This document shows, piece after piece, positions 1 through 64,000 of a stretch of 64,000 nt of DNA (position 1 is its first letter; each line of letters begins with the position of its first letter). The stretch is from Chlorokybus atmophyticus. Taxonomy: Eukaryota; Plantae; Mesostigma and Chlorokybus algae. The notes under the pieces are model-generated. The model was not told where the DNA came from, searched no databases, and saw only the letters and a list, made by a program, of their open reading frames with translations. Location of the stretch: the NCBI GenBank assembly GCA_009103225.1, contig RHPI01001259.1, positions 62,001-126,000 of the forward strand, read 5' to 3'. Position numbers and translations under genes: made by a program.

Positions 1-75
1 CAACTGTTTGGCACAGACATTTGTGATTGGGGGTGTAGAATTCGTCGCCACCCAGCTGACCAAAACCGTTTGTTA

Positions 76-1461
76 GTTGGCGGGACTTACAAGGGCGAAG
101 CACGGAGGTGGCACGGATGACGAGGCCAGCCCGTTCGAACTGCTGATATGCCTTGAACCCGAGGCAGCTTCCTTGTACTGCCAATGGTGTCGGGGATCTG
201 AAGTTGAGGAAAGGGGACCAGTATGTTGTGCTTGATGTGGGAGGGGGCACAATAGATGCGGTTGCACACAAAGTGAAGCGGGACGGCCGCATCAAGGAAT
301 TGGCCATGGGCATAGGGGAACGCTGTGGCGGTACTGATGTTGATGATGCTTTCATGCGCTTTGCCGCAGAACAGATTCCACCCATAAAGGTAATGTGCTT
401 ATCACATCTTGTATCTCAGCTAGAGCATTCAGCAAACAACTTGCCTTGCGTACAGGGCCTTGCATTGTCTGATCCAGAGGAGTACGCTTTGCTTATGCGC
501 AATTGGTTGATAACAAAACATGCGTTTGACGGCATTGAAGCCCCGCGCTCAGTCGATTTGCCTGCTTCAGTGGCTCTTGACTGGTTTGAGCTACTGAAAA
601 AGTCGGCTGATGAAAGCAGCTTGCAGAAACTCAAACGCAGCACGCGCGCCTTGAAGCTATCAACTGATGACATGGAGGAATGCTTCAGCGAGGTGATGTG
701 CAGCGTGTTCAGTTGCCTGGACAGCATGTTGGCAAGCGAGGCATTGCGCAACACAAACCCCCACATTCTGCTAGTGGGAGGGTTCGCCGAGTCGTTGTAC
801 CTGCGAGTGAGTGTTGTTTTCCATGCTTGTGCCTGCCTGCCTGGCGCAATCCATACTGACCTTTGGCTATGTATCTACATGCACGCACTGACACTCACCT
901 GTGCCCGCGCAGGAACAGATGGCCTTTGACAAGCGTGTTCACGTCCCGCTGCTTCCAGGTGTTGCCGTGGTTCATGGGGCAAGCTTGTATGCGCTCAACA
1001 CCTCCAAGATTGCTTGTCGATTTGCACGCCGGACATATGTGGCAAGCTGCGCCCGCGGCGTCAGGCTAGGTGATCCTGAAGAGTACAAATTCCACACCGA
1101 CTCAGGTTGGTTGTGCCGCCATGCATACACAGTCCTTGTGGAAAAGGGACAGCTCATTGAGCAGGACAAACCTGTTGTGAGCACTGGAAGCCCAGTAAGC
1201 AAGCAGCAGCGTGCCATCACAAAAAAGGTTTTTAGCACCGAGAGCGATCCGGACGATCTGCCCAAGTATACAACAGACAGTGCGTTTACACTGCTTGGAG
1301 AGTTTGTCATCCCGTGCCCTGACACTGCACTAGGCATTGATCGCGACATTGAAACTTCTTACTACTTTGGGCGCACGACAATAGAAGTGGAGGCCCGCCG
1401 CATCAACACAGTTGCGGATCTGGCAAGACAGGTCGCTGTGCAAACCTCAGCAGAACTCTGA
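76..1461 (+). pseudogene. HSPA12-like (atypical Hsp70, actin-fold) gene, 5' exons outside the window, with an apparent frameshift
   Basis: LLICLEPEAASLYC (frame 2, 140-181), VVLDVGGGTID, CGGTDVDDAF, LLVGGFAESLYL and PGVAVVHGA are HSPA12-family motifs. GT-AG introns lie at 390-455 and 807-912, and the stop is at 1459-1461. The frame changes from 2 to 3 between 182 and 195 with no intron. Confidence 0.75.
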
Positions 1462-3695
1462 CGCCACCTGCCATGCCCAAGCTTGTTGAGCTGGTCCAGT
1501 TCTCCATGCGATTGGTGGTGAAGCCATAGGCTGCACCTGCGCCGTCAGCCCAACTTACTTGTAAGCTGACTCCCCGTTAGTTACTGTTGTCTGTTAGGCT
1601 TCTAACTTTACATGATTGTTTGCTAATAAACTCTGATAGCCTTACACCTGACGAGGTTGGTATGGATGATTGCTAGCATGATGCTGTGAGGAAACGGGCA
1701 GAGGCATTGTGACAAGCAGGCTTGGCACAGAAAGCCTTCTTGCATTGCATTGCTGCTGACGGTTCATGCTGTTCTATGCAATCTGCACGATCACAACGAG
1801 ACATTCGACTGGAACGTTGTGCACAGTCAACAGTGTACTTGCTCACCTGCATGCACTCATGCTAGTCCGCATACGAGCAAGGCATTCAGTTGACCAGGTC
1901 CTGCTTGAGCCTACCTGCAATGCATGACATACCCAGAGAGGGTGTTATGACTATGACTGGGCAATCCCACACAGTCATATTCTCTTTGCAAAAGCAGTGC
2001 TGCTAACGTGCTCACGCCCATGTGAGAACAGCAGAGCACACCTTGTTCTCATCGTGAATGCGCATGAAGTCAGCTTTAAATCCAGCTCCTCCAGCTGTGC
2101 GAGGATGTGCCCGATCACTCTGCAGCACGGCACGCGCCTTCTCAACGGGCTGACGCGCCTTTCCCCCGCCGCCGCCCCCGCCAGCCGCAGCAGAGGGAAG
2201 CTGGTGTTAGCGACGAACTGATGCTCGCTTGCTCCCTTGTTTAGCGCGTGACAGCTGGACTGTAGGAGGCGATGGCGAGCGGTGGCTGGTGAAGCGGAGG
2301 CGCAGCTGTTGTTGATCTGTGTATATGTGTGTTTGCAATCGGCGGATCTTCAGCTGCAGCATGACACGACAGCATAGGAGAAGCGAAGTTGCTGCTTGCG
2401 GCTTCTTTGAGCTGCTTCTTAGCTCTCAGGCGTGCAGCTCTGTTGGGCAACGAGAACGCAACGAGAAGTGAGCATGCTGTCTGAGTACCGCATGACGAAC
2501 AATTGACTGGCCAAGTCCAGTCCATGGTGATTTGATACTTGCACGTAGGTTTAGGCATGTACTATGAGTGTCAATTTCAAGCAAGCGTCCATCATATTGG
2601 GGCAGCTTGCCAAGCGCTTTGTTTAGACTTGTTCACGCAAGCAACACTGCTTCCCCACATGTCTAGCCCTGCACATGGCCGCAACGAGCTCGAGTGTTTG
2701 TGTAATGTGGCTGCTGGCTGGTTTGCACTTTAGGTAAGCGAGTGAATTGTACTACATGAAAAGTACATGGATGCATTGAGCTCTTGGGCTGAGACTACAC
2801 CACTAACTATATCAGTATCACTCATTGTAGGTAGCATTTCCAGAGCAAGCAGTGATGTAGCCTGTGCACATGTGCTGCGCGCTTGGCGCAGCATTCAAAC
2901 AGCAGTGATGGGTCACTTGGCCAACACCTAGCAGGACCAGTATTGTTGTTCAGAGCTGCACATCAGATGGCTGCGGTAGATTACTTGTGAAAGCAGTCTT
3001 GTATGCCTGCAGGCACAAACAAGCTGTCTTCATGCGCGTGCGTGCATTGGCTGTATTCCTGTGTGTAAGCGCGCATGTGCCTGTGTGCACTGGGTTGTAC
3101 AAGCAAGGGCAGTACCTATGCCATGCTTGCATGAATGTGTGCGACACCACCCATAGGTAGTGTCGCACACGTTTTATCACGGAGAGACGCACACAAAACC
3201 AGCACAGCAACGCATGCTGCGCACACAACAGCATACAAAATCATCACAGCCAGGTTGTGTGCTCAGCATGCACTTCCAACCCCACAGTTGGCCAAGGTCA
3301 CAAGCATGGTTGCAATTGCAGTATGCCCCACTCCATGAGTCGCAGTAATCGCACTTTTACCGCAATAAGCTGGACAGCAAACCGACGCATCATATGCGAG
3401 TCATTCATACTCCCCATGTCATCGCGTTCAGGATGCAAAGTGAGCAGTGAGTGCCTGCAGGTGTGTGCAGAACGTGCTCACTACTTCAAACCAGATTGCT
3501 CTTCTGCCCAGCTGCCATAGCCTGAGACTGTATGCACAACGCAACACACCCACCACCATGGTGGCGACAAAACTGGGATGCTACAACTCGTTGGCCCTGT
3601 CAACATTATCTCTCCATCAGAGTAAGCACCTCTTGTGTAAAAAGAGCAGAGCAAATTTGTCTTCAAGCGTTAAACACTTGCTGTACATCATCATA

Positions 3696-5589
3696 TCACA
3701 AGAATGCTGTATCTGCACCGCGCATTCGTCGCTGCGCGCAAAAACCAACACCTGAGCCAGCTGTTTACTCTGTACTCACGCTGTTTGTCAACGCAGTCTC
3801 ACGCTTTATGCCACGCTGCACCATGACGCGGCATGGCAACACGTGGTTGTCGTTCAGCGACAACCCAAACATCGTCATTAGCACAACAACTTCATCATCA
3901 TCATCACGTGTACTCTGTGCAGCGCCAGCCACAGCCTTCATTCTCAACTTGTGGCCGTGTGTCTCTTGGCACAGAACGTCATTCTTGACAGGTCGGCCGG
4001 GTATGCGTCTGATGAGGGCGGGTGGGATAGGAAAGGCGTGCGCAATAAGGTGAAGCTTCCACATCTCCTGCTCCCATGCACTCACACGCATCTCACGCTG
4101 CAACATCCCGCCAAGCACTGTAGACAGGGCCTCAGACCTCTGGTAATCCTCTTGCACAAATAACTCCTGCACGTGAGAGAAACAGTTGTGAACTGTGTGA
4201 ATGCGCTGCTGTGTTTACATGAAGCACTTCCATTGTCAATCATTTGTGAGCATGCAAATTGCACACGTGCGTGTGCGCTCATGTGCATGCATGTGTGCGT
4301 TTGTGCGTGTATGTGTGCTGCTGTGCGCGCACATGTGTGTGTTCATGACTGTGTAATGCGTGAAAGCAATACCAACCTCTACTAGCAGGTTGCAGAGCTC
4401 CATTCTACAGGAGTAAACCCAGTCAGCATAGCATTTTGCGAGCGGAGGTGACGGATTGCCGTCCACGCCAAAAGCCGCGTAGTAATACTGCCGGAACCTG
4501 GCTGCGCGCTCGGCACGAGGCTCCAGAAAAGAGGCGCCCTTTGGGTTGAGGAACTCGCGCTCAAAGAACGCGGCGTACGCGTCCATGAGACATGCCTGCG
4601 CGAGAAACAATATACCGTGGCTTGGGTGCTACAGAGTTCTGAAGGTGTGATTGTAACAACGCGTAAAGCGTGCGTGCGCATACAACGAGAAGCCAAACTA
4701 TCTGAAACAGAGCAACACAAGCGCGCACGCGCACACATCCGCGCGCTTGCTTACATGTACCAAAATAAATAAAGCCGTCAGCACGCACACATATCAACCA
4801 ACATGCATTCTCACCTGCACCCACTGCTGCACCACCCAGTCTCTGTCACCGGCCAGACCGGCCAGGCGGTCGGGCATGAGGTCATCGCGCAGACCGTTGT
4901 CCACCATCCAGTCCGAGATCACCTGTCGACATGACAAGGTGTGTTTGTTGTACAGAACAAGCAGATACTCTTGCGTGTCTCACCTGTGAAGCTCTGCGTG
5001 CTTCAATCTCCGCAATGTGGTACTGATGGTCCAAATCGGCGTGCAGCATGGCTGCCATGCCTTTGCTTATTCCTTGCGAGCTGTGCGACAGGTTGTGTGC
5101 GTGGGTATGTCAGAAGCTACAGCTCACCTGAGGCTCATCCTGCTACACAATGGATGCAGATGCACACATGCACGCGCGTGCACATACAGGCGCATGCACA
5201 CCATGGCTTTCCGTGCACAGACAACCAGAGTGCACAATTGCTTGCACGCACGCGCACGCGCATTGATACCTGTAAGCCAGCAGCTGCATTTGGCGCTTGA
5301 GGGCGGCCTTCTCGTCCTTCTGCACAGCCCTCAGCCGCTGCTCCAGTCTCATCTGCTCCTCGAAAGCTCTGCGCTCAGACAGCACGTGCTCCTCAAACGC
5401 TCTGCGCTCCGATAGCAACTGCGCCTGCAGCGCCTCCACCTGCTCCTGCTGCTCCCGCACCTTCTCTTCCGAGCCATGGACCTCATCCGCATGCTTCTTC
5501 CCGTCCTCCTGCTTCTGCTTCTCCTTCTCCTCCTGCTGGCGCTGTTCGTGGCGCTCGTTTATGCGGCGCAAAGCTTGGTAGATCGCCAT
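3696..5589 (-). CDS. Uncharacterised multi-exon protein with an N-terminal Glu/Gln/Arg-rich coiled coil; upstream exons may exist
   Basis: In-frame exon chain with GT-AG sites: 5589-5270 (MAIYQALRRINERHEQ...), 5080-4983, ~4923-4851 (VISDWMVDNGLRDDLMPDRLAGL), ~4600-4385 (DAYAAFFEREFLNPKG...), ~4169-3786, and a putative last exon RRMRGADTAFL* ending at 3696. I recognise no family. Confidence 0.55.
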
Positions 5590-5912
5590 GCCTGGGGTGT
5601 AAGTACAAGCCTTGGGCTTCAACACTTGGGCTTCAACACGACGGACTGAGAGGCGTCGGCGTAGAGGTGGGTGTTGTTGTGCACACTGTGTTGGAGGTTA
5701 GCACTACTGCGAGCGGGCTGTTTGTGTGGCAGTCGTGGGGGGCCTTATCTGTTCCAGCTGGCGCCATGCGCCAAAGGGGTCTGGTGACAAGACAGCTTTG
5801 TCACAAGATACCTTTCTGGTGACAAGACACAAAGTTGCATGCTTTTCAGTCACACATGGGGTCTTGTCACGCACATAAGGATACAACCGGTTTGGTGGTG
5901 TGGGCATGCATG

Positions 5913-6290
<378 letters not shown>

Positions 6291-7688
6291 GTTGCTTCAT
6301 GCTACTGGGCTCTACTGGGCTATGGGATAAGCCCCATTAGGCTTTTATTGTTGAGCGGTATTACCGCTCAACTTCATAAGTTGAGGGGTGGGCCACAAAA
6401 GCAAAGGACAAAGCATAGAAGCAACACAGCAGGCAACACAACTCAGCATAGACGCAAACAAACCATACACCCAACGCCAGCAATGCTACTCAAACTAGGG
6501 GGGCCGGTTGGTATGTGCAAGCACTGGCTGGCAGGCAGGGGGCAGCAAGGCAGCGCTTGAATGTATGCAACAAGTAACGTGCAACCCTAGCTTGCGCATT
6601 TGAACACAATTACGCACTCTTACAAATGCATCTCTTGTGCACGAGGGAGTGAGGTAACAACCGAGGCGAGAGAGAGACGAGGGACCGAGGTAAAGAGGGG
6701 TTTAAAAGAAGCCCAGCTAGGCTGATATGACTACCGACAACTTTTACTCCAACGTCAAACAATCAACATAACTTGACATGATGTGTCTAGGTGTCTAGTG
6801 TTGGTGCACTTAGCGTGTGGTAGTTAAGCGCTGCACTGTGCCCCCCCAGATCTGTGTTGGTTGCGTCCAATCATATTGCAATTTGCTTGCGCTTGGCTTG
6901 GCACACACACAGTTCTCAATACTTTATGCTTTATGTAGAGCAATCTTATCTTAGTTAACTTGAATACATTACACCCCAAAGTCGGCACTCCATGAACCAG
7001 TGTGGATTCTGAGTTAGCAATGACATGTGCGACCAGCATGTGCATACCATATCAGTGTCAAACTCAACACTGGCATACAGTACATGGAGTCCTTGAACCA
7101 AGGAGTACTAGAACCCCAGAGCAAGGATGCAAAACTGCCATCTAACATGTCAGGGACGCCCAACACAATGTTTACATGCGAAGCTCAGTGGATGCTAACA
7201 GCAGAAATCTAACAGTCTAGTTCATTGCATGCCTACATTGGAGTGGTGACTTGCAAACGGCAGACAACCATCTGTTAGGTTACAGGTAACAGCAAACCAA
7301 ACAGCCAAGTACCATGTGCATAGCACTGCCTGCATACACCAGCAGCTTGGCAGAACTGCGCATGTGATCCGCAGAAACCAAACGGCACTAGACATGCACA
7401 GCATGTACAAAAAATGGGAGATCGCACGCAAACGCTGTGAAGTGTTCTGCGTCATGTGCTGATGAACAAACATGCAGTAGCGTCGCACTGGTTGCTGCGA
7501 TGACGCCCATGACAGCTGATACCCATTGTACTGTGAAACATACGAGATGAGTTTCCAACCTTCACGCAGTCAATAGCATTGATGCTTATGCAAGCTGTGC
7601 CACACAAGCAACCGCACGCGTGTTGAAGAGAGAGATCCACAATTGTACAGCCATATGATTGTCAACTTGCCTTCATGCAACACAATAT

Positions 7689-8590
7689 CTATGACTTGCT
7701 GGCCTTCTTGAGCTTGGTCAGCTCCCGCTTCACGATAGCACCCCGCTGCACAAAGGATAGCGGGTTCAGCAACAAGAACCAAACAGACTAAATAACATAA
7801 TAATGTGCAATCAACCACTAAGACACCGTCTCAAACTTGCATGTAAATCAGACCTACAAATACAACAGCATGCTGCGCACACGCTCACTGGCCGATTGGC
7901 AACGCTGCATGACTGTTAATTGCTGAAAACAATGAAGCACATGAGAACGCATTATCGTTTCTATTTCTGTAACACGAACCTTGATGCGTGCGACCATGAT
8001 CTTAAATCGGTCGAAGTCTGTGAGTGACGCGCGTGTCTTCTGAACTGTAAGCTTGCGTCCCCAGCGCGATGCGGCCCACTTCTCCGCCACCTGTGCCTCG
8101 GCGAGAGCGTCCGCGAGGACCTTGTTCTTGGGCATGCGGGGCACCTCCACCTTGAAGTCCGTCAGGGAGAGGCGCTTGAGGTTCTCCTGGTGGCGGACGC
8201 TGCCGGGGGCGTCCACAAGCACCCGCGAAGCGTCAAGCACGTCCACGATCGTCACGAGCTTACCGTAATCAGGCCCATAGTTTACCAGAGCCACCCGTCC
8301 TATCTCAACATACCTCCTGAACGGCTGTGGCCGTCGCAATACAACAACAATCAGCAAACGATCGACACCTCACACAAATTGCTACTCTCCAACACGACCA
8401 TTTGTGTGGGTGTGTAGCGGACAAGCGTTGAACATACAATTACGACCAATGCTGCTGAATCAAGCGGCAAGCACAACCCTAAGACACTGCAGATCCGAGC
8501 AAGACAGGGATGCTAGCTACCACAATGCCCCAGCTGCGGGGAACAATCACGTGGTTTCCAACAGCACACATACACGCAGGATCTCACCAT
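7689..8590 (-). CDS. RPL14: 60S ribosomal protein L14 (eL14), 3 coding exons
   Basis: Exon 8324-7980 encodes [31 protein letters not shown]...[34 protein letters not shown]. The last exon, 7745-7689, encodes [18 protein letters not shown]. The first exon is ATG only, best placed at 8590-8588 followed by a GTGAG donor (a weaker alternative is ATG|GTCGTG at 8401). Confidence 0.95.
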
Positions 8591-8818
8591 TGTGATCAGA
8601 GGCCTCCCGCCGCCGCCGCCGCCGTGGACGCCCCCGCCAAAGAGGGCACACTGGAGGCCGCCGCAGCGTCTTTGCCGGTCTTACAATCGCCTGTTTGAAA
8701 ACTCGTAGTCCTTGCACTCGTTCCTTACTACAGGCGTTTGGCAGGCTCACAAGCGCCTGTGTTAATGCCGGCAGTCTGGCTGCACAGAATGCGCTTGTAA
8801 GACCCGCTACGTTCGCTG

Positions 8819-8827
8819 AAACCCTAA
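8819..8827 (+). promoter_or_regulatory. Telo-box AAACCCTAA upstream of RPL14
   Basis: Exact motif about 230 bp upstream of the RPL14 ATG. Telo-boxes are established elements of plant ribosomal-protein promoters. Confidence 0.55.
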
Positions 8828-9575
8828 AATGCGGCTTCGCCACGTGAGAAGCGACTCAGCTTCCGCATTGTAGCAAACGTTGACTTCGCTTACAGAGGCT
8901 GCCAATGTCGCTAGCAACTTGGCAGCGTTGGGAACGCCGCATTTCGCTGTCTGCACATGTGTATGTGTCTTGAAGTGGGTAGATAGATCTGGATAGACAG
9001 TCTCTGTCTTGGCGGGTACAACTGTACGCCGCCGGGTTGGCCAGTTGTTAGCCCAAACCACGCAGTTCTGTCCTTCTTTGGCTGGGTTTTGTGGTGGTAT
9101 GCATTGCACTGATGACACTCAATGAGGCTAACATGCCCTTGTCATGCCCTAGCGGACTGGACCAGCACTCTTCTTTGTCCACAATTGCATGCATCAAGCA
9201 ACATCCCACATGCAACATCGTCCATCTGCAGTCGCTGGCGGCACGTCTGTTGTCGTCAGCCACAACCCATGCATTATGCCTCATGCCACACTGCATTTTA
9301 TGTGGCTTTGGGTGTTGCTGTGATGTGTAATATGTGTCAGCTGCAGCAATGTGCCGCTGTGCCGTTACACATGCTGAAAATACACCCACACAACCACATC
9401 TGCTGGCGCTCTGACCGCACTTGCCGTTGTCATCCCACCACAGATGGACAACTCCAGCATGCGGCTGCACGATTTACAGTTCATTACAAGCGCAACCAGC
9501 ATCTAACCCAACATTGACCAATGTACATACATGAATAGACACAGCACCCACAAGCAGATGCACGCGCAATCTGCG

Positions 9576-12336
9576 TCACGTTCTTGTCGGAGACAACCGC
9601 TGCTGGCGTACAAACTCCAGAATCCGCTGCGCTTCACGCCTGCCGCTGAGGAGCGCCCCGTGCGTGGTTGAGTAGAAGCGCGGGTGGGTGGCTTCACCGG
9701 CGAAGCACACGCGCGGAGTTTTGTGGGTATCATCTGCCGTCAACGGGGCTGCCAGCTCCACCTGGTCTTGTGGGGTTGCACCTACCGGGATGAAGCTATA
9801 TGACCCTCGGAATAGTGGGTCTTTGCCCCACGTCGTGCGCATCACCCGAGACCCGTCTGTGGTGTCGCCATCATTGCCGTTTGCCAACCCACTGAAACAC
9901 TCTGTCATCACCGTTTGCATGCCGGCCAGCACCTGTGACACAATAAACGCGCGCTTATGCAGACATAGAGTTTGAGAGGGTACATCATATGTAAAAGAGT
10001 TGCATGCATGGGGCATCCGCCGACACACATGCACACAGGCACATGTGCGCATGTGTGCCGGAAAGTGCATCAGCCAACATGCATATGCGCAGCAACAAAA
10101 CACATGTGCACATGATGTTGTGTATGCATCGTGCATGCTGCATGCCACTGACCTGTGCATCTGACATCTCTTCCAACTCGCGCGCAGCATTGCCGGAAAT
10201 CCACCCGCCAAGCAGGCGATCAGACTTTGCTTCAAACCCCGGCATGCGTTTGACCCATTCCGGCACATCAACACCATCATTATGAACATCATCTCCTCCA
10301 GCACGGGGCCACAGCACAGTGACAAAGTGCCCCTCCGCTTCATCCTCGCTCAATACGGGCCGCTCATAAAGCACAAACACCTTGTCAACCACGCCAAAAC
10401 CGAGCCGTTGGATAGCGCATTGCTTAGCTTTGGAAAGAGGCGGCTTAAACTCTATCGCGCCGGATTTCAACACGCCTAATGAGACTGTCATAATGACAAA
10501 GTCTGCTCGCAGAGTCTCACCGCTGGTTAACTGTACATTAACATAATTTTCGTCACTGAGCCAATCAATGGAGGCAACCTGTGCGTTGAAACGGATGCTC
10601 TCGGCAGGTACGCATGTTTTCAAAGCCTCTGTGATGGCGGAGAAGCCAGCGGGGATCGTGAGGTTGTAATCATCAAGCTCCTCGTACGTGCCATACCTGG
10701 TTGGTGTTTAATCAAATAGAGTGTGAAGTGTTGTGTTTGTTGCAAACAAGTCTACCCCCGCACACAAATTTGCAATGGTTTACCACTTGAGGCTGAGTTC
10801 AGACAGGCTGTCTGCGCCGGTGATGTTGCATTCCAAGTTGACACGCCAATCGAACACAGCCTTCTCCAAGTCTGCCTGTTACACGCGACTGAGACTAACA
10901 ACTCTGCAACAACAATAACAACAGCAATATATAGGCACAACATGCACACCTCTTGCCCGGTGTAAGCAGGCCGCCATCGCTCCCTGATATAGTCCATGAC
11001 GCTTTGAGTCTCATCAGTGATGTCTTGACCGCTCTTTTGTTTGCTGGCGTTGTACACAGCTTTGCTTTCTTCAATGAGAGTGTTGATGCGTTCTGCTGTG
11101 GACTCAACCACTCTGACGGAGTCTCCAGCCAGCGGGCCCTTTGTCCCGTGCGAATGCCACTGCCTAATATCGTGATGGAAGGCGTCGGGCGGATCCTCTG
11201 GCAGAAGCTTGTGCCTACGGATTGTGTAAAAACCATGATTGTGTGCTGGGCACGCACACACAGGAATGAGCGCATGCTGGCATACACGCACGCGCACGCA
11301 CATGCATGCATACACTTGCTGTACTTGTTGCACGCCCACCCACATACAACTGCGCGTACACATATACACACGCGCATCGGCGCAAACCACCCACCCTTGA
11401 ATGACACTGCATGCTACTTACTTCACGGCGAGGTCAAAGACGGGGTTGCCAACCTTGCCATGAATCCATGTGGCGCCGCGCTCGCAGACGGTGTTGTTGG
11501 GGCCAAGTCGAGCGGTGTTGACGCGGCCACCAGCGCGCTCGGACGCCTCCAGCACGAGCACGTCCACCAAGTCGTTGGCACTGCTCAACTCCCCCGCGGC
11601 CGCCAACCCTGTCATGCATGTGTGTGCGTGTGCCTGCTCATGCGGCTGGTATGTGCACTAAACACACAAACTGTATATATGTGCACGTACATATACACAG
11701 TATGTCTGTATGACGATGTGTGACGCATGTTGTTCTTTCATGAGTGGAGAATCAACTTACCAGCGAAGCCGGCGCCCACAACAATCACGCGTGGGCGGTT
11801 GTGCAATGAGGAGGATCCTGCTGCTTGATGCTGATCTGTTGCAGTTGCCATAGTCACGGCGTGCGATCGTCTGCAACAATAGCATGCAAAAGGTTATGAG
11901 TTACTTACAAGCACACGCTCCACACACACGCAGAGTTTGTGAGAACTTCAGCATGGCGGGTGCATGGTTGTGGCTAAATATGCAAGCAGAAGATGCTACT
12001 CTGTGTGCTCTGACATGCACATACAGCTGCTCCACTGGCATGCTGCTCGCATAGGTCTAATAAGGACAGTCAATTACCGTGTAAGAGGAGATGGTCGCAA
12101 AACACGCTCAACTCAGCACAACCAACACATAGCATGCATGGACAGAGACACACGCATGCACACCTGCTTGACGCAGGAGGAAACTGTCGTTGCAGCTCAG
12201 GCGCATGCGGCGGAGGAGGCTTCCAGCTGCGCAGCTGCCAGGTGCTGCGCAGAAGCACACGGGCGCACAGGAAGCTGCCTGCGAGGCGCACAGCCCTGCC
12301 ACCGCCGCCGCCGCCGTAGGCCAAGCAAGCTGCCAT
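9576..12336 (-). CDS. FAD-dependent polyamine oxidase (PAO5/spermine-oxidase-like), multi-exon
   Basis: FAD motif RVIVVGAGFA|GLAAAGEL...VLEASERAGGRV, ERGATWIHG, ADFVIMTVSLGVLK and GFGVVDKVF, plus C-terminal WGKDPLFRGSYSF and FAGEATHPRFYSTTHGALLSGRREAQRI. The stop is at 9576. An in-frame upstream exon (12336-12164) splices to 11870; an internal ATG lies at 11851. Confidence 0.9.
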
Positions 12337-13744
12337 CACACACCAGCCTGCGTTCTCACGCTGTTGTCCACTTCAGCTGCTTGCTCCGGACGGGCGAGGT
12401 GGAGGTGGAGGTGGTGGCTTATTTTGTCGTTGTTGTCATTGAGGTAGGTGACCATCACCGGCTGCAATATATACCTAGGCGTGCAGGTTCAGCTGCGACA
12501 GTTGTTCATTGCAGGTTGATGCACACTCTATGTCTCATGCTCATGCTTGAGCTTATTCTGCGCGTATTTGACGTGCTATACAACGCCCCTCTCTCCTTGC
12601 AACGTTGCGCATGACTCTGCGCTGTGCATACCAGCTTGTTGTACTTATTTTGGCAGACAGTCCGTCTGGCATAGCATGTAAATGAGATGCTGTGCGGTTG
12701 CTGCCTTGTTGTTTGTACTGTGCACCAGTGGCATCCTTCATTCACTCTCAAGCAAGTGCTTACTTAGCTCCATGATTGCTTTTGGTTCAGCAGCTGTTGT
12801 GAGACTTGCGAGACTTGCGACACTGTTGTCCAATTGCTGCCTTGTGCGCAATTGCGGGTCAAGGCTGTTGCACAGCACAAAGGTTGCCACTTGAGTACAA
12901 GTCTTTTGCTTCCCATTATACGGCTTGTGTCGTGTGTAGCTTCGCCTCACACGACTGGCATGTTGGACACGACTGTTGTGGCCAAGTGGCCTGTACAGGG
13001 CAGTTGTTGCTGTTGATGACCTGCTGCAGCACAGGTCTATGTATAAAGCGCCAAGGTTCAGGTGGTGAAACTCATGCGGGGTTACTGGATGGGCATGGTG
13101 AACTTGCTTTCAAATATTGTTTTATGTTCAGTTCCTTCAACAGTACGTTGTATAGGGTGTATCTGGTGGTGGCAAAACTGACATTTCAGTTGACGATGTG
13201 AAAGAGGATGCACTTTGTAGTTACCCAGTAAATAGGCAAGCACAGTAGCAAGCAAGCATGCATACACATCCTTACAACATTGGCCGAGGATGTAGGTCAA
13301 CACCTCAAGTAACACCCACTACTGTATATGTAGAAAAGCATGCAACCTTGTACCCCAAGTTGGTTGGTTGAGCCATTGCTACTTGCTGCCAAATGCACCG
13401 GTAGAATGGCCCCTCAACAGTTCGGCCTTGCCCTCAACTTAAATGGAGAAGTAGCTATAATTCAATTAGGGATCCGCATATGAGCAAGGCATCGGATTTT
13501 GCATTTTTTCCTGCTGCAGCCACAACTTAGTTTGGTATCTAGCTGCCATTAAAGTTAAGTAGTTGGTGTGCATCAAGTTCCGTGTCTGTCTTTTCTTCAA
13601 CTTTATAGTGTCCACCTCCTGTACTATTTTTTGGGTAGATCATGTATTAAGGGGATAAAACTTAATGCGTAATCTAACCCAAAATGTTATGGCCGCAGTT
13701 CGCGGCAAAAACCCACAGAGTCGCTACGCAGCGGGATTCGCAAC

Positions 13745-13830
13745 TTTGTCGTCGGGTTCGAACCTACGAACTTGTCGGGATGGAGATTAACGACCTACTA
13801 CCTACATACTGACCGACTAGACCACGATGA
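13745..13830 (-). mobile_element. tRNA-derived (SINE-like) head with Pol III A and B boxes
   Basis: The minus strand has A-box TGGTCTAGTCGG (13824-13813) and B-box GGTTCGAACCC (13764-13754). No acceptor stem forms, so it is not a functional tRNA. Confidence 0.4.
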
Positions 13831-14271
13831 TATAAGATGCACAGTACTATTTGTTTAAGTTTAAAATTTTCTTTGAAAGCGGATGCCTCACTTGTATATA
13901 GAGAGAGAGAGAGCAAGAGAGAGAGACATAGATATAGATATATATGTAGACATGTATGTATATATGTATACATGTATATACATATGTAAGTTGGTAGCCG
14001 TATATATATACAGCTACTGGTACCGGTGTTTTTATTCTGAATACATAATCGTAAAAGGAATTACGAAAATGTGAGTAATTTCAGGATGAAGGTTGTGTTA
14101 AACCTGCCGTCCAATCGCAGCGCTTGATTACTAGCGAATGTTTGCATTGAGCCCTCCCTGCGTCTCCTGTTTACGCAAGGTTGTTTGCGGTGAGTTGGGG
14201 AGGAATGTTTTACTCATGTGCTAGTACTAATCATAACGCATGCAAGTAGTCAGCCTTTCCTACATGTACTT

Positions 14272-14312
14272 GCTTGCCCCGCGGCCTGCTACTAACAGGC
14301 CGCGGGGCAAGC
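14272..14312. repeat. Perfect 17-bp inverted repeat (GC-rich hairpin, 7-nt loop)
   Basis: GCTTGCCCCGCGGCCTG-ctactaa-CAGGCCGCGGGGCAAGC, with a third partial arm AGGCCGCGGGG at 14320-14330. Confidence 0.9.
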
Positions 14313-14888
14313 CATAGATAGGCCGCGGGGTTGAACTTGGCAATGATGAGGTCATATTATCATTAGGGTTTATAACGGTGCAAAGTAATGATTGTAACAC
14401 ACACCTTGTTAAGTATACATGCTCGTACTATGCAAAGAGCCGATCACAACGTACATAATGATGTGTATAGCTTTAGCATACAGCGTCAATGCATTTTCAA
14501 AGTGTCGCCGCGTCCTTAATTGAGTTGGGGAGTATAGTCGCATTGTTAATGAGTTGGTTACATCTGTTATCACGATTTACACATGCCTTTCTCACGACTT
14601 AAACCTTCAATTACGTCAACGCCAAATCCTCAACGTTGTTGAGGATTCGGTGCTTACGATTGTCACCAGCGGAGTGCCGTTTGTGACAGGTTGTAACAAT
14701 ATTTCGGCTACAGCCATAATATATGTATGGATCCGCCGTGAAGTTTACGACATCCGCAATTTATGTCCAGCTCCGCCCATTACAAAGTTGCTAATTCAGT
14801 CTGACTTTAGAAACCCATTTCTACCGGTGATATGATGTAATGTGGTAGATGTGCATATGTAAATTGCGTCTTACACATACGTTTGAGG

Positions 14889-14926
<38 letters not shown>

Positions 14927-14939
14927 CAATACAGCCAGC

Positions 14940-16270
14940 AACAGGCCTTCGAGGAGCTGAAGCAGAGGCTAACCTTAGCCCCCATTCTGCAGCAACCAGA
15001 CCATACCAAGCCCTTTGTTCTCCACACCGACTAGAGCAAGCTCGACATGCGTGCTGTGCTAGTCCACCAGCACGACGACAACAAGAAGGAACGGGTGGTG
15101 TCATACGCAGTAACAACAGCGCTGAGGCCAAATACAGTAGCTATGAAGGCGAGTGCCTTGCCGCAGTATGGCCACCTCCTTCTTTATATCTTTCCTGTTC
15201 GGCAGACAGTTCTCACTGATCACCCTAATCATCACCCTCTTCGCTGGCAGATGACCAACCAGCATCTGACAGGCAAGTTGGCCAGGTGGGCCTTGCTGCT
15301 GCAAGAATACGCCTTTGAGATCACATATCGGGCGGGTCTAACCAATCAAGTTGCCGACGGTCTCAGTCGCAACCCCCTCCTCTCTTTTTATGATGCCACT
15401 GATGCCCGGTACGACCTAGGCCCATCAGCCCCATCACCACAGGTGGCTCTTATGTTTGCCGTAGCTGCGTTACGCTCAAGATGGGTTACCATCACAGAAG
15501 CAGTTCCAGTTGAATCAGCAACCGAGGAGATGCCAGCACTCATCCCCGTCGACACTGAGGCGCACGAGCCAGCCACACTAGATGTTGGCTAGCTTTCAAT
15601 AGCAGACCTACGACAAGACATTTGGCTGGACAAGAACTCCATGGCTACCTACAGCATGGACAACACACAGCAGCGCTGGGTGCACGCGAGCGCGACCGCG
15701 TCAGCCAATGTTGTCACAACAACGCTGGGACGATGGGCTTGTCTTCCGGCGAGTCCACATTCACGTCAAGGAGGTGCCTGCTCCGCGACGACACGAAGCA
15801 GCGCAGCCGCCGCTTCGAGGCAGGCGACTTTGTCTATTGCATGACTCTGACCAAAGACACCCTGAATATCAGCGTCAAACAGGTCGTCTACAAGGTCTTG
15901 AAAGTTCTCCCCTCTGGAGTTCTGGTCAGCAACAACGGCAAACGACTCAAGGACAACACGGAGAACTGTGCTCCATGTCACCTTCCACATATTGCGGGCT
16001 TTGACACCATCCGGCATCCGTGACCCAGCCGCAGCAAGTGTTGCGAGAAGTGCGGTTGACTACACAACATCACAAGGGCGCCGACGACGACGCATTCATG
16101 ATGTTGTGTTATGGCTGCAACGACGGCATGCATTGCTACTGCCTCAACCCTCCGAAGGATACCGTGCCTCTGGAGGCATACTGGTGTGACTGCCGCGTCA
16201 ACGGTCCTCCCCATTCATGTTGAAGGCTACCTACTGGAGCAGGGACTTCCCCAAATTTCAGGAGGGGTGG
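14940..16270 (+). mobile_element. Degenerate Ty3/gypsy LTR-retrotransposon pol relic (RT connection/RNase H, post-integrase region, PHD finger)
   Basis: AFEELKQRLTLAPILQQPDHTKPFVLHTD* and LTGKLARWALLLQEYAFEITYRAGLTNQVADGLSR match Ty3 RNase H. RRFEAGDFVY...YKVLKVLPSGVL follows, then a PHD finger CEKC...MLCYGCNDGMHCYCLNPP...YWCDC (16042-16193). There is a stop at 15032 plus frameshifts, and a purine tract CAGGAGGGGTGG near 16259-16270. Confidence 0.85.
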
Positions 16271-16471
16271 CTTGTTGCTCTCTTTTGTATTGTCAGCACG
16301 CAGTACACATTGTAACACTGTATCACATGTTGGCATCATTACACGTGTGTTACACGCACGTAGGTACAGTCAGGGGGGGGTATTCTTTGCCTTCCTCACG
16401 GTGTTGCTACACTACCACTCATCCTCAGAATTGTCACTAGTCCTCCATAATGGTAATACAGTCGTAATGGT

Positions 16472-16688
<217 letters not shown>

Positions 16689-19109
16689 NGTTGATAGCGG
16701 CAAAATGGAGGCTACCAATCAAAGGCCTAATGAGGTAAAAGTTTTGTGGCATGACACCGTGACCATAGCAGCTGTTACCAATATCCAATCTATAGCTTAT
16801 GGAACACTAAGTATAAAACATAACACTCCATATATGTAGTCAAGTCATGATTAAGGCCTCTTCTCAATGCCTATTACATCTTTGCAGGTTATCATTGACA
16901 AAGGTGACAGATCAGACCGATACCGCAGCCCACCCAAGCAACTCGCATATGCATTCACGTTGCGTGGCGCTTGCACCGACGCCAACTAAAGGCGGACTCG
17001 GAGCCGCTGCAAGCAACACTTTGCCTCCCCACGCTACGCAAATTGCCCACCGCGGACGCTGTCCTTAAGAGCGTCATAACAGCGACAACAAATGTGGCGC
17101 TACCAAAAGGCGAGATTACCTTACCTTTGCCCCCGACGCCGACGCCGACGCCACCCTCCTAGAAAGCTTGCGGGGTGCGAAGGGTCTGGCATCATACCCC
17201 GCGGACCACGGTCATGCCCAATATGATGCCCTCGGTGTATGCAACATCACCATTACCCCGGTTTTGTGAAGATGTATACCATGTATTGACATTCAATGTC
17301 AAGTTAAAATCATTGTTGTGATGACAATGGCAGCGGAGGCACCCGTGGCGTCGAAGCTTACCGCACTTATAAGCAAGAGCGTTGCCTTGCTCGTTCTCGG
17401 TTTGGCTACACTTGCACTGTCCCGTGTACATGGAGTTGCAAAAATTGACAACATCAAGTGGTTGGTGAGGGCCCCGCCGCTGACCTCTGTGGTCGTCACT
17501 ATGGCCGAGATTCATGTCTGGCGTAATATGGACGGGCCGGACATGAAGAAAAGGTATGCAATTCTCTGATATAAACTGCATTTGGATACGTAAAGCATGA
17601 TGCTTTGTTTCATGCAATAGCATATGATACAGCTGTTCGAAATTCACATTGCATGCAGGTATCGGAGCGTGCGTTGCGACATGGGACTCATCCATTGGAC
17701 GCGAATTGCTGTGCACGTATGCCTTGGTGCGTCGCAGTAATCATCTCGCTGCTTGTGGCGACGGTTGCAGCGATATGGTTGTTTGTGCTGTTTGTAATCC
17801 ATGACTGGAATGTAGCAGCCCCGGGCTGCTGCCCCCTCTTGTAGACTTAGTACTATGGTAGATGTATTATAGGCTAGTGTGTAGACACATTGGCCCATAA
17901 TACGCACAAAACCTTCGCAGCGGTGTAAACATTTGCAGTTGCTATTAACACTGCTTCATTGTCTTGTTGCTACGATGCCCATGTATATGTTGACAATGGC
18001 ACTGCCTATTGCCCAGATGCATGAAGGTTTTAAAGTCCATGCAAAAATTGACAATGTCATGTTATTTGTTTACATTGCCCACTTAAATCTCAGCAATGCA
18101 ACTTATCAACAACTCGTAAAGACACTTTGCAAAGTCGATATAGTGACGACCTCGTGCGCTGTGGGGATTGGTGTAAGCTGCTAGTGACGCCACCTATCTA
18201 CCAGACTCGTTGCCAAGGGGAGAAAAGAGCACAATTGATGTGTGTAGATATGCATAACACACGTGCTTGGGTAGCAGTGCGCTCGCGCATTGCCAACGCT
18301 AACGCAACTGAGCTTTCGCGTTGTAAGCGCTTGCACACACGTATGCACACGCTAGCATGCTAGGTGCATACCAAGCTATGTGACGTGCTCTGTGCATGCT
18401 CTGTGCATGCGTGTTTATGCGTGTGTGTGCATGTGCATGTGCGTGTGCGCATGTGTGTGTGGATAGAGTGCATGTGCTTGAAAGGCGCAAGGCGCGAGAA
18501 AGGGCTTGCAACGCGAGCACCATAAGGTGTTGGAGTGAATGATGTTTGATAAGTGTTACTGCAATCTATGAAGGGGGCACGATGGCCAACGTTGACGCTA
18601 GCGGGAGTCTTAGTTGAACACATATTCACATCAAGATGCAGCCTTTTTCTGCATGCGTGTACTTTTAAGCAGAAGTGGGGCTTGGCAATCGCTCTGCGGA
18701 TCCACATCATACATGCAAATGTGCATGAGTTGAGGTTATGCGTTGTACACTATTTGCTCAGCATGCAAAGGCCAGCATGCACATCACAACTTTCTCGTTT
18801 GCAGAAGGCAAATCGCGAGGAAGTTAAATGGGTACCAGTGCAGGGAGGGCAAAGCAAAACGATTTAAATTAAGGTATTTGTGATTACTATATAGAGGTAG
18901 AATCATTTTTGTTTTTGCGCATACACGAGTTTAAATCTAACGTTAGATTTTACCCCCGCTATCCACCGTATATAAAAAGTAGTACGGTGTAGGCTCAATA
19001 AGAAAAGAATATTAAATGGTAAAAAGAAGGATGGGAAAGGATGAAATGATGACATACTATCCGTTAGGTGAAAAATATCAAAAAAAGAAAAGGTCAACTG
19101 CTACTATGT

Positions 19110-19760
19110 GTGCATGCAATGCAGCCTTTTTGCATCTTCTGCGGTAACAACACCAATATCTACAAGTCTTTGCTTCCAAATACAATTATAACTTAACATT
19201 TCCTCAATCTCATCGACACCAGAAGAAAGTTGTTGTGCAAATTTATAAATGTCTTCGCTTAATCATATTGGTAAATCTTGTGATACACCTCCTAATCGAA
19301 TATAACTAGCATGCATTCGGGCCAGAAACTCTTCCATAGAATTCTAATTCCAATAGTTTTTCACGTTCTTTAAATGCCCACAAAAAAGGTGTCAATGCAC
19401 CTACATCAACTGCGTGAGTTGTTAAAGCTAGCAAATGGTTTTATAATTTAGTAATTTTATCAAAAAGTACTCGAATGTATCAAGCTCTTAATGGTACTTC
19501 ACAACCCAATCATTTTTCTACAGCTAAAGAATATGCATGCTCTTGAGCCATTATGGATACATAATCCATATGATCAAAATAGGCGAAAGCTTGCAACTAT
19601 GTATTGTATTCGATCAATCTCTCGGTACCCCTATATAATAATTTTATATGCGGATCTGCGCGTTCTACCACTTCCCCGTGCATTATTAAAAGCAATCCTT
19701 AGAACACCATGCGCTGCAGGGTGTTGAGGCCCAAAGTTAAGAGTGAAATTTTGAATATCT
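19110..19760 (-). pseudogene. nad7: Mitochondrial nad7 5' fragment (NUMT pseudogene)
   Basis: [63 protein letters not shown] and [23 protein letters not shown], with multiple stops and frameshifts. Confidence 0.9.
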
Positions 19761-20084
19761 AAATGTATGAGATATTACCCTATAGTTGATTATGATTAAA
19801 CAAATCAAATAACTTATTGTCTGAAATTAGTAGCACTAAACCAAACTAGATGGAGCGGTACATCCCAGCCAAATATTTCAGATAAATACTATTAAAGCGA
19901 AGATATTCTCTGCGAATTTTGATATTATAAAATAATATTTTGATATTGACTGGCGGGCAGCATGGCACTGCAAACCTTGACGTCACACATTATCAGCTGT
20001 GATATACCTTAAATCATTGTAAAGCGTGCTTTAGCAGCAATGATTGCTATTTTGAGGTAGGCAGCCTATAACAATGATTTTTCA

Positions 20085-20152
20085 AATAGAAGAGTTTGAT
20101 CCTGGCTCAGAATGAACGCTAGCGACATGCTTAACACCTGCAAGTCGAACGT
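20085..20152 (+). rRNA. 5' fragment of mitochondrial SSU rRNA (non-functional, within the NUMT)
   Basis: AGAGTTTGATCCTGGCTCAGAATGAACGCTAGCGACATGCTTAACACCTGCAAGTCGAACG is the conserved bacterial/organellar SSU 5' end. The rest of the gene is absent. Confidence 0.8.
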
Positions 20153-20609
20153 TACTAGAAAAGGGTGGCTTGTAACAGGGGGCTCCTTCCAATAAATTAC
20201 CTTCTAATTCAATCGAAATAAGTTATCTATCGATTATGCGCGGTGCGGTGGGTTGGATTAAAGGGGTAATCTTTTGATAAAAGAGCGAAGCCGATTTCTT
20301 TAAGGGAAATCGACCGGAGTGCGCTGCGCCTCTAATCAACCGGCTGTTCCGCACTGCGCCTCACTGCAGCAGATTGGGTATCTGTTGCTGCTTATATTTA
20401 TGCTTATGCTTAGAGTTCTATTTTTTCAAGTAATCTAGACTCTTTTAAGCAGAATGCCTTATAATCCCATATAGTGGGTTTTGAATGATGCTCTTTTTTG
20501 GCACCGCAGGATGCCTGTGTAAATAGTAGCTTTGCTAAAGAAAAGAAGCAGACCTAAACAGCGATCGCTGCAACCACAATATTGTAATTAAGAGAAAATA
20601 AACAGCAAA

Positions 20610-21330
20610 TAACTTTTGTCTTTATCACTGGTTTTTCTGTAGTCTGGCTGGTTTATTTGGTCGAGTTATCGGTTGTTGAGGAGCTGCACTAACATAACAA
20701 CCACTTGTGTAGCTTTATCCGATATCTTTTCTATTGTTGCGTTTTATGAGGTGGTCTGGCTGGTTTATTTGGTCGAGTTATCGGTTGTCGAGGAGCTGCA
20801 CTAACATAACAACCACTTGTGTAGCGTTATCCGATATCTTTTCTTTTGTTGCGTTTTTTGAGATGGCATTATCCGGAAGTCCGCGTTATATAAAAATAGC
20901 TCCTTGGATAATTGAGAGCTATTTGATGCTTTTTGGAGGTTTCTTTTTGATACTCTTACCGTAGATATGTTAATTGTTGTAAACTTTGTAAGCACCTTAG
21001 TACATTTGTACTCGGTTTCTTACATGTTTGAAATTTCGCATCAACCTCGATTTATGTCATACCTTTCATTACTACTTACAATCTTTATGTTAACCCTCGT
21101 AACCGGAGATAATTTTATTCACATGTTATTTGGTTGGGAAGGAGTAGGAATAGCATCATACCTTTTTATTAACTTTTGGTTTACACGAGAAGCAGCAAAT
21201 AATGCTGCAAAAAAGGCAATGCTTGTAAATAGAGTGGGAGACTTTTGGATTAGCTCTTGATATTATGGGATTATTCTTCCTTTTGCGTACAGTGGACTTC
21301 ACCACTCTTTTTGCTTTAACAGGTCATTTA
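20610..21330 (+). pseudogene. nad5: Mitochondrial nad5 5' fragment (NUMT pseudogene)
   Basis: [71 protein letters not shown] and [11 protein letters not shown], with frameshifts and stops. Confidence 0.9.
20642..20865 (+). repeat. 112-bp tandem duplication within the nad5 fragment
   Basis: Copies at 20642-20753 and 20754-20865, both starting GTCTGGCTGGTTTATTTGGTCGAG, with a few substitutions. Confidence 0.9.
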
Positions 21331-22102
21331 CACCAAGCGGTGATGGTTTGCTCTTACTGGGTCCGCACTGCGCCTTAGACTACACAGCAGCGACCACAGC
21401 TAATCAATTAATTGCACTGGTCTGCGATTGAAGGCGACCTACCCGATTAACAGCTGCTGTAATCGACCGAATTGCACCTGCATCCCGCTTCACCCTTCCT
21501 CACGCCACGCCGGTTTCTGTAAGTGATAGCCGTTCTTTTTAATATTTATTAACAGAACTCAAGTATTAAACTTCTATTAAAGCTAGTTGCTGCTCGCCTT
21601 TATATATTCGTTTGTTTAAGAGTAATTTTTTTTTTTATTCTTTACAATAATACAACAATACTTTGCATTTATTGCCCTTTTTATCTCATTAAAGAGCAGG
21701 CGCAGTGCGGTCGACTAAGTAGATATTGTAAGTAAGCTTAGGGAGTTAAGTAAAATAAAGTGCATATTGAGAGTACAGTATAATGCTGATTTTTCATGAA
21801 TGTGCACCTTATGATGCAGCATAACCCAGTCGATGCATTGCTTTTGATTTGCGCTAAAGAGTAGTTTAACATTGGGCAATGGTTTTAGATTATGTAATAA
21901 TCGATTTCGATTACAGGCGCAGTGCGGTCTATTAAGGCGCAGTGCAAATCGATTACTAATCAATTTCAATTGGGGTAATTTAATTAATTACCCCACTCCA
22001 TGAAAAAAAACCCCATTAATCCAACTGATTACCCCTAATCGACCCCAAATCAATTAGATTGCCGAGCGCTGGATTTCGTCCACCATCTGAAGACGGGATC
22101 GG

Positions 22103-22325
22103 CCCGCTATCGTCGCAGAAGAACAGGACGTCGTACAAGGCGAGGGAGACGAGATCGGATGGGAGCTCGCGCGAGATCTTTTCTTTTGCGGCGATAGATA
22201 AAAGGTCTACCAAGTCCACTCATACCAGCAGAGCATCAAAGCGTGACAAATCGTAGAACCACTGTAATCTGTTCTGCTCGATGATGTCTCGCCAAGTTTG
22301 CACGCAATACCCCCGTTACCTTCTG
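22103..22325 (-). pseudogene. Fragment of a vWA-domain protein gene
   Basis: DIIEQNRLQWFYD...LV*VDLVDLLSIAAKEKISRELPSDLVSLALYDVLFFCDDSG resembles the entry into a vWA domain (D-x-S MIDAS start) in a fungal/algal family. It has an in-frame stop and breaks off right after DDSG. Confidence 0.5.
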
Positions 22326-23408
22326 ACCTGCGGGCGGCGTGAGGGCAGGAGGCGGTGGGGGCGGCTGGGCTGCTGCAGGCAGGCTGCAATTGGCTGGGCT
22401 GCTGCAGGCTTCCAAAAAGGGCTGTTGCAGGCAGGCTGCAAAAAGCATTGGGCTGCTGCAGGCTGGGCTGTACTGGGCTGCACTGCACTGCACTGCATTG
22501 CATTGCAGCGAATTGCTTACAGAAACACCAATTGAAATGGTTAGTCGCATTGTGGGGGGCAAGGTAGCACAATGATATACGAACCAGACAAAAGTATAAC
22601 CGTAACCCCCTTACTTAATGAGAAACTTTAACAACTAATGCAGTTATGATTAGAAAAAGCGGTTATCAAAGCAAACCTGGTATAAATAAAAGTAAAATGT
22701 TGAGAAATGCATTCTTAACGGGGGTTAATGCAAAGATTCGAGATCTGATCCACATTGAGCAAAAGCAGCAACTTCACGATATAAAGCTAATTTTAGTTTC
22801 AAAGATCCAGATACATGTTTTGTAGCTTTTTATTGAGTTGCAGAACCTACACGAGTAATAGACAATCCAAGCAAAACGAATCACCAAACCGCTCGGAACT
22901 CACACGCGTGCAATAAGCCGTGCAGATGTGAATGCATTTGTGTGTCAAGTTACTAAGTGAATGAGGCACGATTGAATACCTGCGCATGTGTGGCTGTATT
23001 GTTGGATAATTCAACACGCGCGGTAGATGTAGAACTGGACGGGTTCAAAACCAGCGAGGATGCAATAAGCGGGGAATCCAAATAAACACAATAGATGATT
23101 TGAACAGTGGACTCAATGATCTCAATAACTTCAGGTTGTAGTACATGACGACTTAGCGTTGAACTCTGCAACACGTGCCACACGAAAGTGATGGCATAAT
23201 GGCATTGCAGAAATGTGATACTGGCTTTTTTGGCGAGTGCGCGGCGTGTCAGAAAAAATTGTGTCAAGACTCGGTTTGTGGCCGACTTGACATCAGCGTC
23301 GGCAGCCTTGGCACACCGCTTCCATGGCTGCTTCGTCATGTCTGTGCATATGATGCATATATTGATACAGAGAGAATAGCATGCACTATCATATAGGCCA
23401 ACCATGTC

Positions 23409-23446
23409 AGAGAGAGCGAGAGCGAGAGCGAGCGAGCGAGAGAGAG

Positions 23447-23517
<71 letters not shown>
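23409..23517. repeat. (AG)n microsatellite with GAGC interruptions
   Basis: Read directly; an N follows at 23538. Confidence 0.95.
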
Positions 23518-23519
<2 letters not shown>

Positions 23520-23544
23520 ATGGTTCGTGCTCGCAGCNGCTGCT

Positions 23545-24110
23545 GGGCTGACCTGAGCTCGTCAGCTGCCTTGCCACTGGCATCACGAGCCTGGCTGCTC
23601 TCACCAGGCTGCTTCGTGGCCGAAATGAAGGCTGGAGCACTGCCGGTCGCTTTGGCGGAGTGAAACTTTGCTGAGCTGCAAGGGAACAAGTGGGGCGAGT
23701 GAGGTGCGAGAAACCAAAGATACAAGCACAGCAAGAGATAGGGGAGAGACTCTCTCTGTCAGGGAGAGAGGGGAAAACGAGAGAGCGAAAGTGAGCACGA
23801 ACGCGTGCTCAGCTGCTGCTGGGCTGACCTGAGCCCATGGTCAGCCCATGCGCTTTCCACAAAGTGTTGTGCCACACGTCCGGGAATATGAATCGGCTTC
23901 CGTGAGTTAGCCTGGCTGCTCTCGCCAGGCACTGCAATGAAGCTGGGCTTCATTGCAGCATGCGGGCTGCAAGAGAACAGAGGGAAAGCGAATAAAGCTG
24001 CGCATGAAAAAACCCAGACGTGCAGAGAGAGAGGGGGAAACGAGCGAGCGAGAGTGAGTACGAACGGGCTGACCTGAGCCCAAGGTCAGCCCCTGCGCTT
24101 CCATCATGCA
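23545..24110. repeat. Degenerate tandem repeat, ~245-276 bp unit, two full copies plus a partial copy
   Basis: GGGCTGACCTGAGC recurs at 23545, 23821 and 24066. GCCTGGCTGCTCTC(A/G)CCAGGC recurs near 23589 and 23910. Confidence 0.7.
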
Positions 24111-24687
24111 GCATGTAATTCAAACAATACAAAACACACAACTTGCCTCAAGGCTTGAAGCAAGCCCACTCTCCTCTTCAGTGTCTGCAACCTTCAATGT
24201 CTGGAAGTTTGATTTGCAACCCAGCAGCAAGCTTGAGAGGGCAACAAAAAGTGTAAGCACATGTTGATACAGATCCAAACATGAGATGAGAAACATGAGA
24301 GTCAATCCAAGTGAGCGTAATGTACCTTTCCCAACTCGCCAGCGAGCGTCACAAATGGTGCGCACCTGTCCGCACCAAGCATTGTCGCTGACATGTACAA
24401 ACAGTAGCACTGCATGATGCAACAAAGTGACGAGATCAGCACGCTTGTATGTAAGTGAGTGAGTGGTAATTAGGGGTTACGCATGCAGCCGTAGTGCACT
24501 CACCAGCTTGTTTAGAAGTCAATGACCATGGGTTTCCCGCGCTCATTGGTAGCATCAATCAGCTGGGCTGCTTTGATTGACCTTCTCCTCTATACGTTAG
24601 CAACACAGTTGCAATCTGTACCGCCAACACTACCACTACGGTGGACCACTACGCATGGTGCATTGACAGTGCTGCACACAGCGAAGN

Positions 24688-24845
24688 GCACGTGCGCGCG
24701 CACAAACCCACATGCGCACATGCACGCGCACGCATCCGAGAACAGACGCGCGCGCGCACCCACACACACACGCACGCACGCGCACCCACCCACCACCAAC
24801 TCCTTGTGTCAAGCAGGACAACTTCACCGTCACCATCACGGGTCC
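24688..24845 (+). repeat. Exact 158-bp copy of 29531-29688 (intron end plus exon start of the giant gene), immediately after an N
   Basis: Compared base by base from GCACGTGCGCGCGCACAAACCC to CATCACGGGTCC; the N is at 24687. Confidence 0.9.
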
Positions 24846-25089
24846 TCCCCCCCCTTGCCCCTATGTAAGTGTGAGTCAGCAAACCCAGTGGATGAGTGAA
24901 CATGCCTGGAGAGAGAATAGTAAATTGTAGTAGAGAGGCTGTGAGAGTGTAGCTACCATACATACATGCTCAAGTATGTGAGTGAGTGTGAATGTGAGCA
25001 GCAAGCCAAGGGATGAGGATTCACATATGTGCGCATTGAGTACAAAGTGTGGTGAATACTTGAATAGCGGGACGGACGGCGGGTGTGGG

Positions 25090-25465
25090 TGTATGAGTGC
25101 GAGCAGCCAACCGAGTGAACCACATGCCCAGAGCAATCGCAAATTGACTTGAATGCTGTAGTGAGTGAGGGGAGGCAGGGTGTGACTGAGTGGATGAGTG
25201 GAGGGATTGAGTGAGTGTGAGCAGTAAACAGCAAACTGAGTGAATGCGGTCACAACCTGCCCAGATCAATTGAGAGACTCATTTGAATTGTAGTGGTGAG
25301 TGAGGGGGGGCAGGGTGTAACTGAGTGAGTGAGTGAGTGAGTGAGTAAGTGAGTGTGAGCAGCCAACTGAGTGAATGCGTTAACAACCTGCCCATTAATG
25401 GGGAATGGGAAACTTGACTTGTAAGTGAGCGAGGGGAGGCAGAGTGTGAGTGAGTGAGTAGCCTG
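25090..25465. repeat. GAGT-rich degenerate tandem repeat, ~120-140 bp unit
   Basis: GAGCAG...AAC(C/T)GAGTGAA...TGCCCA...GAGGGG(A/G)GGCAG(G/A)GTGT recurs three times, near 25100, 25218 and 25357. Confidence 0.6.
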
Positions 25466-26507
25466 AAGTTTGCCCTGCTAACAGTAAGTTTTGTTGTTGT
25501 TGTTAGTGTTTCAAGTTGATGGTGCGTGAGTGCACAGTGCTCACCTTCTTCCAGGCTGCAATGCGGCCGATTCGAAGTCGACAACGACGACAGCAGTCTG
25601 CAGGACAGCTGAGCTGCTGATAGCAGGAGGTGGAAGGGGGGGGACAAAGGCGCCAAGGAGGGAGGTGGGGGGCAGAGAGAGAGGCGGCAAGGGGAGGAGG
25701 GCACAGCGAGAGGAGATTCTCCTGCATGGATCCATGCAACAATAACAAAGGAGGAGGGGCCGCGCCTCTCTCGCTGTGCAGCATCCGCCCGTACAGCGGC
25801 CACAGCTCGTGCATACTGTAAGTTGTTACGTCGCAGCCCACTGAGAAGGGCGGCGGCGGCGGCGGCAGAGGAGGAGGAAGAGCGCGCCATATGTGTGCTG
25901 CAGGCGCTGACAGAGAACCTACTACAGCTGGCAGTAGGCCTAGCCGCCCAACACAAGCAAGGCACAGCAACAAGCCATCAACGACGAGTTGTCTTCGACG
26001 ACCACAACACAAACTGCAACAGCCCTAACCCTATGTATGATTAGAGAGCAGAGCTTGATACCACCTCAGTGGCATGCGCTTTCCGTACGACGAGGTTTTG
26101 TTAGTAGTATCCTAACTGAACCGGCATGGTGGCGCTTTTGCCGGTTTAAATACGTCAAGCGCTATGTAGTACTCAGCGCCGGCTTGGCACCGGTTCAGAA
26201 GCACTCAACCGGTCCGCTGCCAGACCCTCTGACACCTTCTCAGTCTTGAGGCCGTTGCCGCTAGCCGCCGTTCCGTCAGAACCTAACCGCCTTTCCCGCC
26301 AACAAAGACTTGTTACAAAACAGAGTTCGAAGTTTGCACTTGACTGCGTTAGGCCAAGCCAGGCCAGGCTAGACCAGGCCAGGCCAAGCCAAAGAAGAGG
26401 CGTGGGCGGCGCCGACCAGGCCACAACCCGAGGCGGACGTATGATTGCGCGGAGGGCTGGCGTTAGGGTGCTTGTCGCAGTGGAGTGCGGTGGAGCTGGG
26501 AGGCAGG

Positions 26508-29063
26508 ATGGAGAGCTGGAGGCGGAGGCGGAGGCGACGGTGGGGGGAGGGGCGGCCTGGGATGTCATTGGTGTTGGGGTTGGTGGTCGTTGGGTTGTTG
26601 TTGGCTCTGGAAGGGGCGGAGGGGCAGTCCACATCCTCCGCCGACGCCGGATCCGGCAACTTCTTTGGCATGGAGACCAGGGCCTTTGGTGATGAAATGA
26701 GGCAAGAACGACCACGTTGCAATTTTTGAATCCATTATGTATTGCTTCTGAGTTGTATTGGGTTTTACTTATGATAGTTTTAGTATTACACAACTCAACA
26801 TCACTAATAAGACACGCTACCGGTAGTGCTTGTTGGGCAGGCTGCATTAACACATTCATCCTGCTACTGTCTAGGCTACACAATGGGAAGCACAACAACA
26901 ATCACCACTGAGTACTTCTACACGCTGCTAGCAGGACATGATTGACTGTTAGACACTGCGAAAGCATCATCACACCATCTTCATACATACACAAACTCAA
27001 CACGTAGCAGTGTATCAGCCAAGCACACAGTCACTCCTCCACAGATGCATCATTGCCACCACCATCACTAGCACCAAACACACCACAACAACAACATAAA
27101 CAGCTCCACACAGAGCCTTCGTGATGAATCTGGGTGGTGACGGTACGGAGCGTGTGGACATGACTCCCGAGGGCATCCAGCCTCGTCAGTCTCATCTCGG
27201 TCCCGTTCCCTTCTCCTCCGTGCCGTACGCCTTCTCGTCGCTCAACTACATCACCGGGATGCTCTACACGTACGTGCCGTCCGAACGGGACGACGCGGAC
27301 CCACTCGCCAATCCGTTCCATGTCGTGGAGCTGCTGACGGGAAACCAGGTGGGTGTGTGTGTTTGCGTGTGTGTGTGCACGTGTGTTGGCACTTATACAT
27401 GAGTGCACATGCACTGTGTGTGGCTGGTGTGTGTGCGTACATGCATGCACGCATGTTCTATGTGGGTATGGAGTGTGGGTTTGGGGCGCATGCATGCACA
27501 CGCATTCACGTGTGCGGGCTCGTGTGCACACAGGCGCACACGCACAAGCGCACACACTCATTCGCACCCAACCACCAAGTCACACACACACGTGCAGACA
27601 CGCGAACGCAGGCACAAGCACACAACACACGCACACACTCACACGCAAGCACGCACGCGCACGCACGCACGCACGCACGCACGCCACCACACAACACACA
27701 TACCACTTGTTTCATCCCCTCAGGTCGACGCTCCTCTCCTCCCTTACGCCCCTTTCTGTCTCGAATACGACCTCCTCAGCGAGTCCCTTCTCGCCATCGT
27801 CGCCGGCGCCGACCCGCGCGACTCCACTTGGCTCAGTCTCGTGGCTTTCAATCTCACAACTGGTGAAGTGATGGGCCCGCAATACACATACGAGGGGTAC
27901 ACAACATTGGCATACGGGGCAGCCACGTTCGATTTTCTCAACCAGACCTTCTGGGCGATATTGAGTAATCCGGCGGAGTCAACAGCGTACCCGACACGAC
28001 TGTTTGGAGTGCAGAGATACACGAAGGACTTTACCATACAGTACATCCCTGTGCCAGGTTTGGACACAACAGACATGCATGAGCACATGTGGCTGTGCGT
28101 GCATGTGTGTGCATGACTGTTGTAACCTCACCGTGTGTACCAACACGTGAATCCACACGCACACGCACGCACACACGCACGCATAAGTGCATGCATAGCA
28201 CATGTGCATGCGCTAAAAGCCACACACGCACATCTCTTCAGGTAGCAAAGACCTTCGCGTCTCCAGCTACGACGTCGTGTTAGGCAGCGTGGTTTGGCGA
28301 TACGACTGGCCTTTACAGATCCAACAAATCACCGGCATGAAGTTTGCTCCCGCACCCGAAGCTCAGGACTCGCGCGGCGTGTACACGCCGGGGGACCCCG
28401 CGCTGAAGACCATCCACGTTGTGGCGCACGTCAAGAGCGCGGGGAGTAGTATACTCAACTCACTCTGCTGGACAAAGCCGTGTAGTTCTAGTATCAATAC
28501 ATCCGATGCGCCAACGTACACGTTGGAGCAAAGGATGTGTACGTGTCGAGCCGCAGTGGTCATGTTGGATATCGACTACACGTCCACATACACGCAGCCG
28601 CAAACACTCAACTTCGAGGTGATGCGATATCTGGACGATCTGTCGTTACTCAAGCCGTCGTCACGAATATCGGCTCTGCTCTCGGCGAATTCGGCTCAGT
28701 CGGATATCAATCCCGGCAAGTTGTTTTTTCTTGACGGGGCGCCCGATGCGTATCCAACAAATGCACTCGTGCTCGACACGTTTGGGACGGGGGGGCAGAC
28801 GGCACAACTGCCAAACACACCCAACATTATACAGCCGGGAAGCGGGGCGTATCAGATGGTGGAGAGGAATCCCGTGCAGACGGGGTATTTGGAGCAACTG
28901 TACTTCACGGGACAGTACCCGGAAGCCATCAGGTGGGTGGGACTGTGGGTGGGAACACATGTGTGTGTGTGTGTGTGTGCGCGCGCGCGCATGCATGTGT
29001 AAGTGTGCGTACAAGCATGTGGGGTGTTCACTCACGTGCGTGTGTGCATGCGTGCTCTTGTTC

Positions 29064-29095
<32 letters not shown>

Positions 29096-32000
29096 TCCTG
29101 CGCGTGCGCACACATGCGCATGTATCATGTGCAGTTGTTGTTGCGTTGCTCATGGTCATCATGTGTGCTCATCTCTGCAGGCCGCTGGCTGCGAAGATTT
29201 ACCCGATGCCCACATTCGCATCCAAGTCGTACATGGAGGGCAACGGCGTCGTGCGCGGAGTTGGCACGCTGTTGGTACATTGTCATTTGCGCCATGCATG
29301 AGCGAGAAACAATGCCAAACAACAAGCAACACACAACACAACGTGCATCATGTTGGCAGGCTACTGCGGGCGACTCCACGTCACTCATAACCATCGTCGC
29401 CGTTAACGTCTTCGGCATGACCCAACCCCCGAGCGCAGCCACGGCAAGCATGAAACAGCGTATACATCATTCCAAAAAACATGTCGCGCACGCATGACAC
29501 ACACACCTACACATACGCGCAAGCGTGCATGCACGTGCGCGCGCACAAACCCACATGCGCACATGCACGCGCACGCATCCGAGAACAGACGCGCGCGCGC
29601 ACCCACACACACACGCACGCACGCGCACCCACCCACCACCAACTCCTTGTGTCAAGCAGGACAACTTCACCGTCACCATCACGGGTCCCGGTTTCCCCCC
29701 CAACAACGTCGCCTCTTTCCCCGTCGGCCCCTCCCTCTTAGGTCCCGTTGGCCCCGACAACTTCTCCCCCTCCGACAACGTGCTCCCCCACACCGACCAA
29801 CAAACACAATACCGTTACGTGGTCGGCCCAACATACATTAGCTCTAGTGCGGGGAGGTACATGGCCAGTTTCAGTGTGGATGCGGCGGGGAATTACAGCG
29901 TGGAGGTCACGAGTAAGGGGGCGTTGCCGGGGGTAGCGGTCGGGGCGGCGGTGTACGGGAGCCCGTATAAGATGGTGGTAGGGGCGGGACCGGCGGCGGC
30001 ACAGTACAGCACGGCGGTCATTGTGAGTTGTGTGTGTGTGTATATGTGTGTGTGCGTGTGTGTTGTGGGGGGACACGTATCAATGATATTATCACCTCAG
30101 GAACATGCTAAGACACAGCATGTTCCTGAGGTGTAGGCATGTTGTGTGTATGCACGCGTGGCCACGCGATGCGTGAGCTTGTTGGGATGCGTACGTAACG
30201 TGTGTACACGTTGAGGCGTGTACACATTTTATGGGCACCTGTCAACATTCTCCGCTCGCGCTTTGGGTTGTGTCGCACGTGTTGAGCCCACCTGTCAACA
30301 CATCTTCCTAACATGTGGTGTGTTTTGTGTGGCAGTACGACGGTGCCGGCAACGCTGTGTTGTTGACCTCAGCCGGGGCCACCTACACGCCCTTCTCCGC
30401 AAGCTACTGGTCCGGTGATGGCGTGGCGGTCGCCAGTGTGAACCGCGCGAACAAGTATGTGGACATCCTCGGGAACAACAACCCGAGCGCCGAGCAGTAC
30501 AGCGACATCGTGTATGCCGCCAACGACAAGGCTGATGCTGATGTTGGCATTGCGGCCTCAACTGCCAGCAGCATCAGCTTCAACGGTAAAGTTGTTGTGG
30601 TGTTGAGCGTGTGTGCTACATGACGTCTGTGCACACGCACACGTGTGCGCGCGTGCGCGCGTGCGTGTCTGCGTATTTGTACTTGTGCTCACACACACAC
30701 ACATCCCTCATCCCGCGCAGCCAGCGTTGGCCGCGTGTCCACTTTCTACATCGAATCCCGCGACCAGTTCGGCAATCGTCGTTCTTCCGGCGGCGACCCT
30801 TTATCCATCACCATCAAGGGCGTGACCTACATCTCTTGTTCTCTCCCGTTGGACCCGACCCAACCCAACTCGCGCACGCAGCCGCAGGGACAGACGCCGT
30901 ACTGTGAAATCAGTGATGAGGGAACGGGGAGGTATAGCGTGAGGTTTTTCATTACCAAGAGGAGCTTCACGCAACCCGTGTATCTGGTGACGCCGACGAT
31001 GTATAATCAGCCGATGTATGGGAACCCGCCGTACCCGCTGTTTGTGAATCAGGTAGGTTGTTGTGCTCGTTAATGATGATGACGATATTGTTGTTGTGTT
31101 GATACAACAACCACAAGTGGTGGTGGTTGTTGTAGCACCACAACAAGTTGTCGTTGCTGTTGTTGTTGTTGTTGATGGTGATGATGATGACAATATTGTT
31201 GCTGTGGTGATACAACAACCACAACAAGTTCTCCTTCAGGGTGTTACCGAGCCCGGTCTCTGCGTCGCCGTAGGCGACGGTTTATCCTCTTGCATCTCCG
31301 GCGTGTTGTCCATCTTCACAATCCAAGCTCAGGACCAGTTTGGCAACAAGAACTCCCTCGGCGGCGACCCACTCTATGTTGAAGTCACCGACAGCACGGG
31401 GACACGCGCCAACAGCGGGTCCACTATAAGTGCCGGTGCAGACGAGGTGCAGAGTATACTACAAGTGATACAACTTGGCGGGGGGCCACAGGCTTTACCC
31501 AATATTGGCACAACGCGTAGGCGTGTGTTGTTGGGTTTGACACAACAACAACAACAACCCAACATGGCGATTGGTGCCCGCGTGTATGATACAAACGATG
31601 GGAAGTACACGGTGATCTACTGGATGTCTGTTGTTGGTCAGGGTGTAATCAATACCACGATCAACAATCAGCCTATTGCGGGGTCTCCTTTCCATGTTGT
31701 TGTGGTCCCGTCCCACACGGACCCGCAGAATTGCGTGGCTTACGGGCCCGGCACGCGCGGCGCGTTCACGGCGGGGACACAGTTGCAAAGCGTCACGCTG
31801 CAGTTGCGTGATAGTGCGGGGAACAACATGAGCCAGGCGGAAGCCATATATGCGGCCACGCCGCCCGCGTTGCTCGTGGCGTTCACCATGCCCGTGAGGG
31901 TGAGTGCGTGTGGGTTGTTGTGTTGAAAATGTGAGTGGTGGTGTTGGGTTGTGGGCTTGATGTTGGGTGATGTGTGATGAGTATAGGTGATTGTGGATCC

Positions 32001-35000
32001 GGCGGGCGTGCCACACACGATCACGGATGGACCCATATCGCCGCTGTACAACCTCAACACAGGGGTGAGATGACGTGTATTACAGATTGCTGTACTCGTC
32101 TTGTCGCAATGCATGACACATGCGCACACGTGCACGCATACGAGCGCATAGTAGCATACACACATGAACGCGCATATGCACACACGGTTGCACACACAGG
32201 CTCTCTCACACGCGCTTGCACAAGCACTTGTGCACACCCGCACAAGCGCATGCGCGCGCACACGCACACACACGCGCATGCAGTTGCTTGCGAGTGCACA
32301 CACCCACCCACACACAACTCATGCTGACACGTTGCACACGACAGAGCGTGAGCCTCCCCACCACCGTCACCAACCTCCCTTCCGACAAGGGCAAGTTCCT
32401 CATCTCCTACTCCACGCCTCTCGCGGGCGCATACTCTCTCTCTGTCCAACTCCTTCGACGCACCGACAGCCAGCTGCAGTTCATACGGTTCGTGTGTTGG
32501 TTGTGCGAGAACACAACAACACAACAAGTTGTTGTTGTTGACATGTGGTGCATGCATCAGAGGTGCGGATGGACTCTATGGAAGCAATGGCCCGGGCAAC
32601 TCGCCGTTCGTAGTGACTGTGCTGCCAGCAGACTTCAGCGTGGCACAAACTTCCGTGAGAGACACGCACACATGCATGCACACTCACACATGAACACGCA
32701 GTCAGCATGCACGCACACATAAACACATGCATGCGCACGCGCGCGCGCACATCTCACTCGCGTGTGCACGCAGATGTACGCGTGGCACCTTAGTGATAGC
32801 GGTTACGTCCTCCTGTCCACATCGCAAGGTGTGACACACGCCCTCGCGGACGCCGAGGGCATCATCGACATCGTGCCTCTCACCTCTCTATCCGCCAACG
32901 TGGGCGATCAAGGCAGCTTCTTCATCCAACGCAGAGACAAAGTACAAAAGTTAGCGCCATTCTGTTGGTTATGTTGGTTTGTTGTGTCGGGTGACCCAAC
33001 ATGTTGATGTGTGTATGTGTGTATGATGTGCTTTTCCCGTCACACGCAGTTCTCCAACCTTCTCACTGATGCGGGCAACGCTTCCTTTGCGGTGTCGATG
33101 TCGGCGATGGTTAACAGACAGCTTGTGACGATCATCCCCACGGTCACGTATGTGGTTGGCAGCGGGGCGTACAAGGTGGCGTACATCGTGCAGGCGGTAA
33201 GTTGCTGGTGAGAGCTGGGTTGTGTGGTGGATGTGTTGATGTGGGGTCTGATTTGTGTTATGAACGTGCAGGCGGGTGTGTACAAAGTGCGTATCACGTT
33301 TGGAAGCCAGCAACTTCTGGATGGCAATGGCAATCCATACAACCTGACAGTGAGTTACTCTGTGTGTGTGTGCGTGCGTGCACGCGTGTGCACACACGTC
33401 CGTGTTATGTTTGTGAGCCACATACGAATGTGTGTATGCAACGCGATCTCACACACGCATGCAACACAGGTTACTCCTGGCGCGACTTGGGCTGGCTCAG
33501 TCACGTCCTTCGGCCCCGGTTTGCGTGGTGGCGTGATCAACAAGGAGTCTTCTTTCACCATCGTTGCTCGCGATCGCTACGGCAACCCTCAGGGCGACAC
33601 GCAGTCTGGCGACACGCAAAAACAAGAAGCCCTCCTTTACGACGTGCAGCTACTGTTGTGTCAGGACGGCACGCCCTCTTCGTGCACACCCGGGAGTGAT
33701 ATCTACGGGACCGTCACGCCCGATATCACCACGCCAGGACAGTATATCGCCAAGTTTGTACCAACGATCCCCGACACGACGTATCTGATGTGGTTGAGGT
33801 ACGATAATCAGCTCGTGCAAGGGTTGACAGACACGGGAAGCACGTTTCCGATCAGCGTGCAGTTTTTGTCAACACTCGGGGCGGCACAAGAGGCCAACAC
33901 TGTAGTGGACCCGCCGTACTATGGTATGTTGTTGCCTTCAACTAGTAGTTTGCGTGCTCACGCACGCACATGCGCACAACTTGTGTGTGTGAGAATGTGC
34001 GTCACATGTGCGCGCAGGCACGCGCGCACGTACGTGCGTGTGTGCGTGCACGTGCGTGTCTGTGTACATGCGCTTCTGTCTTGTTGTTGTTGGGCGCATT
34101 AACATACCATTTGGGCAGGTGGGACTGTTGGTGAGGCTCAATTGATAACCGTGCGTGCGCGTAACCGGCAGAATATGGACCTGGAAGACGGAGGTATGTG
34201 CACATATGATGCACATGTGCGCATATGTTGGGTTATGCGAGGTCATGTGGTAATGTGTGTACATATACCGACACAGGGTCTTTGGAGGAGCTCAACGTGC
34301 AGATGCAGCTGTTGCAAGACGGTGTGGAGACATTCAAAGTCCCGACAGACGGCTCGTGGCTGTCTCTCGCAAGTGGTGATGTTGTCGACGGTGCGGATGG
34401 CACGTACCTCATCACCTTCCCGCCATATGTGGACGCCAACACCAGCACACTTAAGTCCCTCACCGTAGCCGGCACGTATCGCGTGTCGATCACCGCACGA
34501 TCACCCACCCACTCTACTGCAATCAACATCGGCACGGCCTCCAAGACCGCATCAACACCTTTTGATGTGGTGTTGGCTCCCGACACAACTTCCGCAACAA
34601 CTTCCGAGCTTGTGGAAGGTCTCAAACCCAGCCAATCACTGGTCCCGGGACAGGCGTTGACTGGCATCGCGGGTGACCTGAGGACCTTCTGGGTCCGGGG
34701 TCGGGATCGGTTTGGGAACGCTCAGACTTGGGACGTGTTTCAGGGCGCCGATAACTTTAGTGTGCTTGTTGTGTCGGAGGTGGTGGGCAACGTGTCCACG
34801 TTTGCGCTGCCTGTGACGGATAACCGCGACGGCACGTACCAGGCGCAGTGCGTGCTCACGCAGGCTGGGGTGTATAACGTCAACGCGTGGCTGCTACCAA
34901 GCGGGGAAACAACACCACTTGCGTTGCTGTCGCAACCCGTCACCGTGACTATCACACCTGGTAAGGCTTGTGTGTGTGCGTGTGCGTGTGTGGGTGTGTG

Positions 35001-38000
35001 CGCATACGTGCATGCGCACTTGCATGTGGGGCGTGCATGCACAGCCACACTCTCTACAACTGAACCCAACATATGTCCTTTCAGGGCCTCTTGTGGTTGA
35101 GAAGTGTGCCGTGGGTGGTTCCGCTGCTTGGATGAACCCACCCATAGGCTCCCCGTCTTCCTTCTACATCCAGGAGATGGACGCCTACGGCAACATGCGC
35201 ACGGGTCAAGCCACACTCCGCCGTACTCTCACAAACACCCCTCTCGAGTTCATCGCACTCTTCCAACACACAACCAACACCTCCTACTCCTACACGGCCC
35301 TCAGCGTGTACACGTTGTCGGGCCGCCACTTCATCACGTACAACACGGGTGGGCCCTTAAGCAAAGGTGGCAACTACGCTCTAACAATAACCTCCGACGG
35401 CTCATCTTTACAAGGTGGATATGTTGTGTCGGTCGCCCCGGGACCAATATACCTACCACTTTGCGTGGCTTCGGGGCGAGGCGTGGCACGCGCCAACTAT
35501 CCGCCCGTTGGCACGGAGAAAGCCGGCATAGTTGCCAACGTGACGGTTCAAGCAACAGATCAGTACGGTAATGCGCTTGTGCGTGGCGGGGATGCACTCG
35601 CAGCGAGGTTGTATCCGGTTGGGGCGGGATCGGCCTTTGATGCGGTCGTGGTTGATAACGAGGATGGCACGTATGCGGCGCAGTATACGGGAGTGAAGTC
35701 GGGGGACTATCTGTTGCAGATCTCACTCGGAGCACAGGTGGGTGGGTGTGTACGTGTGTGTGCGCGTGGGTGTGTGCGTGCTTGCTAGTTATACCTTGAT
35801 ACCTGTCTGTCTCCGTGCATGAGTGCGCGCGAGCACACACACACATGCATGCATGCACACATCCACGCATGCGCAAGCACACATGCGCATCCATGCGCGC
35901 GCGCGCGCGCACACACACACACACCTGCGTGCATGTGCGTGCGCGTGTGCACATTTTTTACCAAAAGCGCTGACTGTGCCATGGTCTGATGCGCGCAACC
36001 CTTTGTCTCAGGTCTTGCCAACATCACGCTACGTGCCCTTACCTGGCTCAACTCTCCTCGCTAGCGTGCCACCTCAACTCCCCGGCGTGATCGTCCGCAT
36101 CATGCCGGGCCAACTCTCCTCCTCCAACACGTACGCCGTGAGCGCCATGTTGGCGGGGGCACGCACGCTCATTGCGGGAAGCGCACTCACCTTCACTGTT
36201 GTTGCACGCGACACGTTCAAACAAAACAAGACAGATACGGATGCAGATAGTTACCTCAACGCCAACATTGTTTACAATGTCAACAACACGTACCCAGGGA
36301 GAGATGTTGTGTCGGATACGACGTGGACACTTAATACAGATGGGCTGTATCAGAAGGAGTTGCCGCTCACGCAACGGGTCGGCACGGCCGAGTACGTGTA
36401 CACGCAAGAGAGTGCTGACGGAGGCGTGGCGTTGTACATAGCGGGCAACTATACGCTCAACGTCCACATGGTGCACCTCCTTATCAACACGACGACCAAC
36501 GTCACGAGCGTGGTGGATGTGGTACATGTTGGGTCCGGGGATGTTACATCACCCTACAACATTACCATCAACCCCGGGCCGTCGGACCCAACAACAACGG
36601 GGTTTCTGCCGCAGACGTGTGGACCCGTAGCGTGGACGGGAACCAACATGTTGTACCCGTTCGGGGAGTGTGTCAACAGCACGGCGAGTAAAAGCCTCGC
36701 GAGTGTGAGTACACAAAGTGTCGTGGAAGATGCGTGGTTCCTTGCCACGGCGGGAAAGATGACCACGCTCACGGTGCAGCTGTATGACCTGTATGAAAAT
36801 GTGCAGGTACAGAGATGTGTGTGTGCGTGTGTGTGTGTGTGTGTGTGCGTGTGCGAGTACGGGTTGGTGGCTGGTGTGTATATGCGTGCGTATGTGCGTG
36901 CGTGTGTGTGCGCAGACGCACAAACCTGCGCGTGTGTAGTGACTCGCATGTTGAAAAACGGACTTCCTTTGCAGATAGCTAACGACGTGACGGGTAGGAT
37001 GAACGACGTGGTTGTGGTCACTATCGGCGAGAGCGTCACCACAAAACGTACGTTCTTGTTACTGTTGCCTCCTGACTCGACACTGTCTGAGTACTCAAGA
37101 TGAGTATGTTTGCGCAGCGTGTCCAGATGCAGCGTTGGCACGCGAGACCGATACGTGCACGGCCGTTAGTCCACAGTACCCTTTGCCCCCTGACTACGTT
37201 GGTATGAACCTCACGGCGTACAACGCGTACACCCTCAGCGCACCCAACTCTTTCACCCTCACGTTCACGATCACAACCCAACTATACGCATCCCTTCGCC
37301 CTTACCTCCTCACGCTCACACTCAACAGCCTCTCCATCAAAAGCTCACCCGCCAACATTGTGATACAACCCGGCCCGACACATCCCAACATGTGCAGCGC
37401 GCAAGGCGCAGGTCTCAACCGCACACGTGTCGGCGCGTCCACATATTTCACTGTTACAGCGAGGGATGCGTACGGCAACGTGCAGTTTAATGTGGGGGAA
37501 GCCAACAACTTTGCCATCAACATGGTGTTGTTGCTGGGCACGAATGCGCTGGGTGGGCAGATTGTTGTGAAGGGGTGTTACCCGTTCACGCCGGAGTGCG
37601 CGTTTGGTATCGACTATGTGGGTGTTGGGTACGGTGTGTACAACGCGTCGTATGTGACGCAAAACGCCGGGAGATACACGATATACATCACCCACAATGG
37701 CATCCTCATCGGCAACGGCAACAACAACAATACCACAAACACAACAACAACAACAACAACAACATACACAACAACAGTGTACCCGGGTGTCACGAGTGCG
37801 GGTCAATGCACGGCTTACGGGCCGGGTCTCACCGGCGGCGTGTCCAACATAGCCACGGGTTTCATCATCCAAGCGCGTGATAGGTATGGCAGTCCTCAGG
37901 TGTGGTTGAGTGAGAGTGAGAGCGAGGACACGTTCGTCGCGGTGGTGTACCAACCCGCCTCCTCGACCAACGGGAGTCCACTCAAGGTGGACACGCCAGT

Positions 38001-41000
38001 CGACAACCAGGATGGCACGTACTATGTTGGGTACACGCCGCTCGTGGCAGGCACACACTCGGTCATTGTCACCCTGAACGATGTGCCCATACAGGTCAGC
38101 ACGTGTGTTTTTGCGTGTGCGTGTGTCCGTGATGTTGACATGAGATGTATGCGATGTGCAGGGGAGTCCGTTCACGGTTGTGGTGAGACCCACCGATGGC
38201 GATATTGTCCCTCGCGCGTGCGTGCTCGTGGACAATGTTGGCTCGCAGCTGCTGGGCTTGCCACCTTACGCCGCAGGCACCAACAACACCATACGCGTGC
38301 AGGTAAGAAGCACACACATGTGGACAGGCACACACACGCACACGCGCACGCACCCACCCACCCACCCACCCACCCGCCCGCACACATGTGCACACACACA
38401 CGCGCAGACGCGCACGCGCGCACACGCACATGCACGCATTAACGTCGGGTCCCACACAGGCGATGACGTTGGTTGGTGTGCAAGCTGCCCCGAAGCTCTT
38501 TGGTGGCGACAGCGTAATCGCTCGTTTGACCGGCCCTTCCAGTACAAACACAACATTACCCGTTACCGACAACGCCGACGGCACTTACTCCTTCACACTA
38601 GACTCTCTATCCCTCGCCGGCACATACCGCGTGTTCGTGCAAGCATGCAAGGGAACAACATTACCATCATCCTGTATCTACATCAACATACGCTCCTCGC
38701 CGTTTGGACTCGCCATAACTCCAGCAAGCACGGACCCAACGTCTTCGTACGTGGTGGAGCTGGCGAACCCGACGGCACGCGTCACGCGCGTGGCGGGAGG
38801 CGTGGCCACGTTCACGGTGCAGGCAAAGGATAGGTTCGGGAATGCGCAGCAGTACTCGGCAACGGCGGCGCCGACGGTGTTCGACATCGGGGTCAATAGC
38901 ACAACCGTACCCGTCAAGTTTACACAAGTACGTGATGTGGGCGAGTGTTTTACTCTTTGTTCGTGACCAGCATAGCCTCCTTTTGCTGTGATACACACAT
39001 TTTCGCACACAACCATGCATGCGTGCACACGAACACGCGCACTTGCACGCTCATGCACACTCTATCTTTGACACACGCATGCGCACGCGCACATATACTC
39101 TTTCTCCCACACACATCCACATGTGCGTACGCACACACATGCACGCATACACACATACGCACATTTACAAGTACCCACACACACACAGGTGCCCGCCGCC
39201 ACAGGGAGCACTGGCCTCGCCTCCGGCACCTACAGCATAACCGACCAGTTCGACGGCACGTGGCGCCTCTCCCTTAACGCCACCTCCGCCCAACTCTACT
39301 CCCTCTCCATCACACTGAACAACTCCCCCTTGCGCGGCAGCCCTTACGCATTAACAATAGTCCCCTCATCCACCAACATACCCAACAGCATCATAATTGG
39401 GTCCACTCCCCTCTTCCAACCCTCGGCCGCGGGCGCACAGACCCAACTATACATCCAAGCGCGCGACGTGTGGGGCAACTATCTCACCTCAGGTGGAACC
39501 AACTTCAAGGTCCAACTCGACATGTTGTCTCAACCGAGTCAGGCGGGGACGGGTTCTCTCACAGCGTTGGCGGGTGTGGTGTGTCCTTACCCGAGCGCGA
39601 GTTGTGTTTACGGTGCCAATGAAGATGGGGTGTTCCAATTCGCCGCGGACGGCAAACAGATCACGAGTCAGGTGAGGGTGAGTGATGTGGGGGACGGGAC
39701 GTATGCGGTGAGTTATATGAGTCAGTTGAGTGGGGAGGCCGCGTTGTCGCTGTATGCGCCGCAAGGAGCGGCGCAAGTGGAGTATGCGGTGTGCGCAACG
39801 ACGGATGCCAACGCAATCTGCTCACAGGTATACACATACGAGGATACAAGCATGCACACAGTCACACACGCACAAGCACATGAGTGCGTGTGTTTGAATG
39901 CATTGCGCGCGTGCGCACATACCCACCCACACACGCATCACAATCCTATCACTGCTTACTGCCACTCTAACACACATCCCCACACACGCAGCTTGCGTAT
40001 GTGAGCACGGGCGGCCTCTTAACCGTCTCCTTCTCCCCCGGCGACGTGTACGCTCCCGAGTCTTTCGCCACTTCCCGTTCCAACACTCTCTCCCTCGCTC
40101 TCGCGGGTTCCCTCAACACCTTCACCATCTCGGCTTTCGACTTCTACCGCAACCCCCAGAACAAGGCCGGGTATCTATTTGATGTTGGGTTGACGCGGGT
40201 GGGAGACGGGAGACGAGTGTTGGGAGCGAGCGGGTATGTGAATGGAGTGTATGTGGGGAGTTATGTGGTGACCGTGGTGGGGGAGTATACGATGACGGTC
40301 AGGAGGAACTATCTGAATATCAACGGGAGCCCGTTTAGGGGACTGGTCGTCGTGCCGGGTAAGTGTGTGTGCGTGTGCGTGGGCGTGTGCGTGGGCGTGT
40401 GCGTGGGCGTGGGCGTGGGCGTGGGCGTGGGCGTGGGCATGGGCGTGAGCGTGTGCATGTGCATGTTCGCGCTCGTGTGTGTGTGTGTGTGCGTGCGTGA
40501 AATGAGATGCTTCCTACTGTGTTGTTGGCTGCTTATGTGTGCGTGCGTGTGGTGTGCGTGCAGGTGGCACCAATGGCACGCATTGCCGGCTCAACCACAC
40601 GATGGCCACGATGCCGGACCCGACAACTGGTCAGCTAGTGCGCACCTTTGTCGCCGTGGCTGGCGCCGTCACCAACTTTACTGTCACAACAGCAGACTCG
40701 TATGGCAATCTCAGGACAAGCGGTGAGTGTGATTGACACACACGTACACACAAACATGCACACACGCACACGCACATGCACGCTCACGCACTCGCTCATG
40801 CGCGCGCGCGCGCTCACACGTACACACACACACACACACACTTGTGCAGGTGACGAGGTGATTGTGATCACGGTTGGCACGCTCTATGAGGGCTCTACCT
40901 ACGACCACAAGGACGGCGTGTACACGGGTCAATACGCCGTGCCAACATCTGGCACTTACGACCTCCGCGTGCAAGTGAACCAGGTCGACGTGACCCAACC

Positions 41001-44000
41001 CACAGAACTCTTCGCGCCGTACAACACCGTGCCAGGCGGGTACTTTCCGCTTATAGTTGTCGCGGGCCCAACATACGCTTACACGTCTGAAGCGACGGGT
41101 GCCGGCTTGATCGGTACAGATGCGGGTGAACCCACACTTATTACAGTGAGAGCGAGAGACAAGTTCCTCAACAACAAGCTTGTTGGCGGGGACGCGTTTG
41201 TGGCAACGTTTGTTGGACCCGTTGGCGTGTATGTTGTGTCGAGTGAAGACAACGGGGACGGGTCTTATGCGATAGTGTACACGCTACCCGTGACGGGGTT
41301 GTACAACTTGTCGATAACGGATGGAGTGGGTGTTAATGTGGCCAACAGTCCCTTCGCACAGAGCGTGAGAGTGTCTCCCGCGGGGATATCACTCAATAGT
41401 ACGCTTGTTGTTGTGTCGAGCGCGCCCGTGACTGCGGGACAGAGCGTCACGTTGGGTGTGAACCTGGTGGACACGTTCGGCAACCCTGTCGAGGATGGAG
41501 ATAAAGTGAACTTTGGTGTTGTTGTGTCGGCAAGCGCCAACAGGCGTGTGACCCCACGCCAAGTGTTGGCTTCGGGCTCTTCTTTGCTCCAGCAACAGAC
41601 TTTTTCCAACAACAACGCGAGTAGTAACGGCGCACTCCCAACATATGTTGGGTACAACCTCACGTACGTCGCGAGTTGGGGTGTCGTTCACGCCGTCAGC
41701 ATGACTTATCACGGGCGACACATTGCTGGGAGTCCCATGATGTTGTCCGTGACGGCGGGTCCAACAAGTGCCAACAAGACCTACGCGACGGGTCTCGGCG
41801 TAACCCGCGGGATTGTCAATACGTTGGGTTCGTTGCGCATACGTGCTGTGGACGCGTACGGCAACGCGCGTCCCAACGGCGGGGACACATTTGTTGTTAC
41901 ACTTCTACAACCTGATGGGAAGGACCTACGCGCGGACGTGTATGATCTTGGCAATGGCGTGTACGTGGCCAACTACACGTACACGCAGCGGGGAAACCAC
42001 ACGATACTCATCAACCTCATGCTGCCCGTGCTCACGCCAGCGGGGTTTTACATCAAGCAAGCGTATGCTATAGCGGGAAGCCCGTACCGCGCCAACGTGA
42101 TACGTGTACTCGACAACAACATGACACCCACTGCCAACTACACATACGCGTACGGGGATGGCCTCAACTATGCCATCGCGGGGGTGAGAACAACATTCTT
42201 CGTGCAAAGTGTGGCTCAATCCGTCACAGCTGAGGTCCTCAACAACAACGGGGTGCTCGACACAACAATTATGAACAACGTATCTTTGACTATCGGCGGC
42301 TTCTCCACTCACTTCTCCGCATCGATCCGCCTCAACAACAACAACAACATCATGTTGGACGCAAATGTGTCGGACAACAAAGACGGCTCCTACTCTATCT
42401 CCTACCAAACCAACATGAGTGGTTGGTACGGTGTTGTTGTGTTGTACGAAGGTGTTGCTATGAAAGGGAGTCCTTTCTCCCTCTTTGTTTTCGCGGCCGA
42501 CACATCCATCGACACGTCCACATTGACCCACATGTCCAATGCTATGGCGGGCGTGACCCAACATGTTGGCGTGAAGTCCAAAGACGCGTACGGCAACGCC
42601 CAATCGGGATCGAAAAGTGTACCCGCAAAGACATTCCAACTTGTGGATGATAGTTGGGAGGCATATGTGACATATGTGCAAGGCACTGTGCTGAGCAAAC
42701 AGGCGCAAAAGGACCTGAGTGGGTCTGTTGTGATGACCAACGCACAGGACGGGACCTTTACGTTGGGTTTCTTACCCACGGTGACCGGGTTGTACAGCGT
42801 GTCGGTTACGTTGGCGCGAACACCCGCGGCAACATACACAACCAATGTCGTGGCAGCCAACATAGCTGCTCAATACACTATACTGTTGGGTGAGAACGAT
42901 GCGAGTATGGAAGACGCGTTTCACGCCGCACGCGCGTTGCAAGTGTTTGCATTGGTTGTGGCCGCATACGATGCGTATGGCAATAAGATTAATGTTGGGG
43001 GTGAGGGTGGCCGCGTGTACGTGCAGTACCAGAGCGCAGACGTGCCGGACGTGATGTATACCAACATTACCGACACCAACAACGGCAACTACAGCGCCTC
43101 ATTCACGGTGGAGAGCACCGGCGTGTACACGCTGAGCGCGTACGTCAACAACGTCCTCGTGACCAATGGCAACCCGCTGGCAACTTACACGGCGAGAGGT
43201 GCCATCGCAACCGTGGCAACGGATCCCAACATGTGCAAGATTGTTGGGTCTTCTGCCACGTCTGGCGTGGCGGGAACACCCGCCACGTTCCACATACAGG
43301 CCAGAGACTCGGTGGACCGCATCAACGCGGGTGGCGGGGACGTGTACAAAGTGGTGATATCCCCACAACAACCCACCAACGAGTATGGCATTGTGCTAAA
43401 GACATACGAGTACATTGCGCTGGACGTGGCTCAAGGCAACACGACGCAAGGCTTGTATCGAGTCGACTACACTATAGCCGACTTCGGCTCCTACACCGTG
43501 AGCGTGTATCTCCACACGTCCACATACATATTGTTGTCCGCAACCCCACTTGACCTTCTTGTTGGTAAGGCTGCTGCACCCGCCTCGTGCATCGCCCTCA
43601 CGCCTCCTTGCACCAACGAGGCCATCTTCACCGACAGTGCCGTCGGCATCACCCTCACCTTCAACACTCCCACCGACCGCGCGGGTTTCAACGGCGTGGA
43701 GTCTTGCGCCAACCTGTTCGACGCCGCGTCGATGTTGTTCTTGGGGAAGGGGCCGCTGTGTAGTTGGGTCACGGATACCGTCGTGCAGGTGGCGGTCGGG
43801 TACGGGGCAACGATACAAGAGTTGTGGCAACTTGTGTTCTTGCCAGATGCGATATTGACAAAGCAAAGGAATTCGGGGTACCTGGCGGGGTCGGTCAGCG
43901 TGGAGAGGCCAGTCAATCCGCCACACCCTACTGCAGTTGTGCAGGTGAGAGGTGGTTGATGTCTGCCTTTGGTTTTATGACAACTACTCTTCCTGCGAAC

Positions 44001-47000
44001 AGATAGCTTATTTCCTACATGCGCGCATACTCATACTCATACGCATGCACGTGCACACACACACACACACATGCGCACACACAGGCAGGTGTGCGCGCTC
44101 GCACGCACATACACATGCAGGCATCTGCATGTGAGCGTTCGTGGGACGGACATAACCACACGCCCGCACGCATGTTATGCAGGCACATGCACACGTACAA
44201 GCGCTCACTTGCGCGCACACGCATGCACACACCCATCCACCCACCCAAACACATTCCAGGCCCCCACTACTCTCGGTTCCTGCGACGACTTCACGTTGGA
44301 CGCCTCCGGCTCCTACGGCACCGCGGGTCGCGCTTTGTCCTACGCTTACGGCGTTCGTCCCAACGTCCCCAACGAGCCCGCCATCTCCCGCTTCTTATCC
44401 GACACGCCCACATCCTCCTCCTCCGTCACATTACCCTCACAACTCCTCGCCGTCGACACAACATACACCTTCATGTTGTCCGTGCAGAACTTCCTCGGGG
44501 AAAGTGGGTTGGTGTATCACAGCGTGGTGAGGAGGGATTACCCGCTACCTAATGTGATCATCGAGGGACCCGCCGTACAACGTGTGTATAGGAGTCAAGA
44601 CGTGCGTGTTTATGCGACTGTGGCTCTATCGGCGTGTTTTGACTCGGCTCCAGATATGTTGTTTGTGTGGACTTTGGCTTCGGGGTCGCCTTTCTTCGAG
44701 TTGGACGAGCAGACGAGTAAGACACGCACACTCTTCATCCCCGCCAACACGTTGTCGGCCGGGTTGACCTATGGACTGACCATCCATGGTGAAGTTGTGT
44801 CGGACCCGACGCGCCTATACAACGAGGCTACTGCGTTGGTGGTTGTGCTCGTGTCGCCGATAGTTGTCAACGTGCAGGCCGCGATGGTTGTGTCGGCGGG
44901 TGATGTGGTCATGTTGGATGCATCTACATCAAACGATCCCGATGACCAAAACCCAACGTATCCCGTCCCGCCTTTCGGCCCGTTCTTCTTCAAGTGGGCG
45001 TGTGTGCGTGCCAACGATAGTGGCCCGTGCTTCGTGGACACGTTGGGGTTGTTGTATCCAGACCCGTTGGAGAATGTACTCACGTTGGCACCCGGCACGT
45101 TGCCAGCCGGGTCGGATTATTTGTTTACTATCACAGCGAGTAAAGAGCCACTCTATGACGGGAATGGCCCCATACCTGGACGCACGCAAAATGTCGTGAA
45201 GAGGATCACGTGAGTGCGTGTATGTGCGCGCGCGCGTGCGTGTGCATGCGTGTGCACGTGTATGCATGTGTGTGTGTGTACGTGTGTGTGTGCTTGTGTC
45301 GCATACCAACATGTTGTTATTATTGTGATGTGTGCAGTGTGTTGGGACCCGAGCAGCTTCAGTCCAACCGGAGGCGGCGGCTGCTGCAGGCGACATCCAA
45401 TGTGGTTCCCGTCGTGTGGATCGACCCCGTTGCACCAATCGTCAACGCTAACGATCGCCTCGCAATACGGGTGAGCGTGTGTTTGTAATTGAGGCAGAGG
45501 CAGATAGGGTGTGTGACTATCGGTTGCATGTACACAAGCACACCTGCACACACTCGCAAGCACCCATATTACAGATGATATTACTGATGGCCTGACTCAC
45601 TAACTTGTGCAAAAGGGTGGCATCATGAACGATACCGTCTACGGCGCGAGGACAACCTACTACTGGGAGGTTGTATCTGGCCGTCTCGACCTCGACTCCT
45701 ACCCTTTCAAGGTTGCCACTCTCCGCAACAACTCCCACTTAGTCATCCTTCCCGGCGCGCTTTCAGCAGGACAGACCTACTTGCTGCGTCTGAACGCGAC
45801 GAATGAAGACTCGGGACTCACGGGGTATAACGAAGTGGGGTTCGTGGCCAATGGGGCACCCACGTCGGGAGTGTGCGCGGCCACGCCGCTTGTGGGGTTT
45901 GCGAGTCAGACGACGTTCACGCTAGCGTGCTCGGTAGGACTCTGCTCCCCTGCTTGCGTGCATGTGTGTACGTGTGCGCGCGTTCGCTCATGTGCACGTG
46001 CACGTGTTGTTGTACGTGTGCATCCCTGTATGTGTGTGCACATGTGTGCGTGCATGTGTGCCTGGTCATGTGCGCATGCTCGTGCGTGTGCATGTGCGTG
46101 TGTTGTCAGGTGATGATAGCGATTTGTGTGTTTCAGGCTTGGGAGGACGACGACAACCAGGCCGTTCAGTACGAGTGGCGCTACACCGACCCCACCTACA
46201 ACTGGGAGATCCCTCTCGTCCCCCGCTCCAAGACCAACCAAGCATCCGTCAAGCTCCCTCCCGTCACCGTGAGCAACAACTCCTACACACTCACCCTCGT
46301 CGCTTACATCGTAGATAGATTCGACGCCAAGTCACGAGTAGAACTCAACGTGACAGCATACATGCCAACACTGTCGAGCAACAACAACAACAACGACACA
46401 GACACATTCAGCGTCACAGACTATGTGGAGAACCTCCTCACATCCAATGACTCCCTCCCTTACGCCCTCGGCACAGGCAACATCATCCAGATAGTCAACA
46501 TAGCCAAGTCCTCTTCACGTCTCCACAACTTGGCTGCTTCACAACGTGCTTCACGCCCCCAACGTGTTGCTCCCGCGGGTGCGCCTCTCACTCCTCAAGA
46601 AGAAGCGCAGGCGAGACAGGATGAAGAGGACGTGGCGAATGCGTGTCGGCACGCGGGAGTGATGTTGGGAGCCTTGCAGAGGGTGATTGATAGCTTGAGA
46701 ATGAGTGGCGTGGAGATGAGTCTGGTGGGGGATGCGTATAGAGAAGCGGCGGCGATGGGGGAGTGCTACTCGGTGAATGATACGGACAACACGCAGAGAG
46801 CGGTGAGTGTAGATAGTGTGCGCGTGGGTGTTGTTCACGCACACGCACGCGTATGCACTGATGCTGGACATGAGTGGGCACTTGTGGACTTGAGCAAGTC
46901 ACGAGTGTGCTCCAACTTCAGTGTGCGCGTGCATGTGCGCGTGCGCATGTGTGCATGCGTGCGTGTGCGTGTGCGCCTGGGGCACGCCCGCATGTGTGTA

Positions 47001-47381
47001 TGCATACAACACTCATTATTGTCCCCATGCAGGCCGCTGCCGTCAGCCAGCTTGCTTTGAATGCCGCTAGCATGGGTTCCCCCGAGCCCCTGGCCTCCCA
47101 ATCCCTCCTCGACGCCGCCTCCTCCCTCTCCACCTCCTCCTCCTCCTCCTCCTCCTCCTCCTCCAACTCCAACTCCACTTCCCACACCGTTCAGACCATC
47201 GTCCAGAACTTAGCATTAGCGGGGACGAAGATGTCCGTGCCGGGAGAGACGCCCTTCAGCGTGGCGAGCAAAGGACTGCAGTTGTCGGCGAAAGTGGTGG
47301 TGGGGGACCCCGCGGGAGAAGTGGTGTTGCCATCTGTGCCGGGTTCGGGCCAGGACTCGGCACCAACCGTGCAGGTGAGAG

Positions 47382-47419
<38 letters not shown>

Positions 47420-50400
47420 GCTGTGGTGGTGGTAGTGACATGGTTGTTGGTTGGCTTGGTTGAAGCGATGTGTTCTGTTTCAGGTTCCGGCTGGTACTGT
47501 GCCGTCCAACGGATCGGAGATGCAGGTGAGAGATGCATGCTTCTGTCGTGGTGTTGGGAGTGTCTTTGCGTGGAAGGAGCGTGTGTTGTGCTAGCGTGAA
47601 TGTTGATGTGGTGGTGTTGGTGCAGGTTATTGCTGCGGTTAGTAATAGCAACCCGTACGCGGGCAGCAACGACTCCACGCCCATCACGGGTGGCGTGCTC
47701 ACCTTCAACATGCGCGCCAAAGGTACACTTGGGGAGCATGTGCACCCTCAACCACATGCATACCATACGATATACGCTTCAACTCATGTTCACCCACACA
47801 CACGCAGGCGCTGACACCAACCTCGAGGTATCCAACCTCACCACCCCAATTCAAATCCGCATCCCCGTTAGCGTTGGCGGCACGTCTTGTCGCTCCACCC
47901 GCGGAGGTTGTCGTTACTGGGATGAGAATGTTGGCTCCTGGTCCACATCCGGTCTGCGCGAGTTGTATCGCACCAAGGACTACGTGATATGTGAGACGGT
48001 CCACCTCACGTCGTTCGGCGTGTCGGCCGATGACTTGGTCCCGCAGTTCAACGTGATTAACCCGATTGGACAAGCGGACCTGTTCACGCAGATTAGTCTG
48101 AGTAATAGCCTGGCGTTCTTTGTATTAGGGGGGATTTATGCCACGTTTGCCGTGGCAAATTGGTTGGGGTATAGGAAGGATAGGAGAGATAGACTAAGAG
48201 CACGCCTTGAGGATAAACTCGGGACACTTGACTACAGATTGAAACAGGAGGACGACAAGAAGGTGAGTGTGTTTGTGCGTGTGTGCGCGTGTGTGTATGT
48301 GTGCGTGTGCACGCGCGCACACGCACACACACGCGCGCTTGTGTATCTGTGTGCGTGCGTGTGTGCTCGACACAGCTTTCAACCTGTTATCCCTTTTTGT
48401 TTATGTGTAGGTTCAGGACAACAACACCATCACTAAGGAGGGTCTTGCGAAGCCCGCCAAGGCCGTCAACGGTGTTGACATGAAGAAGGGTGACGACCCT
48501 CCCTCCACCCTCGCGGGTAAGATCGGTCTCGCCCTCATGTCCGAGCACGCCGTCGGTACAATCATGAGCGTGAAGCCGACCGACAAGTACACGCGTCCCC
48601 AGCGTCTGATGGTGTTGATGTGTCTCGTGTTGGGACACATCGCCACCACGGCGGTGTTCTTCGGCATCAACCCGAGCAACATCGCGGCCAAAGTGATAGT
48701 GGGCATCGCCGCCGCGATGCTCATGCTACCGAGCAAAGTGGTACTGCAGTTCGTGTTCCAAAAGTCAACGTATGTGGCCCCACCTATGAAGACCAAAGCA
48801 CGAACCAACATACGACGATCGCACCGACACCGACACGACAACAACGTGTCCAACATGTCCATGACCAGCATGTCCAACACGAACGGGCACAACAATGGAG
48901 AGGAAGTTGAACAAAATGGCCACAAGAAGCAATGGCCTGTTCTTCATTCCATTGCCGACGTTGCCGACCATTTGTTACACAACAACAACAGCAAGCCGGC
49001 GACGCCGATGTTGGGTGATGCGGGTGATGGCGTGGGGTCGGGTGATGTGGCTGAGAATGGTGTGATGGATGTAAAGTTGAGCTTCAATGAAGAAGGCGTG
49101 CCGCTACCACCGACGGCACCGACATTGCTGAGACCGCAGAGAGCGTCGAGGTTCTCGCGAATGAGCACCATCGCCACAGGCCCGCAAGCAGGTAAGTGCA
49201 CACTGGAACACGTCTACACTCTCACACTCACACTCACACTCACACTCACACTCACACTCACACTCATGCACGCGCACGCGCACGTGTGCACACACGTGCA
49301 CATACACGCAGACACTCTCATGCACAGGTACATGCACGTGCACATGCACGTGCACGTGCACACGTGCGCACATACGCATGCGTGTCACTCAAGCGTGGTT
49401 GTCCACACGTGACCTTGTGCGTATACATGGGCATGTGCGCACGTGCGTGTGTTCACGCACGCACGCACGCACGCGTTGATATGTATACATAACACAATGA
49501 TACTTGTGTCACTAGCTGGCCTCGTCCCCCCTCCCCTGCCTCCCAAACCCCCGACCCCTCCCGCTCCTTCCTCCGGCGGCGTCCCACCGCGCATCCGTCC
49601 CCGCCGACGCGTCAGCAACAAGGTCACCGTCATCGCCGCCGCGCCTGTGCTCGACGTCCTGGGCGCGCCCAAAGACATCCTACCGCCATTCGCTGCTGCG
49701 GCGGGGGGAGGCGGTGCGACGGCACTGTTCCCGGTGCCACCACCGCCACCACCGGAGGTGTGTGCGTGTGACTGTGTGTGTCCGTGCGCGTGCATGCATG
49801 AGAGCGTACGTGCGTGCGTCTCTGTCTGCGCGCGCGTGGCATCGTGCTCACACTGGATGTGTGCGCGTGCGTCCTTGCATCTGCAAGCCACACAGCTCCA
49901 TTTATGTAGAGCCCCCCCTGTTACCCAACATCATCAACGCTGCAACAACCGTCGTGTGCAGGGTGCTCCCACTCGCCCTCGCCGCTTGCGTCCCGCCCCT
50001 CCCGCCCAAGCCTCCAGCCGTTTGCTCTCCATGGTGCAGTCGGCGCAGCAGGCGTTCGGTCTTGCGTTACCAACATTGACACCGTTTGCGCCGCTCCCGC
50101 CACCTCCCGCGGACGCGCCGCCACCAGCGAGACCAGCCATGAGTAAAGCGAGGAGAGCCATGCTGATGGCGTCGAGGAGTAACTCGGTGAGTGCGCTTGG
50201 TATGCGCACGTGAGTGTGCATGGGTGCTTGCACATTGATGTCTGTGTGTGCATGTTGTCACGGGCATGCGTGTGCGTGTGCACACCATACAGATACACGC
50301 ACTTGTGCGCACATGCACTTGTACGCACGTGTTTGTACAGTTGCACTTGCACAACGTGTGCAACCATCCAACTGACGATAGTTCTCACCACATGTGCAGC

Positions 50401-51623
50401 GTATAGCACCGGACCCGTTCCTCACTACAGCGTGGGCCAACGTGTCCCCTTCATCCAACAAGTTGGCCACACAACCACCTCCTCCCCCACCCCCTCCCCC
50501 ACCTAGCAACGGCATCATGCGTCCACGCCGTAGACGACCGGAAAGCCTACAACCCAGCACGCAAACAAGCACAACATCCACCCCGCGCGCACACACGCCC
50601 ACAAGTGAATCAGGAGGTAGCGAGTACGCCGTTGCTTTCGCGCAGGCCGCAGCGAGGCTTCGTCGTCCAACAACAAAGCGTGGTAGCGCAGCCACATTGT
50701 TCGCACGCCAACAGAACATCACCAACATGGTGATGCGCGAGCACGGGTTGAGCGAGTCCACACTCCCTTCGCGCTCCGGCACCCCATCCAACATGTTGTT
50801 CGATAGGAGTGAGACGCCACTCTACATACCCTCGGCGATAGAGAACGTTGTGCGTCGGATACAACGTGTGTGGAGAAGACACCTACTCGTGCGTGCACGC
50901 CACCAACGCAAATCTGCCACGCGGATACAAGCAGCCGTGCGTGGGTTTCTTGCACGCAAACACGTGAAAGAGGAGAGAGAGGCTCTCGCTAAAGGAAGAC
51001 CCGTGTTGGGTTTGTGGTGGATGTCCGCACACGAACACCGCAGTGAGGTGAAGAGTGCGGGAAGTTCCAACAACAACTCACGTGCGCCCACCCCGGCACA
51101 ACATTACCTCGACGCCCTCGCTGCTAAGGAAGAAGTGCTCTCACGTTGGGCGCAGAGGGCAAAGGCTGCTGCCTCACAGACACACGAAGCACACATCCAC
51201 GCAGCTGAGACAGCAAACGAACCCTTTGCCGAGCGTAAGAGGGCGGGAGGAGCAGGTGGATGTGTGCGTGCAACACGACAACAACAACAGCGTGACAACG
51301 CTAAGAGACGACGCAAGCGCCAGGGCCTCCCACGTTGGTTCGTGTACTTCGCGTACGCGGGTGCGTTGGGTTTCTGCGCACTATGCTCCTACTTCATCAT
51401 GTTGTACGGGCTCGTGTTCGAGCCCAGCGTGGCACGCGCGTGGCTGCTATCGGCACTTCTATCACTTGTGTTGGAAATGTTTCTACAAGACCCGGCGAAG
51501 ATAGCCGCACTCGCGCTACTGAAAGACCACTTCAAGGCGTGGTTACATGGAGTCAAAGATAGGAAGAATGCCAAGAGGAGGAATAAGTATCGCGTGCATG
51601 CCACGGGAGCACTGGCGGGATGA
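26508..51623 (+). CDS. Giant polycystin-1/REJ-like type I membrane protein: signal peptide, ~25 filamin-type Ig repeats, REJ-type region, GPS motif, 5 TM helices, Pro-rich loop with IQ motifs (dozens of exons)
   Basis: Signal peptide MSLVLGLVVVGLLLALEGAEG (ATG at 26508 or 26562). Recurring filamin signatures include (Q/T)ARD.(Y/F)GN, D..DG.Y and GSPF. The REJ-like segment runs about 43600-46500 (CDDFTLDASGSYG, VVMLDASTSNDPDD, YWEVVSG, APTSGVC). The GPS motif is at 47909-48016, TMs are at about 48108, 48600, 48690, 51330 and 51450, and the stop is at 51621-51623. Exons are joined by GT-AG introns. Confidence 0.88.
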
Positions 51624-52648
51624 GAGAGTGAGAAAGAGTGCACTTGTGTGTTTGCTGGTGTAATTAGGACCTAGAGCACAGATGCAAGGGCAGACATCTT
51701 TACTGGTTGAGAGTTTTTGTAGGCCAAAGGCAAGTTGTGCAGAGTCTCCATAGCATAGGTATTCTTTCCAGTGACTTCTGACTGCGTATGACTGGAGTAT
51801 TGAGAAATTCTTGTAGTGGCAAGTGAAATTTAATTCGAATTGGTGAGGGTACTGCAAGGCTGCAGTATATTCTTGAACGTTGTTGTTTCCCATGTCATAG
51901 TGCTTTGCTGGTAGCTGCTGATAGGGCTTAATGCCGGTAGCCCCATAGGTGACTGTAGGTACGACAACATACGTCACACATGACATGATGATGTTCACCC
52001 AACAGGCTGCAAGAAGCCGTAAAAGGGGTTGCGCATGTGCTTGGCGTACGAGTAACATGAGCACATGCGCGCCCCACACGTGCCTTGCACATGCATGACA
52101 ACCACTTCTCACGCATGCTCGCGCTCTTGTTTTCTCTAACTCCCCCTCAACAAGGAAGCAGAAACCGCGAAAAAGTCCAAGTGCCGATACCTACTTCCAA
52201 AGGTACCAACCACATAGCATCAGGGCCTCATCAAGTAGCAGATTTGTATAGCATTTGCTCACCAAGCATACACCCTAAGGCATTGCACCCATCACAAGGA
52301 AGGAATACTTGCTTTGCTTCTACCGACCTGTGCACATTTGTCAGAATGCAGAGCTTGTTCAATCAGTACGCACTTGCAAACTACTGGGACACTTGCGGTG
52401 ACAATACCAACCAATTGACATTGTCATGTTGCCTACCTAGAAATGCAAGCGAGCTAAGACAGCACCAACTATGCTAACGACATTTTCACTACGTGGCTCG
52501 CAACTAACAGATTACACCTGTCACTGCTGCTACCTACCATACAACCTCCCCGAGCGAACGCACCATAGCACTCTCAATTCTGATCAACTCAAGAAATAGG
52601 AAGGTACAATATGCTACAAACAAACGCCAATACTTTCAGTCAGTCAAC

Positions 52649-53884
52649 TCATCCCTTAACTTTGGGTTGTTGCTGCTGCCAGCGATCGGGCTGCACGAGT
52701 GCAGGTGCAGGTTCGTATGCTTGAAGTGCATCAAGTAGGTCTGCTGGGTTATCGTGTGCAACAAGTACACGTCGGTGCTGCTCCCGTATGAACCCCTCAT
52801 CGGTGGCGTGTTTGAGGAAGGCGAGGAGATGATCAAAGAAACCCGCCACGTTGAGGATGCCCAACGGCTTGGCGTGGATGCCCAGCTGAGACCACGTCAT
52901 CATCTCAACGAGCTCCTCCAACGTGCCGACACCGCCGGGGAGAGCGATGAAGGCGTCGGCGTGGTCCATCATCACGGCCTTGCGCTCGTGCATGCTCTCG
53001 GTCTGCTCGCACACGCACTCGCTCAACACAGCTCGACAAAGCGTGCACACGCATGCTTGTGCTAGGCAGCAAACATGCCTACCACGTGCACTGCACGCAC
53101 CGTATGTACATATGTGCGTGCGCGCGTGCGAGTGCGAACATGTGCGGGGGTAAGTGTGCATAAGTGAGTGGAAGCATGTGTAGATATATGTATGTGCGTG
53201 CATGTATGTGTGCGTGCCTGCGTGTAGTGCACAAGTGCGGTGGATGTGCATATGTGCGCGTGCGTATGTGTGCGCGCGGGTGCATGTATGTGTGCAATGC
53301 TAAAAAAATTTGTGCCGGTGCATATGCCTACGCGCGCCTGCATGCATACTGCCGACCAACCATGGTGCTGACTGCCCTGGACGCATGCATAATAAATCAT
53401 AAGCAGCGGTAAACGTAACGTACAACATTTCCACACCTCAATTATGGTGCCAATGCATTCTCCCGACAGCTCCACTGGCTTGAGTGCGGTGGGGATGACG
53501 CCGAGCACGCTGCCGCCCGCCTCATGCACCGCCTGAGCCAGCCCGCCCATCATCCCCACGCTGCCACCGCCGTACACAAGACCCATGCCCCTCCTCACCT
53601 GCATGCAAAACCAATCCGTTCTTTTACAGCCACCATGCCGAATAGAACCACAAGTACGAGCATGGCACTTACAGGTATACGTACGTTCACAAGTACGAGC
53701 ATGGGCACGGGCATGAGCATGAGAATGACAATGACAATGAGAGCACACCTACAACCACGAGCCCCACCAGCTCCAGGCCCAGATCCCTTGCGGCCGCCAT
53801 ATACTCGGGCCTGTCGCCGGCTCTGGCGCCGCAGTACACGCACACCTGCTTGATCTCCTTTCGGGAGCCGGACGGCGCCGCCAT
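52649..53884 (-). CDS. LOG: LONELY GUY-family cytokinin riboside 5'-monophosphate phosphoribohydrolase, 3 exons (~210 aa)
   Basis: Exons 53884-53768 (VCVYCGARAG), 53598-53437 (LVYGGGSVGMMG...VLGVIP) and 53002-52649 (SMHERKAVM...AFIALPGGVGTLEELVEMMTWSQLGIHAKPLGILNVAGFFD). The PGGxGTxE signature is intact. Confidence 0.93.
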
Positions 53885-54135
53885 GGCCCCCAACAACAAC
53901 AACACCGACAACGTCAATCACGTCGACAATCTGAAAGCACTCAGCCGACAATGCCGGTGACGTAACTTTTAAAGGACAGCAGTGACGTCATTGATTACTA
54001 GGAATACGTTACTGTGTTCTTTTGTCGTAATTAGGGTTTGGCGGGAAAGTTTGGGGTGTGCGTGCGGGTGTGGGCGGCGGCGGTGGCGGCGGTGGGCGAG
54101 GCTTCTGCATTGCTGCGAGGCGGCATGTGGGGCGC
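53885..54135. promoter_or_regulatory. Compact bidirectional promoter between LOG and URT1
   Basis: The divergent ATGs are only 251 bp apart. The interval contains TGACGTAA (53958), TGACGTCA (53983-53990) and a telo-box TTAGGGTTT (54031-54039). Confidence 0.6.
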
Positions 54136-57100
54136 ATGGCGCGGGCGAACAGCGATGGCGCAGCGCTTTTGGCCATGCTGAAGGCGCAGCAGCCTCCCAC
54201 AAGTGGTGTCCAGCAGCTGCTGCAAGCTCCTCCTTCTCCTTCTCTTCATCCACCTCCTTCCCGTGGTCTTCCTCCTTCGCCACTTTTGACAGCGTCTTCT
54301 GGCGCTGACCCGCGCGCATTCTGGGACTCCGCCGTCGCCGCCACTGGCCCGCCCATTCGCTACGCTCCAACAGCCTACCCTCCTCCTTCTCCTCATCCTC
54401 CACTTCCGCCTCCTCCTTCTCCCGTTCAACAGCCATACCACGCCTTCCAGCAACAGCAGCAGCAACTGAGGCCGCCGCAGCCGCAGCATTCGCAGCGACC
54501 GCAGCAACTGCAGCAGCAGCAGCAGCAGCAGTGGAGGCCCAGGCCGCAGCCGCCCCCCGGCTTTCAGCCCCGACCGCCCGCTGCTACCAGTCCAGGCGCT
54601 GACGCAGGTGCGCAGCTGCTAGCATTTGCGCTAGGCCGAGGTGGCCCACCACCGCCGCCGCCGGCACTGCACCAGCACGGGCCACACCAACAACCGTACC
54701 AGCAAGACTTTCATCAACAGCAACAGCAACAGCGACAATCACAACGATTACAACAACCACAAGAGCAGCACCAGCACCAGCACCTACATTCCACTACACC
54801 GCTACAACAGAGCATACCATTGCAGCATGTTCCCCACTTTCCTGGCTCCCAGCCCGGAGGCAGCTATGCTGCAGTGGGATTGCGCGGCCCCTTGCCTCAG
54901 CAGCAGCAGTCTGCACAAGCGTTGCAAGCTCAACCGAGACCTGCGGACGCATTGTCTGCAAGTTTGACAGCGTTGCGATTGGTGGAGCCGCAGCATGCAC
55001 CTGCTGCTGCCCCAAACACGCGTATTGTTGACCAGAAGGTCGGCGGTACAGCTCTTAACTTGTTGCGCGGTCCTGAAGCAAATGGACCTGAACCCCCACG
55101 CCCGGTACGGTTGTCAGACATTCAAGCAGTTGTCCACATCTACATTGACGATTGTCGATGACAAAAGTACAGTCACATTCATGTGAAGTACAGTCTTGCA
55201 TGGTTGCCTAGGTCATTTCCAATATCACTGGATGAGTACCATGCATGGCTGCATAAGCGCTGGTGCGCACCTCAGAAGTTTTAGCTGCTACTTTGGTTCC
55301 TAGTACAGCTTGTCATGGTAGCATGTAAGCCTGCCTACATGCTTGATACCCTGAAGTTGATACCATGAGGTCATGCTTGGCTCTTGGCAGGCCCTTCAAC
55401 CTGGTCCTGCCCCTCACCCCTCCACATCCGGGGACCGATGGCGTGCAGGGAAAACCGCGCAGTATCGCAAGCCACTGAAGGCAGACTTGGATCTGGTACT
55501 ATATCACTACTGTTTATGGTCTACCCATGCTTACATTATTGCTGGACGTTCAACTGTTTTGGAGGGTGCGGAGGGTCAAGGGCAATGGCTGTAGCTATGG
55601 CATATCCGACTTCTTTCTCTAGTTGGATACAGTCTCTGGCATGCAGTGTCCAGTCCTGAACTGTGCTGAATTTGTGAACATGCAGACCTATTTTCTGCTG
55701 CAGGTTTCTCGCCAGCTCTTTGAGTTGTGCCGGACGCTCAGACCATCCGAGAATGAACAGCGCTCGTTGCAGCAGTTTGTGCAACACGTGCAGCAGCTGG
55801 TCTACCAAGAGTGGCCGGGCGTGCGATTGCACCCGTTTGGATCGTATGCAAATGGCTTCACTGTCAAGAACAGCGATGTGGATTTGTGTCTGGAGGTGGA
55901 GGATGAGGAAACCGCAAAAGCCGATCATGTAACTCGACTCGCTGACATTTTAGAACGAAGTGAGCAGCAGGTTGCTTTGGTTCAACGTGAGATAGTCTTG
56001 CAGTTTGTCTGACGAATTCACGACATGTTTTGACAGATGGCATGAAGGATGTACAAGCTCTCACGCATGCACGCGTGCCAATTGTGAAGTTCAAAGACCC
56101 TCAAAGGTAGCCTTGCCCGGATATTCATGCAACACGCGCAGTCGTATAGTCGGATAGATTGAAGCCTGTCTGGTTCTCCATGTAATAGGTTTGACCTTGC
56201 CACATGTGCAGTGGCGTCGCATGCGACATCTGTGTCAACAACCTGTTGGCAGTGGCCAACACAAGGCTGCTCTACACATATGCTTCTCTCGACCCTCGCC
56301 TCAAGCAGCTTGCATTGATTGTCAAGCATTGGGCCAAACGCCGCCAGGTGAGCTAATGCCTTGGCATTGTACTTGTGTGCTGTAAAGCTTGGCAGCAGTC
56401 TTGAGGGGTTTCCTTTGCCAGATCAATGAGACCTACAGAGGGACGCTCTCCAGCTACGCGTATGTGTTGATGTGCATCTACTTTCTTCAGACTAGACAGC
56501 CTCCCGTACTGCCGTGCTTGCAGGTGAATCATGTTGTACCCCACTGTACAGTATGAGTTGGACATTGTGTTAATGTACATTGACTGTGAGTGGTCTGTTT
56601 GCCAGGCAATGGAAGCTACATGTCAAGGTGAAGCCAATGGGGTCCCATACAAGTACTTTGACCAGGTGGATCAGCTCAAAGACTTTGGGCATCGCAACAC
56701 TGAGACTTTGGGCACACTGTTGGTTGAATTCTACCGCTATTGGGCACGCGAGCATGACTACAACAACCACGTCATTTCTGTCCGGACGGGCGGCCCCATC
56801 AGGTAGTGCATCCTTATCAGCCTGCATGCTTTTGTGCTGCTCACAATTGCACGCACACAAAGCTCATTCCCAAAGGCGTTGGCAGTTTTGTGGTGGCTTT
56901 GATGGCAATTTATATGTTTGCAGAAAGGAGGACAAGAACTGGACCAAGCGTGTGGGGGTGGACAGGCACTTGATCTGCATTGAAGACCCTTTTGACACGA
57001 CACATGATCTGGGGCGAGTAGTGGACAAGATGAGCATCACTGTGTTGAAAGACGAGTTTTTCCGGGCATTACGCGCGTTTGAGAACATGCTTAAACCCAT

Positions 57101-57143
57101 TCCTTTTCTGTTTGAGCCGTACAGACGGGGCCAGGACCAGTAG
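54136..57143 (+). CDS. URT1: Terminal uridylyltransferase, URT1/Cid1-type, multi-exon
   Basis: Disordered P/Q-rich N-terminus. Catalytic [19 protein letters not shown], then [42 protein letters not shown] and [28 protein letters not shown], with the UTP-selecting His retained. The stop is at 57141-57143. Confidence 0.9.
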
Positions 57144-59470
57144 GAAGGTTAGCTTTGTGTATGTTGTCTGTTGGGGTTACAATTTTTCTATTGCCGTGCA
57201 ACAAACATACAAGTTACTGTACATATTTTTTGTTGGCTATTGCCAAAGAGCAAAACGTTACAGGATGTTGTCAGATCAGGTGCTTTTGTGGCGTCTTGGA
57301 GCTCAACGAGGTCTGCTAGGGGCCTGCTAGCAGTTGGGCAGGGCCTAGCAAATATGCATTGTGATTGAGCGTGCTCAAACTCTGCATTTCACCTGACAGT
57401 GAATTATGCGCAGCGCCTGTTGGTAATGTACTTGCATCCTACTGCGCACCATGCTCGGCTTGTGCTTGGACCTGAGGTGGCGGCGATGTAGCATAATAGA
57501 AGTAGTATGCTGCATTGTGTGACGTTGTTGGTGCTGTTTATGCATGGGATCACTGCTGTATGTATTTATCAAATGGGCCATGCCACACATAACTTACAGC
57601 AGAGCTGCGCGAAGCACGCTCTGAGAAACAAATGTATGCACAAGGCAAACCATAGAGCAAGCATGCACGCACACGAGTATGAGCACACACAGTCAGAGCA
57701 ATAGATTAGGCGGGGGCCAAGGTAGAGCTAAGACTCTAGCCTAGACGTGACACTGATAAGCTAGACCCTCAGGCAGCGACGGTGTGGGTGCAAGCATTGG
57801 AACGGCAAGGGAAGAGGGTAGCAACCTGCAGAACGCAGGGGGAGAGCAGAAAAGAGGTGAGACCGGGCCTTGGACAGCACATGTTCAAGCGTGATATGTA
57901 TGTGCCACTGGACGAGCTGAGGGGCCCAGCGCATCACTGCTTTGTTGTGCTGCCTGCTGTGCTGCTTGCCAAATGCTGACTTCGACTTGTGCTAGGCGTG
58001 ACAGAGGGCATGGTCTGGTGAGTTTTGGTTGTTGTGCTTGCCAAGTTATTGCCTGCATTTGCTTTGCTCTACTTGCCTGCTTGCGGACTTGTTGAGTGTA
58101 AGCAAGTTTGCATATGTAGTGTACACAGGTATGTTGACGGTATTGGTATCATGTGTCCGATCGCGTGTCCAGCAGGATATCAAAGCTGTTGTATGGAGTT
58201 CTCCAGCTTGGCGCATTGCTAGCACTCACTCAATGATAGTAATCGTGGAATCATGACAAGTTATGCATGCTGTATCTCACCTTGCTATCCCTGCGCACGT
58301 TTGTTTTAAGAAAAAGCCAAGTGTACGCGCACATAGAGTTGTTATGTGTAAACGATGTAAGTTGCACATGTGTATGCCACTGCCTTAAAAAGTTGGTGTC
58401 TACTTGTTGTATATAGGATGTGTGAAGTGCTGTGTGGCGCACGCATGCAGCATGAATGTACAACCGCACTGCATCATCATTTCTATACAAGGGTTTACAT
58501 TGTCACCACCTGTGTGTGTGCAGTGTGGTTTGCCTGGTGTTGGCATGCTGCATAGCTAGTACACTTGCATACCATTGAAAAGCCTATGTCTGAAGGCAAA
58601 GCACATAGCAAAACCTCATTGTCTTGTCATGTTAATATCTGCAAAACATAACGCTGCATCAATTGGAGAGACCAATAAACACACATGTTGCGCAGTTGAG
58701 AAACACATTATGTATGTTATCACACAACAATTAAAATGATGACACAAAAGAAGGTGAAAAGGTCTTGTCTCTCAATAATAGATAAGGAGAGAGTTCTCTC
58801 CTCATCTAAGAAGAATCTAACCCCGTATTAAATGAAAGTGCGCAATATGTCAATCATGTGATGTTGCGTCAAATGTACACAGATTACCCAAGCATGCCTT
58901 ATTTACGTAATCAACGTGACAATTCACAAAGAGCGACATATAAGTTGCAACGTACATGATGACGGCTCGTACTACGAATATTTAGGTTTAATATTGATGT
59001 TTAATTAAACAACCAAATCGCATTGTCATTGACATATAAATATTTTGGTTATAAAGTGACCATTCGACTTGCAATGTCAATAGTATAAGTTGATTATGAT
59101 ATGTACAGTGCCATAATATGCATGTACATGATAAAATCTTAAAACAGTTTATTATGTTTATATCTACGTATTAAAAACATTGCGATGAAGCATTATTGTA
59201 TCAAATTTTAAAAGTTTGCTAAAACTTAGCAATTATCTGCTCATGTGTATGTACTTTGTTTACATACCGTACTTACCCGTTCACAGTGCCCCCCTTCCAA
59301 CATAATGCCCCTCAAAATTGGGGGGTAATTGTATTCGGGGGGGGCACTCTATTCGGAAGAAGGCATTGTAATGGATCACGATTACGCTGTCTAACCGTAT
59401 CCAACCGCATGTTACGCAATCCAACAACATAAAACATGAGAAACATGCATAACACAACCATAAATCAAGT

Positions 59471-59560
59471 GTAACTTACTGCATTTACTGCGTATCCTCT
59501 GCTTCGGAGTTACGCAGTAAATGCAGTAACTTACTGCATTTATTGCGTAACCCGAAGCAG
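59471..59560. repeat. Triple-arm palindrome (A-A'-A) capable of alternative hairpins
   Basis: 59476-59494 is the exact reverse complement of 59511-59529. 59499-59529 pairs with 59531-59560 with one mismatch and one indel. Confidence 0.85.
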
Positions 59561-60340
59561 GGGCACTGTATACGAGGAGGGGGGCATAATGCAGCCTAAC
59601 AGTGTGCCCCCTTTTAAGATCCAGGGGGTTAATTATAATAGGGTGCATACGGTATGTAAAACAATACGCATGCGGCAGTATTTGACCTAATAACTCTCGT
59701 ATGCATTTTGCAATACCTACTATATTCATTTCATATGAAGGATTTATCGTGCGTTGTGTGTTGTTCAATCTGAACATTCATCATGAATCTTATTTGTGTA
59801 TCAATTATAATTACAGTTGTATGTGACTCTCATTAGATGGCAGGTTGCTACCATCAACACGCACTCATTATAACATGCATTGTGCAACTCATGTTGGTAA
59901 CTGCTTGCTGCTGCTGCCTGCTGCGTCCATACACCCACGGCATTGCATTGCACATAAAGTCACTCAGCATAATATAGTGCAATGGCCTCTGGTGTCATGT
60001 AAATGTTTGCTCTGGTGCTTGCTACTTGCTATTGTATGACATGAGTGTGCACGGACTGCATGTGTGCAATATGATTCATACCCTATGCGCTTGAGACATC
60101 GTAGTGTATGCACCTCTACTCCAAACAAAATAAAAATCAAGTTCTACGCTTTTTACCACCCACTCACGAGAGAGAAAATTGGGCCAAGTTGCAGTACCAG
60201 GTGGACAATGTCAATGCTGTCAATGCTGCGGTAAGCTTTTGCCGCGCACCACCGGCTCGCACGAGATTCGCTAGCGCGTGCGCTCTCCTGCATTGGCGCC
60301 AAAAAGTGCGCACCTCACCGCCCCGAATTCGAATTCAACC

Positions 60341-60349
60341 AAACCCTAA
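60341..60349 (+). promoter_or_regulatory. Telo-box upstream of SMC3, with a site II TGGGCC at 60180-60185
   Basis: Exact AAACCCTAA about 70 bp before the ATG at 60420. Confidence 0.5.
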
Positions 60350-60419
60350 TTCCAAGCTTGTCTTCTGCCTCGTCGTCGTCGTCGGTGGCGGCGGCGTGGG
60401 TGGTGTCGGTCCCGAAGAG

Positions 60420-64000
<3,581 letters not shown>

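What the first reader, a model, noticed from the sequence alone, without database searches (positions are those of the whole stretch)
26508..51623. Giant filamin-repeat polycystin-1-like adhesion receptor
One ~25 kb gene encodes, in order: a signal peptide, an unassigned beta-rich N-terminal region, about 25 filamin-type Ig repeats (hand count 24-26), a Cys-containing pre-REJ/REJ region, a GPS motif and polycystin-1-type TM helices. Filamin repeats are classically cytoplasmic rods, but here they sit between a signal peptide and the first TM, so they should be extracellular. The inferred protein is several thousand residues long and could form a long surface stalk on a self-cleaving receptor, perhaps for mechanosensing, adhesion or flagellar signalling. 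I know of no characterised protein with this architecture in green algae, but I cannot confirm novelty without a search.
Basis: partly seen in the sequence, partly recalled or inferred. Interest (0 to 1): 0.85.

Follow-up and report, generated by a model that had tools for sequence, protein, structure and literature searches.

The report
Giant algal polycystin-1-like surface receptor
This alga has one roughly 25 kb gene for a protein of about 6,200-6,300 residues: a long outward rod of 26 antibody-like repeats on a membrane anchor related to the receptor half of the human kidney-disease protein polycystin-1, and uncharacterised relatives exist in many other protists.

Summary
On the + strand, from ATG 26508 to TGA 51623, about 40 exons encode in order:
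- a signal peptide and an unassigned head of about 450 residues;
- 26 filamin-type Ig repeats;
- a REJ module and a GPS motif with the H-L-T triad;
- five TM helices whose TM2-3 and TM4-5 hairpins match human polycystin-1;
- a Pro-rich cytoplasmic loop with two tandem IQ motifs.

There is no PLAT domain and no channel half (TM6-11); the protein ends after TM5.

The one-gene reading rests on full-length collinear relatives in Mesostigma, Pedinophyceae, Rhodelphis and metagenomes. In Mesostigma, 23 of the 26 repeats pair with the same-numbered repeat here.

Extracellular filamin-type repeats have a precedent in GEX2/FUS1. Self-cleavage is plausible but unproven, because one of the two GPS disulfides is missing.

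I found no paper on this architecture; its database relatives are all "hypothetical".

Verdict: a new variant of the PKD1/REJ receptor kind. It is probably a mechanosensing or adhesion receptor with calmodulin input. First readers of this scan noted similar giants on other pieces of this genome (unchecked).

The parts
26508..51623 (+). Whole coding span of the gene, ATG to TGA. About 38-41 exons and about 6,200-6,330 aa. Exon boundaries are predicted, not RNA-verified.
   Evidence: Own splice-aware dynamic-programming models. Collinear tblastn of Mesostigma P0013 from 27130 to 51620.
26508..26688 (+). Exon 1: start codon and signal peptide (hydrophobic core at 26562-26618). Donor G|GTGATG.
   Evidence: Sequence read directly; hydropathy 2.28. 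Signal-peptide-like N-termini also in Mesostigma P0159 and Pedinophyceae P0009.
27104..29274 (+). Exons 2-5: N-terminal head of about 450 aa, fold unassigned. Conserved at 35-58% identity with Mesostigma.
   Evidence: Exon pieces tile the Mesostigma N-terminus and confirm the junctions. No Pfam, NCBIfam or PDB match. The AF2 model failed, pLDDT 37. Weak beta-propeller lead only.
29181..43527 (+). Array of 26 filamin-type Ig repeats spread over about 23-25 exons. The largest exon, 40850-43944, carries the last 8-9 repeats.
   Evidence: Pfam PF00630. Iterated HMM counts 25-26 repeats. 23 of 26 repeats best match the same-numbered Mesostigma repeat.
44089..46454 (+). Pre-REJ and REJ module. Pfam REJ pieces at 44614-45147, 45655-45933 and 46125-46454. 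The exon may begin at 44089 or at 44260; homology favours 44260.
   Evidence: Pfam PF02010, E 1.2e-20, 1e-12 and 8e-6. tblastn of P0013 and P0009 resumes at 44257-44260.
46023..46064 (.). They lie in a predicted intron (45934-46109).
   Evidence: intron placement.
47033..48022 (+). GAIN-like region ending in the GPS motif (47909-48022). The H-L-T triad is at 48002-48010, with the expected scissile bond between 48007 and 48008. GPS cysteines 1 and 3 are present; 2 and 4 are absent.
   Evidence: Pfam GPS, E 2e-8. Profile hits to adhesion-GPCR GPS motifs, E 5e-11. Alignment A1. Disulfide pairing from PMC3321182. The low-confidence AF2 model has helices followed by a beta sandwich; its top Foldseek hits are GAIN domains, but with E > 0.03.
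48110..48169 (+). TM1, followed by the basic stretch YRKDRRDRLRARLEDK (48170-48217). This places the downstream loop in the cytoplasm.
   Evidence: Hydropathy and motif coordinates; the R.D..DR motif is conserved across the family.
48588..48758 (+). Conserved YTRPQRL motif, then TM2 (48606-48665) and TM3 (48693-48758).
   Evidence: Profile A1, positions 167-261, matches polycystin-1 chain 6a70_B residues 226-333, E 1.5e-9; coordinates.
48759..51335 (+). Long Pro-rich cytoplasmic TM3-TM4 loop of about 600 aa, interrupted by about 3 introns. It contains two tandem IQ motifs at 50847-50906 and 50916-50975.
   Evidence: Pfam IQ PF00612, E 2.3e-7. Sequences VVRRIQRVWRRHLL and ATRIQAAVRGFLARK. 12.9% Pro and 1 Cys. 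IQ is also found in the Mesostigma and Pedinophyceae relatives.
51336..51485 (+). TM4 (51336-51419) and TM5 (51438-51485) hairpin.
   Evidence: Profile A2 matches polycystin-1 chain 6a70_B residues 529-597, E 5.7e-5; coordinates.
51486..51623 (+). Short basic C-terminal tail of 45 aa and the TGA stop (51621-51623). No further TM helices and no channel half.
   Evidence: Sequence. The Mesostigma and Pedinophyceae alignments end at the same place. The next strong coding signal starts at 54.0 kb and has no Pfam family.

Best explanation
What it is. A single intact gene for a type-I-oriented, five-pass surface receptor of the polycystin-1/REJ kind. From the outside in, the protein has:
- a conserved head of unknown fold;
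- a rod of 26 filamin-type Ig repeats. By analogy with the roughly 80 nm, 24-repeat filamin A monomer (established knowledge), the rod would be about 90-100 nm long;
- a REJ module and a GAIN/GPS domain next to the membrane;
- the five-helix N-terminal membrane domain of polycystin-1 (TM1-5);
- a cytoplasmic Pro-rich loop of about 600 aa with two IQ motifs, which are calmodulin-binding sites.

[quoted passage not shown] So it is the receptor half of a polycystin-1 without the channel half.

How it most likely works (inferred, not shown). The head binds an external partner: wall or scale material, the substrate, or another cell. Load is carried along the fixed-length Ig rod to the GAIN/GPS domain. 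If the protein is cleaved at HL|T, the stalk peptide TSFGV... could then act on the 5-TM bundle, as in polycystin-1 and adhesion GPCRs. The cytoplasmic loop would couple this to Ca2+/calmodulin and to proline-binding partners.

Shown: the sequence, the domain order, homology of the parts, conservation of the whole architecture, and the topology indicators.
Inferred: cleavage, the ligand, force transmission, calmodulin binding and the downstream signal.
For: Domain content and order.

One continuous gene:
- Collinear alignment of whole relatives to the locus, and exon-by-exon tiling of the Mesostigma N-terminus.
- 26 repeats here and 26 in Mesostigma, with 23 of 26 best matches at the same position. 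Median score to the positional partner is 143.5, against 80.5 for the best paralogous repeat inside the window. This argues for selection on a fixed, position-specific rod.

PKD1-type membrane domain. The family ends after TM5.

Topology: signal peptide, basic stretch after TM1, and 79 Cys in the ectodomain against 1 in the loop.

H-L-(T/S) is kept in all three green-lineage relatives, and H and L in nearly all of the 19 aligned family members.

IQ motifs are conserved in Mesostigma and Pedinophyceae.

Transcription. Two runs of the same organism labelled 'RNA?' hold 0.65 and 0.58 of the sampled words of 42500-48400. The exonic share of that stretch is about 0.74-0.82 in my models (my own arithmetic), and a DNA run would be expected to hold about 1.0 (my expectation).
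Against:
- GPS cysteines 2 and 4 are absent. In latrophilin they form one of the two disulfides that hold the cleavage turn (PMC3321182), so autoproteolysis may be weak or absent.
- TM6-11 and the coiled coil are the parts through which animal PKD1 joins PKD2 (established knowledge). They are missing here, so a polycystin-2 partnership cannot be assumed.
- The AF2 models were of low confidence (pLDDT 37 and 52), and the fold matches to GAIN and PKD1 were not significant.
- There are no expression, localisation or binding data for any member of this family.
Confidence: 0.6

Rival explanations
1. A passive structural tether rather than a signalling receptor. The 26-repeat rod anchors extracellular material (body or flagellar scales, wall or mucilage, hair-like appendages) at a fixed distance from the membrane. 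The REJ/GAIN/5-TM part serves only as an anchor.
For: Repeat number and repeat identity are conserved position by position between this alga and Mesostigma, as expected for a ruler or spacer. Relatives occur in scaly or flagellate protists: Mesostigma, Pedinophyceae, Rhodelphis, Picozoa and cryptophytes. A filamin-like protein co-purified with scale-associated proteins of Scherffelia (PMC4494055).
Against: A plain anchor would not need the conserved 5-TM bundle, the H-L-T triad or the tandem IQ motifs, all of which are kept in distant relatives. The Scherffelia protein has no TM segment or signal peptide and is a different protein.
Confidence: 0.2
2. A gamete or zoospore recognition receptor. 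It would work like sea-urchin sperm REJ proteins or plant GEX2 and algal FUS1, mediating species-specific cell-cell adhesion before fusion.
For: REJ proteins act in fertilisation in sea urchins, and a REJ-GPS protein is a male-gamete candidate in Ectocarpus (PMC1934368 and PMC4700764). The filamin-type repeats give matches to the Pfam GEX2 N-terminal Ig family (for the whole protein E 7.3e-10, but no single stretch passes on its own). GEX2 and FUS1 are gamete adhesion proteins.
Against: Recognition proteins usually evolve fast and change repeat content, whereas this array is conserved one-to-one across a very deep split. To my knowledge (not tested here), sexual reproduction has not been described in Chlorokybus or Mesostigma. 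GEX2 and FUS1 are single-pass and lack REJ and GPS.
Confidence: 0.12
3. The locus is two or more adjacent genes, for example a secreted filamin-repeat protein followed by a shorter REJ-GPS-5TM receptor, read together because they share a strand.
For: No reads could be laid. The junction at 43.9-44.3 kb has two possible acceptors and a stretch of weak coding signal. In a marine metagenome, gene callers split the homologous locus into several genes.
Against: The exon that carries the last filamin repeats runs on for about 140 codons. Together with the next exon it aligns without a gap to Mesostigma residues 4307 and 4309. Whole proteins with both parts are predicted independently in at least five organisms or assemblies. 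No start codon with a signal peptide precedes REJ. The metagenome splitting comes from a caller that ignores introns (my inference from the same-strand run of adjacent fragment genes).
Confidence: 0.06

Closest known systems
Polycystin-1 (PKD1) and the PKD1-like proteins of animals (PKD1L1-3, PKDREJ, LOV-1)
   Same: A large ectodomain with an array of Ig-like repeats, then a REJ module, then a GPS motif with HL|T next to TM1. The TM2-3 and TM4-5 hairpins are homologous (E 1.5e-9 and 5.7e-5 against 6A70). There is a long cytoplasmic loop between TM3 and TM4.
   Different: - The Ig repeats are filamin-type (PF00630), not PKD-type.
- No LRR, WSC or lectin head.
- No PLAT after TM1.
- No TM6-11 channel-like half and no C-terminal coiled coil; the protein stops 45 residues after TM5.
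- One GPS disulfide is missing.
- Tandem IQ motifs sit in the TM3-TM4 loop.
Sea-urchin receptor-for-egg-jelly proteins (SpREJ1-10)
   Same: Members of the PKD1 family with REJ and GPS and a variable number of TM segments (1-11). Truncated, non-channel versions therefore have a precedent (PMC1934368).
   Different: SpREJ ectodomains carry C-type lectin and PKD repeats, not filamin repeats, and half of them have PLAT. None is described there with a 26-repeat filamin rod or an IQ loop.
GEX2 (land plants) and FUS1 (Chlamydomonas) gamete adhesion proteins
   Same: Filamin-type or invasin-type Ig repeats outside the cell on a membrane protein of the green lineage. The window repeats give matches to Pfam Ig_GEX2_N and Invasin_D3.
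   Different: GEX2 and FUS1 are single-pass, much shorter, and have no REJ, no GPS and no polycystin-type TM bundle.
Adhesion GPCRs (latrophilin, BAI, GPR110 and others)
   Same: A GPS motif within a GAIN-type region directly before TM1, and the stalk sequence T-S-F after the cleavage site. The profile hits their GPS motifs at E 5e-11.
   Different: The membrane part here has five helices homologous to PKD1, not a seven-helix secretin-like bundle.
Uncharacterised full-length relatives: Mesostigma viride Mv02023, Pedinophyceae sp. YPF-701 CAG9463240.1, Rhodelphis marinus m.14781, EukProt gene561-957_t, and metagenome proteins P0033, P0016 and P0054
   Same: The same order of parts (signal peptide, filamin array of 21-43 repeats, REJ, GPS, five TM, IQ) and a collinear alignment over the whole length at 25-50% identity.
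   Different: All are annotated only as hypothetical or unnamed. The Pedinophyceae protein and a marine picoeukaryote locus carry a PLAT domain after TM3, which the window gene and Mesostigma lack. Repeat numbers differ outside the Mesostigma/window pair.

Membership tests
PKD1 / polycystin-1 family | REJ module in the ectodomain | tested here: met
   Pfam PF02010 in three consecutive exons, together covering profile positions 1-443 of 452; E 1.2e-20, 1e-12 and 8e-6.
PKD1 / polycystin-1 family | GPS motif with the H-L-T/S cleavage triad directly before TM1 | tested here: met
   Pfam PF01825, E 2e-8...CETVHLTSFGV at 47909-48022, with TM1 29 residues after the motif.
PKD1 / polycystin-1 family | Both conserved GPS disulfides (C1-C3 and C2-C4) that hold the cleavage turn | tested here: not met
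   C2 is replaced by Leu and C4 by Thr in the window, Mesostigma and Pedinophyceae proteins. Pairing taken from PMC3321182.
PKD1 / polycystin-1 family | Autoproteolysis at the GPS actually occurs | not testable with these tools
   Needs a protein blot of tagged N- and C-terminal fragments.
PKD1 / polycystin-1 family | PLAT/LH2 domain in the first cytoplasmic loop | tested here: not met
   No PF01477 hit in any exon. The TM1-TM2 loop is only about 95 aa. PLAT is present in the Pedinophyceae relative, but after TM3.
PKD1 / polycystin-1 family | N-terminal membrane domain TM1-5 homologous to PKD1 | tested here: met
   Family profiles against PDB sequences: 6a70_B residues 226-333, E 1.5e-9 (TM2-3), and 529-597, E 5.7e-5 (TM4-5).
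PKD1 / polycystin-1 family | Channel-like TM6-11 (PKD_channel / TRPP-like half), giving 11 TM in total | tested here: not met
   Stop codon 45 residues after TM5. No further hydrophobic helices and no PKD_channel hit. The relatives end in the same way.
Filamin (actin cross-linking) family | N-terminal calponin-homology actin-binding domain and a cytoplasmic location | tested here: not met
   No CH domain in any exon. The repeats lie between a signal peptide and TM1.
Filamin (actin cross-linking) family | Tandem filamin/ABP280 Ig repeats | tested here: met
   PF00630 in most open frames scanned between 30.6 and 43.9 kb; 25-26 repeats by iterated HMM.
Adhesion GPCR | Seven-helix secretin-like membrane domain after the GAIN domain | tested here: not met
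   Five helices. The TM2-3 and TM4-5 parts of the profiles match PKD1; the only adhesion-GPCR matches cover the GPS part, at most up to the first helix.
GEX2 / FUS1 gamete adhesion proteins | Single-pass membrane protein whose ectodomain is only filamin/invasin-type Ig repeats | tested here: not met
   Ig_GEX2_N gives a whole-protein match (E 7.3e-10) with no stretch passing on its own. The protein also has REJ, GPS and five TM helices.

The most novel reading that the evidence does not exclude
The REJ-GAIN-5TM unit is an ancient, self-sufficient receptor found across eukaryotes: green algae, Rhodelphis, Picozoa, cryptophytes, oomycetes and Amoebozoa. On this reading, animal polycystin-1 arose when such a receptor fused to a TRPP channel subunit. 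In the earliest-branching streptophytes the unit carries a fixed-length, roughly 100 nm ruler of 26 individually conserved Ig repeats and a calmodulin-binding loop. It would then act as a channel-independent mechanosensor of the cell surface, or of the flagellar surface of zoospores.
Probability: 0.3. Interest if true: 0.75.

Novelty: new variant of a known kind. Interest (0 to 1): 0.55.

Why it matters
Polycystin-1 is the main human polycystic kidney disease protein. What its N-terminal five-helix domain does, and where the protein came from, are still poorly understood. This gene, with relatives across distant protists, shows that REJ, GPS and TM1-5 exist in nature as a complete protein without PLAT and without the channel half. 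That gives a simpler system in which to ask what the receptor half does on its own, and it bears on the idea that PKD1 is a receptor-channel fusion.

For plant evolution, it adds a very large, deeply conserved surface receptor to the earliest-branching streptophyte algae. Among the hits whose source organism I could look up I saw no land-plant member, but I did not search for one. The one-to-one conservation of 26 repeats between two lineages that split very long ago suggests that the length and the order of the rod are themselves functional.

Tried and rejected
2. Fold of the N-terminal head. All of these gave nothing: Pfam, NCBIfam, a PDB profile search, a word-index search for stand-alone homologues, and AF2 with a 7-row alignment (pLDDT 37). 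The ESM Atlas gave only a weak beta-propeller lead, score 0.75, which I do not rely on.
3. AF2 of GAIN plus TM1-3 from the Mesostigma relative. pLDDT was 52. The top Foldseek hits were GAIN domains and PKD1, but none had E <= 0.001. I treat this as consistent, not as evidence.
4. Single-exon phmmer of the TM exons against PDB sequences found nothing; only family profiles reached PKD1.
5. A PLAT search seeded with the Pedinophyceae PLAT found no other member among the fetched proteins.
6. The window's own annotated protein was not found in either protein library, so there is no independent annotation of this locus.
7. The first gene models translated intronic (GTT)n and (GT)n microsatellites into poly-Val runs at 31.06-31.17, 40.37-40.42 and 47.38-47.44 kb. 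These were rejected as artefacts after reading the DNA, for example the consensus donor at 47375.
8. An extension of the gene past 51623 through a GC donor was rejected, because all relatives end there.
Full report
OBSERVATION

The window is eukaryotic DNA of about 55% G+C in the region of the finding. On the + strand, open frames from about 27.1 to 51.6 kb carry a continuous three-periodic coding signal that changes frame at GT-AG boundaries.

Pfam scans of these frames give:
- Filamin PF00630 in most open frames scanned between 30.6 and 43.9 kb, with E 1.3e-58 for the 1,106-codon frame 40639-43956;
- REJ PF02010 in three consecutive pieces, 44614-45147, 45655-45933 and 46125-46454, which together span profile positions 1-443 of 452;
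- GPS PF01825 at 47909-48022;
- an IQ motif near 50.9 kb.

The ATG at 26508 opens a classical signal peptide: an Arg-rich n-region followed by LVLGLVVVGLLLAL. The frame closes at TGA 51621-51623, followed by A+T-richer non-coding sequence.

GENE MODEL

No gene predictor was available, so I wrote a splice-aware dynamic programme. It uses a periodic Markov coding score trained on the Pfam-positive exons, GT/GC-AG introns and frame bookkeeping. It was later guided by tblastn matches to relatives and by a microsatellite mask.

Depending on settings it gives 38-41 exons and 6,197-6,330 residues. The architecture does not change between settings, but individual borders do. Three poly-Val runs in early models were translated intronic (GTT)n or (GT)n repeats. 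At 47375, for example, a consensus donor cagGTGAGA precedes the repeat. The acceptor of the first REJ exon may be 44089 or 44260; homology favours 44260. Exon borders should be treated as approximate.

IS IT ONE GENE?

A phmmer search of the first REJ exon against 1.84 billion cluster representatives found 1,095 relatives, with 305 at E <= 1e-10. Among them are giants of 5,300-7,200 residues.

Collinear relatives:
- Mesostigma viride Mv02023 (isoforms of 6,381-6,592 aa) and Pedinophyceae sp. YPF-701 CAG9463240.1 (6,545 aa) align collinearly with my model from its first 60-100 residues to the last ones.
- By tblastn, the Mesostigma protein walks along the window from 27130 to 51620 without rearrangement.
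- A further collinear relative of 6,557 aa (EukProt gene561-957_t) carries Filamin, REJ, GPS and IQ by precomputed Pfam.
- Rhodelphis marinus (6,197 aa) and metagenome proteins such as P0033 (7,178 aa, 43 repeats) also have the filamin array, REJ and GPS-TM in one predicted protein.

Junction evidence:
- The window's N-terminal exons tile the Mesostigma N-terminus piece by piece, which confirms junctions 27348/27724, 28057/28242 and 28932/29181, and also the small GC-donor exon 29360-29443.
- At the critical filamin-to-REJ junction, Mesostigma residue 4307 aligns to 43941 and residue 4309 to 44260.

Repeat-by-repeat conservation. An HMM iterated from one window repeat finds 26 repeats in the model and 26 in Mesostigma. 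In an all-against-all comparison, 23 of the 26 window repeats have the same-numbered Mesostigma repeat as their best match. The median score is 143.5, against 80.5 for the best paralogous repeat inside the window. The array is therefore old, and it is conserved in both number and order. That is hard to reconcile with a pseudogene or with a chance juxtaposition of genes.

Transcript evidence is thin. Two runs of the same organism labelled 'RNA?' hold 0.65 and 0.58 of the sampled 31-mers of 42500-48400. The exonic share of that stretch is about 0.74-0.82 in my models, which I computed by hand from the exon tables. Nothing was laid. Those places lie in a predicted intron (45934-46109).

THE MEMBRANE PART

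After the GPS come five hydrophobic helices:
- TM1, 48110-48169;
- TM2, 48606-48665;
- TM3, 48693-48758;
- TM4, 51336-51419;
- TM5, 51438-51485.

Single exons found nothing among PDB sequences. Family profiles did:
- The GPS-TM1-3 profile (19 sequences) hits adhesion-GPCR GPS motifs (E 5e-11). With its TM2-3 part it hits polycystin-1 chain 6a70_B residues 226-333 (E 1.5e-9).
- The TM4-5 profile hits the same chain at residues 529-597 (E 5.7e-5).

From my memory of the 6A70 construct and UniProt P98161, these correspond to PKD1 TM2-3 and TM4-5; I did not verify that residue mapping here.

The protein stops 45 residues after TM5, and the Mesostigma and Pedinophyceae proteins stop at the same place. 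None of six further family members scanned has a PKD_channel or PLAT hit after the GPS. The next strong coding signal downstream begins at 54.0 kb and has no Pfam family, and an SMC gene starts near 60.5 kb. So this is the N-terminal five-helix domain of polycystin-1 alone. That agrees with the scan's other note on this window (s1-171991).

There is no PLAT domain. The TM1-TM2 loop is only about 95 residues. The Pedinophyceae relative and a marine picoeukaryote locus do carry PLAT, but after TM3.

TOPOLOGY

Four indicators agree:
- the signal peptide;
- the stretch YRKDRRDRLRARLEDK directly after TM1 (positive-inside rule);
- 79 Cys in the roughly 5,400-residue ectodomain, against 1 in the roughly 590-residue TM3-TM4 loop;
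- IQ motifs in that loop.

Together they place the head, rod, REJ and GPS outside and the Pro-rich loop (12.9% Pro) inside. The loop holds two tandem IQ motifs, VVRRIQRVWRRHLL and ATRIQAAVRGFLARK, at 50847-50975. IQ motifs are also found in Mesostigma and Pedinophyceae.

GPS DETAIL

The triad H-L-T is present at 48002-48010, and H-L-(T/S) is kept in the green-lineage relatives. In Arac et al. 2012 the two GPS disulfides of latrophilin pair C801-C832 and C820-C834, that is C1-C3 and C2-C4, and they hold the cleavage turn (PMC3321182). The window, Mesostigma and Pedinophyceae proteins all have Leu in place of C2 and Thr in place of C4. This is a coordinated loss of one disulfide. Self-cleavage is therefore plausible but cannot be asserted.

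An AF2 model of the Mesostigma GAIN-TM1-3 region shows helices followed by a beta sandwich, and its top Foldseek hits are GAIN domains and PKD1. However, pLDDT is 52 and no hit reaches E 0.001.

THE HEAD

Residues of about 60-490 (exons 2-5) are 35-58% identical to Mesostigma. They match no Pfam, NCBIfam or PDB sequence. No stand-alone homologue was found, and AF2 failed (pLDDT 37). A beta-propeller suggestion from the ESM Atlas is below its reliability range. The fold stays unknown.

DISTRIBUTION AND LITERATURE

Of the best 150 REJ hits, each representing a 50%-identity cluster, 27 carry at least 5 filamin-type repeats and 12 carry at least 15.

Named sources include Mesostigma, Pedinophyceae, Rhodelphis, Picozoa, the cryptophytes Hanusia and Rhodomonas, the oomycetes Phytophthora and Lagenidium, and the amoebozoan Clastostelium. 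Many more come from marine metagenomes. All are annotated as hypothetical, unnamed, or by a generic domain name (for example 'GPS domain-containing protein').

Full-text searches found no paper describing a filamin-REJ-GPS protein in algae or protists. The relevant precedents are:
- extracellular filamin-type repeats in GEX2 and FUS1;
- a male-gamete REJ-GPS protein in Ectocarpus (PMC4700764);
- sea-urchin REJ proteins with 1-11 TM segments (PMC1934368);
- GAIN domains in Dictyostelium and Tetrahymena (PMC3321182);
- a filamin-like protein co-purifying with scale-associated proteins in Scherffelia (PMC4494055).

Earlier follow-up notes of this scan name the genome as Chlorokybus. That fits Mesostigma being the most completely collinear relative, but I did not test it. 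First readers also noted several other giant filamin/REJ genes on other pieces of this genome. These notes are unchecked.

MECHANISM

Shown: the domain order, homology of the parts, conservation of the whole architecture, and the topology indicators.

Inferred:
- The head binds an external partner.
- The 26-repeat rod transmits load to the GAIN domain. From the known roughly 80 nm length of the 24-repeat filamin A monomer, it should be about 90-100 nm long.
- The stalk TSFGV..., if released or exposed, acts on the 5-TM bundle as in polycystin-1 and adhesion GPCRs.
- The IQ and poly-Pro loop couples this to calmodulin and to proline-binding partners.

Because TM6-11 and the coiled coil are absent, pairing with a PKD2-type channel cannot be assumed.

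Rivals:
- a passive fixed-length tether for scales or wall material;
- a gamete or zoospore recognition receptor;
- with low probability, two merged genes.

VERDICT

The gene is a new variant of the PKD1/REJ receptor kind. It is conserved but uncharacterised, and of moderate to good interest.

Noticed in passing
window 27350-27700, 28110-28240, 47384-47425 and many other introns of the gene: The introns are rich in (GT)n/(CA)n, (CACG)n and (GTT)n microsatellites. When read in frame they translate into poly-Val or Cys-Val runs, which mislead ab initio exon calling and hydropathy scans.
   Followed up: partly
window 60514-61200 (+), continuing downstream: The open frame carries an SMC_N / AAA_23 domain (E 4e-26), the start of an SMC-type ATPase gene downstream of the receptor.
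   Followed up: no
window 7857-8369 (-) and 9988-10707 (-): Exons of a ribosomal protein L14e gene (E 2e-25) and of a flavin amine oxidase gene (E 1e-26), upstream on the other strand.
   Followed up: no
window 15035-15589 (+): An RNase H-like domain of a reverse transcriptase (E 6e-7). Probably a retrotransposon remnant between the housekeeping genes and the receptor.
   Followed up: no
window 18000-22000 and 58000-60000: Two A+T-rich islands (G+C 0.39-0.40, against 0.55 around them) flank the receptor gene region at a distance. Their nature was not examined.
   Followed up: no
window 54031-55158 (+) overlapping 53972-54618 (-): Strong coding-potential score on both strands with no Pfam family. 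This could be a low-complexity or repeat-derived sequence, or an unknown gene.
   Followed up: partly
L001 and L002 (marine metagenome contigs), 322-17296: A compact picoeukaryote locus with the same architecture, called as a row of separate genes on one strand: a 3,137 aa filamin gene, a 1,367 aa filamin+REJ gene, and a 145 aa PLAT gene. It shows a PLAT-bearing version of the family in marine plankton.
   Followed up: partly
Alignment A1, family-wide: Two short motifs are conserved across the protist REJ-GPS-5TM family: R-x-D-x-(R/K)-D-R just after TM1, and (F/Y)-T-R-P-Q-R-L just before TM2. Their roles are unknown.
   Followed up: no

Follow-up and report, generated by a model that had tools for sequence, protein, structure and literature searches.

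The segment at 48080-51623 (+) of the window, meaning the whole 64-kb stretch of Chlorokybus atmophyticus DNA analysed here, codes for the membrane-spanning and cytoplasmic end of the product of a single giant gene, about 25 kb long, that spans about 26.5-51.6 kb. From 27130 to 51620, this gene is colinear with Mv02023 of Mesostigma viride (P0013, 6512 aa; tblastn), and its last exon is 100% identical to the JGI model Chlat1 Chrsp308S04739 (P0001), which has the same 50186|50400 junction and the same stop. The introns of the membrane part (48263-48410, 49192-49515, 49758-49895 and 50187-50399) are canonical GT..AG and keep the frame; the splice model is based on these sites, the frame, the one JGI model and the homologues. 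All peptides quoted in the initial annotation are present on the + strand, at the coordinates given below. However, its description of a stand-alone five-TM module does not hold: the five helices are the C-terminal anchor of the giant gene, which is colinear with the Mesostigma protein and encodes filamin repeats, REJ and GPS ahead of them. The features of the gene are as follows.

26562..26624, + strand: possible start, a Met followed by a hydrophobic signal-peptide-like stretch (MSLVLGLVVVGLLLALEGAEG) (sequence reading)
27130..43956, + strand: ectodomain exons with many filamin/ABP280-type Ig repeats (Pfam PF00630, tblastn)
44260..46556, + strand: REJ domain across three exon blocks (Pfam PF02010, tblastn)
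47888..48022, + strand: GPS motif of the GAIN domain (Pfam PF01825, E 2.4e-8)
48008..48106, + strand: stalk from the cleavage site to TM1, a candidate tethered peptide (sequence reading)
48107-48172, + strand: TM1, SLAFFVLGGIYATFAVANWLGY (sequence and family alignment)
48173..48262, + strand: basic juxtamembrane helix (YRKDRRDRLRARLEDKLGTLD...), running to the exon end and conserved in all family members
48263..48410, + strand: intron in the TM1-TM2 loop (GTGAGT...GTAG, 148 nt, TG/CA-rich; read-through meets a stop at 48434-48436)
48540..48668, + strand: pre-TM2 motif (H...S/I...P...Y/F-TRxQR) and TM2 (profile A2, hhalign)
48693..48758, + strand: TM3 (profile A2, hhalign, family alignment)
48759..49191, + strand: low-complexity His/Asn/Ser-rich segment after TM3, counterpart of the PLAT position in relatives (no Pfam match)
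49516-49757 and 49896-50186, + strand: two Pro-rich loop exons with polyPro and RPRRR motifs (splice sites by eye)
50400..51623, + strand: last exon, with Pro-rich loop, tandem IQ, TM4, TM5, basic tail and stop (P0001 identity)
50847-50903 (IQ1) and 50916-50966 (IQ2), + strand: tandem IQ motifs of the calmodulin-binding type (Pfam PF00612, E 2.2e-7)
51003-51038, + strand: conserved GLWW.SAH motif after the IQ pair (sequence)
51327..51419, + strand: TM4 (LPRWF...LYGLVF; profile A1)
51438..51521, + strand: TM5 (AWLLS...QDPAK; profile A1, hhalign)
51659..51663, + strand: TGTAA, the polyadenylation signal of green algae, 36 nt past the stop; a weak hint of a possible signal here

The alignment with the Mesostigma orthologue begins only at 27130, past the putative signal peptide, and the ectodomain that follows is colinear with residues 1-4307 of that protein (tblastn). 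Six of its ten stretches match PF00630 (best E 1.3e-58), and weak matches to the GEX2 N-terminal Ig domain are also present in the ectodomain exons (Pfam). The REJ domain, whose exon blocks lie within 44071-47057, matches PF02010 with E-values of 9.1e-21, 1e-12 and 7.8e-6, covers profile positions 1-443 in order and aligns to residues 4309-5049 of the Mesostigma protein (tblastn). The GPS cleavage triad HL|T is intact at 48002-48010, 32 residues ahead of TM1, and is retained as HL|T or HL|S in relatives. The stalk carries the motif SADD..P.FN..NP...ADLF, which is conserved in the family alignment; position 48080, from which the initial annotation started, falls inside this stalk, between the HLT site and TM1.

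Downstream of the GPS motif are five hydrophobic helices. TM1 and the basic juxtamembrane segment form a single long helix in the Mesostigma model, most of which has a block-mean pLDDT of 82-94. The sequence SEHAVGTIM...KYTRPQRL occupies 48540-48608 and leads into TM2 at 48606-48668. The loop between TM3 and TM4 comprises roughly 650 residues, with polyproline/RPRRR motifs and the tandem IQ pair; the frame of its second Pro-rich exon matches P0001, the exact position of the acceptor at 49896 being uncertain.

The membrane core resembles polycystin-1 (PC1) in both of its hairpins. Against a PDB library of 177,635 sequences, the TM2-3 profile (A2) had polycystin-1 as its top matches (6a70_B 237-332, E 0.021) and the TM4-5 profile (A1) had polycystin-1 as its sole matches (6a70_B 532-597, E 0.087), both E-values being individually marginal. 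Among 1.84 billion proteins, A1 obtained 333 matches, which include animal PKD1L2/PKDREJ proteins at E 1.8e-8 to 3e-6, namely PKD1L2 of Diadema (E 1.8e-8), Mya and Glandiceps, and PKDREJ of Protopterus and Echinops. In these named animal matches, the hairpin is preceded by REJ/GPS/PLAT and followed by Polycystin_dom/PKD_channel. Alignment of TM2-3 with 16 animal PKD1-like TM2-3 sequences by hhalign yielded a probability of 98% (E 1.9e-13), and the pre-TM2 motif H..W/.S...P...FTRxQR is common to algal and PKD1-like sequences; the corresponding TM4-5 comparison (A1 vs A4) reached 99.6% but is partly circular. Profiles were needed for this detection, as single-sequence phmmer searches with exon B and the last exon gave no PC1 match in the PDB. 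Judged by its sequence, the membrane core is truly of the polycystin-1 type, its likeness to PKD1 far exceeding what chance would give.

The fold was assessed on an AlphaFold (AF2) model of the C-terminus of the Mesostigma orthologue, taken as a proxy for the Chlorokybus protein, in which the block-mean pLDDT is mostly 80-95 in the TM helices. With VIA-align, this model matched PC1 (8z6b_A) at Z 14.0 over 181 residues with an rmsd of 4.6 A, spanning PC1 3071-3610, with its TM1 aligned from residue 3071. Among 48,161 PDB representatives, 8z6b_A alone reached a Z of at least 8, the runner-up chain having Z 7.0, and polycystin-1 9l0w_A gave Z 15.2 in a second comparison with the Mesostigma model. 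Helical bundles can give middling Z values by chance. A Foldseek search with the 895-residue Mesostigma model returned no significant match and listed PC1 at rank 5. The five helices are predicted to pack like TM1-TM5 of PC1. The PKD1-type membrane core proposed in the initial annotation is corroborated by the agreement of the sequence profiles with the fold of the Mesostigma model, the TM2-3 and TM4-5 profiles having matched PKD1-type sequences and structure prediction having given a Z of 14 for that model.

PLAT (PF01477), Polycystin_dom (PF20519) and PKD_channel (PF08016) had no Pfam match in any exon, and tblastn with four PLAT probes and two TOP+channel probes detected nothing across the whole 64-kb window. 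The absence of PLAT, which had been noticed from the letters alone, is confirmed by these searches, as is that of TOP and the S1-S6 pore; the protein ends after TM5, with the stop at 51623 and the same end in the other family members found (P0002-4, P0007, P0013, P0017 and P0018). A hidden PLAT exon was considered and rejected, the introns being merely 148, 324, 138 and 213 nt long; such an exon cannot hide in the TM1-TM2 loop because the loop has only ~70 residues and its intron 148 nt. Beyond TM5, the basic tail of 33 residues leaves no room for a C-terminal coiled coil before the stop. Since it possesses neither TOP nor a six-helix TRP-like half, the protein itself cannot be a pore subunit.

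The related idea that a short charged loop after TM1 replaces PLAT was correct as to the missing domain and mistaken as to its place. The short TM1-TM2 loop is conserved in all algal family members, and PLAT sits after TM3 in P0018, P0017 and P0157, in contrast to Chlorokybus, Mesostigma and P0007, which lack it. As PLAT follows TM3 in the PLAT-bearing relatives, the likely site of loss in Chlorokybus is 48759-49191, although loss of PLAT, as opposed to gain, is only suggested. In a poorly resolved tree of the IQ-to-hairpin region, PLAT-bearing rows are basal, but one of them also falls inside a 91/91 group with Chlorokybus and Mesostigma.

Taken together, the gene most probably (probability about 0.85) encodes an adhesion-type receptor of the polycystin-1/REJ family, in which an ectodomain of a putative signal peptide, dozens of filamin-type Ig repeats, REJ and GPS is joined to PC1-type TM1-TM5, with no PLAT or channel and with a presumed output through the IQ loop. 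An alternative, which appears improbable, is that a PKD2/TRP-type channel is encoded separately and regulated by this five-TM receptor, so that the halves united in animal PC1 would here work as two proteins. In animals, TRPP channels are the partners of PC1-family proteins, and IQ/calmodulin would suit Ca2+ feedback in such a pair. The C-terminal coiled coil of PC1 binds polycystin-2. PC1 also joins PC2 through TM6-11 and TOP (PMC13473692). However, TM6-11, TOP and the coiled coil are all missing in the Chlorokybus protein, so the possible need for a PKD2-type partner raised in the initial annotation is unsupported, and no channel gene lies beside the receptor gene, either in the window or in the compact metagenomic contig L002. 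Furthermore, we know of no contact between PC1 TM1-5 and PC2.

A full 11-TM polycystin-1 whose channel half escaped notice, whether through a split gene, a gap in the assembly or a further exon downstream that was not recognised, is far less probable and largely refuted. Animal PC1-family matches of the same profile do continue into Polycystin_dom and PKD_channel, but in Chlorokybus the in-frame TGA at 51621-51623 is also the stop of the JGI model and is separated by ~1 kb of non-coding-looking DNA from the next gene downstream in the window, a convergent LOG-like gene (52652-53299). The negative TOP+channel probes likewise oppose it, as do the Mesostigma, pedinophyte and environmental relatives, which end 9-80 residues past TM5, and contig L002, where the next gene begins 143 nt downstream on the opposite strand. 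The notion that the PC1 likeness of the two hairpins is compositional and that an unrelated anchor supports the REJ/GPS ectodomain, for which the empty phmmer search of the PDB, the non-significant Foldseek result and the PDB profile E-values of 0.02 and 0.09 could be cited, is refuted. Two independent segments have one and the same protein as their sole or top match among 177,635 sequences, correctly ordered and in register; named PKD1L2/PKDREJ proteins match at E 1e-8 to 1e-6 among 1.84 billion proteins; the pre-TM2 motif is shared; the hhalign probability for TM2-3 is 98%; and the Z 14 structural match of the Mesostigma model over TM1-TM5 is unique.

The receptor shares with the animal polycystin-1 family (PKD1, PKD1L1-3 and PKDREJ; sea-urchin REJ3) the REJ domain, a GPS HL|T site just before TM1, a TM2-3 pair with H...S...P...FTRxQR, a TM4-5 hairpin with LPxWF...LYG...WL.S...QP.K, and the predicted TM1-5 packing of the solved PC1 structure. 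It differs in being devoid of PLAT, the TOP/polycystin domain, TM6-11 and the C-terminal coiled coil, in having an ectodomain of filamin repeats rather than PKD/LRR/lectin modules, and in its tandem IQ and polyPro within the TM3-TM4 loop. In addition, PLAT is located after TM1 in animals, whereas it follows TM3 in those algae that have it. A precedent for a family member with neither PLAT nor channel is provided by the variation among sea-urchin SpREJ proteins: they contain REJ and GPS, with 1 to 11 TM segments, PLAT being present in only five of the ten and a channel domain in only four, and SpREJ1, 2 and 7-10 are truncated PKD1-family proteins (PMC1934368). Unlike the Chlorokybus protein, however, these belong to animals and have ectodomains of lectin or PKD-repeat type, and a conserved five-TM core with IQ is not described in that study (PMC1934368).

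Closer counterparts occur among green algae, in which filamin repeats, REJ, GPS, TM1, a short basic loop, TM2-3, a Pro-rich loop, tandem IQ motifs and TM4-5 follow one another before the protein ends. Relatives with this overall build are Mesostigma viride Mv02023, CAG9463240.1 of Pedinophyceae sp. YPF-701 (P0018), a Coleochaete scutata transcript (P0012) and the marine metagenome gene pair on L002. All of these relatives are unnamed or hypothetical in their source annotation. Outside animals and green algae, Esi0130_0068 of Ectocarpus is a male-gamete-specific REJ + GPS multi-pass protein of 1427 aa, with 6-7 predicted TMs, a polycystin cation-channel match within the REJ region and no filamin repeats reported (PMC4700764). 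It shows that the family extends beyond animals, its likeness to the Chlorokybus protein being drawn from the published description.

Adhesion GPCRs, too, have a GAIN/GPS autoproteolysis site beside the first TM helix, along with a large adhesive ectodomain, and by analogy, a tethered-stalk activation logic like theirs is plausible for the algal receptor. Its identification as an adhesion GPCR was rejected: it has five PC1-type helices instead of a 7-TM secretin-like bundle, there is no 7tm Pfam match, and the best adhesion-GPCR structural match, ADGRF1, has Z 6.8 vs 14.0 for PC1 (Mesostigma model).

The tandem IQ motifs, which are of the IQxxxRGxxxR type and are also found in P0007, P0013, P0017, P0018, P0122 and P0158, were not considered in the initial annotation; they offer the best clue to the output of the receptor and are candidate binding sites for calmodulin-type proteins. 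A possible mechanism would begin with the long ectodomain binding, or being pulled by, an external partner such as the wall, a scale, a substrate or another cell. GPS autoproteolysis would leave the ectodomain tethered non-covalently, strain would pass to the five-TM bundle, and the signal might be read out by calmodulin-type proteins on the IQ motifs together with binders of the proline motifs. The process may concern cell-cell or cell-surface adhesion, as hinted by the filamin/GEX2-like character of the ectodomain and by the roles that REJ proteins have in sperm.

The role of the first five helices of polycystin-1 is poorly understood, and in the solved PC1-PC2 complex, the channel is built by the last six PC1 helices. 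A conserved green-algal family that keeps REJ, GAIN and TM1-5, with an IQ loop in place of the channel half, suggests that the five-TM bundle by itself forms a unit of signalling, and green algae offer organisms in which this bundle could be tested without an attached channel. A polycystin-1-type receptor is now seen in both green branches, comprising streptophyte algae (Chlorokybus, Mesostigma and Coleochaete) and a chlorophyte (Pedinophyceae). In the literature, no paper describing a polycystin-1-type receptor family in green algae was found, and the term PKD is absent from the Mesostigma/Chlorokybus genome paper (PMC7027972). A tentative and rather unlikely extension of the receptor reading is that the algal proteins, as an autonomous GAIN-coupled and calmodulin-read TM1-5, represent the pre-fusion state that existed before the 11-TM polycystin-1 arose from a five-TM receptor and a TRPP channel. 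If this were true, the differing positions of PLAT, after TM3 in algae and after TM1 in animals, would reflect independent PLAT insertions.

The protein encoded at 48080-51623 (+) is a conserved green-algal polycystin-1 (PC1)-type receptor that carries an IQ motif and lacks a channel. The initial annotation had presented its five-TM core as a stand-alone module, a view contradicted by tblastn of the 6512-aa Mesostigma viride orthologue Mv02023 (P0013) against the window, which yields a colinear chain of matches from 27130 (residue 1) to 51620 (residue 6475). Given this chain and the Pfam filamin, REJ and GPS domains, the core is the C-terminal membrane anchor of one giant filamin-REJ-GAIN gene. 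The window (G+C ~55%, TG/CA-rich introns) is eukaryotic in character, and its exons were searched for domains and homologues one at a time.

Features of the receptor gene and its downstream neighbours
Throughout 31-44 kb, +, filamin/ABP280 repeats (Pfam, best E 1.3e-58)
44071-47057, +, REJ (Pfam; profile positions 1-443 in order)
47888-48022, +, GPS (Pfam, E 2.4e-8)
48002-48010, +, intact HL/T triad of the GPS; TM1 starts 32 residues later
48107-48172, +, TM1
48540-48668, +, SEHAVG...KYTRPQRL motif and TM2
48693-48758, +, TM3
48263-48410, 49192-49515, 49758-49895 and 50187-50399, +, introns (GT..AG, frame kept, splice sites judged by eye)
Within the last exon, +, IQ motif (Pfam, E 2.2e-7)
51327-51419, +, TM4
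51438-51521, +, TM5
51621-51623, +, TGA stop, following a 33-residue basic tail after TM5
52652-53748, -, convergent LOG-like/'possible lysine decarboxylase' gene (PF03641, E 2.1e-35), also delimited as 52652-53299
55623-57140, +, Cid1/TUTase-type nucleotidyltransferase (PF22600, PF03828)
60514-64000, +, SMC-family ATPase N-terminus (PF02463)

The peptides originally quoted for TM1, the TM2 motif, TM4 and TM5 are all located in the window sequence. The JGI protein Chlat1 Chrsp308S04739 is 100% identical to the last exon (50400-51620) and shares both the junction of 50186 with 50400 and the stop, in agreement with the proposed end at 51623; the identity assigns the window to Chlorokybus.

The membrane core is of the polycystin-1 type on three lines: the TM4-5 profile, the TM2-3 profile and the predicted fold. 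Against 177,635 PDB sequences, a TM4-5 hairpin profile built from four sequences matches polycystin-1 alone (6a70_B 532-597, 66 residues gap-free, E 0.087). Among 1.84 billion representative proteins it finds 333 matches at E<=1e-3, including Diadema PKD1L2 (E 1.8e-8), Protopterus and Echinops PKDREJ, and Mya and Glandiceps PKD1L2; in these named animal proteins the hairpin is flanked by PLAT and Polycystin_dom/PKD_channel (Pfam), the position of TM4-5. A TM2-3 profile from five sequences ranks polycystin-1 top in the PDB, at TM2-3 (6a70_B 237-332, E 0.021), and all PKD1-like matches share with the algal proteins the signature H..(W).S...P...(F/Y)TRxQR ahead of TM2. By hhalign, TM2-3 aligns with 16 PKD1-like sequences at 98% probability (E 1.9e-13) and TM4-5 at 99.6%, the latter being partly circular because the compared sequences came from the TM4-5 profile search. 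Both PKD1-type pairs are thereby confirmed.

Structure prediction likewise bears out the proposed likeness to PKD1 TM1-5. An AlphaFold2 model of the C-terminal 895 residues of the Mesostigma orthologue, from a 31-row alignment with checked TM columns, has block-mean pLDDT mostly 80-95 in the five helices; its long loops are mostly disordered, except for the helical IQ region. Foldseek matches remained below significance. With VIA-align, the single chain at Z>=8 among 48,161 PDB representatives is polycystin-1 (8z6b_A; runner-up Z 7.0). It aligns over 181 residues at Z 14.0 with an rmsd of 4.6 A, model residues 30-873 matching PC1 3071-3610, from TM1 to TM5. A second look gave 9l0w_A at Z 15.2.

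A charged TM1-TM2 loop had been thought to replace PLAT. The domain is indeed missing, in both Chlorokybus and Mesostigma, but the site is wrong: all family members share a short TM1-TM2 loop of conserved sequence (GYRKD.RDR..RL..K...LD), and algal relatives with PLAT carry it after TM3.

PLAT position in three relatives
P0018 (Pedinophyceae sp. YPF-701, CAG9463240.1): TM2 motif 5912, PLAT 6003-6102, after TM3
P0017 (homologue): TM2 motif 348, PLAT 433-534, after TM3
P0157 (homologue): GPS 2498-2536, PLAT 2749-2858, after TM3

In animal members, PLAT instead precedes TM2 (for example, P0065: PLAT 299-401, TM2 motif 455), and the difference between a position after TM3 and one between TM1 and TM2 suggests domain shuffling or independent insertion of PLAT. 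The Chlorokybus segment after TM3 (48759-49191) is a low-complexity His/Asn/Ser-rich stretch. PLAT-bearing rows are basal in a poorly resolved IQ-to-hairpin tree, which suggests, without proving, loss of PLAT. A concealed PLAT exon is ruled out, since the introns after TM1 (148, 324, 138 and 213 nt) are too short.

The reported absence of PLAT, TOP and the channel half holds. Pfam finds no PLAT, Polycystin_dom or PKD_channel in any exon, and four PLAT and two TOP+channel tblastn probes returned only noise over all 64 kb, which also speaks against further 3' exons with TOP or pore segments. Beyond the stop lies ~1 kb of non-coding-looking DNA, with TGTAA 36 nt past it; the LOG-family neighbour delimits the 3' end of the gene. 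Relatives P0002-4, P0007, P0013, P0017 and P0018 also terminate 9-80 residues past TM5. A compact, intron-poor 53-kb marine metagenome contig (L002) adds independent evidence: in it, a 7613-aa filamin/GEX2-Ig/REJ ORF stops 150 nt upstream of a 1100-aa GPS-5TM-PLAT-IQ ORF (L002 1-13303), and the next gene lies on the opposite strand 143 nt downstream; the pair is probably one gene of ~8700 aa divided by a small intron or frameshift. The missing channel half is therefore a family trait rather than a truncated model.

PC1 binds three PC2 subunits via its last six helices and TOP domain (PMC13473692). Because both are absent, the Chlorokybus protein cannot be a pore subunit, consistent with its proposed inability to form a channel alone, and the suggested PKD2-type partner is left with no known interface. 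The cytoplasmic TM3-TM4 loop (~650 residues) contains two conserved IQ motifs in tandem, after which comes GLWW.SAH, together with polyproline + (M/V/I)RPRRR motifs. The polyproline + RPRRR repeats lie at 49516-50531 (clearest at 50475-50531), occur also in P0013, P0007 and P0004, and are a candidate docking motif. The protein may act in adhesion or mechanosensing: it would be cleaved at the GPS, ectodomain strain would be relayed to the 5-TM bundle, and output could pass through calmodulin-type proteins and proline-motif binders.

In the literature, no description of a green-algal PC1-type receptor was found; the term PKD is absent from the Mesostigma/Chlorokybus genome paper (PMC7027972), and source annotations list the relatives as hypothetical or nameless proteins. 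Among sea-urchin SpREJ proteins, PKD1-family members span 1-11 TM segments, with PLAT in half and a channel domain in 4/10; members lacking PLAT or the channel thus likewise exist there (PMC1934368). A REJ-GPS multi-pass protein is present in Ectocarpus (PMC4700764), and GAIN domains have been reported from protists (PMC3321182). Channel-less PC1-type cores may be widespread among protists. The non-green Kipferlia bialata P0088 and environmental P0122 and P0158 have REJ (+GPS) and end directly after the PC1-type TM4-5 hairpin; in P0122 and P0158 a long Cys-rich loop separates TM2 from TM3, and an IQ motif is present as well.

Elsewhere in the window, a fragment resembling the NADH dehydrogenase subunit 5 N-terminus (20916-21257, +; PF00662, PF00361) lies in a low-GC block at ~18000-22000 (G+C 0.39-0.40) and may have come into the nuclear contig as organelle DNA. 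Another low-GC block occupies 58000-60000.
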